Of a stretch of DNA of 64,000 nt, positions 1 to 64,000 are shown piece after piece. The DNA lies in the NCBI GenBank assembly GCA_028748975.1, contig JAQTPI010000003.1, positions 33,064 through 97,063 of the forward strand. The letters run 5' to 3'. Positions within the stretch are counted from its first letter, which is position 1, and each line of letters begins with the position of its first letter. This stretch comes from Patescibacteria group bacterium. Its GTDB lineage: Bacteria > Patescibacteriota > Patescibacteriia > UBA2196. A program made the position numbers and the translations under genes. The notes beneath the pieces are model-generated. The model saw nothing but the letters and a program-made list of their open reading frames with translations, was not told where the DNA came from and did not search any database.

Positions 1-44
1 TTATATTTTGTTTTTATGTTTTAATGCTTTAATGTTTTAATGCT

Positions 45-1325
45 TTACAAATGTTCATAATCGCGCATGACCAGCTGCGAATCAATCTGGCGCACGGTTT
101 CCAAAACCACTGACACGACGATCAAAAGCGAGGCGCCGGAAATGGCCATGGTGGAAATGCCGGTTAAGGGTTTCATGATTAAGGGCAAAATGGCAACCGC
201 GCCCAAAAACAAAGCGCCAGCGAGCATGATACGATTGGAAACCTTGGCCAAATAGTCCGCGGTTTGCGGACCTGGACGGAGTCCCGGCACAAAACCGCCT
301 TGCTTTTGCAAATTTTCCGCGATTTGGTGCGGATGGAAAATGACGGCAGTATAGAAATAGGTAAAGCCGAAAACCATTAAGAAATAAATTATGCCGTAAA
401 AATATTGATTATTGAAAAGGTCAATGATGAATTGCGAAGCGGTGCGCAAAAAAGTGGAACCGGAGTGCAAAAACATCTGGCCGATTAATGGCGGAAACAT
501 GACAATGGCCACGGCAAAGATAATTGGAATCATGCCGGTCTGATTGACTTTCAAGGGCAGGTGCGTGTCAAAACCGCCATACATTTTATTGCCGCGCACG
601 CGCTTGGCATAGGAAACAGGAATATTGCGCTGGCCTTCAGTAATGAAAACCACGGCCGCGACCACCAAAACCGCCATAACCGCGTAAGCCAAAAGATTAA
701 AAACTTTGTCAACGGAAAAAGTCAAAAGAGTGCGCTGGAGCGAAGTCGGAATATTGGCCACGATGCCGACCAAAATTAAAAGCGAGATGCCATTGCCGAC
801 TTTCTTTTCGGTAATCAATTCGCCAACCCACATCAAAAACAAAGTGCCGCCGGTCAAAATTATCATCATGGAAATAAATTCACCGGAGGAAAGATTGCCG
901 ATAATGCCGCGGCCGGATTGCTGGAGCAGGCGAATCATACTGAAACCCTGAAGCAGGGCCAGAGGAATGGTTAAAAGACGGGTGTATTGATTCATTTTTT
1001 TCTGACCCGACTCCCCTTCTTTCATCATTTCTTCCAGTGACGGAATAATCATGGCCAAAAGCTGTAAAATAATGGAGGCGGTGATGTAGGGACCGACACC
1101 AAGCGCCACCAAAGAAAAATTTTCCATGGCGCCGCCGGAAAAAACATTCAAAAGGCCAAGTACCTGGCTGGAGCCGAAAAACTGGCGGAGAGCGTTGACA
1201 TCAACGCCGGGCATTGGGATATGAGCCGCGATTCTCGCCACAATCAAAAGCCCGAGCACAAAAAGAATGCTGCGGCGCAGGTCATGGTCTTTCCAAATTT
1301 GGTGTAATTTCTCTGTAAACTTCAT
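45..1325 (-). CDS. secY: Preprotein translocase subunit SecY
   Basis: 426-aa 10-TM protein with a typical SecY N-terminus (…GGAMENFSLVALGVGPYITASII…). It is the last gene of the spc cluster. Confidence 0.9.
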   Translation of the reverse strand: MKFTEKLHQIWKDHDLRRSILFVLGLLIVARIAAHIPMPGVDVNALRQFFGSSQVLGLLNVFSGGAMENFSLVALGVGPYITASIILQLLAMIIPSLEEMMKEGESGQKKMNQYTRLLTIPLALLQGFSMIRLLQQSGRGIIGNLSSGEFISMMIILTGGTLFLMWVGELITEKKVGNGISLLILVGIVANIPTSLQRTLLTFSVDKVFNLLAYAVMAVLVVAAVVFITEGQRNIPVSYAKRVRGNKMYGGFDTHLPLKVNQTGMIPIIFAVAIVMFPPLIGQMFLHSGSTFLRTASQFIIDLFNNQYFYGIIYFLMVFGFTYFYTAVIFHPHQIAENLQKQGGFVPGLRPGPQTADYLAKVSNRIMLAGALFLGAVAILPLIMKPLTGISTMAISGASLLIVVSVVLETVRQIDSQLVMRDYEHL

Positions 1326-1435
1326 ATGGTTTGTTTAACACGCGAATATATATGCGAATATTTGCGAATGTGTTTGCGAATATTCGCAAAGTTATTCGCA
1401 TCAATTCGCACCGCTATTCGTATGCGCCCCCGTCC

Positions 1436-1464
1436 TTGACAGAATTTTTTGGAGGTGATAGAAT
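1436..1464 (+). promoter_or_regulatory. Near-consensus sigma70 promoter (TTGACA-17-TAGAAT) for the small ORF at 1516
   Basis: TTGACA at 1436-1441, a 17-bp spacer, TAGAAT at 1459-1464. A GAGGAGG Shine-Dalgarno lies 8 nt before the ATG. Confidence 0.6.
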
Positions 1465-1515
1465 GGAGATGGTAGTAAATCACTCACAATACAACCGATA
1501 AACGAGGAGGTAAAA

Positions 1516-1725
1516 ATGTTTCTTCAACTCATTCTCCCTGGTGGTAATGGAAATGAAAAATTGAAAGTGTTAAATGACTTCGAAAAATATAAAAAAATAC
1601 AGGTGATATTTGCGCGTGACGCTTTTAGCAACCGCATACCTGACATTATTGTTGATTCGGAGAAAATTGAAAGATTTCCGGGTGATAAAAATTTTTTCTA
1701 CATTCAAAAGAAAGAACGGGGTTAG
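1516..1725 (+). CDS. Hypothetical 69-aa protein (antisense cassette 1)
   Basis: ORF with a strong SD (acgaGGAGGtaaaaATG), its own promoter and a downstream hairpin plus T-run. No recognisable family. Confidence 0.45.
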   Translation: MFLQLILPGGNGNEKLKVLNDFEKYKKIQVIFARDAFSNRIPDIIVDSEKIERFPGDKNFFYIQKKERG

Positions 1726-1746
1726 ACATCTAAAGAAAATTATCAT

Positions 1747-1776
1747 GGCAGGCCCGCTGGTCTGCCTTTTTTCTTT
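1747..1776 (+). terminator. Rho-independent terminator (ggcag…ctgcc + T-run) followed by the TTTGTCAAAAAA motif
   Basis: Stem GGCAG / CTGCC followed by TTTTTTCTTTGTCAAAAAA. Confidence 0.5.
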
Positions 1777-1956
1777 GTCAAAAAACTGGAACGCGACTAC
1801 CACAACCACCCCGGTCCGACGTGATGTCGGACCACCCCTCCTTCGAAAGGAGGGGATAACGACGCTATCCTCCCCTTTCGAAGGGGAGGTGCCCCGACAG
1901 CAGTCGAGGGCGGAGGGGTTGTAATAAATTTATTAGATTATTAAATTATCAGATTA

Positions 1957-2391
1957 TTATTTTATCGTCCCGCCGGCTTTCTCAATCGCCTCTTTAGCGG
2001 AAGCTGATACCGCACAATTAGTAAGATTTAATTTTATTTTAATTTCACCTTTGCCTAAAATCTTCACGCTAAATCTGCTGGTGGCGACCATTCTTTTCTT
2101 TAATAAAATTTCCGGAGTCACCACCTCGCCATCTTTAAAATGATGGGTGAGGTCGCGCAAATTCACAATCGCCGGTTTTTTGTACATGGATTTAAAACCG
2201 CGCAACTTGGGAGTCTGCTCCATTAACTGGCGCATACCCAGGCGCTTCAAATTATGGCGGCCGCCGGATCTGGCGCGCTGCCCTTTTTGGCCCTTGCCCG
2301 AATAGTTGCCGCGTTTGCCGCCACGGCCAATGCGGACTTTTTTAGTCCGTGAACCGCGAGCGGATTTAATTGTGTGAAGAGAGAGGGTCAT
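1957..2391 (-). CDS. rplO: Ribosomal protein L15
   Basis: …RIGRGGKRGNYSGKGQKGQRARSGG… is the characteristic L15 motif. Its position follows S5, so L30 is absent. Confidence 0.9.
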   Translation of the reverse strand: MTLSLHTIKSARGSRTKKVRIGRGGKRGNYSGKGQKGQRARSGGRHNLKRLGMRQLMEQTPKLRGFKSMYKKPAIVNLRDLTHHFKDGEVVTPEILLKKRMVATSRFSVKILGKGEIKIKLNLTNCAVSASAKEAIEKAGGTIK

Positions 2392-2493
2392 AAATGATCT
2401 ACAAATTTACGAATCCTACGAATATACGAATAGTTACATAATTTTTGCGCTTCATTCGTACATTCGTTTTATTCGTACATTCGTAGCTATAAT

Positions 2494-2985
2494 TTATTTA
2501 TTTTTACGTTCATTAGACTTATTCAATATCTTCAGCGCCTCGTAGGTGCAGGTGGTATAATTGATTTTATTTTTACTGGTGCTGACCATTTTGCCAACCA
2601 CGTCTTGCAGGCCCGACATGTCCAACATGATGCGCACGGGACCGCCGGCTTTGATGCCGGTGCCGGACGGAGCCGGTTTCAAAAGAATTTTGGCAGCGCC
2701 GAATTTATGCAAAATCGGATGCGGCACAGTGCGTTTAAAATTCAAAGTAATTAAGCTTTTTTTGGCCTGGTCCATGGCTTTGGACATGGCGAGCGCCACG
2801 TCTTTGCCTTTGGCCACGCCAAAACCAACCCGGCCTTTTTTATCGCCAATGACAATTAAGGCGCGAAAACTCATTCTTTTGCCGCCGCCGGTGACACGCG
2901 TCACGCGCGCCAAATCCACCGTCTTTTGGTCAAATTCCGGTTTCTCGCGTTCTGGTCTGTGTTTAAAATCTCTTTTTGGTTTCAT
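2494..2985 (-). CDS. rpsE: Ribosomal protein S5
   Basis: …VTRVTGGGKRMSFRALIVIGDKKGRVGFGVAKGKDV… matches the S5 dsRBD and C-terminal domain. Confidence 0.9.
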   Translation of the reverse strand: MKPKRDFKHRPEREKPEFDQKTVDLARVTRVTGGGKRMSFRALIVIGDKKGRVGFGVAKGKDVALAMSKAMDQAKKSLITLNFKRTVPHPILHKFGAAKILLKPAPSGTGIKAGGPVRIMLDMSGLQDVVGKMVSTSKNKINYTTCTYEALKILNKSNERKNK

Positions 2986-3148
2986 AATATAGCGTTTCCC
3001 CGCCTTCGTTCTCTTGAGTCCTTTAGCACTCCGGCGGGTAAACTCTTGTTATTTTTACTATCTTTCTTTATAAATTACTTATTCCTAAATCAGGAGCCTG
3101 TCCGCCGGAGCGATAATGGGACGCTTAGGAGCGCAGGCGGACAAAAGA
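2986..3148. repeat. 160-bp structured repeat, copy 1 (second copy at 58034-58190)
   Basis: gtttccccgccttcgttctct…cggcgggtaaac…tccgccggagcg…tgggacgcttaggagcgcaggcgga is shared almost verbatim with 58034-58190. Confidence 0.7.
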
Positions 3149-3502
3149 TTAAAACTTAAGTCCCCCTTCTCTCGCCCCTTCGGCCAGTGCTTTAATTATA
3201 CCATGATATTTAAAACGGCCGCGATCAAAGACACATTCTTTAATTTTCTTTTCCAAAGCCAGTTTGGCAATTTGACCGCCAACTTCTTTGGCATTCTCAA
3301 TTTTTTTACCTTTTAATTTGGCATCATTGGCGCTCGCTATGGTGATTTGCTTTTCATCATTAATTAATTGGGCGCTGACATGCTTCAAGCTTTTGAAAAC
3401 AGACAATCGGGGTTTTTTGGCGGTGCCCAAAAACTTGGCGCGCACCCGGGCCGCCCGTCTCATTATTTTTATTTGTTTGGCTTTTTGTATGTTTGTCTTC
3501 AT
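3149..3502 (-). CDS. rplR: Ribosomal protein L18
   Basis: MKTNIQKAKQ…ARVRAKF…PRLSVFKSLKHVSAQLINDEK…. The start is trimmed to the internal ATG at 3500-3502, because the longer ORF runs into the repeat element. Confidence 0.85.
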   Translation of the reverse strand: MKTNIQKAKQIKIMRRAARVRAKFLGTAKKPRLSVFKSLKHVSAQLINDEKQITIASANDAKLKGKKIENAKEVGGQIAKLALEKKIKECVFDRGRFKYHGIIKALAEGAREGGLKF

Positions 3503-3646
3503 ATAGGTAAACAGATTTTCACAGATAGAGCACGGATTTTCACAGATGCACAGATTAGCTCGCCTCAATTCTCTTGATTAAAGGGATAAATAAATCTGTG
3601 TATTTGTGTTAATCTGTCTAATATCTGTGTCTATTTGTTTTGGTTA
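3503..3646. repeat. Intergenic word-palindrome, CACAGAT/ATCTGTG family
   Basis: ttttcacagatagagcacggattttcacagatgcacagat…atctgtgtatttgtgttaatctgtctaatatctgtgtc. Left and right arms are reverse complements built from the word cacagat. Confidence 0.8.
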
Positions 3647-4192
3647 TTACGCCGCGGCTGTTTTCGCTTTCTTGCCGGCTTTAATCTTAATTATTTCACC
3701 CAAATATCTGATGCCTTTGCCTTTGTAAGGTTCTGGTTTTTTAACGCGCTTAATTTGCGCGGCTGTTTCACCGACTAAAAATTTATCATTACCTTCAATA
3801 GTGATGACATTTTTATCAACGGAAATTTTGATGCCGTCGGGAATAGGAAATTTGACTTCATGAGAATAACCCACCGCCAGCATTAAATTTTTACCGGAGA
3901 CGGAGGCGCGATAACCGACGCCGTTGATTTCCAGCTCTTTTTTAAAACCAACAGTCACGCCCAAAATCATGTTGTTCACCAGCTGGCGCATGGTGCCCCA
4001 AAGCGCACTCACGTATTTTTCTTCTTGAAGAACCACCATATTTATTTCTTTGTCCTTGAGTTCCAAACCGATGGCGGGATGAAGTTTCAGAGTCAATTCG
4101 CCTTTGGGTCCTTTGACCATAACCAAACCAGCCTCGACTTTCACTTCGACTTTGTCCGGAATTTGAATTATTTTTTTACCTACTCTGCTCAT
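3647..4192 (-). CDS. rplF: Ribosomal protein L6
   Basis: MSRVGKKIIQIPDKVEVKV…GPKGEL… is the typical L6 two-domain sequence. Confidence 0.9.
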   Translation of the reverse strand: MSRVGKKIIQIPDKVEVKVEAGLVMVKGPKGELTLKLHPAIGLELKDKEINMVVLQEEKYVSALWGTMRQLVNNMILGVTVGFKKELEINGVGYRASVSGKNLMLAVGYSHEVKFPIPDGIKISVDKNVITIEGNDKFLVGETAAQIKRVKKPEPYKGKGIRYLGEIIKIKAGKKAKTAAA

Positions 4193-4342
4193 AAATATTA
4201 TTTAAGCTCCAAGCTCCAAATTCCAAGCTCCAAATAAATCTCAAATTCCAATAATCAAAATTCAAAATTACGACGGTTTGGAATTTGAAATTTGTTATTT
4301 GGAACTTATTTGGAAATTGGGAATTGGTTATTGGAAATTTTT
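4193..4342. repeat. Intergenic word-palindrome, CCAAG/TTGG family
   Basis: caaattccaagctccaaataaatctcaaattccaataat…atttggaacttatttggaaattgggaattggttattggaaatt. Confidence 0.8.
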
Positions 4343-4771
4343 CTAATATATCTCACAAACCACTTCCCCGCCCAAACCTTTTTTGCGAGCCTCATTATCA
4401 GTCATTAAACCTTGGGAGGTGGAAATGATGGCCATGCCCCAACCATTCAAAACTTTAGGCAGTTTATCTTTAGCGGCATAAACGCGCTTGCCGGGCTTAC
4501 TGACTCTTTGAATGCTCTTAATTTTACCTTCACCATCAGCATCATAAATTAGCCCCAATTTAAGCTGTTCAAATTTAATTCCACTTTCTTTGCTTTTTTT
4601 AATCTTAAGATCTGGTTTGATGATGGACACTTCTTTCACCCAGTTTTCGCGCTCCAAAACCTTTAAGACAGCCAATTTTAATTTTGAATACGGCAAAACC
4701 ACTTCAGCTTTTTTGACCAGCTGGGCGTTTCTGATTCTTGTTAACATGTCGGAAATTGGATCAGTATGCAT
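4343..4771 (-). CDS. rpsH: Ribosomal protein S8
   Basis: MHTDPISDMLTRIRNAQLVKK… is the canonical S8 N-terminus. The start is placed at the internal Met, since 9 upstream codons lie in repeat DNA. Confidence 0.85.
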   Translation of the reverse strand: MHTDPISDMLTRIRNAQLVKKAEVVLPYSKLKLAVLKVLERENWVKEVSIIKPDLKIKKSKESGIKFEQLKLGLIYDADGEGKIKSIQRVSKPGKRVYAAKDKLPKVLNGWGMAIISTSQGLMTDNEARKKGLGGEVVCEIY

Positions 4772-4910
4772 AATATTCTTTAAAGCACCAAATTTCAAAT
4801 TCCAAATAACAAACGGTTGGCGCGGAGCGCCAATTGTTTAGAATTTAGAATTTGGTGCTTGGAATTTGTTTGTATTTTGTAATTTGTTATTTGTAATTTA
4901 CTATTTTAGT

Positions 4911-5096
4911 TTACCAACTTGATTTGGTTACTCCCGGCAACTCATTGCGATTAGCTAACTCACGAAAACAGATGCGGCACATATTGAAATCGCGCATGTA
5001 GCCGCGATTGCGGCCGCAACGCCAACAGCGCCTCACTTTGCGAGTGCTGAATTTTGGTTTTCTTTTAGATTTAGCAATTTGAGCTTGAGTGGCCAT
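4911..5096 (-). CDS. rpsN: Ribosomal protein S14, type Z (zinc-binding)
   Basis: [48 protein letters not shown]: 61 aa with a CxxC…CxxC pattern. The longer ORF N-terminus lies in a GC-hairpin element. Confidence 0.9.
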
Positions 5097-5254
5097 AGAT
5101 TTATTTTTATATGTAACCTGCCCTGAGGAGCGGGAGCGACGAAGGGCCCCCTGCGAACCTGGGTAAGTTATATTTTGCAAGTTTTACCCGCTTGCTACGG
5201 GGTCCTTCGTCCTCCTTACCCGCTGGCAAGTCGTCCTCAGGACAGGCTAATAAT
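5097..5254. repeat. GC-rich palindromic element (cctgaggag…cgacgaagg / ccttcgtc…cctcagg)
   Basis: A long inverted repeat, ccctgaggagcgggagcgacgaagggcc…ggtccttcgtcctccttacccgctggcaagtcgtcctcaggacagg. Related copies are at 20310-20345 and 25000-25050. Confidence 0.75.
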
Positions 5255-5794
5255 TTACTTCTGAAACGGAAACCCTAATAATTTAAATAATTCTAATCCT
5301 TCTTCTTTATTTTTAGCATTGGTTGTCAAGACAACTTCCAGGCCATGAATACTTTCCACTTCATCCGGATTAATTTCGCCAAAAACCAAATGTTCTTTAA
5401 AACCAATGGTTAAATTACCGGTCTTATCAATGGATTTGGGAGAAAGTCCGCGAAAATCGCGCACGCGCGGCAAGGCCACGCCAATCAATTTATCAACAAA
5501 ATCAAACATGCGGCCGCGGCGCAAAGTGACCTTGGCGCCGACCACTTGATTTTCTCTGATCTTAAAAGCGGAAATGGCCTTTTTGGCTTTGGTCAAAATT
5601 GGCCTCTGGCCAGAAATTCTAACCAGGGTGCGCTCAATTAAAGCTTGAAACTTATCATCACGCTTGGCAGCGGAAATTCCCACATTCAAAGTCACCTTCA
5701 AAAGTTTCGGCACCGCCAAATCATTGGTGTAGCCGAACTTTTCCTTCAAGGCCGGGATTATTTCTTTAAGATATTTTTGCTTGAGTCTGTTCAT
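5255..5794 (-). CDS. rplE: Ribosomal protein L5
   Basis: MNRLKQKYLKEIIPAL…PKLLKVTLNVG…RGLSPKSID… is typical L5. Confidence 0.9.
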   Translation of the reverse strand: MNRLKQKYLKEIIPALKEKFGYTNDLAVPKLLKVTLNVGISAAKRDDKFQALIERTLVRISGQRPILTKAKKAISAFKIRENQVVGAKVTLRRGRMFDFVDKLIGVALPRVRDFRGLSPKSIDKTGNLTIGFKEHLVFGEINPDEVESIHGLEVVLTTNAKNKEEGLELFKLLGFPFQK

Positions 5795-5930
5795 AAATTG
5801 AGATCTACGAATTTACGAATCCCGAGTACTCGGGACGAATATACAAATAGTCACATAATTTTTGCGCTTCATTCGTACATTCGTTTTATTCGTAAATTTG
5901 TAGTTCTACTTTTATTTACTTAGCTTATTA
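5795..5930. repeat. Intergenic word-palindrome, CGAAT/ATTCG family
   Basis: ctacgaatttacgaatcccgagtactcgggacgaatatac…cattcgtacattcgttttattcgtaaatttgtag. A near-identical copy is at 2397-2490. Confidence 0.8.
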
Positions 5931-6266
5931 TTATATTACAGCACTACATTTTTTACATATGCGCTGTTTTTTCTCACGAGTCAGTTCAGATTTTTCGGCA
6001 TTAATTTGAAAACCAATTCTGGTTGCTTTGCCACATTTGGGGCAAACCAGCATGACATTTGTGGCGTCCATCAGAGCCGGAAACATGATGCGCTGGCCTT
6101 TTTCGCGGTCGCGGCGCGGGCGCAGATGCTTATAGCGCAGATTCAAACCTTCCACCGTCACCATCAAGCGATCCTCATCTTTTTTAACCACCTGCAAAAC
6201 CCGGCCGCTTTTGCCGCGGTCTTTGCCTTTGATTATTTTGACGGTGTCATTCTTTCTAATATTCAT
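5931..6266 (-). CDS. rplX: Ribosomal protein L24 with a Cys4 zinc-ribbon in the C-terminal half
   Basis: N-terminal KOW motif (KNDTVKIIKGKDRGKSGRVL). The C-terminal part carries CPKCGK…CKKC at positions that are usually D/T in L24. Confidence 0.8.
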   Translation of the reverse strand: MNIRKNDTVKIIKGKDRGKSGRVLQVVKKDEDRLMVTVEGLNLRYKHLRPRRDREKGQRIMFPALMDATNVMLVCPKCGKATRIGFQINAEKSELTREKKQRICKKCSAVI

Positions 6267-6381
6267 AATTTTATAATAATGTTTTCATCTGCGAATTTTT
6301 ACGAATTTTGTGCGAATTTTGCGAACAGATCGTTCTGTGCCTATTCGCATAATTCGCAGGTAATTCGCTACTAATTCGCAT

Positions 6382-6753
6382 TTACAAAACTTCTGGTGCG
6401 AGTGAAATTATTTTATTAAACCCGGCGGCGCGCAGTTCTCTGGCTACTGGGCCAAAGATACGTGTGGCTTTCGGTTCTTTGGTTTTTGGGTCAATAATAA
6501 CGCCGGCGTTGTCATCAAAACGAATATAGATGCCGTTTTTACGGCGGATTTCTTTTCTGGTACGGACAATTACCACTTTAACCAAATCGCCTTTTTTGAC
6601 CGCGGTGTGCGGCTGGGCATCTTTGATGGTGCAGTAAACAATGTCACCAATGCTGGCAAAACGCCGACGATAGCCCGCGCCAACCTTAATTACCTGAAGC
6701 CGTTTGGCTCCGGAATTATCAGCAACATTGATTTGAGAGGCAAGTTGAATCAT
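6382..6753 (-). CDS. rplN: Ribosomal protein L14
   Basis: [24 protein letters not shown]… is the canonical L14 start. The 17 upstream codons of the ORF are translated repeat DNA. Confidence 0.9.
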
Positions 6754-6899
6754 AAATAATTTAAAGCACCAAGCTCCAAGCACCAATTTCCAAACAAATT
6801 TCAAATTTCAATAATTAAAATTTCAAACACGACGGTTTAGGATTTGGAATTTGATATTTTGAATTTGTTTGTTATTTGATGCTTGTTATTTGGAATTTA

Positions 6900-7148
6900 T
6901 TATTGCACCGTCTTCCATCTCTTATCTTTTGATAGCGGCCGGCATTCTATGAAAGTTACTTTATCGCCGACTTTGTGTTCGTTCTTTTCATCATGAACTT
7001 TATATTTTTTGCTGACGGTGTAGCGTTTGAGGTAGCGCGGATGGATTTTAGTATTTTCAACCTTAACCACGATGGTTTTGTCCATCTTATCAGAAACTAC
7101 CGTGCCGGTAAAGGTTCTTTTGATTTTATTATTATTTTCTTTTTCCAT
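6900..7148 (-). CDS. rpsQ: Ribosomal protein S17
   Basis: …RTFTGTVVSDKMDKTIVVKVE…HPRYLKRY…KYKVHDEKNE. Confidence 0.9.
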   Translation of the reverse strand: MEKENNNKIKRTFTGTVVSDKMDKTIVVKVENTKIHPRYLKRYTVSKKYKVHDEKNEHKVGDKVTFIECRPLSKDKRWKTVQ

Positions 7149-7155
7149 ATTATTA

Positions 7156-7341
7156 TTATTTTATGGTTTTAAGTAAAGTAGAAATTTGCGCAATATTTTT
7201 CTTGGCAAAACGAAGTTCACGGATATTTTTAAGTTGGCGCTGAGCCACCTTAAAATTAAGCTCGCGTAATTTCTCCTGCTCGTTTTTTAACAGGGTTTTT
7301 AATTCGTTTTCAGATTTTATTTTTAATTCTTTAATTTTCAT
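7156..7341 (-). CDS. rpmC: Ribosomal protein L29
   Basis: 61-aa helical protein, MKIKELKIKSENELKTLLKNEQEKL…, located between L16 and S17. Confidence 0.85.
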   Translation of the reverse strand: MKIKELKIKSENELKTLLKNEQEKLRELNFKVAQRQLKNIRELRFAKKNIAQISTLLKTIK

Positions 7342-7431
7342 ATAATACGCTAATTAATTTGCGAATTTTTGCGAATGTGTTTGCGAATATTCGCATAGTT
7401 ATTCGCAAACATTCGCATATTTATTCGGGTG

Positions 7432-7845
7432 CTACCTCTTCACCACCTTATTTTTGACCGGCAACTTATGGCCGGCAAAAATTAAACCCTCTTTAGCAGA
7501 CTTTTCATCCACACCGGAAATTTCAAACATGACTGTGCCGGGTTTCACAAAAACAGCATAATGATCAACCATACCCTTGCCTTTACCCATTTTTGTTTCG
7601 CTGCCATGAAGAGTAATTGGCTTATCAGGAAAAATTCTAGTCCAGACCTTACCACCCTTTCTGATATAGCGCACCAGCACGCGACGCGCGGCTTCAATTT
7701 GGCGGGAAGTGATGCGACTGCCTTCGGTAGATTTCAAGCCAAATTCGCCAAAATTAACCTCGCGGCAGCGCGTGTTGAAAACACCACCAGATTCACCGGC
7801 CGATTTGTGCCATTTTCTGTGTTTTACTTTTTTAGGTGATAACAT
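7432..7845 (-). CDS. rplP: Ribosomal protein L16
   Basis: MLSPKKVKHRKWHK…GEFGLKSTEGSRITSRQIEAARR… is the L16 signature. Confidence 0.9.
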   Translation of the reverse strand: MLSPKKVKHRKWHKSAGESGGVFNTRCREVNFGEFGLKSTEGSRITSRQIEAARRVLVRYIRKGGKVWTRIFPDKPITLHGSETKMGKGKGMVDHYAVFVKPGTVMFEISGVDEKSAKEGLIFAGHKLPVKNKVVKR

Positions 7846-7989
7846 ACAAATAAACAAATTTTCACAGATAGAGCGCGGATTCTCACAGATACACAGATTG
7901 TCTCACCCCACTTCTCTTAATTAGGGGGATGAATAAATCTGTGTATCTGTGTTGATCTGTCTGGTATCTGTGTCTATTTGTTTTGTTTT

Positions 7990-8661
7990 TTATTTTTTCT
8001 TCTCCTCTACTTTGCCAAAATATTCGCCTTTATAAATCCAGACTTTGATGCCGATGATGCCATAGGAAGTTTCGGCGGTGGTGCGGGAATAATCAATATC
8101 GGAGCGCAAGGTGTGCAAAGGCATCTTGCCTTGCGACAACATCTCCCGCCGCGCGATTTCCGCGCCATCCAAGCGGCCGCTAATTGTCACCTTCACGCCC
8201 TGGGCCCCCGCTTTCATCATCGCTTCAATATTTCTTTTCATGGCGCGCCGAAATGGAATTCTTTTTTCCAATTCATTGGCAATGTTTTTAGCGACAATCA
8301 TGGCAGAAAGCTGCGGCTGGGTTACTTCTTTAATGCCGATATTAATGTTTATTCCTTTGGCTACTTTGCCTTTTAAAATATTTTTAACAATATGATTTTT
8401 GACATCTTCCACGCCCGCGCCGCCCTTGCCAATGATGACACCGGGACGAGAAGAAAAAATAGTGATTTTCATGTTATCGCGCGCGCGTTCAATTTCCACG
8501 TGGTCCAAACCGGCTTCATGAAGTTTTTTCATGATATAGCGGCGGATTTTGACATCCTGCTCGGCTTTGGCGGCGTATTCGCGACCCGAAGCAAACCACT
8601 TGGAATTCCAAGAAGTTGACTGTCCGATGCGAAATATTTTTGGATTAACTTTGTGACCCAT
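7990..8661 (-). CDS. rpsC: Ribosomal protein S3
   Basis: MGHKVNPKIFRIG…SKWFA… contains the KH domain. The start is trimmed to the canonical MGHK. Confidence 0.9.
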   Translation of the reverse strand: MGHKVNPKIFRIGQSTSWNSKWFASGREYAAKAEQDVKIRRYIMKKLHEAGLDHVEIERARDNMKITIFSSRPGVIIGKGGAGVEDVKNHIVKNILKGKVAKGININIGIKEVTQPQLSAMIVAKNIANELEKRIPFRRAMKRNIEAMMKAGAQGVKVTISGRLDGAEIARREMLSQGKMPLHTLRSDIDYSRTTAETSYGIIGIKVWIYKGEYFGKVEEKKK

Positions 8662-8803
8662 AATAATATAAAACAAATTTTCACAGATAGAGCGCGGATT
8701 TTCACAGATACACAGATTGTTTCACCTTTATACTTCTCTATTAGAGATAAATAAATCTGTGTATCTGTGTTGATCTGTCTGGTATCTGTGTCTATTTGTT
8801 TGG

Positions 8804-9415
8804 TTAAACAGATTTCCGTCTAAATACCCTTTTTAATATTCCACCCTTGCTTTTTTTTCTGATCTTATCAAGGTGTTGTTTTTCGCGGTGCTTGCCTTCC
8901 ATGCGGATGTCTTCAATGTCTGGCTTATGTTCTTCCCCGGTAGTTGCTTCTTTCCCTTCCGAGTGAACGTTTTCTTCCACTTCTTCTTTGACCAATTTTT
9001 TAGCTTCATCCCAATCTTTAACTACTACTACGTCGTCCCCTTTTTCTTGTTTTTCCTTTTTTTCTTTTTTAACTTCTGTCACGGTTTTATCTTCCAAAAT
9101 TAAAGTGACATGAGTGGTAAATTTATGGATGGGGGTGGCGCGGCCCTGGGCGCGCGGCATCCAGCGTTTTAAAACAGAGCCCTTGTCAGCGCGAAATTCG
9201 GAAATTTCCAGATTTTCTTTTTTCAATTTAAAGTTGTTTTCCGCGTTGGCCACGGCGCTTTTTAATAATTTCAAAAGAGGCAAAGCTGATTTTTTCGGCA
9301 TAAACTGCAATTGTTCCATGGCTTTACTAACTGGCATTTTTTTAACAGCTTCAAGCACGACCCGGACTTTGCGGGGAGAGATGCGGAGATAATTAATTTT
9401 GGCTTGAATCTTCAT
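8804..9415 (-). CDS. rplV: Ribosomal protein L22 with a ~90-aa K/E-rich C-terminal extension
   Basis: MKIQAKINYLRISPRKVRVV…TTHVTLIL is the L22 core. It is followed by EDKTVTEVKKEKKEKQEKGDD… as a charged tail. Confidence 0.85.
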   Translation of the reverse strand: MKIQAKINYLRISPRKVRVVLEAVKKMPVSKAMEQLQFMPKKSALPLLKLLKSAVANAENNFKLKKENLEISEFRADKGSVLKRWMPRAQGRATPIHKFTTHVTLILEDKTVTEVKKEKKEKQEKGDDVVVVKDWDEAKKLVKEEVEENVHSEGKEATTGEEHKPDIEDIRMEGKHREKQHLDKIRKKSKGGILKRVFRRKSV

Positions 9416-9558
9416 AGAGATAAACAAATTTTCACAGATAGAGCGCGGATTTTCACAGATACACAGATTGTTTCACCTTTATACTTCTCTATTAGAGATA
9501 AATAAATCTGTGTATCTGTGTTGATCTGTCTGGTATCTGTGTCTATCTGTTTTGATTA

Positions 9559-9897
9559 TTATTTTTTCGCTGCTGGAGCAACCGGTGCTGCAGGTGTAGT
9601 AGCGGCCGAAGCAACAGCGCCTTGTTCAATTTCTTTCTGCATCTTGCCACCATGACGCACGAATTTTCTGGTCGGCGCGAATTCGCCAAGCTTATGGCCC
9701 ACCATATTTTCTACTACCGAGACGGTTAAGTGTGTCTTGCCATTATGCACGCCGAAAACAAAACCTACCATAGCCGGCGTAATGGTGCAAGCGCGCGACC
9801 AGGTCTTGATGACGGTTTTGTCGCCAATTCTAAGCTTGCCGACTTTTTTCAGTAAGCGTTCATCAACATATGGGCCTTTTTTAAGTGATCTACTCAT
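9559..9897 (-). CDS. rpsS: Ribosomal protein S19 with an Ala/Pro-rich tail
   Basis: [19 protein letters not shown]…[13 protein letters not shown]…, then …[15 protein letters not shown]. Confidence 0.9.
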
Positions 9898-9995
9898 AAT
9901 TTTATGCGAATTCTTGCGAATTTTGTGCGAATTTTGCGAACAGATAGTTTGGAGCTATTCGCATAATTCGCAGATAATTCGCTAATAATTCGTAT

Positions 9996-10826
9996 TTATT
10001 TCTTCCTTCTCTGCAAAATTAATTTATCCGTCCATTTCTTTTTTCTGGTCTGCACGCCCATGGCGTGTTTGCCCCAAAGGGTTTTGGCGTAAGGCATGCC
10101 GATCGGGTGTTTGCCTTCACCGCCGCCGTGTGGATGGTCCACCGGGTTCATGGCTTTACCGCGAACTGTCGGCTTGATGCCCATGTGGCGCTTGCGGCCG
10201 GCTTTACCCACGCGCACCAGCTTCGCTTCCAGATTGGAAACCTGGCCGATGCTCGCGAGACACTCTTTTCTGACTAAACGAATTTCACTGGAAGGCATTT
10301 TCAATTGCGCGTAATCACCTTCCATATTTTGTAAAATTAATCCGGTGCCGGCGCTGCGCGCGACTTTGCCGCCGCGAAGCGGTTCTAGTTCTATATTATA
10401 CACCATTTCACCTTGCATGACATATTGGAGCGGCAGGCGATTGCCTTTCTTCATATCAATTTTATTTTGGGAAGAAACAATTTTATCGCCGATTTTGGCG
10501 CCGTCCCAAGCCAAGATATAACTTTTCTCGCCGTCTTCATATTTAACGAGGGCGATTCTGGCATTTCGATTGGGATCATATTCAATAGCGATGACTTCAG
10601 CTGGAATATCAAATCTGGTTTGTTTGAAATCAACAAGACGATACATTTTTCTGGTACCGCCGCCGCGATGGCGCACGGTAATTTGCCCGGTGTTGTTGCG
10701 GCCAGAATGTTTCTTGGAAACCACGATTAAATTCTTCTCGGCCTTCTTTTTGGTCAAATCCAAAGAAGAGACCACGGTGGTGTGGCGTCGTCCGGAAGTT
10801 GTTGGTTTGTAGTATTTTATAGCCAT
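9996..10826 (-). CDS. rplB: Ribosomal protein L2
   Basis: MAIKYYKPTTSGRRHTTVV… and …HPHGGGEGK… are typical of L2. Confidence 0.9.
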   Translation of the reverse strand: MAIKYYKPTTSGRRHTTVVSSLDLTKKKAEKNLIVVSKKHSGRNNTGQITVRHRGGGTRKMYRLVDFKQTRFDIPAEVIAIEYDPNRNARIALVKYEDGEKSYILAWDGAKIGDKIVSSQNKIDMKKGNRLPLQYVMQGEMVYNIELEPLRGGKVARSAGTGLILQNMEGDYAQLKMPSSEIRLVRKECLASIGQVSNLEAKLVRVGKAGRKRHMGIKPTVRGKAMNPVDHPHGGGEGKHPIGMPYAKTLWGKHAMGVQTRKKKWTDKLILQRRKK

Positions 10827-10970
10827 AGAAAATAAACAAATTTTCACAGATAGAGCACGGATTTTCACAGATACACAGATCGGCTCACCATGATTTTCTC
10901 ACTACCAGAGAGATGAGCAAATCTGTGCATCTGTGTTAATCTGTTTTACATCTGTGTAAATCTGTCTTGC

Positions 10971-11402
10971 TTACACTCCCTCATAGATCGATATTTTATC
11001 ACCCATTTTTAATGTCACCACTGCTTTCTTCCAATTTTTCAGGTGTCCCACGGAACGGCCGGAACGGCTGGTTTTGCCTTTGACATTAACTATATTAATT
11101 TTAAGCGGTTTGACATTATAAGCGTGTTCAATGGCTTTTCTGACTTCGGATTTATTGGTGCGCGGCGAGACCTCAAAAAGATATTTGTTTTCCGCGCCGA
11201 TTAGAGCGCCTTTTTCCGTAACGAGCGGACGAATCAAAATTTGGTGCGCCATCAGATGGCCATATTTTTTTTCATGCTTATCTTTTTGTTCGCGATTGGC
11301 AATCACGCCAACTTTTTCTTCCTTTTTTTTATCAACTTCAACCACGCCTGCCGCGGCAGATTGCTTTTCTTCCTTTTTAGGTTTTTTGCTGAAAATGCTC
11401 AT
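10971..11402 (-). CDS. rplW: Ribosomal protein L23 with a K/E-rich N-terminal extension
   Basis: …HQILIRPLVTEKGALIGAENKYLFEVSPRTNKSEVRKAIEHAYNVKPLKINIV…. Confidence 0.85.
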   Translation of the reverse strand: MSIFSKKPKKEEKQSAAAGVVEVDKKKEEKVGVIANREQKDKHEKKYGHLMAHQILIRPLVTEKGALIGAENKYLFEVSPRTNKSEVRKAIEHAYNVKPLKINIVNVKGKTSRSGRSVGHLKNWKKAVVTLKMGDKISIYEGV

Positions 11403-11558
11403 AGAAACAGGTTTTCACAGATTTATTACAGATTTTCACAGATACACAGATAAGGCGATCTCATCCCCCTCTCCTTAATAAGGAGAGGGTTGGGGTGAGG
11501 TCGTAATATCTGTGTTTCTGTGTACTATCTGTCTGGCATCTGTGTCTATTTGTTTATT

Positions 11559-12305
11559 TTAATTTTTTAAATAAGTTTTCTCAATTACCGGCAAAGCTTC
11601 TTCGGAAATAATAATATTTTTATATTTAAGCAAATCCACCACATTCAAACTGTCAGCGGTAGTTATTTTCACGCCCGCCAGATTGCGGCCGGCGCGGAAA
11701 GTGTTTTTGTCCGATTTCGGAAGCACTACAAGTATAGATAATTTATATCTCTTAATATCAAATTTATTTCCAGTTTCCAGTTTCTGATCACTGGTTTCTG
11801 ATTTCTGATTTCCGGTTTCTGTTTTTTTGCTCTTTTTTATTTCTTTTAAAATCAAGATATTTTTGAAATTCTTCACTACCCCAACAAACTCTTTCGTCTT
11901 CCCTTCGGCCAAACTTAATTTATCAACCAAAAACATTAAACCATTATTAACTTTATCCGAAAGGCACATAAAGAGCGCTTTGGTTTTCATTTTCTTATTA
12001 ACTTTTTGGCTGAAATTCCGGTTACTGCGCGGGCCAAAAGTTACGCCGCCGCCTTTCCAAAGCGGAGAGCGGATGGAGCCATGGCGGGCGCGGCCGGTGC
12101 CTTTTTGTTTCCATGGTTTTCTGCCGCCGCCTCTGACTTCGCCTTTGGTTTTGGTGTGAGCAATCGCCACGCGAGCATTTGCCATTTGCGCCACCATCAC
12201 CTGGTGCACCACGCTTTCTTTTACTGCCACGCCAAACATTGCCGGATTCAATTCCGTTTCTTTAACTTTTTCAGCTTGTAAATTATAGACTGGTAACTTT
12301 TCCAT
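11559..12305 (-). CDS. rplD: Ribosomal protein L4 carrying a repeat-encoded insertion
   Basis: …GGGRKPWKQKGTGRARHGSIRSPLWKGGGVTFGP… is the L4 signature. The insert KKSKKTETGNQKSETSDQKLETGN is encoded by a gtttccagtttctgat… word repeat at ~11745-11830. Confidence 0.85.
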   Translation of the reverse strand: MEKLPVYNLQAEKVKETELNPAMFGVAVKESVVHQVMVAQMANARVAIAHTKTKGEVRGGGRKPWKQKGTGRARHGSIRSPLWKGGGVTFGPRSNRNFSQKVNKKMKTKALFMCLSDKVNNGLMFLVDKLSLAEGKTKEFVGVVKNFKNILILKEIKKSKKTETGNQKSETSDQKLETGNKFDIKRYKLSILVVLPKSDKNTFRAGRNLAGVKITTADSLNVVDLLKYKNIIISEEALPVIEKTYLKN

Positions 12306-12382
12306 AGATATTTTAGAAATTTGTTTTTATCGCGAGTTTACGCGACTGACTACGCTACTTTACGCGACACAGAAATTGATGC

Positions 12383-12411
12383 TTGACATAAATATTTTAA
12401 TTTGCTATACT
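12383..12411 (+). promoter_or_regulatory. Consensus sigma70 promoter (TTGACA-17-TATACT) antisense to the S10 operon
   Basis: TTGACA at 12383-12388, a 17-bp spacer, TATACT at 12406-12411. It is followed by AAAAGGAGAAAcc-ATG at 12466. Confidence 0.65.
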
Positions 12412-12465
12412 TGAATTACAAATAGTTTAGTTTAATTTGGGCTAACTCACACAAAAGGAGAAACC

Positions 12466-12693
12466 ATGAAAAAAAAGTATGCGAGGGTGTGTATTGTTTC
12501 TGTCGTACTCCCACTAATTGGTTTTTTGGGATTACTTCTGCTTCCTAAACAATCCACTATCACCACCACACCAAATGTTCTTGCTGCCATCTCTTTAGTT
12601 CTGATTGGACTTGGCGGCGGAATGTTTATTGGCGCTTACACTATGAACCCAATTCGCAGCATAGTCAAATTAATGATGAAGAAAAAAAGTTAA
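12466..12693 (+). CDS. Hypothetical 75-aa two-TM membrane protein (antisense cassette between rplD and rplC)
   Basis: Strong SD and promoter. Two hydrophobic helices (IVSVVLPLIGFLGLLLL and LAAISLVLIGLGGGMFIGAY). The terminator follows. Confidence 0.5.
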   Translation: MKKKYARVCIVSVVLPLIGFLGLLLLPKQSTITTTPNVLAAISLVLIGLGGGMFIGAYTMNPIRSIVKLMMKKKS

Positions 12694-12708
12694 ATGTTTC
12701 TATCTATA

Positions 12709-12734
12709 GGCAGATCACTAATCTGCCTTTTTTA
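12709..12734 (+). terminator. Rho-independent terminator
   Basis: ggcagatcactaatctgcc followed by TTTTTTATTTGCC. Confidence 0.55.
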
Positions 12735-12790
12735 TTTGCCAAATTTTGAAATGAGTTTTATTTTTATTACTCCTATTACTTTTAATACTT

Positions 12791-13588
12791 TTATTCCTGT
12801 TTTGTTTCTACTGGCGCTTCCACTTTTTCTTCCACGATCGGTGTTTCTTTTTTTTCTTCTACAGCCGGCACTGTTTCCTGTTTTCCGCTTTCCGATTTCT
12901 GATTTTCGGCTTCCTTGTCTCTTGTCTCTTGTCTCTTGTCGCTAATTTTCAACTCTCCTTCCCCCACAATTTCCACCAGCCCGCTTCTGGCTCCCGGCAC
13001 CGCGCCTTTGATATAGAGCAAATTATTTTCCAAATCAACTTTGACAATTTCCACATTTTTCACCGAGACCTGCTCATCGCCCATGTGGCCGGCCATTCTG
13101 CGTCCTTTGACCACGTGCTGGACGCCGCCGGCGCCGATGGAACCGGGCATTCTTTCCTGATCTTTATGGCCGTGGCTGGCCGGGTGGCCATGAAAATGAT
13201 GGCGGCGCACCACGCCCTGAAAGCCCTTGCCTTTGGAAGTGCCGGTAACTTTCACTTCATCGCCGACATTAAATGTTTCCGCGGTAATAATATTACCAAC
13301 TTCAATTCCCTGATTTCCGATTTCTGATTTCTGATTACTTTTATTTTTATCCCGAAATTCTCTTGAAAATCTAAAACTACCCAAGCTACCAAAATGTCCC
13401 TTTAATGCTTTAGAATTACTTTTTTTTTCGCCAAAACCAATCTGAACGGATTCATAGCCGTCTTGATCTTTTGACTTGACTTGCGTCACAACGCAGGGGC
13501 CGGCTTTGACAATTGTCGCCGGAACCACATTGCCCGCTTCGTCAAAAAGCTGAGTCATTTCAATTTTCTGGCCGAGGATGTATTTCAT
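12791..13588 (-). CDS. rplC: Ribosomal protein L3 with an internal repeat-encoded insert and an acidic C-terminal tail
   Basis: MKYILGQKIEMTQLFDEAGNVVPATIV… and …GKGFQGVVRRHHFHGHPASHG… are L3 motifs. NQKSEIGNQGIEVG and KRQETRDKEAENQKSESGKQE come from the ttctgatttc word repeat. Confidence 0.85.
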   Translation of the reverse strand: MKYILGQKIEMTQLFDEAGNVVPATIVKAGPCVVTQVKSKDQDGYESVQIGFGEKKSNSKALKGHFGSLGSFRFSREFRDKNKSNQKSEIGNQGIEVGNIITAETFNVGDEVKVTGTSKGKGFQGVVRRHHFHGHPASHGHKDQERMPGSIGAGGVQHVVKGRRMAGHMGDEQVSVKNVEIVKVDLENNLLYIKGAVPGARSGLVEIVGEGELKISDKRQETRDKEAENQKSESGKQETVPAVEEKKETPIVEEKVEAPVETKQE

Positions 13589-13740
13589 AGAGAAAACAGA
13601 TTTTCACAGATAGAGCACAAATTTTCACAGATACACAGATTTATTTTTCTTGTCATCCCCGTGCAAGCGGGGATCTAGAAATCTGTGTTTATTTGTGTAT
13701 CTGTGTGCTATCTGTTTTACATCTGTGGAGATCTGTTTTA
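13589..13740. repeat. Intergenic word-palindrome, CACAGAT family, with a GC hairpin core
   Basis: gattttcacagatagagcacaaattttcacagatacacagat…gtcatccccgtgcaagcggggatctag…atctgtgtgctatctgttttacatctgtggagatctg. Confidence 0.8.
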
Positions 13741-13954
13741 ATAAACAAAAACTGGTTCTTTCGAAACCAGCTCAAAACATTATCCAAACCTGCCAAAATT
13801 ACGACACCTAAATGTCGTGAATCTTACGGTTTAATTTTTAGATAATTTTCTAAACTGGTTTTCTTTGATCGCCAAAATGGTAATTACGAACTGTTCCTGC
13901 CTAATTAGCGGGCATCATTCGCGTTTACTTGGCAATAAGTTATCAAAAATAAAA

Positions 13955-14113
13955 TTATTTTTCGGTTTCTTCTTGTTTTTTATCTTGTTCGCCGCTTTCT
14001 TTACTACCAAAGGCTTTTTTTAGAGATTTAGAAAGTTTCTCTACTCCTTTGTTTAACATCTCTTCTGTTTTCTTACTACCTCGTTCAATTGCTTGTTGTG
14101 GGTTAAAATTCAT
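13955..14113 (-). CDS. Possible 52-aa hydrophilic micro-protein (MNFNPQQAIERGSKKTEEMLNKGVEKLSKSLKKAFGSKESGEQDKKQEETEK)
   Basis: Below the ORF-track size cut-off and found by hand translation. It sits in the 640-bp gap between rpsJ and rplC. No SD is obvious. Confidence 0.25.
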   Translation of the reverse strand: MNFNPQQAIERGSKKTEEMLNKGVEKLSKSLKKAFGSKESGEQDKKQEETEK

Positions 14114-14232
14114 AAAATATTTATTTTCTGGATTCCCTTTCTCAAGGGAATGACAGAAATTAAAATTTATTTACTGACGAGATCCCTCGGCTCCTAACTT
14201 CCCTATAAGGCCGCTCGGGATAAACTACCAAA

Positions 14233-14589
14233 CTACATTTTTATTTCTATATCAACACCTGACGGCAAATTCAAACTGGACAATTCTTCAATGGTTTTCG
14301 GGCGCGGATTGAAAATGTCAATCAAACGCTTATGCGTGCGGATTTCAAACTGCTCGCGAGCGTTTTTGTGGACAAAGGTGGAACGATTGACGGTATATTT
14401 GTCTTTTTCCGTGGGCAATGGCACCGGACCCTTGACGGTCGCTTGGGTGCGCAGGGCATTATCAATAATCGTGCGGCAGGCGTGGTCAATCAGCTTGTGA
14501 TCAAAAGAACGAACTTTGATTCTTAAGCGATGTTCCAGGGGCGCTTCCACTTTATCGGTATTTTCTTTTTTTGAAATTTTGTCAGACAT
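14233..14589 (-). CDS. rpsJ: Ribosomal protein S10
   Basis: …HRLRIKVRSFDHKLIDHACRTIIDNALRTQATVKGPVPLPTEK… is typical S10, with a short N-terminal extension. Confidence 0.9.
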   Translation of the reverse strand: MSDKISKKENTDKVEAPLEHRLRIKVRSFDHKLIDHACRTIIDNALRTQATVKGPVPLPTEKDKYTVNRSTFVHKNAREQFEIRTHKRLIDIFNPRPKTIEELSSLNLPSGVDIEIKM

Positions 14590-14599
14590 TTCTCTTTTT

Positions 14600-14760
14600 T
14601 TAAATTTTTAAGCTACGAATTTGTGTCGTTATCCCCTCCTTTCGAAGGAGGGGTGGCCGATAGCAATCGGTCGGGGTGGTTGTAATTTGTATTTTTTACA
14701 ACCCCTCTGCCCTCGACTGCTGTCGGGGCACCTCCCCTTCGAAAGGGGAGGATAACCACT
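14600..14760. repeat. Composite GC-rich palindromic element (CCCCTCCTTTCGAAGGAGGGG + GCCGATAGCAATCGG + …CCCCTTCGAAAGGGGAGG). Family copies are at 1795-1920, 17030-17170, 51705-51830 and 29560-29640.
   Basis: Perfect ttcgaa-centred palindromes, paired across a tggttgtaa…ttacaacc spacer. Confidence 0.8.
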
Positions 14761-14815
14761 TTTAGACACGCTTCAGTCCCCCGCCAAAGCGAGGAACTGC
14801 TTGTTTGTCTAAAAA

Positions 14816-16018
14816 TTACTTAATTATCTTCGTCACTGAACCAGCTCCCACGGTGTGGCCGCCTTCGCGGATGGCGAATTTGCCTTTTTCCTCCAAAGCG
14901 ACTGGGTGAATCAAAACAACTTTGATGGCTACGGTGTCGCCCGGCATCACCATTTCGGTGCCTTCTGGCAAAATGACTTCGCCAGTGACATCGGTGGTGC
15001 GGATATAAAATTGCGGCTTATAACCCTTCATAAAAGGAGTATGTCGGCCGCCTTCATCTTTGCTTAAAATGTAAACCTGGGCGTCAAATTCGGTATGCGG
15101 AGTGATGGAACCGGGTTTGGCAATGACTTGTCCGCGCATAACATCTTCTTTTTTGGTGCCGCGGATTAAAATTCCGGCGTTGTCGCCAGCTTGGCCTTTG
15201 TCCAAAGATTTCTTAAACATTTCAATGCCGGTGACCACGGTTTTTTGAGTGTCTTTCAAACCGACAATTTCCACTTCGTCATTTAAATTGACAATGCCGC
15301 GTTCAATTCTGCCAGTAACAACGGTGCCACGGCCTTCAATGGAGAAGACGTCTTCAATCGGCATCAGAAACGGCTTGTCAGTGTCGCGCACCGGAGTCGG
15401 CACATATTCATCAACTTTATTCATTAATTCCAAAACAGCTTTGTAGTTGGGATCTTCTTTATTACCGGCATTGGCCGCTTCCAAGGCTTTGAGAGCGGAA
15501 CCTTTGATAATTGGGGTGTCTTTGCCTGGAAATTCATATTTGGTAAGTAAATCGCGGACTTCTTCTTCCACCAAATTCACTAATTCCGGATCATCAACCT
15601 GATCGGTTTTATTCAAGAAAACAACAATGGCTGGCACACCCACTTGGCGGGCAAGCAAGATGTGTTCGCGGGTTTGAGGCATCGGGCCGTCAGCAGCGGA
15701 CACGACCAAAATCGCACCGTCCATCTGGGCGGCGCCGGTAATCATGTTCTTGATGTAGTCAGCGTGGCCGGGACAGTCAACGTGCGCGTAATGGCGCTTT
15801 TTGGTTTGATATTCCACGTGAGCGGTCGCAATGGTAATGCCGCGGGATTTGGATTCCGGAGCTTTATCCAGTTTTTCAATGTCGGCCTTGTCAGCTTTAT
15901 CGCCTTCGGCGTTAAGCACAGACAAAATAGCCGCGGTCAAGGTTGTCTTGCCGTGGTCGACGTGACCGATGGTACCGATGTTGACATGCGGTAAGGATCT
16001 GTCAAATTGTTCTGCCAT
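14816..16018 (-). CDS. tuf: Elongation factor Tu
   Basis: [22 protein letters not shown] and NKTD GTPase motifs in a 400-aa protein. Confidence 0.95.
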
Positions 16019-16124
16019 ATTTATTTTTTCACATTAGCAACACCCCTCTTATTTTAGCGGAGGTTTTGTGACCAGTTGCTAAAAATTAACTTTTATTGTT
16101 TAATATAGATTTTATACCCATTAC

Positions 16125-16160
16125 AGAGATCAGAGATAATTATAGACGATTATCAAAAGT
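16125..16160 (-). promoter_or_regulatory. Consensus promoter for tuf (TTGACA-17-TATAAT on the minus strand)
   Basis: The minus strand reads tTTGACAcacttttgataatcgtcTATAATtatc upstream of the tuf start. Confidence 0.55.
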
Positions 16161-16249
16161 GTGTCAAATTTAACCGGTAATCAGTAACTAGTAATCAGTA
16201 ATCAGGGTTTTACGACCCAGGTTTCTGATTTCTAATTTCTGCTTTCCTT

Positions 16250-16996
16250 TTATTCAATCGGTTCCACCAAAAATTCATCCACGTCTTTTTTTTCATCTTT
16301 TACTTCCCCATTCTCCGCGTCAGCTTCAATTATTGGCAAATCTTTATTTACTTCGGCTGGTTTTTCCGCTTCATAATTAACGTCGCCGACAGTTGTTTCA
16401 TTTAGCCACTCATCGTCCAGGGGTTCATCGTCTACTGGAAAAACCGATTCATCCGCTGTGATTGTTTTTTCTTTAAAAACATCGGGTAGATCTTTTTCCT
16501 CGTCCATCTTTAAATCTTTGTCCATAAAATCTTCTGGCCATTTGGGCGGAGTCCAACTTGCCTCGCCAAAAGGCGGGTTTTCATCATCATCGTCATCATC
16601 AGCCAAGGGGTCAAAAGTTTTTTTGCCGAAAATATCTTCCTCGCGATCGCCAAACAAATCTCGGTCATGATTAAAATCATGATTAAAATCAGTATTATTA
16701 TCAAACGGCAGACGCGGCATAAAATCTTCACCTAAATCACGGGGCGAGAAAAAATCCATGTCGGTGCCGAGTCCGATTTCGCGCTGGGCCTGTTTCCACA
16801 AAGAAATTTCGCGGTTGACGCGGTTTAAAATTTCTTCCTCGGTCATGCCGGCGTAATCGGTTTGGTCCGAAACCATTTCTTCATATTTTTCAAGTGGCAC
16901 AATGGCAAATGGTTCGCCAAATTCCGGCACGACAATCATCTTGTCGCCGGTGCGCTTGGCCAGGTCTATGATTTTTTCAAGTTGAGGGGAAAACAT
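16250..16996 (-). CDS. Highly acidic (D/E-rich) hypothetical protein between fusA and tuf
   Basis: 248 aa with DDDDDDENPPFGE and many DxxxD runs. No family recognised. Its location inside the str operon is atypical. Confidence 0.5.
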   Translation of the reverse strand: MFSPQLEKIIDLAKRTGDKMIVVPEFGEPFAIVPLEKYEEMVSDQTDYAGMTEEEILNRVNREISLWKQAQREIGLGTDMDFFSPRDLGEDFMPRLPFDNNTDFNHDFNHDRDLFGDREEDIFGKKTFDPLADDDDDDENPPFGEASWTPPKWPEDFMDKDLKMDEEKDLPDVFKEKTITADESVFPVDDEPLDDEWLNETTVGDVNYEAEKPAEVNKDLPIIEADAENGEVKDEKKDVDEFLVEPIE

Positions 16997-17230
16997 AATT
17001 CAAGTAAATGTCATTCCGAGTCCCGCATTTGCGGGGCGAGAAATCTCGTCGCTATCCTCCCCTTTCGAAGGGGAGGTGTCCCGCAGCAGCGGAACGGAGG
17101 GGTTGTAAAATATTCTACCACAACCACCCTGCTCGCTCTCGCTCGCACCCCTCCTTCGAAAGGAGGGGATAACGATTTTATTTTCTGTATTTATTATAGA
17201 ATTCCTATAAAAGAAGTCAAATAGAAATTC

Positions 17231-17259
17231 TTGACAAAATTTTATAGATTTGCTACAAT
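17231..17259 (+). promoter_or_regulatory. Consensus promoter TTGACA-17-TACAAT
   Basis: ttgacaaaattttatagatttgctacaat, then ataGGAGGatgcagccATG. Confidence 0.6.
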
Positions 17260-17315
17260 AGAAGTAATGGTCTAAACAAGATTAGATTTCTCATAATAAA
17301 TAGGAGGATGCAGCC

Positions 17316-17582
17316 ATGGCAAAGGAAAACGAAGTTTATATTATACAGAGGGGAATTAATCTTGAGGTGGCAGTTCCGGAAAAATATGCCTGGAATTTTA
17401 TGGAAAATTTCCGTCATGTATTTCCGCAAAAGAATTATCCAGAGAGCAGTATTTATTTAAAAGCATGCGAATCTGGTTATGTCATCAAAATAAGAATTCT
17501 CGATAAAGAAGAAAAAATTCTTAAATCTTTTCTGCGAGAATTCTGTGCGGAACGAAATCTTTCTTTTTATAAAACCAAATAA
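17316..17582 (+). CDS. Hypothetical 88-aa protein (antisense cassette)
   Basis: Strong SD and promoter. The terminator at ~17599-17630 (cggttcttaaccg + T-run) is followed by ATTTGTAAAAAAA. Confidence 0.45.
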   Translation: MAKENEVYIIQRGINLEVAVPEKYAWNFMENFRHVFPQKNYPESSIYLKACESGYVIKIRILDKEEKILKSFLREFCAERNLSFYKTK

Positions 17583-17648
17583 TCCAATTGCTTAATGTGG
17601 CCTTCGGTTCTTAACCGGAGGCTTTTTTTATTTGTAAAAAAATGAATC

Positions 17649-17676
17649 TTGACAAAATTTGTGGGTTTGCTAAAAT
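17649..17676 (+). promoter_or_regulatory. Near-consensus promoter TTGACA-16-TAAAAT
   Basis: ttgacaaaatttgtgggtttgctaaaat, then aaaaGGAGGaaaacttATG. Confidence 0.55.
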
Positions 17677-17738
17677 TTAGGCGTGGTTCTTTTGCTCACA
17701 ATAAATGACTAAAAAATCAGAAAAAAGGAGGAAAACTT

Positions 17739-18071
17739 ATGTCACAGCGGGCAGATTATGCGCAACAGCGGGCAGATTATGCACAGATGAGGGCAAAACT
17801 CAATGCCTTGGACACAACCGATCCGGTTTCCTGTACTATGAACATGTTAGGTATTATCAAAAGAACTCTTGAAGAAAAAGGGCCCATAATGGGTCTTCAT
17901 GACATGTTTGATTTTACACTTCAGGAAGCGGAACTGATTATAAAAGAAGCGGATGAATCCAAAGTCGGTCACGACAAAATGAAAAAAATACGGCTTGAGC
18001 TGCAAGAATATCGAAAAATCCTCAACGAATTGGATAGGGAAAGGGCTGTTCTCGAAGCTATTTTTAATTGA
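17739..18071 (+). CDS. Hypothetical 110-aa protein with a duplicated QRADYAQ N-terminal heptad and a coiled-coil C-terminus (antisense cassette)
   Basis: Strong SD. The terminator ccgtatggcacgccatgcgg + T-run at 18100-18127 is followed by ATTTGTCAAAAAA. Confidence 0.45.
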   Translation: MSQRADYAQQRADYAQMRAKLNALDTTDPVSCTMNMLGIIKRTLEEKGPIMGLHDMFDFTLQEAELIIKEADESKVGHDKMKKIRLELQEYRKILNELDRERAVLEAIFN

Positions 18072-18209
18072 GGTATTTTCCTCAACATCAAGGTCAGAAC
18101 CGTATGGCACGCCATGCGGTTTTTTATTTGTCAAAAAACTTTTACTTTTATTACTTCTATTACTTTTAATGCTTTTATTACTTATTCCCTATTCCCTAAT
18201 CCCTAATCA

Positions 18210-20300
18210 CTATTTTTTATCAACTAGTCCCTTCTTTTCAAGAATCTTCTCCACCACCATTTGCGGGGCGGGCTGATAATGCGAAAATTCCATGGTGAAA
18301 GAAGCGCGGCCTTGGGAGAGGGAGCGCACGGCGGTGGCGTAGCCAAACATGGAGGCCAGCGGCACTTCGCCATCAATAACTTTCATTTTGGCGCGGTCTT
18401 TCATTTCATGAATGACGGCACGGCGAGAGTTCAAATCGCCAATCACATCGCCCATATTTATTTCCGGCGTAACCACTTCAATTTTCATAATCGGCTCCAG
18501 TAAAACCGGCTTGGCGCGTCTGGCAGCTTCTTTAAAACCCAAAATACCCGCCATTTTAAACGCGGCTTCGGAAGAGTCAACTTCGTGGTAGGAACCATAA
18601 AACACGGCCACGGAAACATCCACCATGGGGTAGCCGGCGACGACGCCATTGCTCATGGCTTCAATCACGCCTTTTTCAATGGCCGGAATATATTCTTTGG
18701 GAATGATGCCGCCTTTGATTTCATCAATAAATTCAAAACCAGCGCCACGTTCGCGCGGAGAGACGCGCAATTCGCAGTGGCCATATTGGCCGCGGCCGCC
18801 GGACTGCTTGATATATTTGCCTTCGCCCTCAGCGGTGGCGGAAATTGTTTCTTTGTACGCCACCTGCGGGGCGCCGACATTGCATTCCACTTTAAATTCG
18901 CGTTTCATGCGCTCCACCATGACGTCAAGGTGAAGTTCGCCCATACCGGCGACAATTGTTTCCAAAGTTTCTTCGTCAGTGTGCGCTTTGAAAGTCGGAT
19001 CTTCTTTCATTAATTTTTGCAAAGCCATGCCCATTCTTTCCTGATCGCCTTTGGTTTTCGGCTCAATGGCAATCTGAATGACGGGGTCGGCAAATTTTAT
19101 TTTTTCCAAAATAATCGGGTGGTTTTCATCGCACATAGTGTCGCCGGTATTGGTGTCTTTCAGACCGACGGCCGCGGCGATTTCCCCGGAATAAACTTCA
19201 CTGACATCTTCTCTTTTATTGGCGTGCATGCGGACGATTCTGCCCAAACGTTCTTTTTGGCCATTAGAAGAATTCAAAACATAACTGCCGGCGGAAAGCG
19301 TGCCAGAATAAACGCGGAAAAAAGTTAAAGTGCCGACAAAGGGGTCGCTCGCAACCTTAAAAGCCAGCGCGGCAAAAGGCGCCGCGTCATCGGCCTTGCA
19401 TTCAATTCTTTTTTCTTCATTGCCCGGTTCAAAACCAGTAATGGGTGGCACGTCCAAAGGCGAGGGCAAATATTCCACGACGGCGTCCAACATTAATTGC
19501 ACGCCCTGATTGCTTAAAGCGTCGCCGCAGATGACGGGATAAAATTCACATTTGATAACCGCGGCGCGAATAGCGGCTTTGGCTTCGGAGACGGAAATTT
19601 CATGGCCGTTTAAAAATTTATCGGATAATTTATCATCGGTTTCCGCCACTTTTTCCATTAAAATTTCGCGGTATTTTTTGACATCTTCTTTCATTGTTTC
19701 GGGAATCGGAATTTCTACCACCTCCTCGCCGTTTTGTCCTTCAAATTTGTAGGCCTTTTCCGTGAGCAAATCAATAATTCCTTCAAAAGCGCTGTCCATG
19801 CCAATCGGGAGTTGGGCGGCCACGGCTTTGTCGCTCAATCTTTCTTTAATGGAATTCAAAGACATGTAAAAATCCGCGCCCAATTTTTTCATTTTATTGA
19901 TGTAACAAATGCGCGGGACGCCATATTTTTCCGCCTGATGCCAGACGGTTTCCGATTGCGGTTCCACGCCTTGAGAGCCATCGAAAACAGCCACGGCGCC
20001 GTCAAGGACGCGCAAAGATCTTTCCACTTCCACGGTGAAATCCACATGGCCAGGAGTATCAATAATATTAATGCGGTGGTCTTTCCAAAAACAAGTGGTA
20101 GCGGCGGAAGTGATCGTGATGCCGCGCTCTTTTTCCTGATCCATCCAGTCCATTTCAGCCGCGCCTTCGTGCACCTCGCCGATTTTGTGTTTTTTGCCGG
20201 TGTAAAACAAAATCCGCTCGGTAGTGGTCGTCTTACCGGCGTCAATGTGGGCCATGATGCCAATGTTTCTGGTGTTTTCGAGGGAATATTCTCGGGGCAT
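18210..20300 (-). CDS. fusA: Elongation factor G
   Basis: [26 protein letters not shown] and full EF-G domains. The start is trimmed to [14 protein letters not shown] because the ORF N-terminus runs into a GC-hairpin. Confidence 0.93.
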
Positions 20301-20635
20301 AGTTTTGATGGTGTCATCCTGAGGAGCGAGAGCGACGAAGGATCTCGTAATAAAAGTATCCGTCATCCCGAGGCCCGATAGCAATCGGGCCGATGGGATC
20401 TTGTAGCTATTGCCAGGATTTTAATTTTTAATTTCTAATTTCCAGTTTCCTAAAAAACCAAAAATCAGAAATCATTTATAATCATACACTAATTTTAAGA
20501 GAAAATAAAGGGGGGTCAAGGTACGGCCCCCTTTTTGCATACGATAAATATTTGTTTGTTTTTATCGCTTGAGAACTTGGAACTTAAGGGAAAGGGAGGC
20601 CGAGTTGGGGCCCTCTCTTTTGTGTCTAACAAATT

Positions 20636-20950
20636 TTATTTTTTATCCACAAATCCCAAAAATCTTGATGTAAAAAAACGAAATTCAAAACAAGAAAGCA
20701 TATTTTTTCCACGGCCCTCAACAATAAATAATGTCTTTTCGTCATGACTTCTGTTCGGTGCCCTGATACCCGTAACCAACATGATACCGCTTTCTCCGGA
20801 AGCTACACCACCGAAACGAACCTTTCTACCAACCCAGCTTTGTGCCATTTCAAAAAGTTTTTTGCGGGTCAAATCCCAATCAAAAAACTTTTCTTTTCTT
20901 TTACGGATAACGGCCAACAATTCATTTAAAATCCTTTCCACTACGCCCAA
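20636..20950 (-). CDS. Hypothetical 104-aa protein in a ~0.9-kb insertion between rpsG and fusA
   Basis: ORF only. No motif recognised. It is flanked by GC hairpins. Confidence 0.3.
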   Translation of the reverse strand: MGVVERILNELLAVIRKRKEKFFDWDLTRKKLFEMAQSWVGRKVRFGGVASGESGIMLVTGIRAPNRSHDEKTLFIVEGRGKNMLSCFEFRFFTSRFLGFVDKK

Positions 20951-21212
20951 TTCTCTGTACCCGGTTTCAATACTTATAAAAATTTCTTCAAAACTGCGAC
21001 CTTTTTCAGCATAAAGCCGAATGTCGTTGTTGTCTTGTTTCGTTTTTTCCTCCTTGCCCCGAGTTTATTGCGGGGGCTGTGTTTGGTTGTAATTTTTTTA
21101 TCATTCCCACGCAAGTGAAAATCCAATTTTCTGGATTCCCGCCTGCGCGGGAATGACATGGTTGCGGCTATTCGCAAATTTATTCGCAAACATTCGCAAA
21201 CATATTCGCGTG

Positions 21213-21686
21213 CTACCCGAAACGCGCAAAGTGCGCGAAGGCTTTGTTGGCGTCGGCCATGCGGTGCACGTCTTCTTTCTTTTTGACAGCCGGGCCTTCG
21301 CCTTTGGCCGAGTCCATTAAAACACTGGCTAATTTTTCCGCCATGGGCTTGCCTTTTATTTTTCTTGACGCATCCAAAATCCAGCGAGTGGCGAGTGTCA
21401 AACGGCGTTCGTCACGCACTGGAAACGGCACCTGATAGTTGGCGCCGCCGACGCGTTTGCCGCGAACTTCCACCGATGGCCCAACTTTTTTCATGGCCTG
21501 GTCAAAAGTTTGCAAAGGGTCTTTTTGGGTTTTTTCTTTAATAATAGCAAAAGCGCCATAGACGATTTTTTGCGCCACAGTTTTTTTGCCGCGTTGCATA
21601 ATATAATTGATGAACTTACCGATGTCCGCGCGGTTATATTTCGGATCGGGATTGATTTTTCTTTTAGGAGCTGGTTTGCCACGCAT
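21213..21686 (-). CDS. rpsG: Ribosomal protein S7
   Basis: MRGKPAPKRKINPDPKYN…KKTVAQKIVYGAF… is typical S7. Confidence 0.9.
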   Translation of the reverse strand: MRGKPAPKRKINPDPKYNRADIGKFINYIMQRGKKTVAQKIVYGAFAIIKEKTQKDPLQTFDQAMKKVGPSVEVRGKRVGGANYQVPFPVRDERRLTLATRWILDASRKIKGKPMAEKLASVLMDSAKGEGPAVKKKEDVHRMADANKAFAHFARFG

Positions 21687-21804
21687 ATTATTTCAGAACT
21701 CAAAACTCAATTAACAAAACTCAAGACGGCCGTTTCCTTAATTCTTACTTTTAAATTCTTAATTCTCTTCCTTGTTTTTTGTTTATTGTGTTTTGTGTTT
21801 TTAT

Positions 21805-22224
21805 TTATTTTTTCCCTCGTTTAGTGCCATAAAGCGACCGCCCGCGCTTTCTGTTTTCCACACCCACGGTGTCGTATCGGCCGCGGACGATGTGATAACG
21901 GACGCCGGGCAAATCTTTCACACGGCCGCCGCGAATCATGACGATGGAGTGTTCCTGCAAATTATGGCCTTCGCCCGGAATGTAGGCGGTAACTTCTTCA
22001 CCGTTGGACAATCTGACTCTGGCCACTTTGCGCAAAGCCGAGTTTGGTTTTTTGGGAGTTCTGGTGGTAACTTTGGTGCAGACGCCGCGCTTAAAAGGGC
22101 TGCCTTTGGGCAATTCGCTTTTTTGTCTTTTGATTACATCCAAAACCGAAGACAAAGCCGGAGTCTTGGACTTGGCTTTTTTTGATTTTCTCGGTCGTTT
22201 GATGAGCTGATTAATTGTTGGCAT
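21805..22224 (-). CDS. rpsL: Ribosomal protein S12
   Basis: [16 protein letters not shown]…[16 protein letters not shown]…. It is the first gene of the str operon. Confidence 0.9.
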
Positions 22225-22329
22225 AACTTGTGTTTTCTCCCCTCCTTTTCAAGAGGGGGTCCGCCAGCTGGCGGAGGGGTGGTTATTTATTTCGCCGATA
22301 GGCGCATATTATTACTTAATCCATTATAC

Positions 22330-22358
22330 CTATATAAAAAAATCTTGTCAAATGAAAT
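22330..22358 (-). promoter_or_regulatory. Consensus promoter for the rpsL operon, preceded by a terminator hairpin
   Basis: The minus strand reads gcagggcctaaaaaccctgc-TTTTTTATTTCAT-TTGACA-agatttttttatatagg-TATAAT. Confidence 0.6.
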
Positions 22359-22401
22359 AAAAAAGCAGGGTTTTTAGGCCCTGCGGAGATTGGTGTATTT
22401 T

Positions 22402-22875
22402 TTATAGTTCCAGTGAAATTTTTTCAATTTCTTGGAACAACACGAGCGCCTTGACTTCCGGTTCTTTAATTGGCGGCGCGACCTCAAAAACTTTTACTTC
22501 CACCTGTTTTGCTTCTTCCACTTCATCTTTATATACCCCCGGGTAAATTCTTGCTCGATGACATAAACTCAAACAACGATAAGATTCATAACTACCCCAA
22601 TCAAAAGAAAATTTGATACCCAAATCTTCCATTTTTTCATTAATCGGTGTGGGGTGTCCGGAACTTACCATTTGATGAACGGTATATCCAACTTCAATTT
22701 CCCGATCTTTAGAAACCGTGCTGATAAACACCAGTTTAACACCCTTGGTTAAATTTTCTGAATTTTCCAAAACAAATAGCATGGCCTTCTTGCCAAAATC
22801 GCTCACGTATTTTTGGTTGGACGAAATGATAATTTTCCTCAATTCCGCCATTTGCTCCACGGTTGCCGGTTTCAC
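22402..22875 (-). CDS. Hypothetical protein, paralog 1 of a tandem pair (probable GTG start overlapping the upstream stop)
   Basis: VKPATVEQMAELRKIIISS…GKKAMLFVLENSEN… shares ordered similarity with the upstream gene. GTG/TGA overlap suggests translational coupling. Confidence 0.5.
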   Translation of the reverse strand: MKPATVEQMAELRKIIISSNQKYVSDFGKKAMLFVLENSENLTKGVKLVFISTVSKDREIEVGYTVHQMVSSGHPTPINEKMEDLGIKFSFDWGSYESYRCLSLCHRARIYPGVYKDEVEEAKQVEVKVFEVAPPIKEPEVKALVLFQEIEKISLEL

Positions 22876-23297
22876 CCCTTTCCTCCTTTTTTGGTTTTTG
22901 ATTGACATAAGGAAATTTTTTGAATATCAGCCGGCTTTGCTTCTAAGATCATCTCTTTGGAGACGCTATAAGAACCACTATAAAAGGATTTCTTACTGAT
23001 AAGCGCGCAAAAATAGTGATTGGGAATTCCACCACCCCTATCAAAACGTAAGTTAATTTTCATTCGCTCCGAAAAACGATCCAGGTTTATACTTCTCCGA
23101 CTACTACATATATCGTGAATTGTGCGAGCACCTTCTCGCCCCAACTTTGATCTCAAATATAAAACCACTTCTCTTGTTCCTTGTTTTGAATGTTCCAACA
23201 AATAAAGCATAACTTTCTTACCAAGCTCCGTACCCTGCGGCGCTTCTATAATTTTTTGGCGCAAGGCTACCATTTGCACTGTGGTCAGCGGCTTCAT
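22872..23297 (-). CDS. Hypothetical protein, paralog 2 of a tandem pair
   Basis: MKPLTTVQMVALRQKIIEAPQGTELGKKVMLYLLEHSKQGT… is preceded by AAAAGGAGG and by the hairpin-TTTTTTATTTCATTTGACA module. Confidence 0.5.
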   Translation of the reverse strand: MKPLTTVQMVALRQKIIEAPQGTELGKKVMLYLLEHSKQGTREVVLYLRSKLGREGARTIHDICSSRRSINLDRFSERMKINLRFDRGGGIPNHYFCALISKKSFYSGSYSVSKEMILEAKPADIQKISLCQSKTKKGGKG

Positions 23298-23454
23298 TTT
23301 TTTTCTTTGCACTCTTCCTCCTTTTATCGCCTGTGGCGATTGAGTTATGAAAAAACGTTTTCTTCTTATTTCTAACCTAGCATGAATAAAAAATCATGTC
23401 AAATGAAATAAAAAACCGGCGGAAGCTGGTTCCAGGCCGGTTCGGTATGTGGAG

Positions 23455-23718
23455 TCAAATGCCGCCAAGGTGTTTTCCTATTTTTTTTGGCGGTATGCCA
23501 AAATTTTGGAAAAAAGTAAGGGCTTCTCTTTTTATCTTTCTTTCTTCTTCAACTGAAAGAGTGGCTTTTCCTTTCTCTTCTTTAGCTGAAAGGGGTTCAG
23601 GAGGATAATCAGCACCCTCGTCCTCATAATAGCCGTCGGTAAAGACACCTACTTCTCCCAAAATTCTGGTTTGCAAAAGAAAGCTTAAAAAATTGTTTTT
23701 GAGCCGTCGCCAACACAT
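23455..23718 (-). CDS. Hypothetical 87-aa protein
   Basis: ORF only. Confidence 0.3.
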   Translation of the reverse strand: MCWRRLKNNFLSFLLQTRILGEVGVFTDGYYEDEGADYPPEPLSAKEEKGKATLSVEEERKIKREALTFFQNFGIPPKKIGKHLGGI

Positions 23719-23786
23719 GTGACCTCCTGGTTTGATTTATTTTGTTTATGAATTAAAACTATCAAAAATAAAGTTATTTGTCAAAA

Positions 23787-24404
23787 TTAAACACTTAGCA
23801 ACAAATGATAAACCCAGTACACAATCGGCGTGAGGATTTGAAAACCGAAGAAAAGAAAAATTATTAAAATTATGAAACCGCTGCGTTCCAGCTGTGCCTG
23901 AAAATGGCGGGTGGAGGCGGGCAAAAGCGCGAAAAGAATTTTGGAGCCGTCCAGGGGCGGAATCGGCACCAAATTAAAAATTGCCAAAAGCACATTGGCA
24001 AAAACGATAATTGACAGGAGTTGAAAAAAGGCCGCGGACAAAAAAGTGAATGATAAAATTTTGATAAGCAAAGAAAAAATAATGGCCAAAATTAAATTGG
24101 AGGCTGGACCGGCAAGCGCCACCATGGCCGGGCCAAAGCGACGGCTAGAAAGATTATAAGGATTATAGGGCACGGGTTTGGCATAGGCAAACATAAAATT
24201 TCCGCCGGAAACAAAAAGCAAAAACAAAGGCAGAAGAATCGTGCCATAAATATCAATGTGGGCCAGCGGATTCAAAGTCAGCCGGCCGGCGTGTCTGGCG
24301 GTCGGATCGCCGAGTTTGTCCGCCACCAAACCGTGCGCGTATTCGTGCACGATGGAGGAAGGAATAATAATGAGAAAATAGAATAGAAGTTGAATGATAT
24401 TCAT
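23787..24404 (-). CDS. Site-2 protease family (peptidase M50) membrane metalloprotease
   Basis: HEYAHG (HExxH) in TM1 and NLVPIPPLDGSK (the LDG motif) in a polytopic membrane protein. Confidence 0.8.
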   Translation of the reverse strand: MNIIQLLFYFLIIIPSSIVHEYAHGLVADKLGDPTARHAGRLTLNPLAHIDIYGTILLPLFLLFVSGGNFMFAYAKPVPYNPYNLSSRRFGPAMVALAGPASNLILAIIFSLLIKILSFTFLSAAFFQLLSIIVFANVLLAIFNLVPIPPLDGSKILFALLPASTRHFQAQLERSGFIILIIFLFFGFQILTPIVYWVYHLLLSV

Positions 24405-24578
24405 AAATCCCTATTTACGTCATTCCGAGGTCCGATAGCAATCGGACCGATGGAATCTTTAATCGCAAAGATCCCATCGCTCAAAGCGACCATAGAGGTC
24501 GCTCGGGATGACGACATTTTTAAAATTTGACACCAAATTAATAAACTGCTACTATTATGGTAATTAAAATAAAATATT

Positions 24579-24767
24579 ATGAAAACTCTAGCTAGAACCT
24601 GCGATATTTGCGGACGCGGATATTTGCGCGGACACCAGGTTTCGCACTCCAACATCAAAACCATCAAACGCCAAATGGTCAATTTACAGACCAAAACTAT
24701 CAATGGCGTCAGAAAGAAAATCTGCGCCAAGTGTTTGCGCACAATGAAAAAGAAAATAATGGAATAA
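24579..24767 (+). CDS. rpmB: Ribosomal protein L28 (zinc-binding form)
   Basis: MKTLARTCDICGRGYLRGHQVSHSNIKTIKRQMVNLQ…ICAKCLR is L28 with CxxC…CxxC. Confidence 0.85.
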   Translation: MKTLARTCDICGRGYLRGHQVSHSNIKTIKRQMVNLQTKTINGVRKKICAKCLRTMKKKIME

Positions 24768-24866
24768 TCTGTCATTCCGGGCCTGACCCGGAATCCACTC
24801 CTTAAATATTATATCAAAAACACTGGCAAATTGCCAGTGTTTTTTATTTTATTAAATTTATTTTTA

Positions 24867-24937
24867 TCGGGCTGCCGGGAATTGAACCCGGGTTACATGC
24901 ACCCCATGCATGCGTAATACCGTTATACCACAGCCCG
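24867..24937 (-). tRNA. tRNA-Pro (anticodon GGG)
   Basis: The reverse complement folds into a cloverleaf with a 7-bp acceptor CGGGCUG/CAGCCCG, an anticodon stem CATGC/GCATG, the loop AUGGGGU and a T-arm CCGGG-UUCAAUU-CCCGG. No CCA is encoded. Confidence 0.75.
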
Positions 24938-25410
24938 AGAAAATTATTTTTGGTCTTCCCTTATTACTTATTACTAGTTACTTATTACCCATTATATTAA
25001 CACGAGATCCTTCGTCCTCTCCGCCAGCTGGCGGATCGTCCTCAGGATGACACTCTTTTGGAGAACAAAAAGGGGTTATTAGGCAGCTTAATCTAATTCC
25101 CTAAAAGTCAGATGAACCGCGCCGATGACAGTGTGTTTTTCTTACTGCCAAAGACGAACTGAATTCTTGGCCTAAAAACCAACACGGAGTCGGTTTTCGG
25201 CTAATTTCAGCCAAAACGGCCTCGGGAATCCTTGACCGCAAACCCACGGGCTGGCGATATGCAGATTCCACAATTTGCTGTTGTAGAAATTAGAAAACTG
25301 GCCTGTAACCCCAAGGTCATTATAGCATATTAGCATAGAGCATAAAAACATAAAAATACAAATCATACCTCTCTCCTTTTATAAATAAAAAAGGCGAGAT
25401 TATTTCTCGC

Positions 25411-25832
25411 CTAAGTTTTCTTGTGGGGGTAACGTTTTTTAAGGATTGGCATTATGGTTTCTGATAGTGAAAACGGCTTTTTTACAAAAATATTCATAAT
25501 GGTTGGGCGTGCGATATCTGGAGCGTCATAGCCAGAGATGATGATAATAAAAATTTCCGGGAAACGTTCTCTTAGTTTGATAGCCATGTCTTTCCCATCA
25601 CACCCCCCCCTAAATCAATTATGGCGGTGTCGATATTTTGTAAATTATTTTTTTGCAAATCAAGTATGAGTTGATCAGGATCATTATAGGAAATAAATGG
25701 GATGTCGCATTCTTCTAGCATCATTTCTAAGTAACTACGAACGCCATATTCATCTTCTAAAATTAAAACCATTTTATCCTCCTTCATGAATTGTAAACTT
25801 AAAAGATAATATACTAAATAATAACAAGCCAC
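25411..25832 (-). pseudogene. CheY-like single-domain response regulator interrupted by a frameshift in a C8/G8 homopolymer
   Basis: Upstream frame: MVLILEDEYGVRSYLEMMLEECDIPFISYNDPDQLILDLQKNNLQNIDTAIIDLGGG…. The shifted frame continues …DMAIKLRERFPEIFIIIISGYDAPDIARPTIMNIFVKKPFSLSETIMPILKK, with the frame change in the run ccccccccc at 25603-25610. Confidence 0.6.
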
Positions 25833-25942
25833 AAAATTTTGTCAAGTTTAATAATTTTATTTTATAAAAGTATAAGAATAAAAAAATAAAACCCCCAATT
25901 AAAAACTGGGGGTCAAAGAACGATGTAGGGATGTTAAAATGA

Positions 25943-26122
25943 TTACTTGGCGCCTCTGATTGCCTGGCAGATGGCGTCGACAATAACCAAAATAAAAATC
26001 AGGCCGCACAGAATAGTAAGAAAAATCCAGATAACCTCGTTTGAGTGGTATTTAATAGGTGTGGCAAAAAGCGCCGTTAAAATGGCAAAAATCAACCCGA
26101 GAATCGCATGATAGAGCAGCAT
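25943..26122 (-). CDS. Small (59-aa) two-TM membrane protein, tandem paralog A
   Basis: MLLYHAILGLIFAILTALFATPIKYHSNEVIWIFLTILCGLIFILVIVDAICQAIRGAK. The RBS is GGAGGAAAAAAGATG. Confidence 0.5.
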   Translation of the reverse strand: MLLYHAILGLIFAILTALFATPIKYHSNEVIWIFLTILCGLIFILVIVDAICQAIRGAK

Positions 26123-26141
26123 CTTTTTTCCTCCTTTGTTA

Positions 26142-26315
26142 TTAATTGCGTCTGATTGCCTGGCAGATTCCTTCGACAATAACTGCAACAAAAAGAAGGC
26201 CACATACGATAATAAGAAAAACCCAGGTAGGACTTGGGCTGGCTTTCATAAATGCGCCACATATCGCTATGAAAGTGGCTAAAATAATCGCAGCAACCCA
26301 ACAAATACCGCCCAT
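26142..26315 (-). CDS. Small (57-aa) two-TM membrane protein, tandem paralog B
   Basis: MGGICWVAAIILATFIAICGAFMKASPSPTWVFLIIVCGLLFVAVIVEGICQAIRRN, found by hand translation. It has the same RBS and a conserved C-terminus. A promoter TTGACA-16-TATAAT lies at ~26355-26385 on the minus strand. Confidence 0.5.
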   Translation of the reverse strand: MGGICWVAAIILATFIAICGAFMKASPSPTWVFLIIVCGLLFVAVIVEGICQAIRRN

Positions 26316-26845
26316 CTTTTTTCCTCCTTTTTATGTGTGTTTTAGCTCTATTTTTGAGCTAATACTTATATTATAGCAAATCTATATTTTTTGTCAAACC
26401 CCTATTCCCTATAACCACTCTGCTTTGAAAAGAAAGAGATAATAAAAAGCCGCCGGTTTGTTGTGTGTTCCGGCGGCGAATGTTGGTCTGGACGGCAAAG
26501 CTTTTGGCCTTGCCGCCCAGCCAGCTGCCAGCTTGGGATCGCCTCACTGACAACTATTGAATGGATTTAAAAATTAAAGCCGGTCCGAAGGATTTCGGAC
26601 CGGCTGATTTTTATGTAATTTTTACTCTGGTGTTGATGTTTACATAAAATTCAAAGCCGGTCCGTTTAAAAGGACAACCAAAACCAAAACGACCACCAAG
26701 GTTAAAACCGGCAGAGAATTTAATTTATTATTGGTCAAAAGACTTTTCCACATATTCTTATTCATATTAACATTTTAGCATATTAGCATTGAAACATTCA
26801 AGCCGCTGTGCTAAAAAGCTAAAATGCTAACATGCTAAAATGATT

Positions 26846-27439
26846 TTATTTCAGCAAATCCAAATCATAAAGAATTTTTTCCACAATTAAATCATATTTC
26901 AAAATTTCCTCTTCCTTAAACCAAATTTTAATTTCCCGCTCGGCTTCTTCCTTTGTCTCCGAAGAGTGGATAATATTCCTAACCGAACGCATGTCGGCAT
27001 CAGCCAAATGATAGGAATCCACGGTAAAATCGCCACGAATGGTACCAACATCAGAAGTTAAAGGTTCAGTGCCGCCGACGAGTTTGCGCACAATGTCGCA
27101 GACACTGTTGCCCTGCCAAATCATCGCCGCCACTGGCCCCGAAGTGATGAAATCCACCAGCACTTTTTGTTTTTCTTGGCCATATTCAATGGGAGTTTTT
27201 TCAATTGGTTTGCCGGCCAATTTTTTTTCTTCAATGGCGCGCTTGCCTACTTTTTCAAACCAAACATCATCTTTTTTGTAATGTTCAAAGGCCTGCTCAC
27301 GCGTGGCAAAAACCAATTTCAAAGCCGCGAGTTTCAAACCCACTCGTTCAAAACGGCCGATGATTTCACCAATGAGTCCGCGCTGGACGCCATCGGGCTT
27401 GATTAAAATTAAAGCTCTGTCACGTTTGGATTGCGGCAT
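26846..27439 (-). CDS. ndk: Nucleoside diphosphate kinase with a C-terminal extension
   Basis: …ALILIKPDGVQRGLIGEIIGRFE… and …NIIHSSETKEEAEREIKIWF… (active-site His). Confidence 0.85.
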   Translation of the reverse strand: MPQSKRDRALILIKPDGVQRGLIGEIIGRFERVGLKLAALKLVFATREQAFEHYKKDDVWFEKVGKRAIEEKKLAGKPIEKTPIEYGQEKQKVLVDFITSGPVAAMIWQGNSVCDIVRKLVGGTEPLTSDVGTIRGDFTVDSYHLADADMRSVRNIIHSSETKEEAEREIKIWFKEEEILKYDLIVEKILYDLDLLK

Positions 27440-27539
27440 AAATGTTTTATTTACTTTACTTTCATTCTAGCACTTGAATAAAAACTGTCAAATAAAAAGG
27501 CGCCATTGTTTGCAACAAAGGCGCCAAAAAGTGTCTGCT

Positions 27540-28150
27540 CCGTTAGGCCGAACGAAAAAGTCCGGTCCTAAGGAGGTAGCGTTTCCGCATCAAACCCTCC
27601 TTTAGGAATTTGGCGACGAACGCGAATTGCACGAAATGGAGAGGGCAACCCGCCGTACCGTTTAGGCAGTCGTCACGAGCTTCTGGGCTTGTGCACCACC
27701 AGGTTGGTCACGGCGGGCAAGATAGAGTTTGTACCGAGCATTCACTCGGGTTTTGGCACCCGACAGAAGCCAAAAACTGGCGGGCCAGGTGCCAACATAG
27801 ACAAACCCTATTAACCTCTCCATGGAATGGGTTTGTGGGTTGACTGACCGAATGACGTGATCAGGCCGCCAAAGTGAATGGCGACGTGTCTCCCGTAGGG
27901 CTGCACTGTTGCCTACCCGCTACGCGGAAAAGGCGACGATTCAGCGCCAACTCCCTTTTGCCGGTTCAGTCCGAACTTCGGCCGCAAACCGCAATGGTCG
28001 CGCGGCGGGCCGCTACACAAACTCACCCCAATTTTAACGGCCCGTAAGTCCGACAATGTGCCGCTCATTCCGAGTTAGGTCATCACACTGCCAGAGCCGG
28101 TATCATCATACCGAACGCCTACGGGCCGATCTTTAAATGTACCAGCGATA
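27540..28150. ncRNA. Candidate large structured ncRNA (unclassified). A GC-rich noncoding segment.
   Basis: ~600 nt at ~55% GC with no credible ORF. On the minus strand it is bracketed by a TTGACA-N18-TATAAT promoter (28165-28196) and a hairpin plus T-run terminator (27485-27530). It contains rRNA-like and RNase-P-like short motifs (GGTCCTAAGG-AGGTAGCG, TGCACGAAATGG, GAAAAAGTCCGG). Confidence 0.4.
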
Positions 28151-28225
28151 AAAATCGCGTATTTTCATTATATATCAAGTTGATCTTTGCTGTCAAGCGA
28201 TGTTTTAGAGATTAGAGAAGAGAGA

Positions 28226-29083
28226 TTAGTGATTAGTTAATTGATTACTCTTCTCTATTCTCTCTTCTCTATTCACTATGACGTTCCCATCCAAATCCGT
28301 CCGTTTTATTATGACCTTCGCGCGCTCCAGATGATTTAGGGTGCGGGGCGAAGGATGGCCGAAAGAATTTTCACCGACACAAATGACGGCGGTTTGGGGC
28401 GAGACGATTTCTAAAAATTTTACATCGGTGGAAAAACGCGAGCCGTGGTGGCCGACTTTCAAAATATCGCTTTGCAAATTATGGCCGTATTTTTTAATTA
28501 ATTCTTTTTCGACATCAAAACCGGCATCGCCCATCATTAAAAATTTCTGATTCAAGAAATCAATTTGCGCCACGACAGAAGTATTGTTTAAATCATCACT
28601 GACTTTGCCGGCCAAATTTTCCAAAGGATAAAGAATTTCTATTTTGATATCACCGACTTCTTCAATTTCACCAGCAACGGCAATTTCCACTGGAATTTCC
28701 TGTTCTTTGATTATTTTTAAAAATTCCAAATACTGCGGGGCGGTGTGAGAAATGCCGGTCATAATTATTTTTTTGACAGTATATCTTTTTAAAATTTCCA
28801 CTAAACCAGTAATGTGGTCGGAATGAGGATGGGTTAAAATTATTAAATCCAAATCGCGCTCCCAAAATGGCATGAATTTTCCAAGCTGGGTTTGCACGGT
28901 GTTGTCCGGCCCGCCGTCAATTAAAATCGTTTCGCCCTTCCCTGTTCTGAAAAAGATGCTGTCGCCCTGACCGACATTTAAAAATACTGCCCGATCGGTT
29001 TGGAAATAATTTACATAAAAAATTGCACCAACAATTGCGGCAATGACAGCCAAAACTATAATTATTATTTTGATTCTTGACAT
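28226..29083 (-). CDS. ComEC/Rec2-related metallo-beta-lactamase-domain protein (C-terminal half of a split ComEC)
   Basis: THPHSDHITG, GDAG and VGHHGS MBL motifs after an N-terminal TM anchor. Confidence 0.8.
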   Translation of the reverse strand: MSRIKIIIIVLAVIAAIVGAIFYVNYFQTDRAVFLNVGQGDSIFFRTGKGETILIDGGPDNTVQTQLGKFMPFWERDLDLIILTHPHSDHITGLVEILKRYTVKKIIMTGISHTAPQYLEFLKIIKEQEIPVEIAVAGEIEEVGDIKIEILYPLENLAGKVSDDLNNTSVVAQIDFLNQKFLMMGDAGFDVEKELIKKYGHNLQSDILKVGHHGSRFSTDVKFLEIVSPQTAVICVGENSFGHPSPRTLNHLERAKVIIKRTDLDGNVIVNREERIEKSNQLTNH

Positions 29084-29105
29084 AGAAATTAAATTGCGCT
29101 AAAAT
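29077..29105 (+). promoter_or_regulatory. Consensus promoter TTGACA-17-TAAAAT overlapping the start codon of the divergent MBL gene
   Basis: ttgacatagaaattaaattgcgctaaaat. The ATG of the minus-strand gene (29081-29083) lies inside the -35 box. Confidence 0.55.
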
Positions 29106-29159
29106 GGAAGCAATAGCTCAAACAGGGCTAAATCACAAAACAGAAAAAGGAGGGAAACG

Positions 29160-29495
29160 ATGAGGGGTGTTCTCGTAGTAAATGCTGACACTTTGAGTAG
29201 CCAAAAAATATTCAAAAAAGTGCTCAACGCCTTTAGTGGAACAACGGTTGTCAATAGTAAAACTTTGGCCCTGGAAGAAATCAAAAAAAGGAATTATGAC
29301 GCTGTCATTATCGGGGGAATAGTCCTTTTTTGTTCTAACAATTTTGAACTCGCTCTGGAAATATTCAAAAACACTAGCAAACATCCCCTGGTTTTTATTG
29401 AAACCAAAAACGCCGGTTTAGTGCGAATTCCTTGGGAAAAATTGGAAAACAACATTCAAGACGAAGAATTAATACGCTTGATAAAAGAATCATAA
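29160..29495 (+). CDS. Hypothetical 111-aa protein, possibly a degenerate receiver-like fold (antisense cassette splitting comEC)
   Basis: Strong SD (aaaaGGAGGgaaacgATG). YDAVIIGG and ETKNAG resemble a receiver fold loosely. The terminator gccaccatgaacacctctggtggc + T-run is followed by ATTTGTCAAAAAA. Confidence 0.45.
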   Translation: MRGVLVVNADTLSSQKIFKKVLNAFSGTTVVNSKTLALEEIKKRNYDAVIIGGIVLFCSNNFELALEIFKNTSKHPLVFIETKNAGLVRIPWEKLENNIQDEELIRLIKES

Positions 29496-29512
29496 TTATT
29501 CCCCTCATCCCC

Positions 29513-29545
29513 GCCACCATGAACACCTCTGGTGGCCTTTTTTAT
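29513..29545 (+). terminator. Rho-independent terminator with the TTTTTTATTTGTCAAAAAA tail
   Basis: gccaccat…ggtggc stem followed by a T-run. Confidence 0.55.
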
Positions 29546-29663
29546 TTGTCAAAAAAGCGCTGACGCTACAACCACCCCACTCGCCTCTCGGCTCGCACCC
29601 CTCCTTCGAAAGGAGGGGATGAATGCGTCACCCCTTATTACTTATTACAGGATTATACTTTGT

Positions 29664-31160
29664 TTACTCTTCCAAAATAATTCTTTTTCTTATTATATAG
29701 TATATCATCCCCATCACGGCGTAAGAAACCAAAACCCACAGAAAATTAAAATTATTAACAGGCAGATGGCTGAAAGGAATTTTGGAACACCACTCGGAAA
29801 TGTAAATTACATAATTGGCGGATAAATAGACCGGCGCGGAAAAAAGAAAAATCAAAGGCGCGCCAAGGCCGAGGCCGGCCATGATGATAAAAATAAAACC
29901 AGCCACCATTAAAATTTCCACGGCGGGCACGGCCAAAATTAAAACATTGGTTAGGGGCGCAATCAATGAAACTGTTTGAAAGCGCCAAACAGTCAAAGGC
30001 CAAGTGATAATTTGCGCCGCGAGGGTCATCGCGAGCACGCTGCGTAAATCTTTGTTTTTAAAAATTCGATGAAACAGATGGGAAAAATATGGAGAAATAT
30101 AGACCAGCCCAAAGACAGCTAAAAAAGAAAGCTGAAAACCAATATCGCCAAGGAGCAAGCGCGGGTCCAAAAGCAAAAGAAAAACCGCGGCGGCTACCAC
30201 GGCGCGGCCGGCACTGCCCAATCTTCCCTCTTTTTGGGCAAAGGCCATAATCAAGCCCATCAGGGCCGAACGGATGGCCGGGGCATTGAAACTGATTAAA
30301 AAAAGATACAAAACCAAAATGGCCACGATAAAGTTGAAAGATTTTTGGCGCGACAGGCCCAAAAATAAAAATAACTGAAAAATTAAAGCGGAAAGCAGAG
30401 CGATATGGGTGCCGGAGATGGAAATGATGTGGATGACGCCGGAGTTGGAAAAATAATTATTCAATTCTTCCGTCAATTCGGCGCGTTCGCCTAAAATCAT
30501 GGCCAAATTCAAGGCCGAAGTGGGTGAAGACAAAAATTTATTGGCGCGAGCAGCCAGGGTTTTTCTTAAACTACTGAAAAAGTAAGAAATTTTATCCGGC
30601 CAGTTTTTATTTTGATTCGGTTCCAATTTTTTCAATTCCGGATAATAGCAAACTCGATAAACTCCGCGATCGGCCAAATAACCAGCATAGTTAAAATTAT
30701 CAATTTGTTGCGGAATTTTTAAATCACAATTAACTTGAATTTGGTCGCCAGCACCAAAAATCGGGTAGAGCGCGGCATTAACCAAAATTTTATCAGAAAA
30801 AAAATCATTATCATTTTTTATTTTGCCAATAATTAATTTTTGCGTGTCATTTTTAATTTGTGGTTCTTCCGCCACCACGCCGGTAAAAAAAGTTCTGGCT
30901 TCCGGCCAAAAAGCCGTGGAATTGGCAGCGGGTCGTGTGAAATTAAAACGCCAGAGGCCGAGAACTGCGCCAGTGAGAATTAAAAAAAATATAGCTGGTT
31001 TAGGCCGCCGGAAAATTTGAAATAAAAAAAAGAACGCCAAAGCGCTCGCTAAAAAAATCAAATAAAGTAAAAAATTATCAATAGCCATTAATTTTCCCAG
31101 AGCAACACCAGCGATGAAAGAAAGGCAAAAAAATAAAAAAATATTGGCCGACCTTAACAT
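29664..31160 (-). CDS. comEC: ComEC/Rec2 membrane domain (DUF4131 + competence domain); N-terminal half of a split ComEC
   Basis: Polytopic protein with …VIHIISISGTHIALLSALIF… as the competence-domain signature. The start is trimmed to MLRSANIF because upstream codons are repeat DNA. Confidence 0.75.
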   Translation of the reverse strand: MLRSANIFLFFCLSFIAGVALGKLMAIDNFLLYLIFLASALAFFFLFQIFRRPKPAIFFLILTGAVLGLWRFNFTRPAANSTAFWPEARTFFTGVVAEEPQIKNDTQKLIIGKIKNDNDFFSDKILVNAALYPIFGAGDQIQVNCDLKIPQQIDNFNYAGYLADRGVYRVCYYPELKKLEPNQNKNWPDKISYFFSSLRKTLAARANKFLSSPTSALNLAMILGERAELTEELNNYFSNSGVIHIISISGTHIALLSALIFQLFLFLGLSRQKSFNFIVAILVLYLFLISFNAPAIRSALMGLIMAFAQKEGRLGSAGRAVVAAAVFLLLLDPRLLLGDIGFQLSFLAVFGLVYISPYFSHLFHRIFKNKDLRSVLAMTLAAQIITWPLTVWRFQTVSLIAPLTNVLILAVPAVEILMVAGFIFIIMAGLGLGAPLIFLFSAPVYLSANYVIYISEWCSKIPFSHLPVNNFNFLWVLVSYAVMGMIYYIIRKRIILEE

Positions 31161-31317
31161 AAAATTCCAAGCTCCAAGCACTAAATTACAAACAAATTCC
31201 AAGCACCAAATCCTAAATCATAAATTGTTGGCGCGCCAGGCCAATTATTTGGAATTTAGAATCTATGATTTTGGATTTTTTTAGGATTTGGAATTTGGAA
31301 TTTAGAATTTAAAATCT
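31161..31317. repeat. Intergenic word-palindrome, CCAAG/TTGG family
   Basis: aaattccaagctccaagcactaaattacaaacaaattccaagcaccaaat…atttggaatttagaatctatgattttggatttttttaggatttggaatttggaattt. Confidence 0.8.
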
Positions 31318-31548
31318 TTAGCGATTAAGATAGACTCCATCCAGACATTTTTGATAAGCCGAGGTTTTTTGCAATTCCGAATAAATTTTACAATGACGGC
31401 TCATGAGGGCCAGATGTTGACTGTTGACATAATCAAAAACGCCAGTGGAAGAAAGAAACACCAAGATGCAAAAAACCAAAGCCAAAACAATGATGGCCAA
31501 ATAGAAAAAAGCTAGGATAAAAATTGGTGCCTCTACTTTTCCCAGCAT
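31318..31548 (-). CDS. Hypothetical small membrane protein
   Basis: 76 aa with one long hydrophobic segment, directly downstream of the ferredoxin gene. Confidence 0.35.
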   Translation of the reverse strand: MLGKVEAPIFILAFFYLAIIVLALVFCILVFLSSTGVFDYVNSQHLALMSRHCKIYSELQKTSAYQKCLDGVYLNR

Positions 31549-31565
31549 ATTTTTTAATTATTTTA

Positions 31566-31739
31566 TTACTTAGAGATGGCGCCAAAAGCACAAGAAGCCA
31601 CCACTTCGTCGTGGTTGCAGCTGGCACACTCGGCATCAATTACCTCGGCTTTGCCAGCTTCATTCATTTTGATGCAGGCCGGGTACATGGCCGCACAGGT
31701 GCCGCAGCCTTGGCATTTTTCTTGGTCGATGATGATCAT
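31566..31739 (-). CDS. 4Fe-4S ferredoxin
   Basis: MIIIDQEKCQGCGTCAAMYPACIKMNEAG…CASCN…C has a CxxCxxC…CP motif plus a second cluster. The start is trimmed out of the repeat. Confidence 0.75.
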   Translation of the reverse strand: MIIIDQEKCQGCGTCAAMYPACIKMNEAGKAEVIDAECASCNHDEVVASCAFGAISK

Positions 31740-31835
31740 AAAACATATTTTCACAGATAGAGCGCAGATTTTCACAGATACACAGATCTGTGTATCTGTG
31801 TATATCTGTTTTGCATCTGTGTGGATCTGTTTTGT

Positions 31836-32138
31836 TTATCTTTTATCTTTAGTTTTTCTCAACCGTATCACCAATTTGTCCAGCGCCAGATCAAAAGCTT
31901 CGGCAACGGTGTGGTCGTCTTCAAAGGCCAAAATTTTTTCTTGAGGAGCGCCAAGGTGAATTTCCACTTTGAAGGCCTCTTTTTTGACAAATTTTTCCAC
32001 ACGGATTTCCAAGTTGGAATTGGCAAAATCATCCGCCGACATGAGATTTTCCAAGCGATTGATTTTTTTATCCAGATAATCTTCCAGAAATTTTTTATCT
32101 CTGGGGTCCACATTTTTATAGGAAAATTGGATGTGCAT
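31836..32138 (-). CDS. hpf: Ribosome hibernation promoting factor / RaiA (S30EA family)
   Basis: MHIQFSYKNVDPRDKKFLEDYLDKKINRLEN…IRVEKFVKK…FKVEIHLG…. An extended -10 (TGtgaTATAAT) lies upstream. Confidence 0.8.
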   Translation of the reverse strand: MHIQFSYKNVDPRDKKFLEDYLDKKINRLENLMSADDFANSNLEIRVEKFVKKEAFKVEIHLGAPQEKILAFEDDHTVAEAFDLALDKLVIRLRKTKDKR

Positions 32139-32223
32139 ATTTTTATTATTAATAATTTTATTATATCACAATAAGTAGAATAAACAAAAACACCCCGCCG
32201 ATTGGCGGAGTATTTTTAGTGCC

Positions 32224-32406
32224 TTATTTATTGGCCATGATGCGAAACATGGTGGTGCCGCATTTCGGGCAAACACCTTTCATCGCATTGCGGGTTTTTC
32301 CACCTTTGGCTTTAAAGGTGGTTTCCTTGGCATCTTTCATCTCTCTTTTGGCCTTACATTTGACGCAATATGCTTCCATATATTTTAAACCTTCTTTTAG
32401 CGCCAA
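32224..32406 (-). CDS. Small zinc-ribbon protein
   Basis: CVKCK…CPKCG with two CxxC pairs in 60 aa. Confidence 0.5.
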   Translation of the reverse strand: MALKEGLKYMEAYCVKCKAKREMKDAKETTFKAKGGKTRNAMKGVCPKCGTTMFRIMANK

Positions 32407-32566
32407 TTGGCGTATAAATGGCTTAAAAGGGCGTTTAGAGGCATTCTAGACGCCGGTTTACACCGTTTTTACGGCTAATTTAACGCTAAAGTTATTTAAT
32501 AAAAGAGCTTGTTTTAACCTACTCCTGCTTTAATTATAGCGCATTTTGGATTATTTGTAAAATGGG

Positions 32567-33049
32567 TTACTCCTCCGCACAGTCTTCCATCATATTGGCC
32601 GGGAAATTATACTGGCGTAAAAGCGCGCAGGCAATGTTGCCGTTGCCGTCAAAAACGATCTGCCAGGCGTCATTTACTTTGGCCGCCAGAAAATTTCCGC
32701 CCTCAACCGCTTCACCAGTGCCAAACTTCACTCCCCCGCGCGCGTGAGTTTCGGTGGCAAGAGAAACTGTCACTTTTATGTCCTCAATTTTCTTCTGATA
32801 TTTATCCGCGAAAGCCTGGCGCAAATCATTAGTTAATTTTTCATCGCAAACTTCTTCCCAAATGCGCAAACATTTATTTTTAAGCGCGCACCAAGAATAG
32901 CCGGCAGAGCCGAGGCAGCCATGTTCGTCTTTATCACCACCGATAATCTGATTATTACCAGTGCTATTGTTGATAATAACCTTGCCGCAGGCGGTTAAAA
33001 CCAGACCAACAATTAAAACGAAAAGCAGTAAAAGAAAAAATTTTTTCAT
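32567..33049 (-). CDS. Putative lipoprotein
   Basis: The signal peptide ends in a lipobox (LVLTAC). The mature part is Cys-rich and soluble. Confidence 0.5.
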   Translation of the reverse strand: MKKFFLLLLFVLIVGLVLTACGKVIINNSTGNNQIIGGDKDEHGCLGSAGYSWCALKNKCLRIWEEVCDEKLTNDLRQAFADKYQKKIEDIKVTVSLATETHARGGVKFGTGEAVEGGNFLAAKVNDAWQIVFDGNGNIACALLRQYNFPANMMEDCAEE

Positions 33050-33080
33050 AGGTTTTTTGGTTTATTAGTTTATTAGTTTA

Positions 33081-35849
33081 TTAATTTATTAGTTCGTTGG
33101 TTTGTTTATTATTAAAAATCCATTTGACCAATTCAATTAGACCCATAATGACAAAACTCATGGCCACGACATAGAGCCAGTGGAAAAAATTCAGGGGCAC
33201 GGTGCGAAAAATTATCTGAAACGGCGCCAGATAAACAGCCAGAAGCTGCAAAATAAAACCAGCGATAACCCCGGCCAGTAGAGTTTTATTTTTCAGCCAG
33301 GAGACGCGCCAAAAAGGCAGGCGCGACTGGCGAATGCTAAAAATATAAAACAAAGTATTGACGCCCAAAAGAGCAAAAGAGATGGTGTTGGCCAGAATGA
33401 AGTTTTCTGCCCGGCCCTGCCAAAAAATATAAAAAGTAAAAAGAATTAAAACGGCGCTGACCAAGCTGATTAAAAAAATTAGGGTTTTGTTCTGGCGGTC
33501 CAAAATTTCCATCTTTTTATATTTTTTATCCATCAAGTTTTCGGTTTCGCTGTCGCGGGCCAAAGCCAAGGCTGGAAAGATGTCGTCAATCATGTTGACC
33601 CAAATTATCTGTGAAGCCAAAACTGGCATGGGCCAGCCCAAAAGCAAAGCCCCGATAATTATGAAAACTTCGGAAAAAGAATCGGAAAGAAAATAGAGGA
33701 CAACTTTTTTGATGTTGGCAAAAATGACGCGACCTTCGTGCACGGCGGCGGCAATATTTTGGAAATTATTATTGAGAAGAATGATATCGGAAGCTTCTTT
33801 GGCCACATCATTGCCGGTGCCGAGAGAAATGCCGATGTTGGCCTGTTTTAAGGCCGGAGCATCATTAATGCCGTCGCCGGTCATGGCGGTCACCGCGCCG
33901 TTTTCCTGCCAGGCCTGAACGATTTTTAATTTTTGTTCCGGCGTGGTGCGCGCGTAAATTTGAATATCTTTGACCACTTTCTTAAATTCCGTTGGCGACA
34001 TTTCTTCCAATTCATCCCCTTCCAGAATATTTTTTCCAGCGGTGCCCAAACCGATTTCCCGGCCGATAATTTCAGCGGTAAACCGATTATCGCCGGTAAT
34101 CATGATGGTCTTAATACCGGCCTCCCCAATGAGACGAATTGTTTCTTTGGCCTCCACTCTCACGGGATCTTTGATGCCGATCAAGCCGGCAAAAACAAAA
34201 TTGGTATAAATGTCCGGCAGGGCAGCCCGGGTTTTTGGCTCGCCACTGGCGGCGGCGTAACTATTATGATCGGAAATAGCCAAAAGAGATGGCTGAACCT
34301 CTTTATAGGCTAGGGCCAGAACGCGGAGTCCTTCTTTGGAAAGAATTTCATATTGCCGAATGATTTTTTCACGGCGGAGAGCATCAAGCTCTTCCGCGCG
34401 CTTATGTTTGTAATTATAAAAATGATTGGCAAATAATAAAACTTTCTCTGGCGCGCCTTTGAGATAGATGACATTATGATGGCTGTCGCCCTGATGAAGC
34501 GTCATCATAAATTTTTGGCGGGAATCAAAAAGGACTTCGTCCAGGCGGGGAAATTTTTTTTCTAAGTCATTTTTATAAAGCCCCAATTCCGCGCCGGAAA
34601 GAAGCAAAGCACGGTCAGTTAAGTTGCCGGCAAAAAACAGCTCGGGCAAGGGTTCGCCTTTTTTCATGGTGCGGGCATCATTACATAAAACTCCGATGTG
34701 CATTAAAAATAAAGTTGTTTCCATGGCGGCGGGCGCCAAACTGCCCACCCCATCAAAAATTTCCTGGCTGATTTCATCGGAAACCACTTTGACTACCCGC
34801 ATATTGCCTTCAGTGATGGTGCCGGTTTTATCAACGCAAATGACATCGGTGGAGCCCAGAACTTCGGCTGCCAAAAGTTTTTTGACTAAAGCTCCTTTTT
34901 TCAAAATTTTCTGCATGCCGAGGGCCAAAATGACGGTGGCCAAAATTGCCAACCCTTCGGGAATGGCGGAAACGGCGATAGCGACAGACAAAGTGAGCAT
35001 CTCCACCGGGGCATAGCCAAAAATCAAACCAAATAAAAAAACCAGCACGGCCAAAACCAAAACCAGCCGGGTCAAAAAAATCGCCAGACGATCCATTTTT
35101 TTCTGTAAGGATGTTTTTTCCGCGCCTAAATTGGAGATTAATTCCTGAAGACGGCCAAATTCGGTGCGCGAGCCGGTTTCCACCACCACGCCAAAGGTAT
35201 TTCCTTCCACTGCCAAAGTGCCGAGATAAGCCATGTTTTGGCGATCGGCCAAGACAGTTTCTTTTGGCACCGGGTGGGTGGTTTTTGGGCTTGGTTCAGA
35301 TTCGCCGGTTAAAACCGCTTCATTAATTTTGAGCTGATGAATTTTGAAAAGGCGCAGATCCGCCGGAACTTTGTCACCCGCGCCCAAAACCACAATATCG
35401 CCTGGCACCAAATCGGCGCCATCAATTATTTTTTCTTCACCGCCCCGAAAAACGCGCGCGTGAGTGATAGCAACTTTTTGCAAAGCTTTAAGGGTATTGG
35501 CGGTTTTTCTTTCTTGCCAGGCGCCGAAAAAAATATTAACTAAAATTCCGGCCAAAATTACGCCAGCGTCAATGTAATCGCCCAAAAAGACGCTGATTAG
35601 GCAGGCGCCAATTAAAACCAGCATCAAAACCGACCGAGCTTGGCGAAAAATGACGGCCAAAAAAGAATCTTCCTTTTTCGCCGGCAAAACATTAAAATCA
35701 TATTGCTTTTGCCGTTTGATAACTTCTTCTGTTTTTAAACCCATTTCCGAAGTGTCCAGATGCTGCCAGACATCTTCCAATTTGTAAGACCACCATTTAG
35801 TTAAGACTCTTTCCGGGCGCGGTGATTGGTGTTTTTTAAATAAAGACAT
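33081..35849 (-). CDS. P-type cation-transporting ATPase (P2/MgtA-like)
   Basis: DKTGTIT phosphorylation motif, TGDN and GDGINDAPALKQANIGI in a 10-TM protein of 922 aa. Confidence 0.9.
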   Translation of the reverse strand: MSLFKKHQSPRPERVLTKWWSYKLEDVWQHLDTSEMGLKTEEVIKRQKQYDFNVLPAKKEDSFLAVIFRQARSVLMLVLIGACLISVFLGDYIDAGVILAGILVNIFFGAWQERKTANTLKALQKVAITHARVFRGGEEKIIDGADLVPGDIVVLGAGDKVPADLRLFKIHQLKINEAVLTGESEPSPKTTHPVPKETVLADRQNMAYLGTLAVEGNTFGVVVETGSRTEFGRLQELISNLGAEKTSLQKKMDRLAIFLTRLVLVLAVLVFLFGLIFGYAPVEMLTLSVAIAVSAIPEGLAILATVILALGMQKILKKGALVKKLLAAEVLGSTDVICVDKTGTITEGNMRVVKVVSDEISQEIFDGVGSLAPAAMETTLFLMHIGVLCNDARTMKKGEPLPELFFAGNLTDRALLLSGAELGLYKNDLEKKFPRLDEVLFDSRQKFMMTLHQGDSHHNVIYLKGAPEKVLLFANHFYNYKHKRAEELDALRREKIIRQYEILSKEGLRVLALAYKEVQPSLLAISDHNSYAAASGEPKTRAALPDIYTNFVFAGLIGIKDPVRVEAKETIRLIGEAGIKTIMITGDNRFTAEIIGREIGLGTAGKNILEGDELEEMSPTEFKKVVKDIQIYARTTPEQKLKIVQAWQENGAVTAMTGDGINDAPALKQANIGISLGTGNDVAKEASDIILLNNNFQNIAAAVHEGRVIFANIKKVVLYFLSDSFSEVFIIIGALLLGWPMPVLASQIIWVNMIDDIFPALALARDSETENLMDKKYKKMEILDRQNKTLIFLISLVSAVLILFTFYIFWQGRAENFILANTISFALLGVNTLFYIFSIRQSRLPFWRVSWLKNKTLLAGVIAGFILQLLAVYLAPFQIIFRTVPLNFFHWLYVVAMSFVIMGLIELVKWIFNNKQTNELIN

Positions 35850-35850
35850 A

Positions 35851-36609
35851 TTATTTATTTGTTACTTCGGCCACGGCTGCCGTATAGGCGCAATAATCGC
35901 AAGCTTTAGCTGCTGGGGGAATTTTATCGACATCCAGACATTTTTTGGCTGACAATAATGTTTTTTCCACCCAAGCATCGCTACCAGTGTAGGGTACGAG
36001 CGTAATATCAAATTCCAGCTTGGCGTCAAAAGCAGCGCCATCAGTTTTGCCATTGCAATAAACAAAATAGCCCAAATTATTAACTTGAAAACCGTTTTGG
36101 CGGAAAAGCCACTGATAGATTTCCATTTGCCGTTTATAGCCGTCTTGCCAGTCTTTGTTTAATTCCGTGATTTCTTCGTCTTTGCTGGTGGATTTATAAT
36201 CAACGATGATTAGCTCGCCGTTTTTATCCTGCCAGACATCATCAATGGCGCCAAAGACCAAAAAATTGGTCGGCGCGTGGAAAAATTGGATGCCTTTGAA
36301 ATTGTTGCGCCAGTCCTCCAATTTTTGGTGCGGCAGGGGCACCGCTTCCACGCCATATTTTTTCATCAAAGGATGCGCTGTGTTTTTGGCGCGGTGCGAA
36401 TCAAATTCTTTTTTCAAAAGCTTATCCACCGCTGAATTAAGCGCGAAAGGAAAACCCGGCGGCCGGCCCACGCCCAGTCGCCTATCCAAATAAAAACAAC
36501 GCGGGCAAGCCACGAACAAATCAATTTTGGAGCGCGACAATTTAAACAGATCTTTTGAATTAGGATCGTATAAACCTTTAGCGCGTTTGGCAGTGTAATA
36601 TTCGGACAT
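35851..36609 (-). CDS. PD-(D/E)XK nuclease of the Cas4/RecB-like family with Cys clusters
   Basis: CPRC near the N-terminus, IVDYKS (D…E-x-K) in the core and CDYC at the C-terminus. Its stop abuts the ATPase start. Confidence 0.6.
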   Translation of the reverse strand: MSEYYTAKRAKGLYDPNSKDLFKLSRSKIDLFVACPRCFYLDRRLGVGRPPGFPFALNSAVDKLLKKEFDSHRAKNTAHPLMKKYGVEAVPLPHQKLEDWRNNFKGIQFFHAPTNFLVFGAIDDVWQDKNGELIIVDYKSTSKDEEITELNKDWQDGYKRQMEIYQWLFRQNGFQVNNLGYFVYCNGKTDGAAFDAKLEFDITLVPYTGSDAWVEKTLLSAKKCLDVDKIPPAAKACDYCAYTAAVAEVTNK

Positions 36610-36993
36610 AAAAACAGGTTGTCATCCCGAGGCCCGCTCCGCGTTTTATTGAGCGGGTTGAGGTGATCTCGTAGTTAATTTATCTTAATTTTATCATTCC
36701 TTTGATTAAAAAACAAAAAAACGGAAAGCTCGGGGCTTTCCGTTTTAATTTTATCAATATTAATAAAGGGCCAGTTTTACCAGCCGCCGCCACCGCCGCC
36801 ACCGCCGCCGCCGCCGCTCCCTTTGGGAGGAATTTCTGGGTCCGGGGTAGGATCCACACCAAATCTTATTGGCCGCTTATTCATTTTTAAAACCAACATA
36901 TGAGTGTAAATAGATTTTATTTATTTTAATCATTCCCCGACCTTTAACTAGGGATGATTTAGTTTAGAATTTAATTTATTCAAATAGAATACT

Positions 36994-37464
36994 TTAATCG
37001 TCTTCTTTTGACCGAGGCGGCGGCGTGTTTAGAATTTGTTGTTGACTTGCGCTTAAATTAATAGTGGCCCCCAGATCACCCAAATAGTATGCCTGCAAAA
37101 TTGACTCCGCACCACCAGAATGGGAAACACCGGGAGTTCTGTCTTTGGTTAAAAAAGCAGTAGTGCCATCCCGGCCACAAACGCTTAAAATTGTCTGGCT
37201 GCCGCCGGAATGAGAATAAATTAAAGAAGTCAGGTTATAAACCTGGCCGGAAATTATTGACCAGCAATCGGAAGCAGAATTGTGTTTGGCTACTTCCGCC
37301 ATGGTTAAATTAACCGGGCCGATGATGCCAGAATTATTAAGAATGGAATTTTGGCCGCCTAAATTATTTTTCTTTTCAGCCGAAAGCAAGCTGGCGGTAA
37401 TTAAGGCAACAGCCAGCGCCCAAAAAATAAAAAGAAAAACTCCGGTGAGATATTTTGTTTTCAT
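36994..37464 (-). CDS. Secreted cytochrome b5-like heme-binding domain protein
   Basis: Signal peptide, then AEVAKHNSASDCWSIISGQVYNLT…HSGG…CGRDGTTAF, which is the b5 fold signature. Confidence 0.65.
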   Translation of the reverse strand: MKTKYLTGVFLFIFWALAVALITASLLSAEKKNNLGGQNSILNNSGIIGPVNLTMAEVAKHNSASDCWSIISGQVYNLTSLIYSHSGGSQTILSVCGRDGTTAFLTKDRTPGVSHSGGAESILQAYYLGDLGATINLSASQQQILNTPPPRSKEDD

Positions 37465-38759
37465 AAGTTAAAATTTTCACTGATTATTTTTTTAGATTTG
37501 CCGCCCATCTTTTTTAATTGTCCTCTGATGGCTTGCATCATGCCGACCGGACCGCAGATGAGAATGGTGCGCTCGCGCCAATCCGGCACCAATTTTTCAA
37601 TAGCCGCGCCGTTTAAAAATCCGCTGGCTTCAGCGACCCAGACAATTGATTTAAAATTTTTAAAATTATTTTTGGAGTCTGCCAACTCCGAATTAAAAAC
37701 CACCTCGGCCGGTTTATTCCAGCTTTGGATCAAAACAATATCTTTTTCTTTATTTATTTCTTTGGCCAGAGATAAAAATGGGGTCAGGCCGATGCCGCCG
37801 GCAAGCCAAAGTTCGGGCCCGGAAATATTTTTCCCAAAACTGCCAAAAGGCCCTTCCACTAAAACCCTATCGCCGATTTTCAAAACCGCGAGTTTTTTAG
37901 TAAAATCACCGAGTTTTTTTATTACAATCCGCAAATCATTATTTTCTTTTCTCTCCACCAAAGAGAAAGGATGGCTTTCAGTCGGCAGTTCGGGATTATA
38001 GAAAGTAAAAAAGGCAAACTGCCCGCCAGAAATTAACACGGGTTTTCCCAAGGATTGCAGAGTGATATCAAAAAGATCTGGTTGCGGCTGTGTGATTTCT
38101 GAAATGGTGTAGGAAAAGCGCCGGCCGGCTTTTTTGGTCATCTGCAGGCGATAAATTATGCCAACCACGGCCAAAATTCCCAAAAGATAATAATATAGCT
38201 GCAGTGGCAAAAAGGCGGAAACATCGCTGGGCACCAATAAAATGTGGGGGTAAGTCAGGACAAAAACCAAAACCATGAATTTGTGCGAAAAAAGCCAGCG
38301 CTGATAGCTGGGCCGGAAAAAATAGGTCAAAACTAAAAGAAACATCAGGCCAAGCAGCGCCACAATGCCAAATAAAACCGGCAAGTTGTGAAAACTGGGA
38401 ATCAAAAGTTCGGCCGCGGCTTTGAGTGATCGCGAAACAAAGCGATATGCCAGAGCCAAGGGATGAACCAAAAGCAGACAAAAAGCCAAAGTACCCAGCC
38501 AATGGTGCTTGAGATAGACAAAATTCAAACCGGAAAACCAACGTTCCAAAAATTTGGCGCGCGAACTTAAAATAATATTGCCGACCAAAAATGACAGGCC
38601 GACAAGACCGCAAATTTGGCCAAGGCTGCGCCAGATATTAATGGTGGTGGTAAAACGAACCGAAAGCGGGATGGCCAAAATCCAGAGAATAAAAGGAATG
38701 CCGGCTAAAACCAGAAATAAAATTGTCCAGATAAAAAACGATTTGGAAAATATTTTCAT
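37461..38759 (-). CDS. Ferric-reductase/NOX-like membrane flavoprotein (FRE TM domain + FAD/NAD-binding)
   Basis: 6-TM N-terminal part with conserved His. HPFSL (FAD binding) and CGPVGMM (NAD binding) are present. A 4-bp overlap with the b5 gene indicates an operon. Confidence 0.7.
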   Translation of the reverse strand: MKIFSKSFFIWTILFLVLAGIPFILWILAIPLSVRFTTTINIWRSLGQICGLVGLSFLVGNIILSSRAKFLERWFSGLNFVYLKHHWLGTLAFCLLLVHPLALAYRFVSRSLKAAAELLIPSFHNLPVLFGIVALLGLMFLLVLTYFFRPSYQRWLFSHKFMVLVFVLTYPHILLVPSDVSAFLPLQLYYYLLGILAVVGIIYRLQMTKKAGRRFSYTISEITQPQPDLFDITLQSLGKPVLISGGQFAFFTFYNPELPTESHPFSLVERKENNDLRIVIKKLGDFTKKLAVLKIGDRVLVEGPFGSFGKNISGPELWLAGGIGLTPFLSLAKEINKEKDIVLIQSWNKPAEVVFNSELADSKNNFKNFKSIVWVAEASGFLNGAAIEKLVPDWRERTILICGPVGMMQAIRGQLKKMGGKSKKIISENFNL

Positions 38760-38866
38760 GTTTTTATTTTTCGATCAATTGGTTTGTTAGTTTGTCTGTT
38801 TGTCGACTGATCGGTTCATCTGTTTATTGGTTTGCTAGTTTATCAGATTATTAAATTATTAAATTA

Positions 38867-39493
38867 TTATTTTGCTGGTTTATACCCCCATTCCTCCAGA
38901 TTTCCCGCTCTAATTTCCAATTCATCGGCGCGGCGCAAATGGCGGATTTGCGCGCGGGTGAGGATGGAAAAATGTTTAACTTTGACCAAATATTCCGGGA
39001 TATAATCAATTTCCTTTTTGGTCGTCATCCAGCCCAGTTGATCAAATCTTTTTAAATTAACCGGCAAAGAATAACGGCGCAAGCTTTTATTTCCTTTTTT
39101 ATCCAGATATTCATGGAAATAACTCATGGCCAATTCGCGCGGCGAATTATAAATCGGTTCGCGGTAACGCAGAGCCGCGTGATTGGTCTTGGAAATGGCT
39201 CCCCACTTGCCAAATTTCTTAAAAAGCGCCACCACGTGGTCATAATCATTTTTACTGGCGGTTAAATCCAAAAGCAGGGGCGGCCGGCCATTAACCCTAA
39301 GTATCAGCGCCGCCAAAGTTGCGGCCTCAATGCAGTGGCAAATCCGCTTGTCCAAAACTGTCAGGGGCGAATAGCAGGTATCGCCGTGTTTTTCATAATT
39401 AATTTTCATGCCATCTAAAAAATCCTGGATTTTCTCCGGCGTGTCCAGTTTTTTAAAAAGTTTCCATTCCTTTTCCGGCAAAAAATTTTTCAT
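38867..39493 (-). CDS. Hypothetical protein, possibly transglutaminase-like cysteine-protease fold
   Basis: CHCIEAATLAALILRVNGRP resembles a transglutaminase-core Cys motif. It starts 3 bp downstream of the AbrB-like gene. Confidence 0.4.
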   Translation of the reverse strand: MKNFLPEKEWKLFKKLDTPEKIQDFLDGMKINYEKHGDTCYSPLTVLDKRICHCIEAATLAALILRVNGRPPLLLDLTASKNDYDHVVALFKKFGKWGAISKTNHAALRYREPIYNSPRELAMSYFHEYLDKKGNKSLRRYSLPVNLKRFDQLGWMTTKKEIDYIPEYLVKVKHFSILTRAQIRHLRRADELEIRAGNLEEWGYKPAK

Positions 39494-39496
39494 AAT

Positions 39497-39682
39497 TTAT
39501 TTTTTTACTTTTTTCTTCCAGTCTTTAATGATTAATTGCCGGCCATGGCGTGATACTGTTACTTTCTGCTTTTCCTTCCATCCGAATTCTTTAATAAGTT
39601 CTAAGGGCAAACTAACAACATAGCTGTGGCCGCTTTTCATAATTTTTCTGATATTTTCTTGGGTTAATTTTCGTCGGGACAT
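39497..39682 (-). CDS. AbrB/MazE/SpoVT-type swapped-hairpin DNA-binding protein (antitoxin-like)
   Basis: 61 aa. …SGHSYVVSLPLELIKEFGWKEKQKVTV… is typical of the looped-hinge-helix fold. Confidence 0.6.
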   Translation of the reverse strand: MSRRKLTQENIRKIMKSGHSYVVSLPLELIKEFGWKEKQKVTVSRHGRQLIIKDWKKKVKK

Positions 39683-39727
39683 ATTTTTTGATATTATTTT
39701 ATGTCATGATTATAATCATGACAGGAT

Positions 39728-40129
39728 TTATTTGCTCCAATTTAAAATTGTAATTGTTAATTGTAAAACCGTGGCAAAACAAACCCAAAGTAAATATGGT
39801 AAATTAATAAAACTTACCCATTTGGCAAAAGGAAAAATGGCTAGAAGCGCCCAAATTAAAGTCCCCAAAACCAAAAAAATATCAATGGCCGCGAGCAGGT
39901 TGTTTTGTAACCCGAATTGCAGGGGCGTAAAGAGCATATTAAAAATAATATTTAAGATAAATGGCAAAAGCACTAAAAAAGAAATCCGGCCTTTGAAAAA
40001 TAAAAAACCGACGTAGCCAAAAGAAGCAATAATGATGGCATAGAGCGCGATCCAAACCGGGCCAAAAAGCCAGGCCGGCGGCGCCCAAGTCGGTTTGATT
40101 AAAGTTTGATACCAAAGGGCAGTAGGCAT
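39728..40129 (-). CDS. tspO: TspO/MBR tryptophan-rich sensory protein
   Basis: W…KPxWAPPAWLFGPVWIALY is the family signature, in a 5-TM protein of 133 aa. Confidence 0.8.
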   Translation of the reverse strand: MPTALWYQTLIKPTWAPPAWLFGPVWIALYAIIIASFGYVGFLFFKGRISFLVLLPFILNIIFNMLFTPLQFGLQNNLLAAIDIFLVLGTLIWALLAIFPFAKWVSFINLPYLLWVCFATVLQLTITILNWSK

Positions 40130-40147
40130 ATATTTTTTTAATTAAAT

Positions 40148-40447
40148 TTATTCGTTCCCTTTTTGCGTGATTTCTTCAACTTCCTCTTCTTTAAAAAAAT
40201 CGGCCAAAATCTCTACTTCCTCATAATGTTTTTTTAAATCCTCTAATTCATCTCTTAATTTTTCAATTATTTCCGGATCACCTTCCTCTTCTAACAATTT
40301 TTCTGTTTCCTCAATCATAACTTTCAATCCCTCAACACTATAAACGGCATCATCATTACATTGTTTCATTTCTTCCGGATTTAATATTTTTATCTTGGGT
40401 TCTTTTTCCTTAGATTCTTTTTTTTTCGGCACCCACGCCAAAAACAC
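40148..40447 (-). CDS. Hypothetical acidic protein
   Basis: ORF only. E/K-rich. Confidence 0.35.
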   Translation of the reverse strand: MFLAWVPKKKESKEKEPKIKILNPEEMKQCNDDAVYSVEGLKVMIEETEKLLEEEGDPEIIEKLRDELEDLKKHYEEVEILADFFKEEEVEEITQKGNE

Positions 40448-40500
40448 TTCTCAATTTATCAAACCTAGGTGATTCAAATGGATTTCTCATATAATTTAGA

Positions 40501-40719
40501 TTATAATTTTTCAATTTCTTTTAAATCCTTGTCAGGCAGATACAACATTAAAAGTCCTACAACTATGCCAACGACGGCGGTCCAAAGATGGCTATTACCA
40601 AAAACTATTTTATCAAAGCCGTCCAAAACATACCAAATTCCCCGCCAAATCAAAACCAGGCCCACCACCACAAAAATATCTTTCGCTAACCGCCAAAGAG
40701 TCATAGAATTTTTTTTCAT
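40501..40719 (-). CDS. Small two-TM membrane protein
   Basis: 72 aa with two hydrophobic helices. Confidence 0.4.
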   Translation of the reverse strand: MKKNSMTLWRLAKDIFVVVGLVLIWRGIWYVLDGFDKIVFGNSHLWTAVVGIVVGLLMLYLPDKDLKEIEKL

Positions 40720-40828
40720 AAAATTTTATTTTGTTTAATTAAATAGTTTTTAGTCTGGCGGATATAAGGATAACTTGATTATTAATAACTTTATTTTAGC
40801 ATCTTTCAGATAAAAATAAAATCCGCTC

Positions 40829-41092
40829 CTACTGAATGAGTCGGAGCGGCTGTTTGTTGCGCAGGAAGGGAAAATTTTTGACTTCGGGAAGAAATTCAAA
40901 CTTGGTTTTATTTTCTTGAGTTTCCTCGTCAAAATAATAAAAGAAAGTCCAGCCGGAAAAGAAAAGGTCACCTTCATCATCAACAATTAATTCAAAAAAG
41001 GTGTCTTCATCGGCAAAGAGCCAGGAGCTGACCATGCCATCTTGATATTCCACCGCGCCTAACGGAATTAAACCGTCTTCTTCCCCAGCCAT
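40829..41092 (-). CDS. Hypothetical acidic protein
   Basis: ORF only. Confidence 0.3.
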   Translation of the reverse strand: MAGEEDGLIPLGAVEYQDGMVSSWLFADEDTFFELIVDDEGDLFFSGWTFFYYFDEETQENKTKFEFLPEVKNFPFLRNKQPLRLIQ

Positions 41093-41234
41093 GTTTCCTC
41101 CTGAATGAATTTGATTATTTAAGGAAATAATACTGAATTAATTTTAGCATAATTTAAATAAAAAAGAAAAGAGAGCTGGGTAAGACCATGCTCTCTTTGA
41201 TATTTTTATGATTCAACTCTTTTTTCTTGGTTTG

Positions 41235-41792
41235 TCAGGCACATTTCTTGGCGGCTCGCTGGCGTTTTTGATAATTTTTCTGGGCGGCGATCATTTGGTT
41301 GACTTTGAATACACCCTGCTCATACGCCAATACGAATTTGGCGGTCGGGATGATGTAGTGCTCCCCGTCAATTTCGAAAAACTCCAGCAGGCCCAGGCGC
41401 TCAAGGCGCCGCAAGTCACAGATGTAAAAGAGATATTCCCGACCGGGAGGAGAAGGAAATATTTCCACTGCCGGGCCATCTTCCTCCTTTTCGGTCAATA
41501 CCGGGATAAGGTGAGGAACCTTTTTCCACCACCCCATCTTCTCTGTGCCAAAGAAAAAGCGCTTAACGCTCATGCCGGACCAGTTCGGCAATTTGGCTCT
41601 GATTTGAATATTGGCAAAACGCGTAGCGACAATTTCGGGCTCACATTTGCCAAAATTGAAGAAGTCTGATCCATCACAAATCGGTTCGGAAGTTGCCGGA
41701 CGCGATTTAAAAAAGCGCGTCGGGTGCGTTTCGGGCAGAATCACGAAACCGGTTGTTTCCACCTTTTTCTCTTTCTTTTCTTTGTTTGCCAC
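41235..41792 (-). CDS. Hypothetical protein (GTG start) behind a consensus promoter
   Basis: The minus strand reads TTGACA-acaaattttatatttgc-TATAAT, then the hairpin ttagcccgaatgaggctaa, then AAGGAGGaataagcGTG. Confidence 0.45.
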   Translation of the reverse strand: MANKEKKEKKVETTGFVILPETHPTRFFKSRPATSEPICDGSDFFNFGKCEPEIVATRFANIQIRAKLPNWSGMSVKRFFFGTEKMGWWKKVPHLIPVLTEKEEDGPAVEIFPSPPGREYLFYICDLRRLERLGLLEFFEIDGEHYIIPTAKFVLAYEQGVFKVNQMIAAQKNYQKRQRAAKKCA

Positions 41793-41951
41793 GCTTATTC
41801 CTCCTTAAGTTTGGGATTGTTTATTTTTAGCCTCATTCGGGCTAATAATTACATTATAGCAAATATAAAATTTGTTGTCAAGAATGACAAATAAAATAGT
41901 AGGTTTTGGCAAAAAATAAAAATTCCTTCGAAGTTGTTTCGAAGGAATTAT

Positions 41952-42440
41952 TTAAGAAAATGAGGGAAGTTTTTTGGCCAAAACTACTACCACACAAACT
42001 TTTTTCCTGGGCGGCCATTCCAACTGCAAGCCAGCTTGACGGCAGGTCTTTGTTAGATTCACACCCATAGCTTCCGCGTTCATGAGGACGGTATAACCCG
42101 CTGGCGTTCTTTTTTGAATAAAATTACGTAAAACAGCGCGCAAATGACCTTGCCAGTGGCGCGAATTGCGCAGCGCCCGCTCACTCCAAGCTGGATGCTG
42201 TTTTTTTCTTAATTTCAGATAAGCTCCAAAATCAAAAATGACCGCGGCTAAAAATATTTGGGGCTGAAAAATTTTGGAAAAAAATTCCGCTTGCGGCGGG
42301 CAACCAATTTTTTTGCCAAAGTTGGGGCAACCGCGCGGATGCTCGCAGTATGGAACCAGGCACAAACGTGGTATTTTTTTATTAACACTGGCCCTGACTG
42401 GCCCTAAAAAAACCGTTTTCTTTTTGATGGCCGAAAGCAT
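41952..42440 (-). CDS. Hypothetical Cys-rich protein (CxxxxxxCPxxGxxxxCPP)
   Basis: ORF only. A possible metal-binding N-terminus. Confidence 0.35.
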   Translation of the reverse strand: MLSAIKKKTVFLGPVRASVNKKIPRLCLVPYCEHPRGCPNFGKKIGCPPQAEFFSKIFQPQIFLAAVIFDFGAYLKLRKKQHPAWSERALRNSRHWQGHLRAVLRNFIQKRTPAGYTVLMNAEAMGVNLTKTCRQAGLQLEWPPRKKVCVVVVLAKKLPSFS

Positions 42441-42442
42441 GA

Positions 42443-42889
42443 TTAATTCCTCCTAAAACGATTAATTTTGTCATGGTTTTTCAAAATACCATTTAGTTTC
42501 TCGGCTGCCTGATTTTCAAATTCATCAACTAATTTTTGGATTTCCTTTTTCAATTTTTTTATCAATTTGGCATTTTTCTGATAACGAAACAATTCGCCCA
42601 AATTGAATTGGCGCCAAAATCTTCCCTCAAGATAGTCCTGGAGAGCGACGGAGGTGGAGGGGTTTGCCAGCCAGAAATCGCAGGCTCCCGGCCCTAATTT
42701 TTTATCTTTTTTATTACGGAATTCAAAACGAGAATGTCCGTACGCCCGCACAAAAATGACGCCTTTTTTATTCTGAATAACAATTCTATTTAAGCCAATG
42801 ATGGAAGAAAGAGAAATAATTAAACTCTTTCCTGGGCCAACTGAAAAGTCGGTATGCTGGGTGAGACGGTTTTTTTTAGCCATAAACAT
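42443..42889 (-). CDS. Hypothetical protein
   Basis: ORF only. Its end abuts the downstream gene start (42440 to 42443), so the two are probably co-transcribed. Confidence 0.35.
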   Translation of the reverse strand: MFMAKKNRLTQHTDFSVGPGKSLIISLSSIIGLNRIVIQNKKGVIFVRAYGHSRFEFRNKKDKKLGPGACDFWLANPSTSVALQDYLEGRFWRQFNLGELFRYQKNAKLIKKLKKEIQKLVDEFENQAAEKLNGILKNHDKINRFRRN

Positions 42890-43141
42890 CCTCCTGTTGA
42901 TTCGCTATGGAAAGGTTCTATTTTATTTTATATTTCTGCCCAAAACTCGGGGGGTGGAATTCCTTCTCCCCCGTCGCTCGCCGTGCCTGCCGGCACAGGG
43001 CTCGCTTCCTCCTCCGAAGCCCGGGTCATAAAAAATATGAAGCAGTTCATATTTTTTCTGTACCCTTCGAATCCCACTTAATTTAAAAAATATAAATTAC
43101 AAATTAAATAATTATTTTTAAATTTTTAATTCTGCCCAAAG

Positions 43142-43213
43142 CTCGGGGGGTGGGATTCGAACCCACGACCAATTGATTAACAGTCAACTGCTCTACCACT
43201 GAGCTACCCCCGA
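43142..43213 (-). tRNA. tRNA-Asn (anticodon GTT)
   Basis: The reverse complement UCGGGGG…GCUCAGUGGUAGAGC…CUGUUAA…GGGUUCGAAUCCCAC…CCCCCGA G forms a cloverleaf. Confidence 0.8.
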
Positions 43214-43240
43214 GTTCTGGGCAGAAATTATTTTTAAATT

Positions 43241-43582
43241 TTATAAACCGCTAAAATTAACTATTTGTTCCCAGTCAATCAAAAAAACATCATATAATTT
43301 TCTTAAATCTTCAATGGAATAAAAAACGCGGCTATCACTGACGATCCTGACGAGCTTATCAACAATAATTCTGTTTGCCTTTATTTTTTCTCCCTTTATA
43401 ATCATTTCTGGCATTACCGACAATTCTTCTTTTATCAAACCGGGTTCAATTTCTGTGTTTAATTTTTCCAATTCTTCCGCAAATTTTACTTTAGCTAATT
43501 CAATAAATTTAGGGTCCAAAATACTCTTGATTTTCTCCTTATTTTTTTCTCTCATTAATTTTAATTTTTCTTCAAAAGACAT
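43241..43582 (-). CDS. Hypothetical protein
   Basis: ORF only. Confidence 0.3.
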   Translation of the reverse strand: MSFEEKLKLMREKNKEKIKSILDPKFIELAKVKFAEELEKLNTEIEPGLIKEELSVMPEMIIKGEKIKANRIIVDKLVRIVSDSRVFYSIEDLRKLYDVFLIDWEQIVNFSGL

Positions 43583-43585
43583 ATT

Positions 43586-44155
43586 TTATTTTACGGCCGG
43601 TTCGGCAACTTTGTCAATGGAAACTAATTCTACTTCAAAAATCAGGGGGCTGTTTGGCGGAATGACGTTGCCCGCGCCCTGCTCGCCATAAGCCAGATTG
43701 GCAGGAATTAATAATTTTCTTATTTCACCAACCTGCATGCCGATGATTCCCTGATCCCAGCCAGGAATGACTTGGCCCACGCCAATGATTAATTGCAGGG
43801 GCTGCCCGCGGTCGCGGCTGGAATCAAATTTTGTGCCGTTTATTAAAGTTCCAACATAGTGCACGGTGATGGTGTCGCCTGGCTGAACTTTTTGTTCGCC
43901 CGAACCGGGTTTAAGAATCTGCGCCATTAATTCTTTAATTTCAGTGGGTGTTTCTGTTTGGTTGGTGGTATTCATATTGTTTATGTTTGTATTAGTGTTG
44001 GTATTAATATCCTCCACTCCTTTAACCGCGCAGACTTCGGAATTTGTCTGACCTCTTTTTTCTAAACTAACTTGATAGCCCAAAAAGCCCAAAACAAAAT
44101 AGCCGATTAAAAACGCAAGGATTAAAGTGAAAATTATGGTGAGGATGGTTTTCAT
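43586..44155 (-). CDS. FKBP-type peptidyl-prolyl cis-trans isomerase, membrane-anchored
   Basis: …GDTITVHYVGTLINGTKFDSSRDRGQPLQLIIGVGQVIPGWDQGIIGMQVGEIRKLLIP…GAGNVIPPNSPLIFEVEL. The N-terminus is trimmed out of a GC-hairpin element. Confidence 0.8.
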   Translation of the reverse strand: MKTILTIIFTLILAFLIGYFVLGFLGYQVSLEKRGQTNSEVCAVKGVEDINTNTNTNINNMNTTNQTETPTEIKELMAQILKPGSGEQKVQPGDTITVHYVGTLINGTKFDSSRDRGQPLQLIIGVGQVIPGWDQGIIGMQVGEIRKLLIPANLAYGEQGAGNVIPPNSPLIFEVELVSIDKVAEPAVK

Positions 44156-44297
44156 AAACGAAATATGTTCATAGTTGTCATTCCGAGCGGAGCGAGGAAT
44201 CCCTTCGCCTTTCTCATGTGGAAAGTATAAGCGATTTCTCCACTTCGCGCCTCGCCCTCGGGGGCTCGGCGCTTCGGTCGAAATGACAAACAAATAG

Positions 44298-44326
44298 TTG
44301 ACAATAAATTTTTGTTATGCTAAAAT
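44298..44326 (+). promoter_or_regulatory. Consensus promoter TTGACA-17-TAAAAT (identical copy at 46400-46428)
   Basis: ttgacaataaatttttgttatgctaaaatggtaatag is repeated verbatim upstream of the 46480 ORF. Confidence 0.6.
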
Positions 44327-44410
44327 GGTAATAGCTGGTAGAAATAAATCATTTGGGCTTATTTCGAGCCAGAATTCTTTGAACAAATCAAATAAAAAGG
44401 GGGAATAATT

Positions 44411-44842
44411 ATGTGTGATAATAACAAAATTTTCAATTTTGGCGATGGTTCACATGATGCAGCAAAATTTATTCTTGGAGTTTTTGTTTTTTTAATCTTA
44501 CTTAATTTATGGACCGTTTTTCATCATGACCACGGAAACACCGCTATTGCTAGTAAAAACACTGGGATGTGGCAAATCTATGATCTAAACAAAGAATTAC
44601 AAAGTACAAAAACCCGCGCGCTCTGTGTTATTAAACTACGAAAAGAATACTTTCAACTCGCTCAAGAGAACAACTACTATGCGCACGATTATGTTGAATT
44701 ACAAAACGAAGAGAATTTATCACGAGAATATTATGAGAAATTAATACGAAAATATAATCAACTGATGAATATAAACTACAGTCTCTTGGGTAGTAGCCCA
44801 TTGGCGGCTACTCTGCACATCAAAAACGATTTACCTCTATAA
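44411..44842 (+). CDS. Hypothetical 143-aa protein with an N-terminal TM helix (antisense cassette)
   Basis: Its own promoter and RBS (aaaaaGGGGGaataattATG). The terminator cccgtctcg…cgagcggg + T-run at 44849-44882 is followed by ATTTGTCAAAAAA. Confidence 0.45.
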   Translation: MCDNNKIFNFGDGSHDAAKFILGVFVFLILLNLWTVFHHDHGNTAIASKNTGMWQIYDLNKELQSTKTRALCVIKLRKEYFQLAQENNYYAHDYVELQNEENLSREYYEKLIRKYNQLMNINYSLLGSSPLAATLHIKNDLPL

Positions 44843-45063
44843 AACCATCCCGTCTCGGTTCATAATCGAGCGGGCTTTTTTATTTGTCAAAAAATATTTT
44901 CTGAATTTATATGTGCCAAGCGGCTGACCCCCTCCGCCCTGCTGGGCGACTCCCCCTTAGCAAGGGGGAGAGATTTAAACTCCCCTCCTTTATAAGGAGG
45001 GGGTTGGGGGAGGTAAGTCGTCGCCCTTATTACTTATTACTAGTTACTTATTACCCCCTGAGT

Positions 45064-46398
<1,335 letters not shown>

Positions 46399-46399
46399 A

Positions 46400-46428
46400 T
46401 TGACAATAAATTTTTGTTATGCTAAAAT
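46400..46428 (+). promoter_or_regulatory. Consensus promoter, exact copy of 44298-44326
   Basis: Identical 37-bp string. The TTGACA starts 2 nt from the rpoD start codon (46396-46398). Confidence 0.6.
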
Positions 46429-46479
46429 GGTAATAGTAAATTCGCGCGCAAACAATAACAACTCAAAAAAGGAGAAAAG

Positions 46480-46896
46480 ATGAACGCACTTTACTGGGAA
46501 GCTGCGTTGGCCGGGATTCTTTTTGGCACCTATCCTCTTTTTATAAACCGAAGTGGACTTAATGGTAATGTGGCAGCCGGATTTTATTGCCTGATGTGCC
46601 TCGTTGTAATTCTACCACTTGCCTTGCGTAGTATCGACAACGCGGAATTAGCCAAAGCAAATTGGGTTATGGCAATTACTGCTAGCATTATTGGAGCAAT
46701 TGGCACTTTGGCTTTAAACGACTTTTTGTTTAAAACAAAGAGGTCTCCGGAAAAAGCTGCTTCATTATATTTAATAATGTTAATGATTCAGATTTCCGTA
46801 CCGGCCTTTTACAAGTGCATCATTACCCGCCAAGTTTCGCTTGCCAAAATCATTGGTTTTCTTGCCGCTATTTTAGCCGCTTTTCTTTTGCGATAA
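46480..46896 (+). CDS. Hypothetical 4-TM membrane protein (DMT/EamA-like half-transporter) in an antisense cassette between dnaG and rpoD
   Basis: Four hydrophobic helices in 138 aa. The RBS is aaaaaGGAGaaaagATG. A terminator with the TTTTTATTTGTCAAAAAA tail lies at 46915-46941. Confidence 0.45.
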   Translation: MNALYWEAALAGILFGTYPLFINRSGLNGNVAAGFYCLMCLVVILPLALRSIDNAELAKANWVMAITASIIGAIGTLALNDFLFKTKRSPEKAASLYLIMLMIQISVPAFYKCIITRQVSLAKIIGFLAAILAAFLLR

Positions 46897-46957
46897 TTTT
46901 TTCACTCAACTGCTAAAGCCCTTTTTCACTAGGGCTTTTTATTTGTCAAAAAATATT

Positions 46958-48730
46958 TTAGTTTATTTTTGCAAATTCCGAAAGTAGTTGGTTCGCCAAA
47001 TTCATATCACCCGCTTTTTCCGCTAATTTTATTTTTTCCATTAAGTCGGCGCGTTTGCCCGAAGCAATGGTTTGGCGCAAAAATTCAATATCGCCGTCAA
47101 GTTCGTGCGCCAGTTCCCTTTCGCTCATTTCTTCAAACTCGGTTTGGCCTAAAAGATTTAGCGCGTCAAAAAATTCCACTATTTTAGGATTTTTGGCTTC
47201 TTTAATCTCATATTCCAGGGCTTCAAAATTGAGTCCATTGTATTTAGTATAATGGATTACGAGCGTTTTGTAAAATTCCCGGCTCATGTTTTCAAAGTGT
47301 TCTTCGCCCAAAACATTGGCGGCGCGGCCCAAAAAATCAAAACGGCGCATCATCAAGGCCAAGAGGCGCTCGGCAATCATTTCCCGACGGGAAAATTTCT
47401 GCGGAGCAACTTGATTTTGTTTACTCACCGCCATGGGCTTACCCGCCAGTTTATTTTTTATTTTAGCGATTGATTGCGCCAGCATATGCTCATCAATTTT
47501 TATCAATTCAGCCAAAAGTTTGAGATAATGATTTTGCGCGATCGGGTCGGTTAGGCGCGCAATCCAGGGCAGAAGAATTTTAGCCACGATTCGTTTTTGT
47601 TCCAAATTATTCAAATCACGATTAGCCACGGCTTTATCAAAAAAATATTCCATAAAATCATCGGCCTCGGCCACTGCTTTCTGCCAAGCCACGGCATCTT
47701 TTTGCGCCAGTTCATCAGGATCTTTCACACCACTCGGCAAAATTATTACTTTGATATTCATTTCCTCCTGCCAGAGCATTTCAATTCCGCGCACTCCGGC
47801 TGCGGCACCGGCAGCGTCAGCATCAAAACACAAAGCCACGTTTTTACTATAACGTTTGATTAATTTGATCTGGTCAAAAGTCAAAGAAGTGCCGGAAACG
47901 GCCACCACGTTTTTGGTGCCGGCTTGCGCCGTGCCGATGACATCCATGTTGCCTTCCACCAAAATTGCCAAATCATTTTCTTTAATGGCGTTTTTGGCTT
48001 TATCCAAACCATAAACCACTTGGGATTTGTTATAGATTAAAGTTTGCGGGGTATTAATATATTTGGCCGATTCTTTATCATCCATGGCGCGCGCAGTAAA
48101 ACCAACCATATTGCCGTGGTGGTCGGCAATAGGAAACATCAAGCGATGGCGGAATCTTTCATAATACGGCGGCTGGCCGGTATTTTTTGGCACCGTGAGA
48201 CCGGATTGCATAATTTCATTATCGGAAAATCCTTTGCTTTTCAAAAAACCGGAAAGATGAATCCAGGAATTGGGCGCGTAGCCGAGATGAAACTCGGCAA
48301 TTGTTTCCGGGGTGAGATGGCGTTTTTCTATTAAATATTTTAGCGCTACTTCGCCAACGGGCGCGTGGAGTTGATTTTGAAAAAATTCCATGGCGCTGCG
48401 GTGCATGTCCATTAAACGGGTTTTTAGTGTAGTAACTCTAGAATCCTGTTTGACCAATTGCACGCCGGCTTTTTCGGCTAAAATTTTTAGAGCTTCGGGA
48501 AATTCAATTTTTTCCATTTTTTCCAAAAAAGAAAACATGTCGCCGGCTTCGCCGCAGCCAAAACATTTAAAAAACTGCTTTTCTCTGGAGACCATAAAAG
48601 ACGGGGTCTTTTCCGTGTGAAAAGGACAAAGGCCCTTGAAATTGGCGCCGGACTGGCGCAGTGGCACAAATTCGGAAATGATGTCCACAATATCCAGGCG
48701 GGATTTGATTTCGTCAACGTTGGAGAGCAT
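46958..48730 (-). CDS. dnaG: DNA primase DnaG
   Basis: CHC2 zinc finger (CPFHTEKTPSF…CFGCG), Toprim (…EGNMDVI…) and a C-terminal helicase-binding region. Confidence 0.9.
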   Translation of the reverse strand: MLSNVDEIKSRLDIVDIISEFVPLRQSGANFKGLCPFHTEKTPSFMVSREKQFFKCFGCGEAGDMFSFLEKMEKIEFPEALKILAEKAGVQLVKQDSRVTTLKTRLMDMHRSAMEFFQNQLHAPVGEVALKYLIEKRHLTPETIAEFHLGYAPNSWIHLSGFLKSKGFSDNEIMQSGLTVPKNTGQPPYYERFRHRLMFPIADHHGNMVGFTARAMDDKESAKYINTPQTLIYNKSQVVYGLDKAKNAIKENDLAILVEGNMDVIGTAQAGTKNVVAVSGTSLTFDQIKLIKRYSKNVALCFDADAAGAAAGVRGIEMLWQEEMNIKVIILPSGVKDPDELAQKDAVAWQKAVAEADDFMEYFFDKAVANRDLNNLEQKRIVAKILLPWIARLTDPIAQNHYLKLLAELIKIDEHMLAQSIAKIKNKLAGKPMAVSKQNQVAPQKFSRREMIAERLLALMMRRFDFLGRAANVLGEEHFENMSREFYKTLVIHYTKYNGLNFEALEYEIKEAKNPKIVEFFDALNLLGQTEFEEMSERELAHELDGDIEFLRQTIASGKRADLMEKIKLAEKAGDMNLANQLLSEFAKIN

Positions 48731-48911
48731 AAATTAGCCGTTGTCATCCCGAACCCCGCGTAGCGGGGTGATGGGATCTCGTTAAGGATTCCATCGGTCC
48801 GATTATCATCGGACCTCGGAATGACGTATTTAAACGTTTCTTCTACTCCAATTTTACCACCAAAATTTGAAATTGACAACTGCTCGTTTTTGAGATAATA
48901 TTAAGATAATA

Positions 48912-49001
48912 TGGAGAGGTGGCAGAGTGGTCTAACGCGACAGTCTTGAAAACTGTTAGGGATGAAAGTCCCTCGTGAGTTCGAATCTCACCCTCTCCGC
49001 C
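48912..49001 (+). tRNA. tRNA-Ser (anticodon TGA)
   Basis: GGAGAGG acceptor, anticodon loop CUUGAAA, a long variable arm, T-arm GUGAG-UUCGAAU-CUCAC and an encoded CCA. Confidence 0.85.
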
Positions 49002-49027
49002 AAAATCAAAATTAATAAAATAATCTT

Positions 49028-49351
49028 ATGGATTTAATCATCTGCGTTACATTAACTTGGTTTCTAGTGTATACCTTTTCATATTCTCCAAAGGCTCGGG
49101 TTAGAATATTATTAAAGCAAATGTTTAATATTCCTATTAAATTATCTAGAGCAAAAAGAGAAATAGGCGACGAAAATAATTATTTTTATGATATGTGTAA
49201 AAAAGCACTTGATATGAGATACAAAACAATAATTGCTCTGCTTGATTTATATTTTGATCCAGTAAAGGATAAAGGATATATAGAAGAAAAAATAAACTAT
49301 GGCAGAACATTATTAAATAATGCAGAAAATATAATGTTAAATAAAAAATAA
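49028..49351 (+). CDS. Hypothetical protein in an AT-rich island
   Basis: 107 aa with an N-terminal hydrophobic segment. The region is ~28% GC against ~43% for its surroundings. No SD. Confidence 0.4.
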   Translation: MDLIICVTLTWFLVYTFSYSPKARVRILLKQMFNIPIKLSRAKREIGDENNYFYDMCKKALDMRYKTIIALLDLYFDPVKDKGYIEEKINYGRTLLNNAENIMLNKK

Positions 49352-49355
49352 ATTT

Positions 49356-49748
49356 ATGTTAGATAAATTTGATATAGACATGGCCGAATCTAGAAAAGGA
49401 AGGGATAGGTTTCACTGGTACCTTGCTACTCTTTCGGCCGCAACATTAGCGTTAGTTATAAAATTTGTAAGTGAGATAAATCCAATCAATGATCTTGTGT
49501 CGATTTGTTATATAAAAATTTCTTTGTGGTGTCTTGTGGGTACAATAATTTTATCTCCAATAAGAAATTTATTATCTTATGATATAACGAGTTTGATTGC
49601 TCAATATGAGGATACAAAAAACGAAAATTATTGGCAAAGAGCGAAGCAAAAGACGTATATTAGAAATCTGGCCGGCGAATTTTCTATAATACTATATTTA
49701 ACAGCTATTATTATGCTTGTTCTTTCCTGCAATGAACTTTTTTTATAA
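49356..49748 (+). CDS. Hypothetical 3-4-TM membrane protein in an AT-rich island
   Basis: 130 aa. It is 4 bp downstream of the previous ORF. Confidence 0.4.
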   Translation: MLDKFDIDMAESRKGRDRFHWYLATLSAATLALVIKFVSEINPINDLVSICYIKISLWCLVGTIILSPIRNLLSYDITSLIAQYEDTKNENYWQRAKQKTYIRNLAGEFSIILYLTAIIMLVLSCNELFL

Positions 49749-49764
49749 TAATTGTTTTCAAACC

Positions 49765-49855
49765 GGAGAGGTGGCTGAGCGGCTGAAAGCGGCAGGTTGC
49801 TAACCTGTTATATGGCCTTAAAACCATATCGCGAGTTCAAATCTCGCCCTCTCCG
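49765..49855 (+). tRNA. tRNA-Ser (anticodon GCT)
   Basis: GGAGAGG acceptor, anticodon loop UUGCUAA, a long variable arm and T-arm CGAGUUCAAAUCUCG. No CCA is encoded. Confidence 0.8.
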
Positions 49856-49876
49856 TTTTGAATATAAAACTCATCA

Positions 49877-50488
49877 ATGGCTGATTTTTTATTACAATAT
49901 ATCACGCATTTGGTGGCGACCATGGGCTATGGCGGAATCACGGTCTTAATGGCCATGGAAAGCATGATTTTGCCGGTGCCAAGCGAAGCCGTCATGCCAC
50001 TGGCCGGATTTCTTTGGTTTTCGCACCAGATGTCATTTTGGGCCATTGTGCTCTTCTCTACTCTTGGCACCATTATCGGCGCCGGAATTTCCTATGTCAT
50101 GGGTTTTTATGGTGGCCGGCCCTTGGTGCAAAAATACGGAAAATATTTTTTACTCAATAATCATCATTTAGAAGTGACGGAAAAATTTTTTGCCAAACAC
50201 GGCGAAAAAGCGATTTTTTTCAGCCGGTTCATTCCGGTGGTGCGGCATTTAATTTCCATTCCAGCTGGCGTGGGCAAGATGAAAATTTGGAAATTTTGCG
50301 TCTATACTCTTGTCGGCGGCGCCATTTGGAATTCCATCCTCACCATTACCGGCTATCTACTCGGCAGCCGCTGGACGGAAATCAGAAAATTCGGAGAAGT
50401 TATTGATATTATCTTAATTATTTTAATTATCGCGGCGATTATTTATTTGATTTATCGGAAAAAACATAAGAAAATTATAAATGTATGA
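49877..50488 (+). CDS. DedA/SNARE-associated family membrane protein
   Basis: …GYGGITVLMAMESMILPVPSEAVMPLAGFL… and …FSRFIPVVRHLISIPAGVGKM… are DedA signatures. Confidence 0.8.
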   Translation: MADFLLQYITHLVATMGYGGITVLMAMESMILPVPSEAVMPLAGFLWFSHQMSFWAIVLFSTLGTIIGAGISYVMGFYGGRPLVQKYGKYFLLNNHHLEVTEKFFAKHGEKAIFFSRFIPVVRHLISIPAGVGKMKIWKFCVYTLVGGAIWNSILTITGYLLGSRWTEIRKFGEVIDIILIILIIAAIIYLIYRKKHKKIINV

Positions 50489-50841
50489 TGGAACCAAGAC
50501 CTAAAAATATAGAAGAGGATTTGGAAGAAAGCCGATTCAAGGATTTAAAACGCAAATGGGTGGAATTATATAAATTATCACCCCATTCTTTTAGTCATGA
50601 TTCGGAAAAATTTGCGGCAACTTTACGAAAGAATTTCAAAGAGGATAAAGAAAAAGATAAGGATGGCGGAACAGAAAAGGTTTGGGAATTTGAAAAATAT
50701 CGACTTTTTCATCTTTTGGCAGGCAGCACTTATAACAATGATTTTAAAGAATTTGATTTCCCCGGTCACTTGGTGGAAAATTTTATCAACGATGAATACA
50801 AAAAAATGTTTAAAGAAAGAGAAGAAGCTAGTTTTGAATAA
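50485..50841 (+). CDS. Hypothetical charged protein, overlapping the DedA stop (ATGATGG)
   Basis: ORF only. It is followed by the terminator aaccgctttttatagcggttttt. Confidence 0.4.
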   Translation: MMEPRPKNIEEDLEESRFKDLKRKWVELYKLSPHSFSHDSEKFAATLRKNFKEDKEKDKDGGTEKVWEFEKYRLFHLLAGSTYNNDFKEFDFPGHLVENFINDEYKKMFKEREEASFE

Positions 50842-50938
50842 GTAATAATAAAGTTATTAAAAGTATTAAAGTAACCGCTTTTTATAGCGGTTTTTACTTT
50901 TATTACTATTATTGCTTTTAGTGCTGTTATTACTGGGC

Positions 50939-51658
50939 TTACCCTCGCGCTAAACACAGCCCCCAAACTTCACTCGCGCCGGCGGATTTCAAAACTTTGG
51001 CCACGGCAGCCATGGTTTCCGCGGTGGTGACGACATCATCCACTATCAAAATTTTTTTACCTTTGACTGCGCTTATTTCTAAACCAGGCACAAAAGCGCC
51101 GAGCATGTTTTTGGCGCGCGCTTTTTGGTTTTTTCCCACCTGCGTTTTGGTGTTTTTAATCCTTTTGACCGCGCTGGCAAGCACCGGAATTAAAAGGAAT
51201 TCACCAACCGCGCGCCCTAATAATTCGGCCTGATTAAACCCGCGCCAAAGTTCGCGTCGGGAAAAAAGCGGGATTGGCACAATGGCCTCAAAATATCTTT
51301 CGCTAAGGGCCGGCACAAAAAAATTATCCGCTTGCTCTAATTTTTCTATCAATAATTTGCCGAGCGGGGTTTTTAAATCTTGAATGAAATTATATTTGAA
51401 GCGATGAATTATTTTTCTAAGCAATTTATTGCGCCAATCGCCAGCAATAAAGATACCATCTAAACTTGAGCCGCGCCGACATTGATCATGAGTCTGACCG
51501 CGTAGCGCTGGCCGGGAACAAACCGGACAAAAAAATTCCTCTAAAACAGGAATTTTTGACTGGCAGTTTCCACACAGCCAGATTTTATCCCGACCACAGC
51601 CAAGACAGGAAATCGGAAAAAGAAGGTCTAAAATTATCTTTTTTACTCTAGTGAGCAC
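50939..51658 (-). CDS. comFC: ComF-family phosphoribosyltransferase-domain competence protein
   Basis: N-terminal double zinc ribbon (CLGCG…CGNC…CPVC) and a C-terminal PRTase motif (ILIVDDVVTTAETM). Confidence 0.8.
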   Translation of the reverse strand: MLTRVKKIILDLLFPISCLGCGRDKIWLCGNCQSKIPVLEEFFCPVCSRPALRGQTHDQCRRGSSLDGIFIAGDWRNKLLRKIIHRFKYNFIQDLKTPLGKLLIEKLEQADNFFVPALSERYFEAIVPIPLFSRRELWRGFNQAELLGRAVGEFLLIPVLASAVKRIKNTKTQVGKNQKARAKNMLGAFVPGLEISAVKGKKILIVDDVVTTAETMAAVAKVLKSAGASEVWGLCLARG

Positions 51659-51863
51659 AAAATTGTTCTGTTATCCTATTGTTAAATTGCTAAATTGTTG
51701 AATTGTTGCAACCCCTCCGTCCCGCTGCTGCGGGACACCTCCCCTTCGAAAGAGGAGGGTAGCTACGTCGGTATCCCCTCCTTTCGAAGGAGGGGTGGCC
51801 GATAGCAATCGGCCGGGGTGGTTGTTTAACAATTTAACAATGAAACAATTTTAACAATGATTC

Positions 51864-54398
51864 TTATTTTATAATAATTTTTTTATTTTTCACGTCAATT
51901 TTTACTTCTCCATCAAAAATCTTACCCATTAATATTTTCTCAATCAACGGCGCTTCCACCAGATTTTGAATGACCTGGCGAATTTCGCGCGCGCCGGAAG
52001 CCAAAGAAAAACCCTGGCTGGCTAAAAATTTCACGGCGGCGGGAGACCAGCTTAATTTAATTTTTTTATCTTGCAGGCGTTCGGCAATATTTTTCATTTC
52101 CTTCTCCGCGATTTGGGCGGCTACCTTTTCATTAAGAGATTTAAAAACTATAATTTTATCCACTCGATTCAGAAGTTCCGGCCGCATTTCTTTTTTCAAA
52201 ATTTCCATAATTTTGGTTTGAATTTGCTCCTGTTTTTCTTGATCGGTGGCCAGGTTTTTATCAAAACCAAAGGTATTGGCGGAAAAATCTTTTTGGCCAA
52301 GATTGGAAGTCAAAATAATAATGGTATTTTTAAAATTGATAATTTTACCGGTGGCATCGGTCAGATGCCCATCTTCCAAAATTTGGAGTAGCAGGCCAAA
52401 AACCTGCGGGTGAGCTTTTTCCATTTCATCAAAAAGCACCACGGAATAGGGCTGACGGCGCACTGCTTCGGTCAATTTACCTCCTTCTTTAAAGCCCACG
52501 TAGCCCGGCGGCGAACCGATGAGCCGGGAAACATTAAAACCCTCGGCAAATTCAGACATATCAATTCTGATAAGACGTTTATCCGAGCCAAAAACAACTT
52601 CAGCCAAAACTTTGGCAGTTTCGGTCTTGCCAATGCCGGAGGGCCCGGCAAAAATGAAAGAACCGAGCGGCCGATTGGCCGGAGTCAAGCCGGCACGCGA
52701 ACGCTTAATGAAAAAGGAAATTTCTTTTAAAGCTTCGGCCTGGCCAAAAATAAATTGGCCTAATTTTTTCTCCAAATCCAGCAACTCTTTGTCGGTGCCC
52801 GCGGTCAATTCGGTTAAAGGAATTTGTTTTATTTCCGCCACCACGGCAGCAATTTCTCGACCAGTAATTTCACCAAGCCAACCAGTGGCAGCGCCTGATT
52901 GTGCCTGTAGTTGAGCTATTTTTTCCAATGTTTTTTCTTCTTCCGTGCGCCAAATTAAAGCGTCAGAATATTTTTCTGCGCGAATAGCTTTAATTTTTTT
53001 CTCTTCCAAAGCAGTCGTTTTTTCTTCTAACAGACGAATTTGGCGCGCCAAAGGCGACAGACCCATTTTTACTTTCAAGCGCGCGGCTGCTTCGTCTAAT
53101 AAATCGATGGCCTTGTCGGGCAAAAATTTTTCCGGCAGATAACGCACCGAGAGTTTAACGGCCGCGGCAATGGCCTCGTCGCTGATTTTTACCTGATGGT
53201 GTTTTTCATAATTGTTTTTGATGCCTTTTAAAATTTTTTCTGTTTCTTCGGCGGTTGGTTCTGGTATGGAGACGGGCTGAAAGCGCCGCTCCAGTGCCGC
53301 GTCTTCTTCAATGTATTTTTTATAGTCCTCATAAGTGGTAGCGCCAAGACAACGAATTTCACCGCGAGCCAAAGCTGGTTTTAAAATATTTCCCGCGTCC
53401 ATGGCGCCGTTGACGGCGCCGGCGCCGGCGATCATGTGAATTTCATCAATAAAAAGAATGGTGTTGGGACTGCTTTTGATTTCATCAATCACCTGCTTCA
53501 GGCGGCCTTCAAATTCGCCACGCATGACCGTGCCGGCAATCAATAAATTTAAATCCAGAGCGTAAATTTTTTTGTTAAGCAATACATCGGGCACATCGCC
53601 AGCCAGAATTTTTTTGGCCAGACCCTCCACAATGGCGGTCTTGCCCACACCAGCATCACCCAAAAGCACGGGATTATTTTTAGTGCGGCGCGTCAAAATT
53701 TGAATGATGCGCTCAATTTCTTTTTCCCGGCCAATGACCGGATCAATGGTTTCCTGAATTTTGGCATCGGTTAAATTGCGCGCGAAAACATCCAAAATAC
53801 TTTTTTTATTCTGGGGCGGGCGGGTTAATTTTTCTTGCAGTTTGGCGCCGAGACTCTTTTTAATCACCGGCTCGGCGTCGCTTAAGGGCAGTTCATCTTC
53901 CAGGTCTTTCATAAGTTCGTTTAAAGTTGTTTCCAGCTCACCTGAATTAAGATTTAAAGCCGCGGCCGGCAAATTTTCATTGGTGTTTAAGACGGTTTTT
54001 AAATTATCAGCCAGCTGATTGATATTAACTTTATTTTTGATAAAAAACTGGCGCGCGTTTTTATAATCACCAACAACCAAGGCACAAAGCAAATGTTCCG
54101 TACCCACATAATTACTTTCATATTCCGCGGCCCAAGTAATGGTCTGGGGCAAAACTCCGGCTAATTCTTTTTCAAAATCTAAATTTTTTTCCTGATAATT
54201 ATTAGTGATTTCCACCACCGACCCAATTCCCTGCCATTCCAATCCAGAACGAATCAAAACTTCGCGCGCCAAAGAACCCTTTTCCATAATTAAAGAACGA
54301 ATTAAATCTTCCACGGAAATTTCCGCGCGTGAGTTCAAAACGGCCAAGGACTTTGCCCGGCCGAGTACTTGCTCTAAGTGGTTGGTAAATTTGTTCAT
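51864..54398 (-). CDS. clpC: Clp/Hsp100 AAA+ chaperone (ClpC-like, two ATPase domains)
   Basis: Clp_N repeats, Walker [16 protein letters not shown] (D1) and [12 protein letters not shown] (D2), and sensor motifs. 844 aa. Confidence 0.9.
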
Positions 54399-54584
54399 AA
54401 ATTATTTACCTAGTATATCCTGAGGCCCACAGGCCGAAGGATCCTGTGGCCGAAGTGCTGGATAATAAAGTAACAGAGTAACAAAGGGATTTTTAACGGT
54501 TTTAATTATTTTAATATTACCTTCCTGTGTTCGATCGGTGCCCTTCTCCGCCAGCTGGCGGATCAGGGCAGGCTAAAATAAATA

Positions 54585-55289
54585 TTATCTCTCCTGTTCC
54601 ATTATTTTTTCCAATTCATTCATCTGCCCATTCTCCACTCTACTATTTCCAATAAACAGATACGGTGCTTGGTCAATCATTAAATTCTGGCCGTCTTCCA
54701 AATCTTGTCCCCACAATTGTAGCATGTTTTCGTTGGAGAGACAAGTGTCAAAAATTGCCGCGTCCAGACCTATTTTTTTAGCCAGAGAACGCAAAGTGGC
54801 AGCGCTTAGATCATCCTGATTTTTAAACATTAAATCGGCATAATCCAAAAATTTATTTTGCACTCCGGCGCAAAGCGCGGCCAGGCCGGCTTGACGCGCC
54901 GTATCACTGACGGAGGAAGGAAAATTTTTCCAGGCCAAAGTAAAATCCTGTTTTTCTTTTAGAGCCATTAATCTCTGCCAGACATCTTTACTGGCAACAT
55001 CAGTAAAATCGCCAAAAAATATTACCTTGGGATTGCCTGCGCCCACCACCGGCGTGTAGTTTCTGACAAAAGATTGATAATAATCGCCGGCTTTGGTAAT
55101 TAAGGGGTCGTTATTGGTTTGCTCCATTGTCCGCGGCGCGTAAATTTTTTCCGAAACACCGGAAAGAACAAGCTGGCGGGAAAAGAGGAAGTTATAAATT
55201 TGGCCGGAGACAACAAAGAAACCGGCTAGGGCGAAGAAAGAGCCAGCAACCAAAATATAATATATTTTTTTATTCTTTTTCTTCAGCAT
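54585..55289 (-). CDS. DsbA/BdbD-like thioredoxin-fold protein lacking the catalytic CxxC
   Basis: An N-terminal TM anchor. VIFFGDFTDVAS aligns to the VxEFxDYxCPxC position of DsbA-like proteins, but both cysteines are replaced. Confidence 0.55.
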   Translation of the reverse strand: MLKKKNKKIYYILVAGSFFALAGFFVVSGQIYNFLFSRQLVLSGVSEKIYAPRTMEQTNNDPLITKAGDYYQSFVRNYTPVVGAGNPKVIFFGDFTDVASKDVWQRLMALKEKQDFTLAWKNFPSSVSDTARQAGLAALCAGVQNKFLDYADLMFKNQDDLSAATLRSLAKKIGLDAAIFDTCLSNENMLQLWGQDLEDGQNLMIDQAPYLFIGNSRVENGQMNELEKIMEQER

Positions 55290-55417
55290 ACTTTATAAAA
55301 ATTTCTAATTCCTAATTACCAATTCCTAATGAAATGCCAAATGTTAAATGTCCAAAGTTCGGTTTTTGCCTTTGGCAAAAACCGATAGATTGGAAATTAG
55401 AAATTGAAAATTGGAAA
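55290..55417. repeat. Intergenic word-palindrome (ccaattcctaat…/…attggaaatt). A near-identical copy is at 62140-62311.
   Basis: ttctaattcctaattaccaattcctaatgaaatgccaaatgttaaatgtccaaagttcggtttttgcc…ggcaaaaaccgatagattggaaattagaaattgaaaattggaaatt. Confidence 0.8.
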
Positions 55418-56683
55418 TTATTTAAGTCGTATCTTATACATCTTCCCCGTATTCTCATCCCAAAAGAAAAGAGTGGCTTGATCGGCAGAAACTGACAAGC
55501 GGCCGATTTTGAAAATAGCTTGGCCATTTTCGTCAACCGGATCGGCAATTTTTTCTTTGGTGCCAGTGGCCAAATTAAGACGATAGATCGAATCAATTTC
55601 ATTTTTAATAACCTCGGAATAAAGCCCGGCGCCAGTCGGCAAATCGTCCGGCACGGCGCAATAAATTTCATTTTCGCTCGCAAAAACACATTTATCAACC
55701 CAAGTGGAAACATCCAAACTTAAACTGGGACCACCCAGACTGGCAGTCTGGCCGCTGGTAATTTTCAAGGAAGGATTAAAATCATTATCAGCAGTCGCGG
55801 TTTGATAAAGAATTTTCTGTCCAGAAGGCGACCAGAGGCCCTTAAAATTGGTACCCGTCACCTTGAGGGAACGGAAATTTTCGCCAGCCTGACCAATGAA
55901 AAATATTTCAGAAGAATCCAAACCGGTGGCTTTGGCATAAAAAGCAACGACATTACCGTTGGGAGAAAAAGTCGCTTGCACACGATTGCTCTCGGAACCC
56001 AGCGGTTCTATCAACTTGGCACCGGTGCCGTCGGGACGCGAGACTGCCACATAGTTGTTGTCGGGGTTATTGGTTTCGTATTTAAAAGAAATTTTAGATC
56101 CATCGGTGCTGAAAATTGGCTCGACCACGTTTTTGGGCAAGGTAACTTTTTTATTAGTGGCGAAATTATAATAAATTTTTAAATCATCGGGATAGGTGAC
56201 AATGGCAGCCGAAGTATCGGCGGACCAAACCACATCTTTCAGCTGCAAAAATTTTTCTTTGGATAAAAGCGCGCTTGCGCCGTCGGAAGAAATTTTGTAA
56301 AAACGGCTATCATCACGATTATAATAAACCAAATTGCCGCCACTATCAAGAGCCATGCCCAAAATTGATTGTTCATTAACAGCAGTGGCGCTGGTGGCGC
56401 CGCCATTGGCCACGGCGCTCGCGCCACTGAAAGTGTTTTCACCGACACTGGGCGTATTTTCCGGTAATTGCCCGCCAGAACCCAATTCTTGACCGCCAGT
56501 ACCGAGTTCGCTCCCAGGTAATTCGGCGCCAGTTGGCACATAACCCACTTCACCTGGTTGTGGCGCCGGAGTTGATTTAAAAAACATGAAATACATTAAA
56601 ATTACCAAACCCAAACACACCAAAACAAACCCGATAATAAGCAGGATTTTTTTCCAATTAAGTTGGGAGGGGTCAAAATTCAT
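55418..56683 (-). CDS. TolB-like beta-propeller (PD40-repeat) periplasmic protein
   Basis: TM anchor, a G/S-rich linker, then repeated …DGSKI.F… / …SPDGT… / …SPNGN… / …SPSGQ… propeller blades. Confidence 0.65.
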   Translation of the reverse strand: MNFDPSQLNWKKILLIIGFVLVCLGLVILMYFMFFKSTPAPQPGEVGYVPTGAELPGSELGTGGQELGSGGQLPENTPSVGENTFSGASAVANGGATSATAVNEQSILGMALDSGGNLVYYNRDDSRFYKISSDGASALLSKEKFLQLKDVVWSADTSAAIVTYPDDLKIYYNFATNKKVTLPKNVVEPIFSTDGSKISFKYETNNPDNNYVAVSRPDGTGAKLIEPLGSESNRVQATFSPNGNVVAFYAKATGLDSSEIFFIGQAGENFRSLKVTGTNFKGLWSPSGQKILYQTATADNDFNPSLKITSGQTASLGGPSLSLDVSTWVDKCVFASENEIYCAVPDDLPTGAGLYSEVIKNEIDSIYRLNLATGTKEKIADPVDENGQAIFKIGRLSVSADQATLFFWDENTGKMYKIRLK

Positions 56684-56743
56684 AAAAACATTTCAATTAG
56701 TTAGCATAAAAACACTAAAGCATTAAAACAGGAAAATAAATTA

Positions 56744-58033
56744 CTATTTATTACAAACATTGCAATATTGGGCATCGTTCTTTTTCAACCAATCACCGGC
56801 ATCAAATTTACTATAATCATTGCAAGTTGATATTTGAGAACAATCAAGTAAATAATTTTTTTTACCGCTTTCACTTTCAAAAGTAGTGAAATCCCCGTTA
56901 CTTTTCTGGCAACAAATGGTGTTGTCGTCATTGCCATTAATATAAAACGAATCGGAACAATAATCTTTGGGTTTGTCACTACTTCCTTTGTAACACTCGC
57001 CGGCAGCTCCGGCGGTCCAGCAAGAAACTCTTTTTCTGTCTTTGCCGCAAACCGCTATTCGCTCCCATTCGCACTTATCGGTGCTTAGGGCATTAACATC
57101 TTTGGAACAGGAATAGTCAAGAATGCCGCTGGCACGCGCCATGGCTGTGACTTCATTACAGCGCGAAGAACGAACTGATTCATCGGAATTTTTTTCTTGC
57201 GTGGATGCATCAGTGTAGCTTCTACAATACTCTTTTAAATTAATACAAAACGTACCAGTATTTTGGCCGGTATTAACACAATTATCGCCAGAACCACAAC
57301 CGTTTCGGCCAGAACAATAACCCAGGGAATTAAAACCGGCACCGACAAAATAACCGTAAGAATAAATAATGCCGCAACGGTCGGTCCCGCTGGTAATTGT
57401 TTTTTTGGAATTATCCACTACGACAATTTTGTTGCCATTAATGGTTTTATTGACGCTGGTGATGTCTCCGCACCAGGTAGAGTTAACGTTTTCTAATTTG
57501 GTAATATCGGTCACTCCCGGCAGGGTCAAGTTGATTAAACGCGGATTGATGTTGTATAAAATGACATAGGAGGTTAAGGCTAAAATTAAGCCGGCGATGG
57601 CGGCACTGATGGTGCTCTTGGCGTCACTGACTTTGCCAATATTGCCGGAGGCAAAAATCCACTGCAAGCCACCCCACATAATCATCACCACGGCCAAAAT
57701 CGCGATTAAGCCGATGGAAAATTTATAAAACCTGGCCACAAAAATTGGCAGGGAATCAACAGAATGACAAGGACGAGCAACGACTTGCGGACTGCCATTA
57801 TCGCCCATCACAATATAGTTGGGGTCATGATAGGTGCAGGTGGAAGAAAGTCCGGGAATGGGCACCTGAACACGAATTTTGCCTTCAGGCGGGCAGGTAT
57901 CACCGGCGCAGGCGCCGACGGAGGTGTTTTGCGCCGAAGCGTGGCTAGTAAAAAGTAAAACAGCCAAAATCAGATTGGCTAAAAAGAGCAAAATTATAAT
58001 TATAGTAGCGAGAGTGCTGAGTTTTTTGGACAT
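56744..58033 (-). CDS. Cys-rich secreted/membrane protein with an embedded VirB2/TrbC-pilin-like hydrophobic hairpin (T4SS-associated)
   Basis: Signal-anchor, then about 40 Cys. A central pair of hydrophobic helices (FSIGLIAILAVVMIMWGGLQWIF…AAIAGLILALTSYVILY) resembles a conjugative pilin core. It lies upstream of VirB4. Confidence 0.45.
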   Translation of the reverse strand: MSKKLSTLATIIIILLFLANLILAVLLFTSHASAQNTSVGACAGDTCPPEGKIRVQVPIPGLSSTCTYHDPNYIVMGDNGSPQVVARPCHSVDSLPIFVARFYKFSIGLIAILAVVMIMWGGLQWIFASGNIGKVSDAKSTISAAIAGLILALTSYVILYNINPRLINLTLPGVTDITKLENVNSTWCGDITSVNKTINGNKIVVVDNSKKTITSGTDRCGIIYSYGYFVGAGFNSLGYCSGRNGCGSGDNCVNTGQNTGTFCINLKEYCRSYTDASTQEKNSDESVRSSRCNEVTAMARASGILDYSCSKDVNALSTDKCEWERIAVCGKDRKRVSCWTAGAAGECYKGSSDKPKDYCSDSFYINGNDDNTICCQKSNGDFTTFESESGKKNYLLDCSQISTCNDYSKFDAGDWLKKNDAQYCNVCNK

Positions 58034-58190
58034 AAATTATGTTTCCCCGCCTTCGTTCTCTAGAGGTCTTTAACACTTCGGCGGGTAAACTTAGGTTGTT
58101 TTTATTATTATTAAAGATAAAAAAATTAGTAATTTATCCGCCGGAGCGTTCAATGGGACGCTTAGGAGCGCAGGCGGATAAATTATTATA
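58034..58190. repeat. 160-bp structured repeat, copy 2 (see 2986-3148)
   Basis: Near-identical to copy 1, including the gggacgcttaggagcgcaggcgga core. Confidence 0.7.
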
Positions 58191-58704
58191 TTTCGCAAGT
58201 GACGCCGACCCAACCCAAAATCGGCTTAAGAAACCCGAAGTTCTTTACTATTTCACATTTCATGGCTAGGGTAAACAAAACCACAAAAATTACCACGGCA
58301 ATGGCGAGTAGAACACCACCGACTTCAGGGCCAATCAGACCGGCAATCCAAAGAGCTACTTTTTTCCAAGCCGCGCTGGCCACCTTTTTGGCAACTTTTT
58401 TGGTTGCTTCGGCCGCAATTTCTTTTACCGCACCCGTAGCCTGCTCTTTAGCCATTTGCCTCATGTTATCAAGTCTTGTTTTTGTTTCTTGCTGTACATC
58501 TGGCGCCACAGAATCTGATCCTGGCTCTTCATTTTCTGTTTTTCTTCCCAAATTTTCTGGTACTTCTTCTTTTTTTATTTTTTTCAGCTGCCCCATTCTG
58601 TCGGCCACCTCTTGCTGTTCGCCCTCATTCAAATAATTCGGCTCCGTGCTGTACGGCTGCTCGTATAACGGAAATGGCTGATAATTTTCTTCTTGATCAG
58701 GCAT
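58186..58704 (-). CDS. Hypothetical membrane-anchored protein (T4SS locus)
   Basis: Q/E-rich N-terminal part and a C-terminal TM helix. The start is trimmed to MPDQEENYQ. Confidence 0.4.
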   Translation of the reverse strand: MPDQEENYQPFPLYEQPYSTEPNYLNEGEQQEVADRMGQLKKIKKEEVPENLGRKTENEEPGSDSVAPDVQQETKTRLDNMRQMAKEQATGAVKEIAAEATKKVAKKVASAAWKKVALWIAGLIGPEVGGVLLAIAVVIFVVLFTLAMKCEIVKNFGFLKPILGWVGVTCEI

Positions 58705-58720
58705 AAAATTAAAATTTATT

Positions 58721-59320
58721 CTACTGCCAGCGCGCCTCATCCACTTGCCACAAACCCGCTTCTTTAACAAAACTAATTAAAATATCTTGATAATAAACCT
58801 TGCTATTAACTTCGCTGCCAACTGATTCCTGGCGTTGGGTGGAAACCAAAACCTCGGCGGAAGTAGCGTCTAAATTTTTAATTTCCGTATTTAAAGCTTT
58901 GGTGGTTAAACCATAATAGACTGTGGCGGGGGCACTACCAGCCACGACTAAGGAATCAACCCAATTTTGCATCCGCTCCGTCATGAGCATTTTTAAATCC
59001 AGCAAATTTTCAAAATTGGACTGGCTGGAATAGGAACCAAATCTTTCGGCAAAAGCGGCGGCGGTTTTAATAAGAAAACCGCGGGTTTTTTCCTCCTCGG
59101 TCGGGGCAATTAGGGGCACTGATTCTGGTTCGGGGGCCGGTTCGGTTACTGCCGGTACTTCGGGGGTATTGGTGGTGACTTGGCCGGTATCCGGCGGCAA
59201 AATTACCGTATTAATATTTTCATCAACTTTTTGCTTCATGATCAAAAAAATCGCGAGAGTAATCACTCCCAGTAAAATAATTATGGCGATAATGGTAAAA
59301 ATGGTTCGGCCGCGAGGCAT
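58721..59320 (-). CDS. Hypothetical N-terminally anchored protein (T4SS locus)
   Basis: TM helix, a Pro/Thr/Glu-rich linker and a globular C-terminal domain. Confidence 0.4.
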   Translation of the reverse strand: MPRGRTIFTIIAIIILLGVITLAIFLIMKQKVDENINTVILPPDTGQVTTNTPEVPAVTEPAPEPESVPLIAPTEEEKTRGFLIKTAAAFAERFGSYSSQSNFENLLDLKMLMTERMQNWVDSLVVAGSAPATVYYGLTTKALNTEIKNLDATSAEVLVSTQRQESVGSEVNSKVYYQDILISFVKEAGLWQVDEARWQ

Positions 59321-59440
59321 AAATAATGTAAAAATTAAAAATCAAAATGTAAAATGACAAATTAAAATGTAAAATTTATTATCTTCGTGCCGCGGAGCGG
59401 CACTCCATAATTTTGATTTTTGATATTTGATTTTTGATTT
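59321..59440. repeat. Intergenic word-palindrome, AATGTAAAAT/ATTTTGATTTTTG family, with a GC hairpin core. Similar copies are at 61331-61449 and 62789-62885.
   Basis: aaaatcaaaatgtaaaatgacaaattaaaatgtaaaat…gtgccgcggagcggcac…attttgatttttgatatttgatttttgattttt. Confidence 0.8.
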
Positions 59441-61330
59441 TTATTGTTCCGTCCCCATGCTTTCTTCAAACTCCTTTTTGGCTTGCTCAATTTCCAAAAT
59501 TTGGCGCGGGTCGGAAGTGATAATTTGGTCTTCGGTGTAGGAAGCGACGATTTTGATGGCCGCGTGTTTGGCGCCGGCAAAGAAAATCCCCTCGCCCACG
59601 CCGGACTCAAGCAATAAATATTTTTCACCCTGGGTGAGACGGAAGGTTTTGGCAACGAGGTCAATCGCAGCGGGCGCCTGTTTCATCAATAATTGCAGGG
59701 CGCAGTTATTCAAAATTGACTGGCCATAGGGCGAAGTTAAAAAGTCATTGACGTCCTGAGTGATGGTGGTGATACCGAGGTAATATTTGCGGCAGCGCTT
59801 GACCAGAGCAAAAATAAATTTGGCCGAATCTTCATGCATCATCAGCCACCAGGCCTCATCAATAATCAACATTCTCTTTTTCAATTTAGAGCGGACTTTG
59901 TTCCAAATATAGTTAATGATGGTGTAGATGGCCATGGGGCGCAGCTCATCTTCCAAATCGCGCACGGAAAAAACTACCAATTGATTTTCCACGTCCACAT
60001 TGGTCGGATAATTCAAAAGTCCGGCAAAAGTGCCATTGGTGTATTTATCCAGTTTGCGCGCCAACTCTTCTCCACCGACCATGTTGGCCAAGACTTCCTG
60101 CAAATCGGACATGATGGGAAACTGAATGCCATCCTTGGTTAAATCCGTATCAGGCGTGATGTCGCGTTTAGCATAGGTTTCCAAAAGCGCGCGATCCAAA
60201 ATTGAATCTTCGGCGTGGGTTAGTGTCCCAAGCATGATGCGCAACAAACCTTTGACGGTGATGACCGCGGAGCGAATGATGTCGGCGGAACGGGTTTCTT
60301 CATCGGTGGGTTTGGGCAAATCAAAAGGATTAATTTTGGAATCGGAATTCAGGGAAATATTGACATAGGTGCCACCCACAGCTTCGGACAGATATTGATA
60401 TTCGCGTTCAGGGTCAATGACCATAACATCAGTGCCCATCATCATGCTTCTTAACACCTCCAATTTCACGGCATAACTTTTACCGGCACCGGAAGTGGCG
60501 AAAACAGCGGAGTTAGCGTTTTGCAGGGAAAAGCGGTCAAATAAAATCAAGGAATTATTGTGGCGATTGATGCCATAGAGAATGCCGGAGTCGGAGGAAA
60601 GTTCAGAAGAAACAAAAGGAAAAGAAGAAGCACAGGGCGAGGTCTGCATATTGAAGCCGACGGCCAATTCATCGTTGGCTAAAGGCAGGGTGGAATTAAA
60701 ACCTTGTTCACTTTGCCAATAGGCGCGGCGGGTGTAAACCATTTTGGAGCCAATGATGCTTTCAATTTTTTCGGTTAAGGTGTTTAAATCTTTCAGAGTG
60801 TCGGCATACATGGTGATATACAAACCAAAATGAAAAAAGTGTTCCAGTCCTTGGGTGAGGTCGTCGCGCAATTGTTCAATATCTTGGAGAGCAGTTTGAG
60901 TTTGTGGGTCGCGCGGCGCGCCTTTTTCCGAGTCGCCGGCCAGCTGCGCTTCCAAAACACCAACCTTATTGCGCAATTGTTTCAAAATTATTTTGGCATC
61001 CATGGGATAAAAATACATGGCAATATCCATGGTGGCGGAGAAATCAATAATCGGCTCAAACCAGCCCACATCAACATAGCGGGGATAGGTAGTCACAAAA
61101 ATGGTGCGCGCAATTTTACCGCCGACCATCAAATGGTCAGGTGACACCTGAAAAACAGAGGGGGAAAGCAAATCAATGACCGAAGCGGCGCCGGCGCGAT
61201 AGGCCTGTTCGGCGAGCAAAAGCTCGCGTTCTGTTTCCAGGCGCGTTTCCAGAGCTTTCTGTTTTTCCGCCGCGGTGGCTTCCGGCGGCAGATTTATGTC
61301 TTGAATTGTGGGTAATTTTTTACCGAACAT
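59441..61330 (-). CDS. VirB4/TraC/TrbE-family conjugal-transfer ATPase (C-terminal ATPase module)
   Basis: Walker A ATSGAGKSYAV, Walker B MLIIDEAWW and the characteristic VirB4 C-terminal domain. 629 aa. Confidence 0.75.
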   Translation of the reverse strand: MFGKKLPTIQDINLPPEATAAEKQKALETRLETERELLLAEQAYRAGAASVIDLLSPSVFQVSPDHLMVGGKIARTIFVTTYPRYVDVGWFEPIIDFSATMDIAMYFYPMDAKIILKQLRNKVGVLEAQLAGDSEKGAPRDPQTQTALQDIEQLRDDLTQGLEHFFHFGLYITMYADTLKDLNTLTEKIESIIGSKMVYTRRAYWQSEQGFNSTLPLANDELAVGFNMQTSPCASSFPFVSSELSSDSGILYGINRHNNSLILFDRFSLQNANSAVFATSGAGKSYAVKLEVLRSMMMGTDVMVIDPEREYQYLSEAVGGTYVNISLNSDSKINPFDLPKPTDEETRSADIIRSAVITVKGLLRIMLGTLTHAEDSILDRALLETYAKRDITPDTDLTKDGIQFPIMSDLQEVLANMVGGEELARKLDKYTNGTFAGLLNYPTNVDVENQLVVFSVRDLEDELRPMAIYTIINYIWNKVRSKLKKRMLIIDEAWWLMMHEDSAKFIFALVKRCRKYYLGITTITQDVNDFLTSPYGQSILNNCALQLLMKQAPAAIDLVAKTFRLTQGEKYLLLESGVGEGIFFAGAKHAAIKIVASYTEDQIITSDPRQILEIEQAKKEFEESMGTEQ

Positions 61331-61449
61331 AAAAAATGTAAAGTGTAAAAATCAAAATGTAAAATGACAATGTAAAATGTAAAATTTATTATCTTCATGC
61401 CGCGAGAGCGGCATACTATAATTTTAATTTTTGATTTTTAAATTTTTAT

Positions 61450-62127
61450 TTACTGTTCCACCTGCACTTCGCCCAAACTTGCCAGTTTCTGCTGATTATA
61501 GATATCTAAATTATAAGTATTATAAAATAATTCAATCAGGGCTTGGGTGTCCAGTTGCACCGCCGAAATACTCATACTGGAGAGTCCGGAAACCACGCGA
61601 TTGACGCGGGTGTCGATTTGCTTGCGGTAATCGGAAAATATTTTTTCATTCAAGCGAATGGCGGAAACAGGAGAGAGGGCGCCGGTTAAACGGCGGAAAA
61701 AATTTTCTTTATTTCCTCCACCGGGCACATAGGGCACCACCAGATAGAATTTTTTAGACATGATGTCGCCCAGCTCCACCAATTCTTTAATATAATTGAC
61801 GTATTCGGCGGTTTGCAGGCGCAGAAGTTCATTGGTTTGGGTTTTTTGTTTCTCCGCCACATCAGCGATATATTTATCAATATTCAGCTTGCGCGACTGA
61901 ACAACAATCTGCAGAGGAAAATCAATAAAATTTAAAAAGTTAATATAGGCGGAAACAATCGCCTGCTGTTCTTCGGTTGATTTCAAAGAAAAATTAATGG
62001 AAGACGCCAAAAGCACGGCGCGAATGGAGCCATCTTTCAAAATTACTAAGTCCGAGCGAATTTCCGCGATATCCAGATAGCGCTGGACCGAGGGCAGAGT
62101 GGGTTTTTTCTGTATCTCTTTTCCCAT
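61450..62127 (-). CDS. Hypothetical protein, probably the detached N-terminal domain of VirB4 or an associated subunit
   Basis: 225 aa, immediately upstream of the ATPase gene. The position suggests a split VirB4. Confidence 0.35.
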   Translation of the reverse strand: MGKEIQKKPTLPSVQRYLDIAEIRSDLVILKDGSIRAVLLASSINFSLKSTEEQQAIVSAYINFLNFIDFPLQIVVQSRKLNIDKYIADVAEKQKTQTNELLRLQTAEYVNYIKELVELGDIMSKKFYLVVPYVPGGGNKENFFRRLTGALSPVSAIRLNEKIFSDYRKQIDTRVNRVVSGLSSMSISAVQLDTQALIELFYNTYNLDIYNQQKLASLGEVQVEQ

Positions 62128-62311
62128 ATTGTTTATTTTAGTTTATCCCGAGTAAGCTGATAAATTTTACTATTAAATTTCTAATTCCTAATTACCAATT
62201 TCTAATGAAATGCCAAATGTTAAATGTCCAAAGTTCGGTTTTTGCCGGAGGCAAAAACCGACAGATTGGAAATTGGAAATTGGAAATTGGAAATTAGAAA
62301 TTGGAAATTAA

Positions 62312-62788
62312 TTATTCTCCCTTATACATCCCGCCCGTATCCACCACGAGCGCCAGTTCCGCCAGACGTGAGGAAGAAAGCGGTTCTTTAGTAATTTTCG
62401 GCGCCACTATTTTTTTCTCACCCATTTTTTTTCTTTCCATTTCAAATTTTAATTCTTCCATGGTGACGTTGCGATTCCAGACGCGCAGGCGCGGACGGCG
62501 CAAACTTTGAATGACATTTAAAAGAAAAAGATGAAAGGATTGGCCGTTGATTTTGATAAAAGCGATCACTAAAGCCGGAGCCGCGACAAAAAACAAACTG
62601 CCAAAAAACCAACCCAAAGAAGCCACGCGAAAAATTATCATCTCAATTACGCCCGCCACCACCACAATGATAAATTGCCGCACGGTAATTTTACCCAAAA
62701 TGCGGCTTTCTTCTTCAATGAATTGGGGAACGATGAATCTGCCATCCATAAAAATGTAAAGATTAAAAATCAAAATGTAAAATGACAA
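62312..62788 (-). CDS. VirB3/PrgI-like small membrane protein
   Basis: Two adjacent TM helices (IIVVVAGVIEMIIFRVASLGWFFGSLFFVAAPALVIAF), then a basic tail. It sits just upstream of the VirB4 genes. Confidence 0.4.
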   Translation of the reverse strand: MSFYILIFNLYIFMDGRFIVPQFIEEESRILGKITVRQFIIVVVAGVIEMIIFRVASLGWFFGSLFFVAAPALVIAFIKINGQSFHLFLLNVIQSLRRPRLRVWNRNVTMEELKFEMERKKMGEKKIVAPKITKEPLSSSRLAELALVVDTGGMYKGE

Positions 62789-62885
62789 TGTAAAATATAA
62801 AATTTATCTAATCTTTGTGCCCCGACAAGCGGAGCGTGGTCGGGGCACACCATAATTTTGATTTTTGATATTTGATTTTTGATTT

Positions 62886-63983
62886 TTAGTAGTTCAGCTG
62901 CTCATTCAAATCTCCAATCGCTTGAAATTCATCCCAAGTCAACCCGCTAGGTTTGTTTTTTAAAATTCCTTCAATCGGCAAGCTTTTAATTAAACTTTCT
63001 TCACCCACATTAACATAGAGCTGATAAAGCGGTGAGGATTTCCAAGCGGCAATGCCTTTGGCGCGTTCTTCCAAAGAAACATTGGCCAGCGCCATAATTT
63101 TTTCATAGAGCTTATTAACGCTTTCTTTGGGACTGCGACCCAGCGCGCGGAATTCTTTCAAATCCATATTCAGCAATTCTTCCACCGGCCCCATCACCCG
63201 CCGCTCTCTTTGCTCTTTCAATAAATAACTTTGATAATTAAAATCCTCGCGATTATCAGTGACTTGTTGTCTATTATTTATCGTCGGTCGTAAATCTTCG
63301 GTCGTCGGTTTTGTTGATTGTTGGTTGTTAGTTGTTGGTTGTCGATTTCCCGCTTTTATCGCCGCCACAATCTTCTGCAATTGCGGATTATCAATATCCT
63401 CCGGCCCCGCAGCCAGTTCTTCTTTCCATTTCGGTATTTTTTCTGCTAGCGGTTGCCTATTATAAGCCATTTCCTGATTTCCGATTTCTAATTTCTGATT
63501 TCCAGTTCCTGATTTAATATATTCCTCCGGCTTCTCCTGCCATTTTATTTTTTCTTTTTCTATTATTTTAATAATTTTATCCGCGGAGGCCAGGGTGATG
63601 GACAAACCGCCGCTGTCTGTTTTTTTCATCAAAGAATCCTTGGTGTCCACCAAAGAACGAATGTCGCGCAGGCGGGAAGCCACAATTTTTGACAAACGCG
63701 CTAAATCTTCGGGTGAAGCGATGTTAATTTCCGGCACTGTGTCTTTAATTTGCCGCGCGATTTTGGCCGCGCCCAAATTTATTGACTGTTCTTTTTTTTC
63801 CCGTTCGGTTATTAAATTATTGTCCTTAAATTCTTTTGCTTCTTCTTCGTCTTTGACATCAAAATAGAAAGCCGGCGCGGAAACTTTTTTGGGTAGCTCC
63901 GTCCCCCTCTCCTTACCAAGGAGAGGTCCGTCAGCTGGCGGAGGGGTGGGGTTTATTATACTCGTGCCGCCAGCGGGCGGCAC
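62886..63983 (-). CDS. Hypothetical T4SS-locus protein with repeat-encoded low-complexity inserts. The 5' end is uncertain and may extend past the window.
   Basis: The ORF begins with GTG inside a GC-hairpin element. It contains KSGTGNQKLEIGNQE and QPTTNNQQSTKPTT runs encoded by word repeats. Confidence 0.35.
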   Translation of the reverse strand: MPPAGGTSIINPTPPPADGPLLGKERGTELPKKVSAPAFYFDVKDEEEAKEFKDNNLITEREKKEQSINLGAAKIARQIKDTVPEINIASPEDLARLSKIVASRLRDIRSLVDTKDSLMKKTDSGGLSITLASADKIIKIIEKEKIKWQEKPEEYIKSGTGNQKLEIGNQEMAYNRQPLAEKIPKWKEELAAGPEDIDNPQLQKIVAAIKAGNRQPTTNNQQSTKPTTEDLRPTINNRQQVTDNREDFNYQSYLLKEQRERRVMGPVEELLNMDLKEFRALGRSPKESVNKLYEKIMALANVSLEERAKGIAAWKSSPLYQLYVNVGEESLIKSLPIEGILKNKPSGLTWDEFQAIGDLNEQLNY

Positions 63984-64000
63984 ACCAAAATCTTGTGTTT

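Follow-up and report, generated by a model that had tools for sequence, protein, structure and literature searches.

What fills the spacers of the S10-spc ribosomal protein cluster in this patescibacterial genome, and how did it get there? The cluster lies on the minus strand (45–16018) of the window, by which we mean the whole 64-kb stretch of DNA that was analysed, and nearly all of its spacers are occupied by hairpin-forming repeats of 90–155 bases. Word-built palindromes stand at 16 junctions and belong to families A (GCGAAT/ACGAAT words), B (CACAGAT) and C (TTCCAAAT/CCAAG). GC-rich hairpins occur at three further junctions, and two have no element: L29→S17 (a gap of 7 nt) and L3→L4, which holds a small antisense gene and no palindrome (z = 0.1). 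An earlier note on this DNA had the coordinates and words of the elements right. Its statement that every gap is filled holds for most S10-spc gaps but not for these two, and its 18 or more consecutive word-built gaps come down to 16, because L29→S17 and L3→L4 are element-free and the hairpins at L18→S5 (2986–3148) and L5→S14 (5097–5254) are GC-rich and not word-built. The elements also inflate open reading frames, as had been suspected: artefactual TTG or GTG starts were confirmed for L18, S8, S14, L14, L16, S3, L22 and L2, and the relatives' homologues of these eight proteins match the ATG-start lengths.

Elements of the S10-spc cluster

The elements are as follows (all minus strand; L numbers followed by three digits denote the related sequences compared below).

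1326–1440, minus: family A1, GCGAAT ×4/ATTCGC ×4, directly 5' of secY; −39.7 kcal/mol; periods 10,12/12,10; 96% to 7360–7407
1800–1930, minus: family D, GC-rich, CCCCTTTCGAAGGGG type, 3' of L15; z = −9.3; copies at 14625–14760, 17049–17175 and 51731–51825, both orientations present
2392–2493, minus: family A2, ACGAAT ×4/ATTCGT ×4, S5→L15; z −5.8 to −7.1; 94% to 5835–5903; 5' arm identical (35/35) to the tuf→S10 element of L149/L152
2986–3148, minus: family E, GC-rich, not word-built, L18→S5; z = −4.5; copy at 58041–58178; 92% match to the L153 element 5' of L2
3503–3646, minus: family B, CACAGAT ×5/ATCTGTG ×5, L6→L18 (by folding and copy comparison)
4193–4342, minus: family C, TTCCAAAT/ATTTGGA and CCAAG/CTTGG, S8→L6; z −6.9 to −7.5; 81% to 6764–6859
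4772–4910, minus: family C with a central GC mini-hairpin, S14→S8; z −6.5 to −7.3; part-match to 31187–31218, inverted
5097–5254, minus: family G, GC-rich, not word-built, L5→S14; −73.6 kcal/mol; z −7 to −8; has both AGCCTGTCCTGAG and a GAAGGACCCC stretch in common with the L153 element 3' of L2 (by eye; no significant BLAST hit)
5795–5930, minus: family A2 with a nested CCCGAGTACTCGGG hairpin, L24→L5; junction 8 nt in L149
6267–6381, minus: family A3, GCGAATT ×4/AATTCGC ×4, L14→L24; the sole element with an L149 orthologue
6754–6899, minus: family C, S17→L14; junction 26 nt in L148
7342–7431, minus: family A1, L16→L29; junction 10 nt in L148, 4 nt in L149
7846–7989, minus: family B, S3→L16; junction 18–22 nt in L148, L151 and L149
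8662–8803, minus: family B, L22→S3; 99.2% to 9422–9552; junction 21 nt in L148 and L151
9416–9558, minus: family B, S19→L22; junction 22, 18, 13 and 8 nt in L148, L151, L154 and L149
9898–9995, minus: family A3, L2→S19; z −9 to −10.5; junction 17–21 nt in L148, L151 and L154, a GC-rich, family G-like element in L153
10827–10970, minus: family B, L23→L2; z −10 to −12; junction 17–27 nt in L148, L151 and L154, a family E element in L153
11403–11558, minus: family B, L4→L23, with a GC hairpin nested in its loop; z = −12; junction 6 nt in L148, 3 nt in L151, a TACGGAT/ATCCGTA word palindrome in L149
13589–13740, minus: family B, inserted behind the conserved rplC leader's terminator and ahead of the L3 start codon
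14620–14765, minus: family D, GC-rich, behind a conserved tuf-downstream hairpin; 97% to 1866–1929, inverted; not in L148

Each gap listed in the earlier note folds in RNAfold into one long imperfect hairpin spanning 84–151 nt with 30–53 pairs (−27 to −67 kcal/mol; z against shuffles −4.2 to −12.7). Word spacing is mirrored between the arms (A1 10,12/12,10; A2 8,9,8/8,9; B 10,11,10,8/8,21,10), with periods of 7 to 12 nt across the elements. The words are invariant, whereas the intervening spacers vary and for the most part are not complementary. Word number varies, and some variants run through a whole element (GCGAAT, ACGAAT or GCGAATT; CGGAT versus CAGAT). The L4 protein carries a 19-aa in-frame insertion of word repeats. 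Three near-identical pairs claimed previously were confirmed at 90–96% (2418–2486 with 5835–5903, 94%, 69 nt; 6290–6378 with 9905–9992, 90%, 89 nt; 1353–1400 with 7360–7407, 96%, 48 nt); the best-matching pair, 8671–8801 with 9422–9552 (99.2% over 131 nt), had not been noticed. In family B the arm on the start-codon side is 93–98% conserved and the opposite arm less so, an inequality that simple neutral transposon decay does not predict and that runs against the origin favoured below.

The suggestion that many elements supply the only Shine–Dalgarno-like GGAG of the downstream gene did not hold. GGAG is confined to family C, where it stands 15–25 nt ahead of the ATG. Among the 34 genes checked, no SD-like tetramer lies less than 15 nt from a start codon, and the relatives' empty spacers have none either.

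Elements elsewhere in the window

The hairpins are not peculiar to the conserved operon, as the earlier wording could imply; the whole 64-kb window is colonised. Among the gaps tested in the window, 39 of 49 fold far better than shuffles (z < −3), versus 4 of 25 coding controls (Fisher p = 2e-7; coding mean z −1.3). Elements outside the cluster include the following.

21169–21212, minus: half A1, four GCGAAT words, 3' arm missing, adjoining the rpsG end
31161–31317, minus: family C, 5' of comEC
31738–31837, minus: family B, loop-less, between an hpf-like gene and a ferredoxin gene; orientation relative to the genes as in the other seven B copies
59321–59440, minus: family I, AAAATCAAAA/TTTTACATTTT words; sister copies 61331–61449 and 62750–62885
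62128–62311, minus: family H, ATTGGAA/TTCCAAT words; GTTTATCCCGAG terminus, as in the GTAG-tagged family of L149/L152

The three copies of family I occupy successive junctions of a single operon, and the family matches L058, from a distant CPR lineage, at 86–91%. A GTAG...CTAC-tagged REP-type family is present in L149/L152 and has left remnants in the window. Families A, B and C are locally clustered (16 of about 21 cluster gaps versus 3 of about 37 elsewhere, p = 2e-7). All eight copies of family B point the same way, and by our own tally 16 of 18 additional copies of the asymmetric families are co-oriented (binomial p = 7e-4). Hairpins are depleted at promoters: 2 of the 6 divergent gaps hold one, as against 33 of the 38 co-directional ones (p = 0.011).

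Comparison with relatives

The relatives span a range of L2 protein identity to the window (L153 93%, L148 91%, L154 89%, L151 83%, L149/L152 80%). L148, L154 and L151 share the gene order but have empty junctions of 3–27 nt where the window has 90–156 nt. The closest, L153, carries other families at its L2 junctions (E upstream, GC-rich and G-like downstream) in place of the window's B and A3. L149 and L152 possess A2, B and F elements at junctions other than those of the window. Four-fold sites are only 47% identical between the window and L149/L152, that is, saturated; the A2 arm is nevertheless identical at 35 of 35 positions. At L14→L24 the A3 element matches L149 9617–9728, at the same junction, with 86% identity over 113 nt and a conserved 3' flank. 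The loop has fully diverged, and every change in the 3' arm is C↔T and G·U-compatible in the sense RNA. Such conservation despite saturated synonymous sites likewise runs against the favoured origin.

L149 (ENA) and L152 (JGI), two independent metagenome assemblies, are 99.87% identical. Intergenic SNP density between them is about four times that of coding DNA, and none of their approximately 17 elements has been gained or lost, from which we infer that element movement is infrequent at present, a further point against the favoured origin. The filled-gap state recurs in at least five other CPR clades, scattered over the radiation, and every one of them has compact sisters (82–91% S3 identity). 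The density is therefore not the novelty it was taken for, the more so since cross-phylum heptamer repeats in ribosomal protein operons have been described (PMC4679880).

CACAGAT arrays in other phyla

The DNA of phages, proteobacteria and cyanobacteria likewise contains CACAGAT arrays with a 10-nt period. Arrays of three CACAGAT-NNN units were found in 46 viral contigs; in 33 of these the spacers are unequal, and at 13 loci both strands carry arrays within about 200 nt of each other. With two shuffled words as controls, 3 and 4 contigs were obtained, one of them with unequal spacers. No shared protein gene lies beside the arrays in the viral contigs. Metagenome contigs of proteobacteria and a Thiodictyon plasmid have such arrays too, and plasmids of cyanobacteria and Methylocystis show matches that are one-armed or partial. 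Many of the cross-phylum arrays are one-armed and lie 20–35 nt ahead of start codons. Together with the conservation of words across non-complementary spacers, these sometimes one-armed arrays suggest that the sequence itself is recognised and that structure is not all that counts, which also tells against the favoured origin.

Resemblance to known repeats

Drosophila FB elements and plant foldback MITEs have long inverted arms made of short tandem subrepeats, variable in number, with little or no loop; to our knowledge, eukaryotic foldback transposons are the sole described architecture that matches a word-built palindrome. They are, however, far larger, eukaryotic and flanked by target duplications, and we imply no evolutionary link. 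Integron attC sites (e.g. Vibrio VCRs) are imperfect palindromes of 57–141 nt that follow each ORF in uniform orientation and are recognised as folded single strands, their structure being conserved above their sequence. The present elements lack RYYYAAC/GTTRRRY core sites, an integrase and attI, and the intervening genes are universally ordered ribosomal protein genes, not cassettes. In compact genomes, the palindromic repeat blooms of organelles and the Mimivirus 'hairpin rule' place hairpins in nearly every intergenic region, those of Mimivirus being 3'-end formation signals conserved across genes; both involve other lineages and other sequence families.

REPINs and REP-BIME elements, mobilised by RAYT transposases (Bertels & Rainey, 2011; PMC3116915), are likewise extragenic, about 100 nt long and symmetric hairpins in ssDNA or mRNA, with conserved arms, a variable spacer, several families per genome, locations between co-transcribed genes, no internal autonomous transposase and singlet remnants, here the half A1 at 21169. 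The arms described here are tandem arrays of 6–8-nt words instead of a single REP of 20–40 nt. A 5' GTAG/CGTC tag is missing from families A, B and C (A2 is reversed, CTAC...GTAG), the 64-kb window has no RAYT, and the density approaches one element at each gene junction; a REP-like appearance is limited to the separate GTAGTTTATCYCGAGCG family of L149/L152. Bacterial MITEs (Correia/NEMIS, ERIC, BOX, RUP, RPE; reviewed in PMC10969869) are similarly cotranscribed, fold in mRNA, measure 100–150 bp, have terminal inverted repeats, show insertion polymorphism among relatives and nested insertions, and occupy intra-operon sites. They differ in that no TA or other target duplication is detectable here and that the arms, themselves repetitive, account for almost all of the present elements. 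Neither the window nor plasmids or phages yielded a parent IS whose ends match. Intergenic direct repeats of the heptamer TAACTGA in Beggiatoaceae, cyanobacteria and Bacteroidetes (MacGregor, 2015; PMC4679880) also place a short repeated word just 5' of SD-less start codons and within ribosomal protein operons (fusA, L3, S4, S1); they too are patchy across phyla, without a known vector, and occasionally in-frame in ORFs. Those repeats are contiguous, with 169 direct sets versus one inverted, and form no hairpins, whereas the arrays here are spaced by 1–5 nt and paired with an inverted array.

Origin of the elements

The gap-fillers are probably several families of non-autonomous, hairpin-forming mobile repeats of the foldback type, nearest to bacterial MITEs and REPINs. 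Their distribution is best explained by insertion into short AT-rich spacers of co-transcribed genes after the split from the nearest sampled relatives. Elements are present or absent at given junctions, families turn over, copies are near-identical and locally clustered, asymmetric families keep a constant orientation, and target duplications are not recognisable. Absence of the hairpin repeats from the closest relatives points to recent selfish insertions and not to conserved regulatory leaders. The MITE/REP-like radiation with recent copying proposed in the earlier note thus gains partial support, from copies up to 99% identical, empty orthologous junctions and family turnover.

It is rather unlikely that the hairpins are instead RNA devices selected by the host and spread because useful, protecting the upstream cistron from 3'-exonucleases, serving RNase III-type cleavage or bridging termination and initiation. 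Their position implies cotranscription, the hairpin base lying a median of 6 nt past the stop codon and 7 nt ahead of the next ATG; co-directional junctions are enriched and divergent ones depleted, families A, B and C are found mainly in translation operons, the orthologous A3 is conserved above neutral expectation with wobble-compatible changes, and of the two arms of B the one near the start codon is conserved more strongly. Close relatives, however, run the same operon with empty 3–27-nt spacers, and families are interchangeable at a given junction. Nor is the sense strand the more stable (19 of 42 gaps; 151 G·U pairs sense versus 174 antisense), family B even folding better as antisense; no covariation was detected in the elements, and the raised intergenic SNP density between L149 and L152 also speaks against such devices. 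Ordinary ribosomal protein leaders, attenuators or intrinsic terminators would occupy similar positions, and one genuine leader with a terminator does exist 5' of rplC (13741–13954), with compensatory changes at 12 of 54 pairs. The elements show no such covariation, and with neither a U-tract nor a GC-rich stem base they do not fit the pattern of a terminator. No Rfam family reached gathering score, and sub-threshold hits were generic microRNA precursor hairpin models on both strands. Empty orthologous junctions in close relatives refute this reading, to which we give very little credence; with complementary arms, no Rfam family and elements missing from close relatives, the observation of the earlier note stands.

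The words could also be protein-binding sites in DNA or RNA, as 6–7-bp arrays at roughly helical spacing inverted between the arms (operator, nucleoid, partition-like or multi-site transposon ends), which we regard as improbable. Invariant words between variable, mostly non-complementary spacers speak for it, as do CACAGAT arrays far above shuffled-word controls in viral contigs, their occurrence in proteobacterial contigs and plasmids, and the many one-armed arrays 5' of start codons. Against it, one small genome holds at least ten different words, the 7–12-nt periods keep no single helical phase, whole-element word variants imply concerted evolution and not a fixed recognition site, the viral contigs encode no shared protein beside the arrays, and array-less relatives express the same operons. 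The regularity that had hinted at a designed spacer system makes an assembly artefact or synthetic construct conceivable, but hardly credible: the same families occur with natural divergence in independent ENA, JGI and Logan assemblies (L149, L152, L150, L153), which refutes it, and they turn over between relatives.

Copies of mobile foldback repeats would be made either in trans, through an enzyme whose gene lies elsewhere in the genome, or through local template switching. The 64-kb window encodes neither a transposase nor a RAYT, and neither a target-site duplication nor a sharp insertion footprint could be defined; both points tell against this origin. For such a putative enzyme the most plausible mode would be recognition of single-stranded hairpins in the manner of IS200/IS605 and RAYT, which would fit both the absent target duplication and the strand bias. 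Word-built arms may have arisen by slippage or duplication of 8–12-nt units within each arm plus homogenisation between arms, as suggested by arms that differ in their number of words, by the mirrored spacing, by word variants that run through whole elements and by the in-frame L4 expansion.

The S10-spc operon may tolerate the elements because they would be transcribed as self-contained imperfect hairpins without a terminator U-tract whose base brings the stop and start codons to within about 6–7 nt of each other. A terminating ribosome would then melt the very helix that masks the next start and, as stop and start stay adjacent, we propose that translational coupling survives in this SD-less organism. 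Judged from sequence comparison, the conservation of the orthologous A3 hairpin looks like purifying selection; some copies may have been co-opted, A3 at L14→L24 being the best candidate.

Word-built hairpins in the S10-spc spacers

The S10-spc cluster, which is among the most constrained gene organizations in bacteria, runs on the minus strand from secY to tuf (45 to 16018) in the universal order. Gene identities were assigned by synteny and by 79-89% amino acid identity to Pfam-annotated relatives. The window comes from a Patescibacteria (CPR) genome; the species representatives that match it best are UBA2196 and AMR_MDS_2570 (S3 protein 66-67% identical), followed by Kuenenbacteria and Komeilibacteria. 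An earlier note had described every gap of the cluster, at least 18 in succession, as filled by a palindrome assembled from a short word and its reverse complement. We find such word-built elements at 16 junctions:

1326 and 7342: family A1 (word GCGAAT)
2392 and 5795: family A2 (ACGAAT)
6267 and 9898: family A3 (GCGAATT)
3503, 7846, 8662, 9416, 10827, 11403 and 13589: family B (CACAGAT)
4193, 4772 and 6754: family C (CCAAG)
L18 to S5 and L5 to S14 junctions: GC-rich hairpins of other families, not word-built
1800 and 14620: family D (GC-rich hairpin, outside these 16)

The series is broken elsewhere: the L29 to S17 junction measures 7 nt, and that between L3 and L4 has no palindrome and holds instead a small antisense gene that has a promoter and a terminator of its own.

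On the sense strand each listed spacer consists of 3-5 copies of a 6-8-nt word, a short variable centre and an equal number of reverse-complement words with mirrored spacing. In RNAfold each forms one long imperfect hairpin (84-151 nt span, 30-53 pairs, -27 to -67 kcal/mol) with z-scores of -4 to -13 against shuffled sequences. The arms are 70-86% complementary and the elements, 90-156 nt long, hold no ORF, which corresponds to MITEs in size, terminal inverted repeats and lack of coding sequence. The base of the hairpin lies at a median of 6 nt past the stop codon and 7 nt ahead of the next ATG, and small GC hairpins are nested in loops and arms. Reading into the 3' arm mechanically produces the inflated TTG/GTG N-termini pointed out in the earlier note; homologues have the lengths expected from ATG starts. 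Near-identical copies are also present as described, and 8671-8801 and 9422-9552 form a better pair still (99.2% identical).

The number of words differs among copies (3 versus 4 in A1, 5 versus 6 in B). Spacers between words have mirrored lengths in the two arms, are mostly non-complementary and are A-rich on the sense strand. Word variants extend through whole elements (GCGAAT, ACGAAT, GCGAATT), and CGGAT and CAGAT are connected by half-converted intermediates. Repeats of the type GAAAYCAG have expanded in frame in L4 (11765-11825), giving a 19-residue insertion, KKTETGNQKSETSDQKLETGN, that is absent from the relatives L148 and L151; they are also seen in L3 on reading the sequence (13300-13335, 12880-12960), and a palindrome of similar words lies upstream of tuf (16180-16249). 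Because word number varies, spacing is mirrored, words change across whole elements and repeats occur in frame in L4, we suggest that arms may grow by slippage or duplication, with homogenization between the arms.

Hairpins are not confined to this operon and occur genome-wide. On our own gene map intergenic sequence makes up about 23% of the window, and 39 of the 49 gaps tested across it have z < -3, compared with 4 of 25 coding controls (p = 2e-7). The families themselves are concentrated: A, B and C occupy 16 of ~21 cluster gaps versus 3 of ~37 elsewhere (p = 2e-7), the three outside copies lying after rpsG, after an hpf-like gene and before comEC. Other word families are found at other positions, and family I, at 59-63 kb, fills three consecutive junctions of another operon:

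26764: TTAGC
28206: TAGAGA
59329, 61340 and 62748: AAAATCA
62161: ATTGGAA

The same junctions are compact in close relatives

Closer relatives were collected through homologues of the L2 protein. Three loci, L148, L154 and L151 (L2 91, 89 and 83% identical), have the gene order of the window, but junctions of 90-156 nt in the window measure only 3-27 nt there, and are AT-rich and without a Shine-Dalgarno (SD) sequence. Together with the lack of any Rfam family, this speaks against ordinary conserved leader regions, a possibility raised earlier. As with MITEs, orthologous sites are filled in one genome and empty in others (L148, L154, L151), or carry other families, as in the closest relative, L153 (93%). 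L153 has GC-rich elements on both sides of L2. The upstream one matches family E of the window's L18 to S5 junction (92% over 51 nt); the downstream one gave no significant BLAST match and resembles family G of L5 to S14 on reading the sequences.

The loci L149 and L152 (80%) carry a different mix, in which three window families recur at other junctions: A2 lies between tuf and S10 (one arm 35/35 identical to the window), family B lies after rpsG, and a GAGTTTTG family has a 26-mer in common by eye, with BLAST matches of 33/35 and 25/25. Only the A3 copy between L14 and L24 is orthologous (86% over 113 nt, flank conserved). Four-fold degenerate sites of the window and L149 are 47% identical, i.e. 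saturated, while the families are still recognizable, which suggests that their sequences are maintained independently of the host background. L149 and L152 differ from each other by 22 SNPs and no indel, so movement is not frequent at present. Ten of these SNPs are in the 18% that is intergenic, 6 of them within 52 nt, as would fit a conversion tract.

In a set of 80 species representatives the cluster is mostly compact (median gap <30 nt). Six others are filled (L058, L036, L030, L011, L067 and L052; median gaps 67-97 nt), their hairpins using words of their own (ACGAAT, TTTTCAAT, ATAAAGTT, AAAATG), and every filled lineage has compact sisters at 82-91% S3 identity. The filled state is labile and arises repeatedly. 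Family I has matches of 86-91% in L058, despite an S3 identity of just 51% between L058 and the window. The comparisons show the elements to be repeated insertions, predicted to form hairpins, that intercistronic junctions gain and exchange over the time-scale of a genus-level clade. The gain and replacement of repeats among relatives make the earlier view of a MITE/REP-like radiation essentially correct; the elements are not a designed spacer system, which had been its alternative.

Do the elements act in the transcript?

Covariance models of Rfam 15 find only four tRNAs in the window at the gathering score and no leader or cis-regulatory RNA, which excludes described leaders; at E <= 1 only sub-threshold models of microRNA precursor hairpins appear, on both strands. 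Intrinsic terminators are likewise excluded, since the element base is AU-rich and has no GC-rich stem followed by a U-tract; a terminator scan picks up only antisense parts of A1 and, in one C element, the hairpin of the inner loop. Nor is there a bias towards stable sense RNA: the sense strand is the more stable in 19 of 42 gaps, and G.U pairs number 151 in sense and 174 in antisense. In family B the antisense strand is consistently more stable, and sense-strand A.C mismatches of the L152 copy would be G.U pairs in antisense. RNAalifold reports no covariation among the eight B copies (covariation term +1.8), which are too recent to be informative. A role in supplying SD sequences, as had been proposed, fails: none of 34 genes checked has an SD-like tetramer <15 nt from its start, and the GGAG of family C lies 15-25 nt upstream.

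Three observations favour a function. In the orthologous A3 pair the loop has fully diverged, the 5' arm is almost intact and all changes in the 3' arm are C<->T. In family B the start-proximal arm is 93-98% conserved and the other arm less so. Hairpins are depleted at promoters, being present in 2 of 6 divergent gaps compared with 33 of 38 co-directional ones (p = 0.011), which we count in favour of function.

The ~200-nt rplC leader (13741-13954, minus strand) stands in contrast to the elements. It is structured, is kept by all four relatives and can form alternative antiterminator/terminator helices; 12 of its 54 pairs show compensatory changes, and it matches no Rfam family. It serves here as the example of a vertically conserved regulatory RNA, and probably represents a so far undescribed attenuator of r-protein genes in this clade. 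The B element at 13589 is positioned between this leader and the L3 start.

Mobility and known repeat systems

The eight B copies are uniformly oriented with respect to their genes, and of 18 further copies across asymmetric families 16 are co-oriented (our own tally; binomial p = 7e-4). No direct repeats are visible at the ends of the eight B copies or in comparisons of filled and empty sites, where the flanks are AT-rich and diverged. The 64-kb window contains no transposase and no Y1-transposase-like ORF; Pfam searches with ten unknown window proteins gave only a PD-(D/E)XK nuclease and a DUF2284 protein. BLAST against plasmids and phages found no meaningful match to B, A1 or A2 and no parent IS with matching ends; exact-pattern scans of viral contigs also found no such parent, nor exact B and A2 motifs. 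Full-text searches of the literature gave no description of such elements for CPR genomes, which are regarded as streamlined.

A REPIN consists of two inverted REPs and a spacer that form a hairpin; the elements share the symmetric hairpin and variable centre, but each arm is an array of words and not a single REP. In REP/REPIN systems a GTAG or CGTC tetranucleotide is conserved at the 5' end of each REP, and the RAYT gene is single-copy and flanked by the same REPs (PMC3116915). Families A1, A3, B and C have no 5' GTAG/CGTC, and A2 reads 5'-CTAC...GTAG-3', which is the opposite polarity. Only one family, GTAGTTTATCYCGAGCG of L149/L152, carries the tag. In the way they work the elements resemble REPINs and cotranscribed MITEs, but no RAYT is found in the 64-kb window and no parent IS was found. 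Their architecture is, we presume, matched only by eukaryotic foldback transposons. Among published bacterial phenomena, word repeats inside r-protein operons come closest in the TAACTGA system, where sets of the heptamer are contiguous direct repeats near start codons without hairpins (PMC4679880); the words in the window, unlike these, have 1-5 nt between them, and each array has an inverted partner.

Several other systems do not fit. Integron attC sites would have RYYYAAC ... GTTRRRY cores; the elements end in AAACARAT...ATYTGTTT or word arrays, and the window has no integrase. TIGR arrays are tandem, have dual spacers and box C/D motifs and lie beside a Tas gene with a Nop domain (PMC12045711), whereas the elements are dispersed one per junction, their loops lack box C/D on reading, and the window ORF translations (the ten unknown ORFs by Pfam) include no candidate Tas. 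Outer word and flank often give TTAGCCACA or TTAACCACA, reminiscent of a DnaA-box cluster, but T never occurs at position 4 and the inner words are poor matches. LexA, PhoB, CIRCE and parS sites do not match on inspection, and there are too many different words for DNA uptake sequences.

The GTAG-tagged family, GTAGTTTATCYCGAGCG ... CGCTCGGGATAAACTAC, is itself REP-like (GTAG...CTAC). It fills many junctions in L149/L152, often enclosing one-armed CGTTAA word arrays, and is represented in the window by half copies only:

L149, 3155-3166, 5373-5505, 6359-6499 and 13084-13095: GTAG-tagged family
Window, 14214-14225 and 62141-62152: GTAG-tagged family

On balance we think it rather probable that the elements are mobile; our confidence in any particular enzyme class for their mobilization is low. 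We propose that they may be non-autonomous foldback elements copied in trans or via local template switching, probably through a single-strand hairpin intermediate, which would fit the absent target duplication and the orientation bias. They would target AT-rich spacers, or survive only in them, and may be tolerated because, once transcribed, they fold aside. The 5' outer words, unwound by the terminating ribosome, could pair with sequence masking the next start; since the ribosome would thereby unwind the partner of the masking sequence, translational coupling could be kept in an operon without SD sequences.

The elements are real and striking, and are a variant of already known kinds of repeat. 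Short hairpin repeats can saturate the S10-spc junctions within one genus-level clade whose sister genomes are compact. This is a natural experiment on how much intercistronic structure a coupled, SD-less operon absorbs, on the bloom and collapse of small mobile DNA in reduced genomes, and on the annotation bias that blooms cause through inflated N-termini and spurious ORFs across elements. Comparing which genes are present or absent in filled and empty sisters would lead directly to the mobilizing gene.

CACAGAT arrays in other organisms

The pattern CACAGAT-NNN repeated three times occurs in 46 viral contigs, of which 33 have spacers of unequal length; at 13 loci both strands carry arrays within ~200 nt. 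Two shuffled-word controls gave 3 and 4 contigs, only one with unequal spacers. The heptamers recur with a period of exactly 10 nt, frequently as triplets inverted about a 20-100-nt loop, in contigs of 30-68% GC. When metagenomes were scanned with a 17-mer of family B, 67 single matches came up, with no B copy from a CPR genome among them; six are CACAGAT palindromes in GC-rich contigs.

Viral contigs, L155-L200: CACAGAT arrays
Metagenome contigs, L082, L083, L094, L118, L120 and L124: CACAGAT arrays
L448, 2500-2640: palindrome on Thiodictyon plasmid pTs485, between fmdB and fmdA of the fmd operon
L449, 2501-2530: one-armed array on an Anabaena cylindrica plasmid

Further palindromes lie between hisS and the gene that follows it on a GC-rich metagenome contig, which looks proteobacterial in its gene order, and in intercistronic positions upstream of tape-measure genes in the tail operons of two phage groups. 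Aulosira, Scytonema and Methylocystis plasmids have short partial matches. One-armed arrays thus occur in other organisms, whereas in the window arrays are always paired with an inverted array. Clustering of ORFs at the 46 viral loci found no common neighbouring protein, and a literature search for the word itself returned only primer noise. A scan for GCGAAT arrays with variable spacers was uninformative, being inseparable from its shuffled-word control among the matches listed.

Mainly these cross-phylum arrays keep a sequence-recognition model alive. The period-10 arrays, and by extension the other words, would then be recognition lattices for a widespread nucleic-acid-binding or mobilizing activity of phages, Proteobacteria, cyanobacteria and CPR; the CPR elements would be paired lattices copied into intercistronic spacers, and also stop-to-start bridges that keep coupling in SD-less operons. 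We consider this unlikely. If true, it would make the elements a novel class of mobile element or cis-element in prokaryotes, one that extends across phyla. The arrays provide a concrete motif for a binding-protein search.

Other loci in the window

Two antisense small genes, each with its own near-consensus promoter and intrinsic terminator, lie within the cluster:

1516-1725, plus strand: between L15 and secY (promoter 1436-1464, terminator 1747-1766)
12466-12693, plus strand: between L3 and L4 (promoter 12383-12411, terminator 12708-12728)

The second is absent from the L3 to L4 junction of L148, L151 and L149. Between S10 and the rplC leader is a 52-residue Lys/Glu-rich ORF (13955-14113, minus strand) for which L148 and L151 have no counterpart; in L149 another small ORF follows tuf. 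Directly 3' of tuf a hairpin with an inner GC stem (14760-14815, minus strand; TTTTAGACA...GTGTCTAAAA) is kept in L148 and L149. Reading of the sequences points to compensatory changes in the inner stem, and the hairpin probably serves tuf as its genuine terminator or for processing.

Small GC hairpins resembling GTCATTCCCGCGCAGGCGGGAATCC (21120-21165, 14130-14165) are the source of spurious 'SFPRRRESR...RGNDK' ORFs, which we believe recur in many environmental genomes; one such hairpin took the place of the 3' arm of the A1 element after rpsG. At 27490-28195 (minus strand) a perfect TTGACA-17-TATAAT promoter precedes ~650 nt of GC-rich sequence (~55%) without a credible ORF, ending in an intrinsic terminator, GGCGCC...GGCGCCTTTTT (RNAfold z = -7.9). 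This region has no Rfam match even at E < 0.1 and is a candidate large structured non-coding RNA.

Follow-up and report, generated by a model that had tools for sequence, protein, structure and literature searches.

Seven antisense single-gene units in core operon spacers of a Patescibacteria bacterium, probably moron-like accessory genes

Why do the spacers of core operons in a Patescibacteria bacterium contain small genes that point against the operon and appear to carry their own start and stop signals? The stretch of DNA analysed here (the window) is 64,000 nt long, and its host genes were confirmed by Pfam as those for SecY, L15, L4, L3, EF-G, ComEC Competence, MBL, FKBP, sigma-70 and DnaG. 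Seven plus-strand units lie among them, all antisense to the host operons and spread over 45 kb, with one tandem pair (units 3 and 4). The preliminary description had proposed at least seven modules of a single architecture and the seven listed were borne out: the promoter, Shine–Dalgarno site, ATG-initiated ORF of 69–143 aa and hairpin were located in all seven, at the positions first noted:

1436..1785, plus strand: unit 1, between rplO and secY, annotated as hypothetical protein PHT40_01530; promoter 1436-1464, ORF 1516-1725 (69 aa), hairpin 1747-1766, tail 1768-1785 with one mismatch
12383..12748, plus strand: unit 2, between rplC and rplD; promoter 12383-12411, ORF 12466-12693 (75 aa), hairpin 12708-12728, variant tail TTTTTTATTTGCCAAATTTT
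17231..17642, plus strand: unit 3, between fusA and a 248-aa gene; promoter 17231-17259, 5′ stem-loop 17268-17284, ORF 17316-17582 (88 aa), hairpin 17599-17623, tail 17625-17642 with one mismatch
17649..18138, plus strand: unit 4, in tandem directly after unit 3; promoter 17649-17676, ORF 17739-18071 (110 aa), hairpin 18096-18123, exact tail 18121-18138
29077..29556, plus strand: unit 5, between the ComEC Competence-domain gene and a separate MBL gene; promoter 29077-29105, 5′ stem-loop 29114-29130, ORF 29160-29495 (111 aa), hairpin 29513-29536, exact tail 29539-29556
44298..44894, plus strand: unit 6, between rpoD and the FKBP gene; promoter block 44298-44334, ORF 44411-44842 (143 aa), hairpin 44849-44874, exact tail 44877-44894
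46400..46953, plus strand: unit 7, filling the dnaG-rpoD spacer; promoter block 46400-46436, ORF 46480-46896 (138 aa), hairpin 46915-46938, exact tail 46936-46953

The unit products are annotated in an NCBI Patescibacteria MAG (PHT40_01530 to PHT40_01880). Two of the neighborhoods differ from what had been described. Units 3 and 4 had been placed between fusA and tuf, and their true neighbors are fusA and a conserved hypothetical gene of 248 aa located ahead of tuf. Unit 5 had been placed between two halves of comEC, as though inserted into it; here, the two genes were already separate across the bacterial group before the unit, and all 120 homologs listed are 209–320 aa long.

Each unit opens with the hexamer TTGACA (at 1436, 12383, 17231, 17649, 29077, 44298 and 46400), which is followed, after a spacer of 16–17 nt, by a −10 box reading TAGAAT, TATACT, TACAAT or TAAAAT. 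A TG-extended −10 was scored in six of the seven promoters, the exception being that at 29077. Shine–Dalgarno sites of the AGGAG/GGAGG type are found 4–8 nt upstream of all seven ATGs, and the short leader of several units includes a 5′ stem-loop of 6 bp followed by AAATCACAA. The promoter blocks of units 6 and 7 are identical over 37 nt as claimed, a match that did not occur once in shuffled sequence. At the other end, a stable hairpin is present in 7/7 units (−11 to −19 kcal/mol, z −3.0 to −3.7). These signals are predicted to function as a near-consensus sigma-70 promoter and a one-directional, intrinsic terminator, so that each unit, having its own promoter and terminator, would be an independent transcription unit.

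Six of the seven units end in the pattern T5-6(A/C)TTTGT(C/A)A6-7. The tail TTTTTATTTGTCAAAAAA is exact at 18121, 29539, 44877 and 46936 and has one mismatch at 1768 and 17625; the shared post-terminator string described previously is therefore real, with exact copies in four units instead of five. All copies are on the plus strand and 0/100 shuffles produced any, while a 13-mer of the tail has a single minus-strand match, at 31980 within coding sequence, which is ascribed to chance. Across 10 units from three lineages the tail hardly varies, and the hairpins that adjoin it are unrelated in sequence. The design as a whole had been presented as distinctive. This holds for the tail, which occurs in antisense units only, and not for the layout of promoter, Shine–Dalgarno site and terminator, which other accessory genes share: those at 26397, 41881 and 25845, read in the sense of the host strand, have the promoter, leader and Shine–Dalgarno site of the units, leaving the GTCAAAAAA tail as the only part confined to the antisense units. 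Host terminators, too, contain the TTTTTTATTT portion of the tail. In addition, an antisense unit between gyrB and secE in one relative (L117) is without the tail, which is therefore the mark of a sub-family and not something that every unit requires.

The cargo genes differ from the core genes in composition (GC3 of 0.35 versus 0.485, p=4e-7) and in the presence of a Shine–Dalgarno site (7/7 versus 3/27). The proteins had been described as unrelated to each other or to any family. They are indeed unrelated across units, but three have relatives. The product of unit 7, c138, has four membrane helices and belongs to a large, EamA-like family, with its matches comprising nearly all of 240 at E<=1e-3. 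In the product of unit 6, c143, the N-terminus is hydrophobic over a stretch that may form a membrane helix. Its homolog, P0025, is 71% identical over residues 52-142; values of pN 0.19 and pS 0.85 for this pair point to purifying selection. P0025 adjoins smpB in L116, which is a different locus, and has a different leader and tail. The third, c88 of unit 3, is 47% identical to P0160, and its single-sequence AlphaFold2 model (pLDDT 81) has an alpha/beta fold with no significant PDB match. The sequence of c75 (unit 2) contains two hydrophobic stretches, and c69, c75, c110 and c111 had no match among the 150 listed in an exhaustive search. A comparison to PHROG gave no significant match (best E=0.002), and no close viral relatives were found for three cargo proteins or for the promoter and leader strings.

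Relatives of the source genome show which sites can be without a unit. The closest relative has none at the three sites covered by its contigs, and its ribosomal operon is compact: the L3-L4 spacer, which is 485 nt in the window, is 14 nt in L107. Both this site and fusA-hyp248 are empty in L107/L108. In L081, whose DnaG is 89% identical, the dnaG-rpoD gap is 19 nt and the whole of 46400-46964 is missing. The comEC-MBL site is empty in L117-119, and L082 is without a unit at rpoD-FKBP and at dnaG-rpoD, the latter site being occupied also in L083. Where filled and empty sites were paired, no duplication of a target site could be seen.

Units do recur in relatives at the fusA/248-aa gene, comEC/MBL and dnaG/rpoD spacers, with other contents. 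At fusA-hyp248, the cargo is 88+110 aa in the window, 68+78 aa in L082, 118 aa in L114 and 71 aa in L115, and no pair of these proteins is significantly similar. At comEC-MBL, where the window has the 111-aa ORF, L120 has an unrelated 92-aa ORF, with about 21/23 nt kept on the 5′ side and 37/42 nt on the 3′ side. The unit 4 promoter, TTGACAAAATTTGTGGGTTTGCTAAAAT, is matched at 26/28 positions in L114 and at 26/28 and 25/28 in two L082 units. The 5′ flank in L114 also matches the −10/leader of unit 5 (37/39) and the 19-nt tail is identical, in a genome with synonymous differences from the window of pS 0.66-0.72. Overall, the blocks that are kept consist of the −35 box and spacer, sometimes with the leader, and of the terminator T-run with ATTTGTCAAAAAA; they persist among genomes that differ from each other at 45-72% of synonymous positions, with an unrelated interior. 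At such distances an unconstrained orthologous ORF would look unrelated too, so that replacement and very fast divergence are not cleanly separable, and the long open frames in AT-rich DNA argue for constraint on the cargo. The boundaries are common to the window and the more distant L082/L114 lineages, and the closest relative has no unit at the three sites its contigs include; this pattern calls for either loss with compaction or lateral spread.

These comparisons bear on the proposal that the units are old, vertically inherited or de novo genes, whose likeness stems from consensus signals used by stand-alone genes across the genome. The accessory genes and host terminators that share parts of the design are consistent with this, as are the four cargo proteins without a listed match and the low cargo GC3, which resembles that of intergenic DNA. 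Nevertheless, such an origin is improbable. A promoter identity of 37/37 exceeds what consensus alone would give, tails of 18-19 nt are identical across genomes at pS 0.5-0.7, and one leader recurs with 37/39 identity at separate loci of separate genomes. Furthermore, the sites are empty in the closest relative, the c143 homolog is at another locus and c138 has hundreds of relatives. The preliminary description had named identical ORFs at the same positions with dissimilar flanks as the finding that would speak against a cassette family; the opposite was seen, with sites either empty or holding different ORFs between similar flanks.

It had also been suggested that the units were engineered, and the textbook quality of the parts (consensus promoter, AGGAGG, ATG and clean terminator) together with a cargo GC below that of the flanks might be read as signs of engineering, of a chimeric assembly or of some other artefact. 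This can be set aside as extremely improbable. Relatives in independent JGI, ENA and Logan assemblies have units whose promoter, leader and tail are those seen here, and the JGI and ENA contigs L082, L111-113 and L114 show both promoter and tail. The architecture with the identical tail is found in independent environmental JGI and ENA assemblies from other samples, and a variant tail is present in two further JGI contigs. The unit junctions are continuous with the host genes and one cargo is under purifying selection between genomes. Judged by these sequences, the window units are natural.

The position of the promoters relative to host genes raises a separate question. The −35 of unit 5 does contain the ATG of the MBL gene (start ATGTCAA), as was pointed out previously. 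Because ATGTCAAGA is also found at the empty site of a relative, this hexamer is host sequence and was not imported. Elsewhere, the −35 lies 1 nt from the start of rpoD and 4 nt from that of the longest FKBP ORF, and in L083 it sits 6 nt from the rpoD start. L082 has an orphan TTGACA promoter, without cargo, that is directed into dnaG. Such placements would be expected if the units were mainly regulators, with head-on interference or antisense RNA tuning rpoD, secY and the MBL nuclease and the ORFs being secondary; if a sigma-70-dependent promoter opposed rpoD read-through, the result would be simple negative feedback. Such a primary role is unlikely, as every unit has a strong Shine–Dalgarno site and an intact ORF, c143 shows purifying selection and c138 is a member of a conserved family. 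In addition, the closest relative has no unit at any of the three sites compared, and units 1-3 lie 77-234 nt from the host start.

The units had been likened to integrons. An integron encodes a tyrosine recombinase, intI, and has an attI site, with promoterless cassettes arranged in a one-orientation array that is served by a common promoter. The attC site is an imperfect palindrome with RYYYAAC and GTTRRRY core sites. Like these cassettes, the units have variable, single-gene cargo, a conserved, structured 3′ element and different cargo at one position. They differ in having unrelated, GC-rich terminators and their own promoters, and in being scattered as singles or pairs instead of forming an array. 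No attI was found, nor any intI among the 38 distinct window proteins scanned against Pfam or the called genes of related loci, and the 3′ ends are GC-rich terminator hairpins followed by T5-6ATTTGTCA6, with no GTTRRRY core. The comparison to integrons is therefore not supported.

A dedicated cassette system of a related kind could still be imagined, in which the tail, perhaps with an inverted TTGACA, is the site for a recombinase encoded elsewhere. Because TTGACA(AA) occurs in reverse complement within the tail, the two ends of each unit form short inverted repeats, which would suit such a system, as would the near-invariance of the tail beside unrelated hairpins. Further support comes from units 6 and 7, whose unrelated interiors are flanked by shared blocks of 37 nt at the 5′ end and roughly 31 nt at the 3′ end, and from the L114 flank, a mosaic of two window units. 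Against this, Pfam revealed no integrase, transposase or other recombinase in the 38 distinct window proteins, and none is among the called genes of related loci. An attC-like palindrome and target-site duplications are likewise absent, the comEC/MBL −35 is host coding sequence that was already in the empty site, and the inverted repeat is just 6-8 nt, with one copy being a working −35 box. Such a system is rather unlikely.

A better fit is provided by morons ("more DNA"), which are genes with their own promoter and terminator, of the type seen in HK97 and HK022 (Cumby, Davidson and Maxwell 2012, PMC3594210). Like phage morons, the units are single genes, with a predicted promoter and terminator of their own, inserted between operon genes, are absent from close relatives, deviate in base composition and often encode a small protein of unknown function. 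The empty sites in L081, L107, L117 and L082 and the cargo GC3 agree with this. In contrast to phage morons, the units are uniformly antisense and reside in core chromosomal operons of a CPR bacterium, with ribosomal, EF-G, DnaG, sigma-70, SecY and ComEC neighbors and no phage or prophage context. They also have promoter, leader and tail in common with each other and with units of other genomes, a trait that the definition of a moron does not include.

A second parallel is the minimal mobile element of Neisseria (Saunders and Snyder 2002, as cited in PMC1797815). From the account given there, these elements are similar in that alternative, unrelated cassettes or none occupy one site, that there is no mobility gene and that the host encodes a DNA-uptake machinery; the fusA/hyp248, comEC/MBL and dnaG/rpoD sites behave in this way. 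On the same account, the units differ in being bounded by short regulatory blocks of about 20-45 nt and not by flanking genes, in the recurrence of these blocks at several unrelated sites per genome and in a cargo of one small gene.

On balance, the units are probably moron-like accessory transcription units residing in intergenic hot spots and turned over by recombination. They would be single genes, acquired horizontally or exchanged, with cargo being swapped by recombination in or beside the short, conserved boundary blocks and, as in the Neisseria elements, without a dedicated recombinase. ComEC and ComF-type proteins are encoded in the genome, which makes uptake of DNA a possible route; in the window, the ComEC Competence and MBL genes and a ComF-like protein are present and no mobility genes were seen. 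Exchange of the units by transformation may thus be envisaged. Antisense placement is probably what selection allows: since the strong terminator of a sense unit would cut off the downstream essential gene, the uniform orientation would reflect survivorship. Host read-through would be permitted, as the unit hairpin is not followed by a T-run in the host direction. Unit transcription would meet host transcription head-on, the unit RNA would be antisense to the stretch of host mRNA between cistrons, and, going by promoter position, units may dampen genes such as rpoD. The tail counts against this moron-like model, as it is conserved beyond any known terminator need and is left unaccounted for. 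Neither recombination intermediates nor polymorphism within a population were seen.

More tentatively, and with low probability, the boundaries could be recombination handles, or a site for an unknown factor, of a portable CPR expression site, with the antisense placement tying cargo expression to the control of rpoD and similar genes. The portable boundaries would then be the promoter and 5′ stem-loop leader at one end and the T-run with ATTTGTCAAAAAA(N)TTTT at the other. If true, this would be a previously undescribed chromosomal "expression site", with single-gene cargo slotting in and out of essential-operon spacers.

Finally, MITE and REP-type repeats are short, non-coding elements with terminal inverted repeats and a target-site duplication. 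Correia/NEMIS, REP/BIME and MITE sequences resemble the units in being short, conserved and intergenic, in spreading and in their ability to carry promoters. The units differ in being coding, at 350-600 nt with ORFs of 69-143 aa; their ends have an inverted match, TTGACA(AA), of 6-8 nt and no visible duplication. As a separate observation, the source genome is also rich in REP-like hairpin repeats.

CPR bacteria have tiny, streamlined genomes, in which gene gain and loss are little understood. The window is from such a genome (Patescibacteria); the gene for ribosomal protein L30 is absent between those for S5 and L15, and the best match of its L4 among species-representative genomes (51%) is in a Candidatus Buchananbacteria MAG. 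There is no 16S rRNA gene within the 64-kb window. From position 1 to ~48.8 kb, every conserved gene is carried by the minus strand, which is the leading strand as indicated by GC skew; these genes include those for SecY, the S10/spc ribosomal proteins, EF-Tu, EF-G, S7/S12, ComEC, sigma-70 and DnaG. The seven plus-strand, single-gene units claimed in the preliminary description are all present between them, and are listed here by start position with a neighbouring minus-strand gene:

From 1436, plus strand: unit 1, between rplO and secY, ORF of 69 aa (product c69)
From 12383, plus strand: unit 2, between rplC and rplD, 75 aa (c75)
From 17231, plus strand: unit 3, between fusA and the gene of a 248-aa protein, 88 aa (c88)
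From 17649, plus strand: unit 4, same spacer, 110 aa (c110)
From 29077, plus strand: unit 5, between comEC and the MBL gene, 111 aa (c111)
From 44298, plus strand: unit 6, between rpoD and the FKBP gene, 143 aa (c143)
From 46400, plus strand: unit 7, between dnaG and rpoD, 138 aa (c138)
16250-16996, minus strand: gene of the 248-aa protein, no Pfam domain, between fusA and tuf

The 248-aa protein matches PHT40_01650, encoded on a 110,424-bp contig of an NCBI Patescibacteria MAG, at 100% identity. Within this group of Patescibacteria it keeps its position, at 27-45% identity in 14 matching GTDB representative loci (tblastn), and is 51-73% identical in closer metagenome relatives. Its gene has a TTGACT-16-TATAAT promoter and lies back to back with unit 3.

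The seven units share one design. The promoter comprises TTGACA, a spacer of 16-17 nt and TAGAAT, TATACT, TACAAT or TAAAAT, and the -10 box is TG-extended in six of the seven. An AGGAG/GGAGG-type Shine-Dalgarno site is found 4-8 nt upstream of each ATG, and folding gives each unit a terminator hairpin of -11 to -19 kcal/mol (z -3.0 to -3.7). The T-run is followed by a conserved string, the tail, which is real but less uniform than the five exact copies first claimed: TTTTTATTTGTCAAAAAA recurs without change in four units and with a one-base mismatch in two, while unit 2 has the variant TTTTTTATTTGCCAAATTTT. Copies of TTTTTATTTGTCAAAAAA are on the plus strand only, and shuffles produced none.

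The units are natural and lineage-wide, as observed in related genomes. Relatives were obtained by a DnaG scan of metagenome contigs, which yielded three useful ones (89%, 69% and 51% identity), and additional contigs (JGI, ENA, Logan) were reached via homologs of the 248-aa and MBL proteins. EF-G identity between relatives and window is 90-95%, with synonymous differences (pS) of 0.45-0.72. At the fusA/248-aa-gene site, contig L082 and the near-identical L111-L113 have two tandem antisense units with the promoter TTGACAAAATTTGTGGCTTTGCTA and a tail that is exactly TTTTTTATTTGTCAAAAAA; these encode small hydrophobic proteins differing from the window cargo. A single 118-aa unit occupies this site in L114, with an identical tail, a promoter matching that of unit 4 at 26/28 positions and a -10/leader segment matching that of unit 5 at 37/39. 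At this site, L115 has a 71-aa unit with a tail of the unit-2 type. Between that antisense unit and the gene of the 248-aa protein lies a HicA-toxin gene (L115 666-902), showing that the spacer takes other small accessory genes too. In L083 (DnaG 51%), an antisense 109-aa unit sits in the dnaG-rpoD spacer with its -35 box 6 nt from the rpoD ATG. Since independent assemblies share the architecture, the units are neither engineered, as had been suggested, nor an assembly artefact.

The same sites can also be empty. In the closest relative (contigs L081, L107 and L108; DnaG 89% identical, pS ~0.45), a gap of 19 nt separates dnaG and rpoD at the place of the window's unit 7 (565 nt); the gap from fusA to the 248-aa gene is 39 nt versus 1213 nt, and that between the L3 and L4 genes is 14 nt versus 485 nt. 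Units are common to the window and more distant lineages, yet the closest relative has none at the three sites represented in its contigs. In L117-L119, 11 nt separate the MBL gene from the ComEC Competence gene. In the dnaG-rpoD spacer of L082, an ORF-less segment (11796-11882) homologous to window 44226-44313 holds a repeat element and a TTGACA promoter-like site that faces dnaG at its 3' end; the segment could be left over from a lost unit or be an expression site without cargo.

Comparison of occupied sites locates the conserved boundaries. At the comEC/MBL site of L120 (MBL protein 83% identical) there is an antisense 92-aa unit, and its alignment with unit 5 shows ~21/23 nt conserved at the -35 box and spacer and 37/42 nt over a stretch that starts at the T-run, takes in the tail and goes past it; the leader, ORF and hairpin between these boundaries are unrelated. 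The promoters at 44298 and 46400 (units 6 and 7), reported to be identical, are indeed so over 37 nt, beginning exactly at TTGACA. These two units have a second block in common at the 3' end, from GGGCTTTTT through TATTTT (~31 nt), and their interiors are unrelated. No exact match to the 37-mer was found elsewhere in metagenome contigs. The two promoter blocks (44298-44334 and 46400-46436) and the matching 3' blocks form direct repeats that bracket rpoD, and if they recombined with each other, this gene would be lost or duplicated.

In unit 6, as in the L082 units, the tail block reaches ~40 nt (TTTTTTATTTGTCAAAAAA-N-TTTTCTGRAKTTAT), and host terminators have only its TTTTTTATTT portion in common. 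It includes the reverse complement of TTGACA(AA). A role as host-direction promoter, reading TTTTTTGACAAAT on the opposite strand, was rejected because a suitably spaced -10-like hexamer is present in unit 6 alone; a part in a two-way terminator was also rejected, there being no T-run after the hairpins in the host direction. In L117, the gyrB-secE spacer contains an antisense unit of 108 aa (3305-3631, minus strand) that has a promoter, Shine-Dalgarno site and terminator of the same design and no GTCAAAAAA tail, so this tail marks a sub-family. As had been noted, the -35 box of unit 5 overlies the MBL start: reverse-complemented, the first MBL codons, ATGTCAA, give the hexamer. The same ATGTCAAGA is found at the empty comEC/MBL site of L117. 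The hexamer is thus host sequence, and this places the crossover within the promoter.

The leader, the 5' segment after the promoter, contains a stem-loop in which 97.6% of cells pair and three pairs are changed on both sides. Support for this structure is modest because shuffles equalled it in 63/500 trials; its covariance model, run on 0.93 Mb of related loci, found no copies besides those it was trained on. Viral contigs have no matches to the promoter and leader strings and 22 single matches to the 19-nt tail, taken as chance in AT-rich DNA. As far as tests with these strings, three cargo proteins and PHROGs go, the units are not phage-borne.

The cargo is as variable as the boundaries are conserved. 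All seven products are hypothetical proteins in the NCBI MAG annotation, each a singleton at 90% identity, and there is no significant similarity among eleven cargo proteins compared from the window and relatives, which bears out their description as mutually unrelated. The mean GC3 of the cargo is 0.35 versus 0.485 in 27 core genes (p=4e-7). No cargo has a significant match in Pfam, PHROGs, PADLOC or NCBIfam. The further claim that they belong to no recognised family holds for c69, c75, c110 and c111, which have only self-matches among 150 hits listed in an exhaustive HMMER search, and not for c138, c143 and c88, which have homologs. The family of c138 is large and consists of ~136-aa proteins with four membrane helices, whose EamA Pfam matches are below threshold (HMMER). 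Its nearest homolog among the matches listed, at L121, has defence genes as neighbours and was rejected as the same kind of unit. In the exhaustive search, c143 has a homolog 71% identical across 91 residues; pN is 0.19 and pS 0.85, therefore this is a constrained protein gene. The homolog adjoins smpB, and so represents the same cargo at another locus, where leader, N-terminus and tail all differ. The homolog of c88 is 47% identical; a confident model predicts a small alpha/beta fold for c88, with no significant PDB match. The model of c111 (pLDDT 48) is too poor to use.

The units also differ from the core genes in how translation would start. A Shine-Dalgarno site precedes 7/7 unit ORFs versus 3/27 core genes, those three being weak, and core-gene starts have AT-rich sequence upstream. 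The anti-Shine-Dalgarno motif is reported missing in about half of Parcubacteria (PMC9297842). Besides the units, the only Shine-Dalgarno-led genes in the window are accessory genes of the same strand as the core genes, grouped in two islands, and AGGAGG precedes each of them as it does each unit ORF:

22402-26397, minus strand: accessory island with strong Shine-Dalgarno sites
40829-42889, minus strand: accessory island with strong Shine-Dalgarno sites
22402-23312, minus strand: ORF pair with similar N-terminal sequences
26315-25943, minus strand: two-gene operon, small hydrophobic paralogs (57 and 59 aa)

Several island genes also carry a consensus promoter and leader stem-loop, and the promoters at 26397 and 41881 have a 5' stem-loop leader as in units 3 and 5. 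The contrast between core and accessory genes suggests two translation-initiation regimes within one cell. A minus-strand ORF at 25380-25772 resembles a receiver domain by eye and is broken by a G8 run (25603-25610), past which the protein runs on in another frame; the run reflects either an error of sequencing or a tract prone to slippage.

Two further proposals about the units were not upheld. The first likened them to integrons. A scan of 38 distinct window proteins found no recombinase, the genes called at related loci include none either, an attC-like site is absent, each unit has its own promoter and the units are not arrayed. The second placed unit 5 between two halves of comEC. All 120 MBL homologs listed are 209-320 aa, therefore the MBL domain has its own gene (~285 aa) in the group as a whole and was not split off by the unit.

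Most likely, the units are moron-like accessory transcription units in intergenic hot spots of core operons, the term referring to phage morons (PMC3594210). Their cargo would be turned over by recombination within or beside the short conserved boundary blocks, much as for the minimal mobile elements of Neisseria (PMC1797815). Genes for ComEC and a ComF-like protein are present, and Patescibacteria are treated as naturally competent in literature cited in PMC12455944. Selection best explains the antisense orientation, because a terminator in the sense direction would exert polarity on the essential genes downstream. Head-on interference with host transcription is possible, notably at rpoD. Here, the most conserved CPR operons (ribosomal protein, fusA-tuf and dnaG-rpoD) appear as landing sites for small accessory genes, with unit turnover seen between genomes at 90-95% EF-G identity. 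The common boundary sequences are a simple handle to find such units in further genomes, and make it possible to test concretely if short regulatory motifs can act as recombination sites.

The host spacers have repeats of their own. In the ribosomal-protein operon, nearly all spacers are 90-156 nt and hold families of long, stepped hairpins assembled from 7-8-nt tandem units (CACAGAT/ATCTGTG, TTGCGAAT/ATTCGCAA and CCAAGCTCC/GGAATTTGG). These hairpins and a second type of repeat are located as follows:

3500-3649, 7843-7992, 8668-8818, 9419-9569, 10831-10973: stepped hairpins, group a
1336-1434, 7343-7441, 21159-21217: stepped hairpins, group b
4197-4345, 4776-4905, 6757-6904, 31155-31316: stepped hairpins, group c
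1790-1900, 14624-14760, 17010-17175, 29560-29626, 44911-45020, 51731-51825: palindromic repeat arrays

As RNA, the stepped hairpins fold at -37 to -45 kcal/mol (z -5.4 to -7.4). They are absent from the closest relative (L107), whose ribosomal spacers are 1-26 nt, and the CACAGAT type is present in L082. They may serve to process or stabilise RNA, or may be a repeat family that is spreading. The palindromic arrays are GC-rich, of CCCCTCCTTCGAAAGGAGGGG and GTCATTCCGAG...GAATCTC types, and are common to L082, L114 and L120. They often lie just past a unit tail and are also found without a unit.

Follow-up and report, generated by a model that had tools for sequence, protein, structure and literature searches.

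Each of the three large gaps in the fused str/S10 operon of a Patescibacteria (CPR) MAG is probably a composite, in which young, strain-specific filler surrounds an old functional element that is found clade-wide. The conserved elements, a gene (here called X) and two RNA leaders, suggest that this lineage has its own control of translation genes. The operon runs on the minus strand of the window, by which we mean the whole 64,000-nucleotide stretch analysed.

Operon layout and gap sizes

21805-22224, minus strand: rpsL
21213-21686, minus strand: rpsG
20301-21212: rpsG/fusA gap, 912 bp
18210-20300, minus strand: fusA
16019-18209: fusA/tuf gap, 2191 bp
14816-16018, minus strand: tuf
14233-14589, minus strand: rpsJ
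13589-14232: rpsJ/rplC gap, 644 bp
12791-13588, minus strand: rplC

The start of fusA is the ATG at 20300, with the open frame extending to a TTG at 20384. The original prediction described these gaps as three non-canonical insertions. All three are present at 644, 2191 and 912 bp, and every open reading frame it listed was found at its place (52, 248 and 104 aa, and two on the plus strand). The layout is indeed non-canonical compared with model bacteria and each gap does contain strain-specific inserts, but these are not three simple insertions: the core of two of the gaps, fusA/tuf and rpsJ/rplC, is orthologous in many relatives. That mobile or foreign DNA, the acidic protein included, was recently inserted at all three sites of an otherwise canonical operon is extremely improbable. 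The antisense cassettes, the 52- and 104-aa frames and the repeats are all strain-specific and the fusA/X spacer differs widely in length between genomes, as such insertions would predict; however, dozens of genomes have orthologues of X, the tuf RNA motif and the rplC leader at the same positions, the codon usage of X is native, and a search for integrase, transposase or phage similarity found none. Synteny contradicts recent insertion for X and both RNAs, and the relatives' X proteins are only 59-72% identical, hence from other strains.

Gene X is a conserved operon member

16250-16996, minus strand: gene X (NCBI PHT40_01650), 248-aa acidic protein, assigned by coding score, homologues, family and predicted fold

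The 248-aa frame is present on the operon strand as predicted; it encodes 73 Asp and Glu against 26 Lys and Arg (pI 4.05), and its coding score of 0.10 bits/nt is on a par with ribosomal proteins. All 14 close homologues of X sit between fusA and tuf. Because X occupies this same place in 12/12 close loci (L001-L012) and lies directly upstream of tuf, after fusA, in 77/80 species-level Patescibacteria genomes, it is, judged by its position, an ancestral member of the operon and not an insertion. An insertion origin for the 2.2 kb gap thus holds for the strain-specific antisense cassettes but not for X. The distance from the start of X to the start of tuf has a median of 570 nt (range 430-1248), and that between fusA and X runs from 14 to 5358 nt across genomes, with only 39 bp in the compact loci L010 and L011; L007 also has X between fusA and tuf. 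X is tightly linked to tuf, and throughout the phylum the fusA/X junction is a hotspot at which insertions recur. We note that one X subfamily is encoded away from the operon, flanked by a histidine kinase gene and thrS, which makes the linkage to tuf less than absolute.

The acidic protein was described as having no recognisable family, which is wrong at the level of the family as a whole. X belongs to a family of 815 clusters (E ≤ 1e-3), and 27/34 members match PF02604 (PhdYeFM_antitox; best E 1.7e-8), an assignment also precomputed for members P0162, P0068 and P0160; the window's own X has no Pfam match reaching threshold. A Phd/YefM-type domain spans residues ~1-45. An invariant helix (MTEEEILNRVNREISLWKQAQRE) follows at residues 53-73, and beyond it the tail is acidic and disordered up to the invariant C-terminus DEFLVEPIE. 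An AF2 model of the N-terminal 80 aa (pLDDT 77) has Phd/YefM-like secondary structure. Its best Foldseek matches are Phd and YefM, at E-values of 0.4-0.9, and hhalign places the family in register with YefM at 33% probability. The tail keeps two short motifs, YE[DN][IV]PPPP and P[VI]ID[ML]SF, and ends in the family-wide motif [FY]x[VE]EP[IV][EY].

By this homology, X would be a domesticated antitoxin-type dimeric DNA-binding regulator acting at the tuf promoter next to it, at its own promoter or at both, with the C-terminal peptide of the acidic tail serving to dock on a partner. Like the Phd/YefM type II antitoxins (PF02604), X has an N-terminal alpha-beta-beta-alpha domain and an intrinsically disordered C-terminus. 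Unlike them, it has tuf downstream in place of a cognate toxin gene, a fixed chromosomal place in the str operon throughout a phylum and the additional invariant helix, while in its family the acidic tail, 40-250 aa long, includes conserved linear motifs and closes with an invariant C-terminal peptide. X could instead be a functional type II antitoxin with its toxin gene at another locus; one candidate would be a Doc/Fic-type protein (the Doc/Fic-type toxin of phage P1 targets EF-Tu). Membership of PF02604 at family level and the disordered C-terminus speak for such a role; we consider it very unlikely, since no toxin gene was found beside X (the downstream neighbour being tuf in 77/80 genomes) or beside the out-of-operon subfamily, the family is conserved by vertical descent at a single locus, in contrast to toxin-antitoxin modules, which are mobile, and antitoxin tails are shorter by a factor of 2-4.

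X could also be a translation-factor or ribosome adaptor that does not bind DNA and is built like a ribosomal stalk protein, with a small N-terminal dimerisation domain and a long, acidic, flexible tail whose C-terminal peptide docks on EF-Tu, EF-G or the ribosome. Stalk proteins (bL12; archaeal and eukaryotic P1/P2) oligomerise through a small N-terminal domain, and after a flexible acidic linker they have a conserved C-terminal element to which translational GTPases are recruited. X would share this overall design and is likewise encoded among translation genes; its architecture with the invariant C-terminus, the conserved tail motifs and the strict genomic linkage to tuf would all fit. We nevertheless hold an adaptor to be rather unlikely, as X has no similarity to bL12 or P1/P2 in sequence or predicted fold and the homology of its N-terminus is to an antitoxin domain that binds DNA.

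A structured RNA leader upstream of tuf

16032-16084, minus strand: tuf 5′-UTR RNA motif, 53 nt, from covariation and a covariance model
16139-16167, minus strand: tuf promoter, a perfect TTGACA-17-TATAAT by sequence match
17193-17220, minus strand: X promoter-like site, TTGACT-16-TATAAT (11/12), back to back with the promoter of the antisense frame as88

Identity to L001-L006 is 90% across 16019-16172, against only 59% between the X proteins of those loci and that of the window. The 5′ UTR of tuf carries a covarying RNA motif, found only upstream of tuf, that consists of a helix P1 (UUAGCAAC/GUUGCUAA), a 5′-side bulge UGG-UCACAAAA and a P2 hairpin (CCUCC...GAGGGG); its place is the X/tuf interval, where it stops 14 nt short of the tuf ATG. 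With a seed chosen for P1 complementarity, which 49/59 upstream regions passed, pairs are formed in 82.7% of cells across 37 MAFFT-aligned sequences (40-49% in slid controls), both sides change in 104 cells (13-38 in slid controls), and six pairs of the inner P1 are formed in 37/37 sequences with up to 6 pair types. The covariance model R2 gave 49 matches in 952 kb searched on both strands; all 49 are directly upstream of tuf and they include 10 loci outside the seed. The folding energy is not unusual (z = -0.78) and the motif has no match in Rfam. It appears to be an uncatalogued structured RNA leader, with a predicted regulatory role.

In the bulge, which two helices flank beside the ribosome-binding region, the UGG is invariant and the base after it variable; this is reminiscent of the T-box riboswitch discriminator, in which a UGGN bulge pairs with the 3′-NCCA end of tRNA. 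The tuf motif differs in being without Stem I, specifier and T-box sequence and only ~50 nt long, and it gave no Rfam T-box match.

A leader RNA with mutually exclusive helices upstream of rplC

13741-13944, minus strand: rplC leader RNA, ~200 nt, from conservation, RNAalifold, model R1, covariation and MFE
13869-13936, minus strand: 5′ domain, comprising P1 (ATTGCC/GGCGAT), P1b, P2, internal loop UGAUG/AACAG and P3 hairpin
13839-13861 paired with 13764-13787, minus strand: antiterminator helix
13801-13819, minus strand: P4 hairpin
13749-13773, minus strand: terminator and U-run

What had been left as about 200 bp of unassigned sequence in the rpsJ/rplC gap is this conserved structured RNA. 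An insertion origin for the 640-bp gap therefore applies to its strain-specific 52-aa frame and repeats but not to the leader, which is conserved in the window's clade. Conservation was detected by nhmmer/BLAST, RNAalifold predicted the antiterminator unprompted, and model R1 scores the window's leader at 187 bits. The antiterminator (22 bp) includes the 5′ arm of the terminator, and the two, with one strand in common, are mutually exclusive. In an alignment of only 10 distinct sequences, model-fitted to the structure and so leaning towards it, pairs are formed in 84.5% of cells (32-50% slid), both sides change in 27/46 pairs (5-10 slid; 0/500 shuffles as high) and the terminator is 96% paired. 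The single-sequence MFE of -60.1 kcal/mol (z = -5.2) recovers the same helices. Weak R1 matches occur in ~12 further loci, nearly all within their rpsJ-rplC spacers. This spacer is never short in the phylum (minimum 173, median 294 nt in 63 loci), and a terminator-like hairpin is found in at least 40/70 rpsJ/rplC spacers against 7/71 for tuf/rpsJ; other Patescibacteria lineages have different 5′ domains at this same place. The leader, too, has no match in Rfam.

The leader may act as a feedback attenuator whose 5′ domain binds the product of a downstream ribosomal-protein gene, with uL4 or uL3 the likeliest; the bound ligand would disfavour the antiterminator and let the terminator form. The E. 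coli S10-operon leader is likewise a structured RNA in the S10 cluster with an intrinsic terminator gating rplC, rplD and further genes; it mediates L4-dependent attenuation and translational control and is confined to Gammaproteobacteria (PMC3616713). The two are unrelated in sequence and structure; the rplC leader follows rpsJ, whereas the E. coli leader precedes it, and has an explicit long antiterminator helix that the latter does not.

Alternatively, the RNA could be a plain terminator of the tuf-rpsJ unit with a structured spacer, or an independent small RNA gene. The terminator is strong, and no rplC promoter or ligand was found; moreover, archaea group S10 with EF-1alpha and keep the L3 cluster as a separate unit. 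Still, the use of the terminator's 5′ arm by a 22-bp antiterminator is hard to explain without a switch, as is the covariation in L007 of the upstream strand with the terminator arms. The conserved 5′ domain with its invariant internal loop points to specific recognition, and no promoter-like site was found ahead of the RNA on its strand. We thus judge this alternative unlikely and prefer the attenuator.

Upstream region of fusA

20492-20519, minus strand: fusA promoter-like site (10/12)
20419-20496, minus strand: conserved 78-nt 5′ region containing the AAATTAGAAATTAA motif

The 78-nt region is 96% identical to L001, L002, L005 and L006 and 91% to L012. Many loci have a comparable A/T-periodic motif ahead of fusA.

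Strain-specific filler

The operon may be a series of separately controlled units: promoter-rpsL-rpsG, promoter-fusA, promoter-X, promoter-tuf leader-tuf-rpsJ, and attenuator-rplC onward. Orphan cassettes and MITE/REP-like palindromes (miniature mobile elements) would build up at the unit boundaries because these tolerate insertions.

17231-17623, plus strand: antisense cassette 1, with promoter (17231-17259), AGGAGG Shine-Dalgarno, 88-aa frame (as88, PHT40_01655; 17316-17582) and terminator (17599-17623)
17649-18123, plus strand: antisense cassette 2, with promoter (17649-17676), AGGAGG Shine-Dalgarno, 110-aa frame (as110, PHT40_01660; 17739-18071) and terminator (18096-18123)
13955-14113, minus strand: 52-aa strain-specific orphan frame (PHT40_01635), preceded by a small hairpin repeat (14131-14154)
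20636-20950, minus strand: 104-aa orphan frame (NCBI PHT40_01670, called 101 aa), TTG start, without Shine-Dalgarno

The two antisense cassettes predicted in the fusA/tuf gap are present, each with its own promoter, Shine-Dalgarno and terminator. The rplC/rplD gap has a fourth such cassette on its plus strand (12383-12728), just outside the region covered by the original prediction. No homologue of as88 was found in relatives, Pfam, PHROGs, PADLOC or phages, nor was one found for as110. The possible 52-aa micro-ORF exists as an orphan, with a coding score of +0.04 in frame 0; it forms a cluster of one, has no tblastn match in relatives and is not in the spacers of L010 and L012, whose alignment to the window is limited to 13737-13962. 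The 104-aa frame, also present as predicted, may not be a gene: its coding score is borderline (-0.05), its sole match among 5.8 billion clusters is itself, and profile searches gave no family. The cassettes and the 52- and 104-aa frames are unique to the strain. None of the small gap frames has a tblastn match in relatives, the closest of which are without counterparts; all are clusters of one, and the gap frames of relatives are unrelated to one another.

It is possible, though doubtful, that the small frames (52, 88, 104 and 110 aa) are non-genes and the gaps a non-coding expansion from repeat proliferation. All four are orphans, their coding scores are intermediate between genes and spurious frames, and those of 104 and 52 aa are without Shine-Dalgarno; but a promoter scoring 11/12, a correctly spaced Shine-Dalgarno of the AGGAGG type and a strong terminator accompany each of as88, as110 and the 75-aa frame of rplC/rplD, and frame 0 is clearly above frames 1 and 2 for as88, as110 and the 52-aa frame.

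13592-13751: family-A palindromic spacer repeat (TTTTCACAGATA...TATCTGTGAAAA), in the interval from the leader's terminator to the ATG of rplC
14625-14759: family-B second copy, in the tuf/rpsJ gap
17048-17179, minus strand: family-B palindromic repeat (hairpins CCCCTCCTTTCGAAGGAGGGG), within the putative 5′ UTR of X
18125-18209, minus strand: 7-mer and 9-mer tandem repeats (families D2, D10, D11), directly after the fusA stop
20361-20402: family-C small palindromic repeat (D15), 90% identical to a second copy at 24418-24459
21134-21157: small hairpin repeat GTCATTCCCGCGCAGGCGGGAATC, adjoining TTTGCGAA direct repeats just 3′ of the rpsG stop

The repeats are dispersed through the genome, the three palindromic families across the window, and the nearest relatives have no equivalent of these palindromes: family A has 14 half-sites in it (0.01 expected) and family B 11 hairpin copies (0 expected). 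Families A, B and C resemble REP/MITE-like repeats in forming imperfect palindromes, 40-160 nt long, with many intergenic copies; unlike such repeats, family A is concentrated in the spacers of ribosomal-protein genes, where it abuts start codons.

Operon layout

The window is part of a Patescibacteria genome assembled from a metagenome, and its minus-strand operon reads rpsL, rpsG, fusA, X, tuf, rpsJ, rplC, rplD, rplW, rplB, where X denotes a gene for a 248-residue acidic protein (16250-16996; PHT40_01650 at NCBI, on a 110-kb contig). The str/S10 cluster is a universal marker and is usually taken as invariant. The original prediction held that it is broken here by three large insertions. The three gaps do exist, at 912 bp (rpsG-fusA, the true fusA start being the ATG at 20300), 2191 bp (fusA-tuf) and 644 bp (rpsJ-rplC). 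The term insertion is apt for the orphan ORFs and repeats within them, which are strain-specific and without match in relatives, but not for X, which is ancestral, nor for the segment preceding rplC, which is conserved. No tRNA or Rfam family lies inside the three gaps; in an Rfam 15 scan of the window only four tRNAs passed the gathering threshold, and at E<=5 over 12000-23500 no match overlapped either 13741-13944 or 16032-16084, the two RNA elements described below.

We note that two overlapping paralogous orphan ORFs without a family match (22402-22908 and 22872-23312, minus strand; 168 and 146 aa, 32% identical) precede the rpsL promoter, at a position that rpoB/rpoC often occupy in other bacteria.

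A conserved gene between fusA and tuf

Fourteen close homologues of X were identified, and on every inspectable contig the gene lies between fusA and tuf, including the compact relative loci L010 and L011 (X 39 bp after fusA) and the distant locus L007. When one genome was scanned for each species, 212 contained a relative; the best 80 were inspected, and in 77 of these (all Patescibacteria lineages) the gene follows fusA and directly precedes tuf. The start of X precedes that of tuf by a median of 570 nt (range 430-1248). The three checked exceptions belong to a subfamily ending in HIPPPPSR, whose genes lie outside the str operon, flanked by thrS and a PAS sensor histidine kinase gene. Members of this subfamily (L026:5992-6630 and L043:4312-4983) carry the motif RINNFGY[AP]NP. 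An adjacent toxin gene was absent from all X loci examined, the HIPPPPSR subfamily included. Given its fixed place, X is an ancestral gene of the str operon, specific to the clade, and not an insertion.

The coding statistics of X (0.10 bits/nt) resemble those of ribosomal proteins. The protein is strongly acidic, with 73 Asp and Glu against 26 Lys and Arg and a pI of 4.05. Four parts can be told apart in its alignment: the N-terminus is conserved, the helix that follows (MTEEEILNRVNREISLWKQAQRE) is invariant, the acidic linker varies, and the C-terminus (DEFLVEPIE) is again invariant. When 1.84 billion representatives were searched with a profile, 815 clusters fell into the family at E<=1e-3. 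Most are 100-140 aa long and share profile positions of about 3-72; the longer members have the additional motifs YE[DN][IV]PPPP and P[VI]ID[ML]SF, and all terminate in [FY]x[VE]EP[IV][EY].

The X of the window has no Pfam match at E<=1. PF02604 (PhdYeFM_antitox) is matched by 27 of 34 homologues (best E 1.7e-8), and three homologues already carry this annotation in precomputed form. In hhalign the X family aligned in register with YefM and Phd sequences, the comparison with YefM giving E 4.4e-4 at a probability of 33%. An AF2 model of the first 80 residues (pLDDT 77) has helices at 4-16 and 35-43 and strands at 20-22 and 30-32, an alpha-beta-beta-alpha topology followed by a long helix. The best PDB matches of this domain in Foldseek were Phd (3hs2, 4zm2) and YefM (2a6q, 6l8e), with probabilities of 0.7-0.87 but weak E values of 0.4-0.9. 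The full-length model was left out of the fold search because its pLDDT was 55 and the part beyond the N-terminal domain is predicted to be disordered. A PDB sequence search with the family profile gave only a carboxylesterase, a chance match. X appears to resemble a Phd/YefM antitoxin and probably derives from one. It is not a canonical toxin-antitoxin module: Phd/YefM antitoxin genes have a toxin gene (Doc, YoeB or similar) directly downstream, whereas X is followed by tuf. No conserved operator palindrome was identified for X.

The tuf leader

Between X and tuf, the 154 nt preceding tuf share 90% identity with relatives in which X is only 59% identical to that of the window. The region contains:

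16139-16167, minus strand: tuf promoter, perfect TTGACA-17-TATAAT
16032-16084: tuf 5'-UTR motif

The motif was recognised by inspecting the tuf-upstream regions of all loci. It consists of a helix P1 with a bulge on its 5' side, YUGG-N1-3-(AC)AAA(A), and a hairpin P2 of the form CCNN...NNGG that stacks on the 3' strand of P1. In 37 sequences aligned by plain MAFFT, 82.7% of cells are paired, compared with 40-49% in slid controls, and both sides change in 104 cells against 13-38. All 37 sequences form the six inner P1 pairs, with up to six pair types. A covariance model of the motif (R2), its seeds picked for P1 complementarity and hence subject to selection bias (49 of 59 distinct regions passed), gave 49 matches in 952 kb on both strands; every one is immediately upstream of tuf, none is elsewhere, and ten are in loci outside the seed set. 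The folding energy of the tuf 5' UTR is unremarkable relative to shuffles (z = -0.78), so the case for the motif stands on covariation and positional specificity. It has no catalogued counterpart.

Four tandem TGATTAC-type heptamers (16176-16205, minus strand) adjoin the tuf -35 box on its upstream side, and an inverted copy is seen at 24958-24998 near tRNA-Pro. They are not kept in L001, where conservation begins at the -35 box.

An attenuator-like leader upstream of rplC

The rpsJ-rplC spacer measures at least 173 nt in all 63 Patescibacteria loci compared, with a median of 294 and a maximum of 982 nt. In the window it comprises:

13963-14232: strain-specific stretch, small hairpin repeats and a 52-aa ORF
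13741-13944: conserved rplC leader, about 200 nt, 80% identical to L010 and 72% to L012
13592-13751: family-A palindrome, abutting the rplC ATG

In L010 and L012 the leader segment occupies almost the whole spacer. A search for a conserved micro-ORF in the spacers of 70 loci produced no family extending beyond five closely related loci, and the micro-ORF idea was therefore dropped in favour of RNA.

The predicted 5' domain comprises P1 (ATTGCC/GGCGAT), P1b, P2, an invariant UGAUG/AACAG internal loop and a variable P3 hairpin. It is followed by a long helix of 22 bp (13839-13861 with 13764-13787) enclosing a P4 hairpin, and by an intrinsic terminator (13749-13773 plus a U-run; 96% paired). The 5' arm of the terminator is also the 3' strand of the long antiterminator helix, making the two mutually exclusive. 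RNAalifold predicted the long helix without prompting, and the minimum free energy fold of the window sequence reproduced all helices (-60.1 kcal/mol, z = -5.2). In ten sequences aligned by fitting to the model, both sides change in 27 of 46 pairs, against 5-10 for slid controls, and 84.5% of cells are paired, a value reached by none of 500 shuffles. The upstream strand of L007 changes in concert with both arms of its terminator. The covariance model of the leader (R1) scored 187 bits in the window; 12 other loci gave 35-192 bits, making 13 strong loci in all. These matches fall in the rpsJ-rplC spacer on the operon strand; weak matches in about 12 more loci are almost all within such spacers. 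As modelled, the rplC leader has the anatomy of a transcription attenuator.

Other lineages have different 5' domains in this spacer, usually also with a terminator hairpin at the end, which suggests that across Patescibacteria lineages the attenuator is conserved while its sensor has been replaced repeatedly. At least three further 5'-domain types can be distinguished (L016, L017, L029, L037, L039, L062, L066 and L073), each with a stem, an asymmetric internal loop and a hairpin before the terminator.

By analogy, the element may be likened to a ribosomal-protein attenuator, being neither the E. coli S10 leader nor any Rfam family. The E. coli-type leader lies upstream of rpsJ, overlapping its start codon, whereas the element described here is downstream of rpsJ; the E. 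coli leader is moreover confined to Gammaproteobacteria (PMC3616713). The only element in the gap between tuf and rpsJ is a family-B palindrome. The S10 leader of E. coli is controlled by L4 (PMC3616713), and by analogy we infer that the rplC leader may be subject to feedback from a ribosomal protein encoded downstream.

Neither a K-turn nor a boxA is supported in the leader: inspection by eye found no CUGA/GA tandem in the correct register and no GCUCUUUAACAA-like box. A pattern scan of metagenomes for further copies gave 18 matches; two were real, duplicates of L010 and L013, and the rest were chance matches in GC-rich DNA.

A possible EF-Tu feedback module

Three extra conserved elements belong to the str/S10 operon of a phylum-level radiation: a gene between those for EF-G and EF-Tu, the tuf 5'-UTR motif and the rpsJ-rplC leader. 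Pfam lists none of them as such, nor does Rfam 15, and no description of them was found in the searchable literature. Annotation pipelines at present call X 'hypothetical' and miss both RNAs.

One speculative and rather improbable arrangement is that X, the tuf promoter and the tuf leader make up a Patescibacteria-specific EF-Tu feedback module built from a domesticated toxin-antitoxin part. X, as a Phd/YefM-type dimer, would occupy the tuf promoter or its own. Docking on free EF-Tu or the ribosomal GTPase centre would be through the acidic tail and the invariant C-terminal peptide of X, with EF-Tu standing in for the 'toxin' as co-repressor. Like a T-box discriminator, the tuf motif might use its UGGN bulge to read tRNA 3'-CCA ends. 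If this were true, the module and the rplC attenuator would constitute a lineage-specific regulatory architecture for the translation apparatus. Patescibacteria account for a large share of bacterial diversity, and in CPR bacteria the genomes are small, the ribosomes reduced and the known regulators few; functional elements would offer testable handles on how CPR cells balance EF-Tu against ribosomal protein synthesis.

Strain-specific cassettes and repeats

The remainder of the fusA-tuf gap includes two complete antisense cassettes and a promoter-like site for X, placed back to back with the first cassette promoter. A fourth antisense cassette, absent from the original prediction, lies between rplC and rplD:

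17193-17220, minus strand: X promoter-like site
17231-17623, plus strand: antisense cassette 1; promoter 17231-17259, AGGAGG, 88-aa ORF, terminator 17599-17623
17649-18123, plus strand: antisense cassette 2; promoter 17649-17676, AGGAGG, 110-aa ORF, terminator 18096-18123
12383-12728, plus strand: fourth antisense cassette; promoter 12383-12411, AAGGAG Shine-Dalgarno, ORF for a predicted 75-aa membrane protein (12466-12693, PHT40_01625), terminator 12708-12728

Within the inferred 5' UTR of X lie a family-B palindrome of 132 nt and a smaller hairpin repeat. The 88-aa and 110-aa ORFs are annotated as hypothetical proteins, each a cluster of one, with nothing matching in relatives, Pfam, PHROGs, PADLOC or phages. 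The phage search, by tblastn of both against 50,697 phage records, leaves a phage or plasmid origin unsupported. Pfam, PHROGs and PADLOC returned nothing credible for any gap ORF; a similarity of the 52-aa ORF to PHROG 154 (E 0.008) was set aside because the matched sequence is lysine/glutamate-rich and of low complexity.

In relatives the ORFs at the fusA-X junction are different and unrelated, and most encode small membrane proteins. The fusA-X distance is bimodal, at most 120 bp in 20 of 65 loci and more than 300 bp in 36 (maximum 5.4 kb), and the inserted ORFs are mutually unrelated and more commonly antisense (23 vs 13). The junction is naturally insertion-tolerant and could serve as an engineering site once CPR genetics matures.

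The rpsG-fusA gap has a median of 107 nt in relatives and reaches 1064 nt, with different content in each. The fusA promoter region and 78 nt downstream (20419-20496) are conserved (96% and 91% identity to relatives); beyond these and a 104-aa ORF the gap consists of repeats. The 104-aa ORF matched only itself among 5.8 billion clusters and may not be a gene: its start codon is TTG, it lacks a Shine-Dalgarno site, and its coding score is borderline. A common structured motif upstream of fusA was sought and not found, the region showing only A/T-periodic AAATTAGAAATT-like sequence and otherwise variable content.

The palindromic families are spread over the 64-kb window and, like REP/MITE-type repeats, occur in numbers well beyond chance: family A has 14 matches (0.01 expected), family B 11 (0 expected) and the small hairpin repeat three (0.07 expected). 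The genome is loosely packed, with a coding fraction of roughly 81% and a median intergenic distance of 120 bp. Together with the dispersal of the palindromes, this indicates that accretion of repeats and orphans is genome-wide; within the operon it is densest at transcription-unit boundaries.

Family-A copies (3537-13751) occupy most ribosomal-protein gene spacers and abut start codons that lack a Shine-Dalgarno site. Related copies at equivalent places in relatives (L015:8976-9114, L002:2313-2447) raise the possibility that family A may be a processing or translation signal rather than pure filler. Family-B sites are at 1835-1889, 14633-14751, 17056-17168, 22235-22263, 29598, 44982, 51738-51795 and 63906, with one partial copy between the rpsL promoter and the rpsL ATG. 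In their hairpins an anti-Shine-Dalgarno-like CCUCCUU pairs with an SD-like AAGGAGG.

Runs of a GAAATCA heptamer (TTTCTGA on the plus strand) occur in non-coding sequence after X (16222-16248) and upstream of fusA (20425-20451). Coding runs (11774-11842, 12854-12922 and 13293-13347) fall within surface-loop insertions of rplC/rplD and encode NQKSEIGNQ-type peptides; L002 has GNQKSEIRNQ at the same L3 site as the heptamer-encoded peptide of the window.
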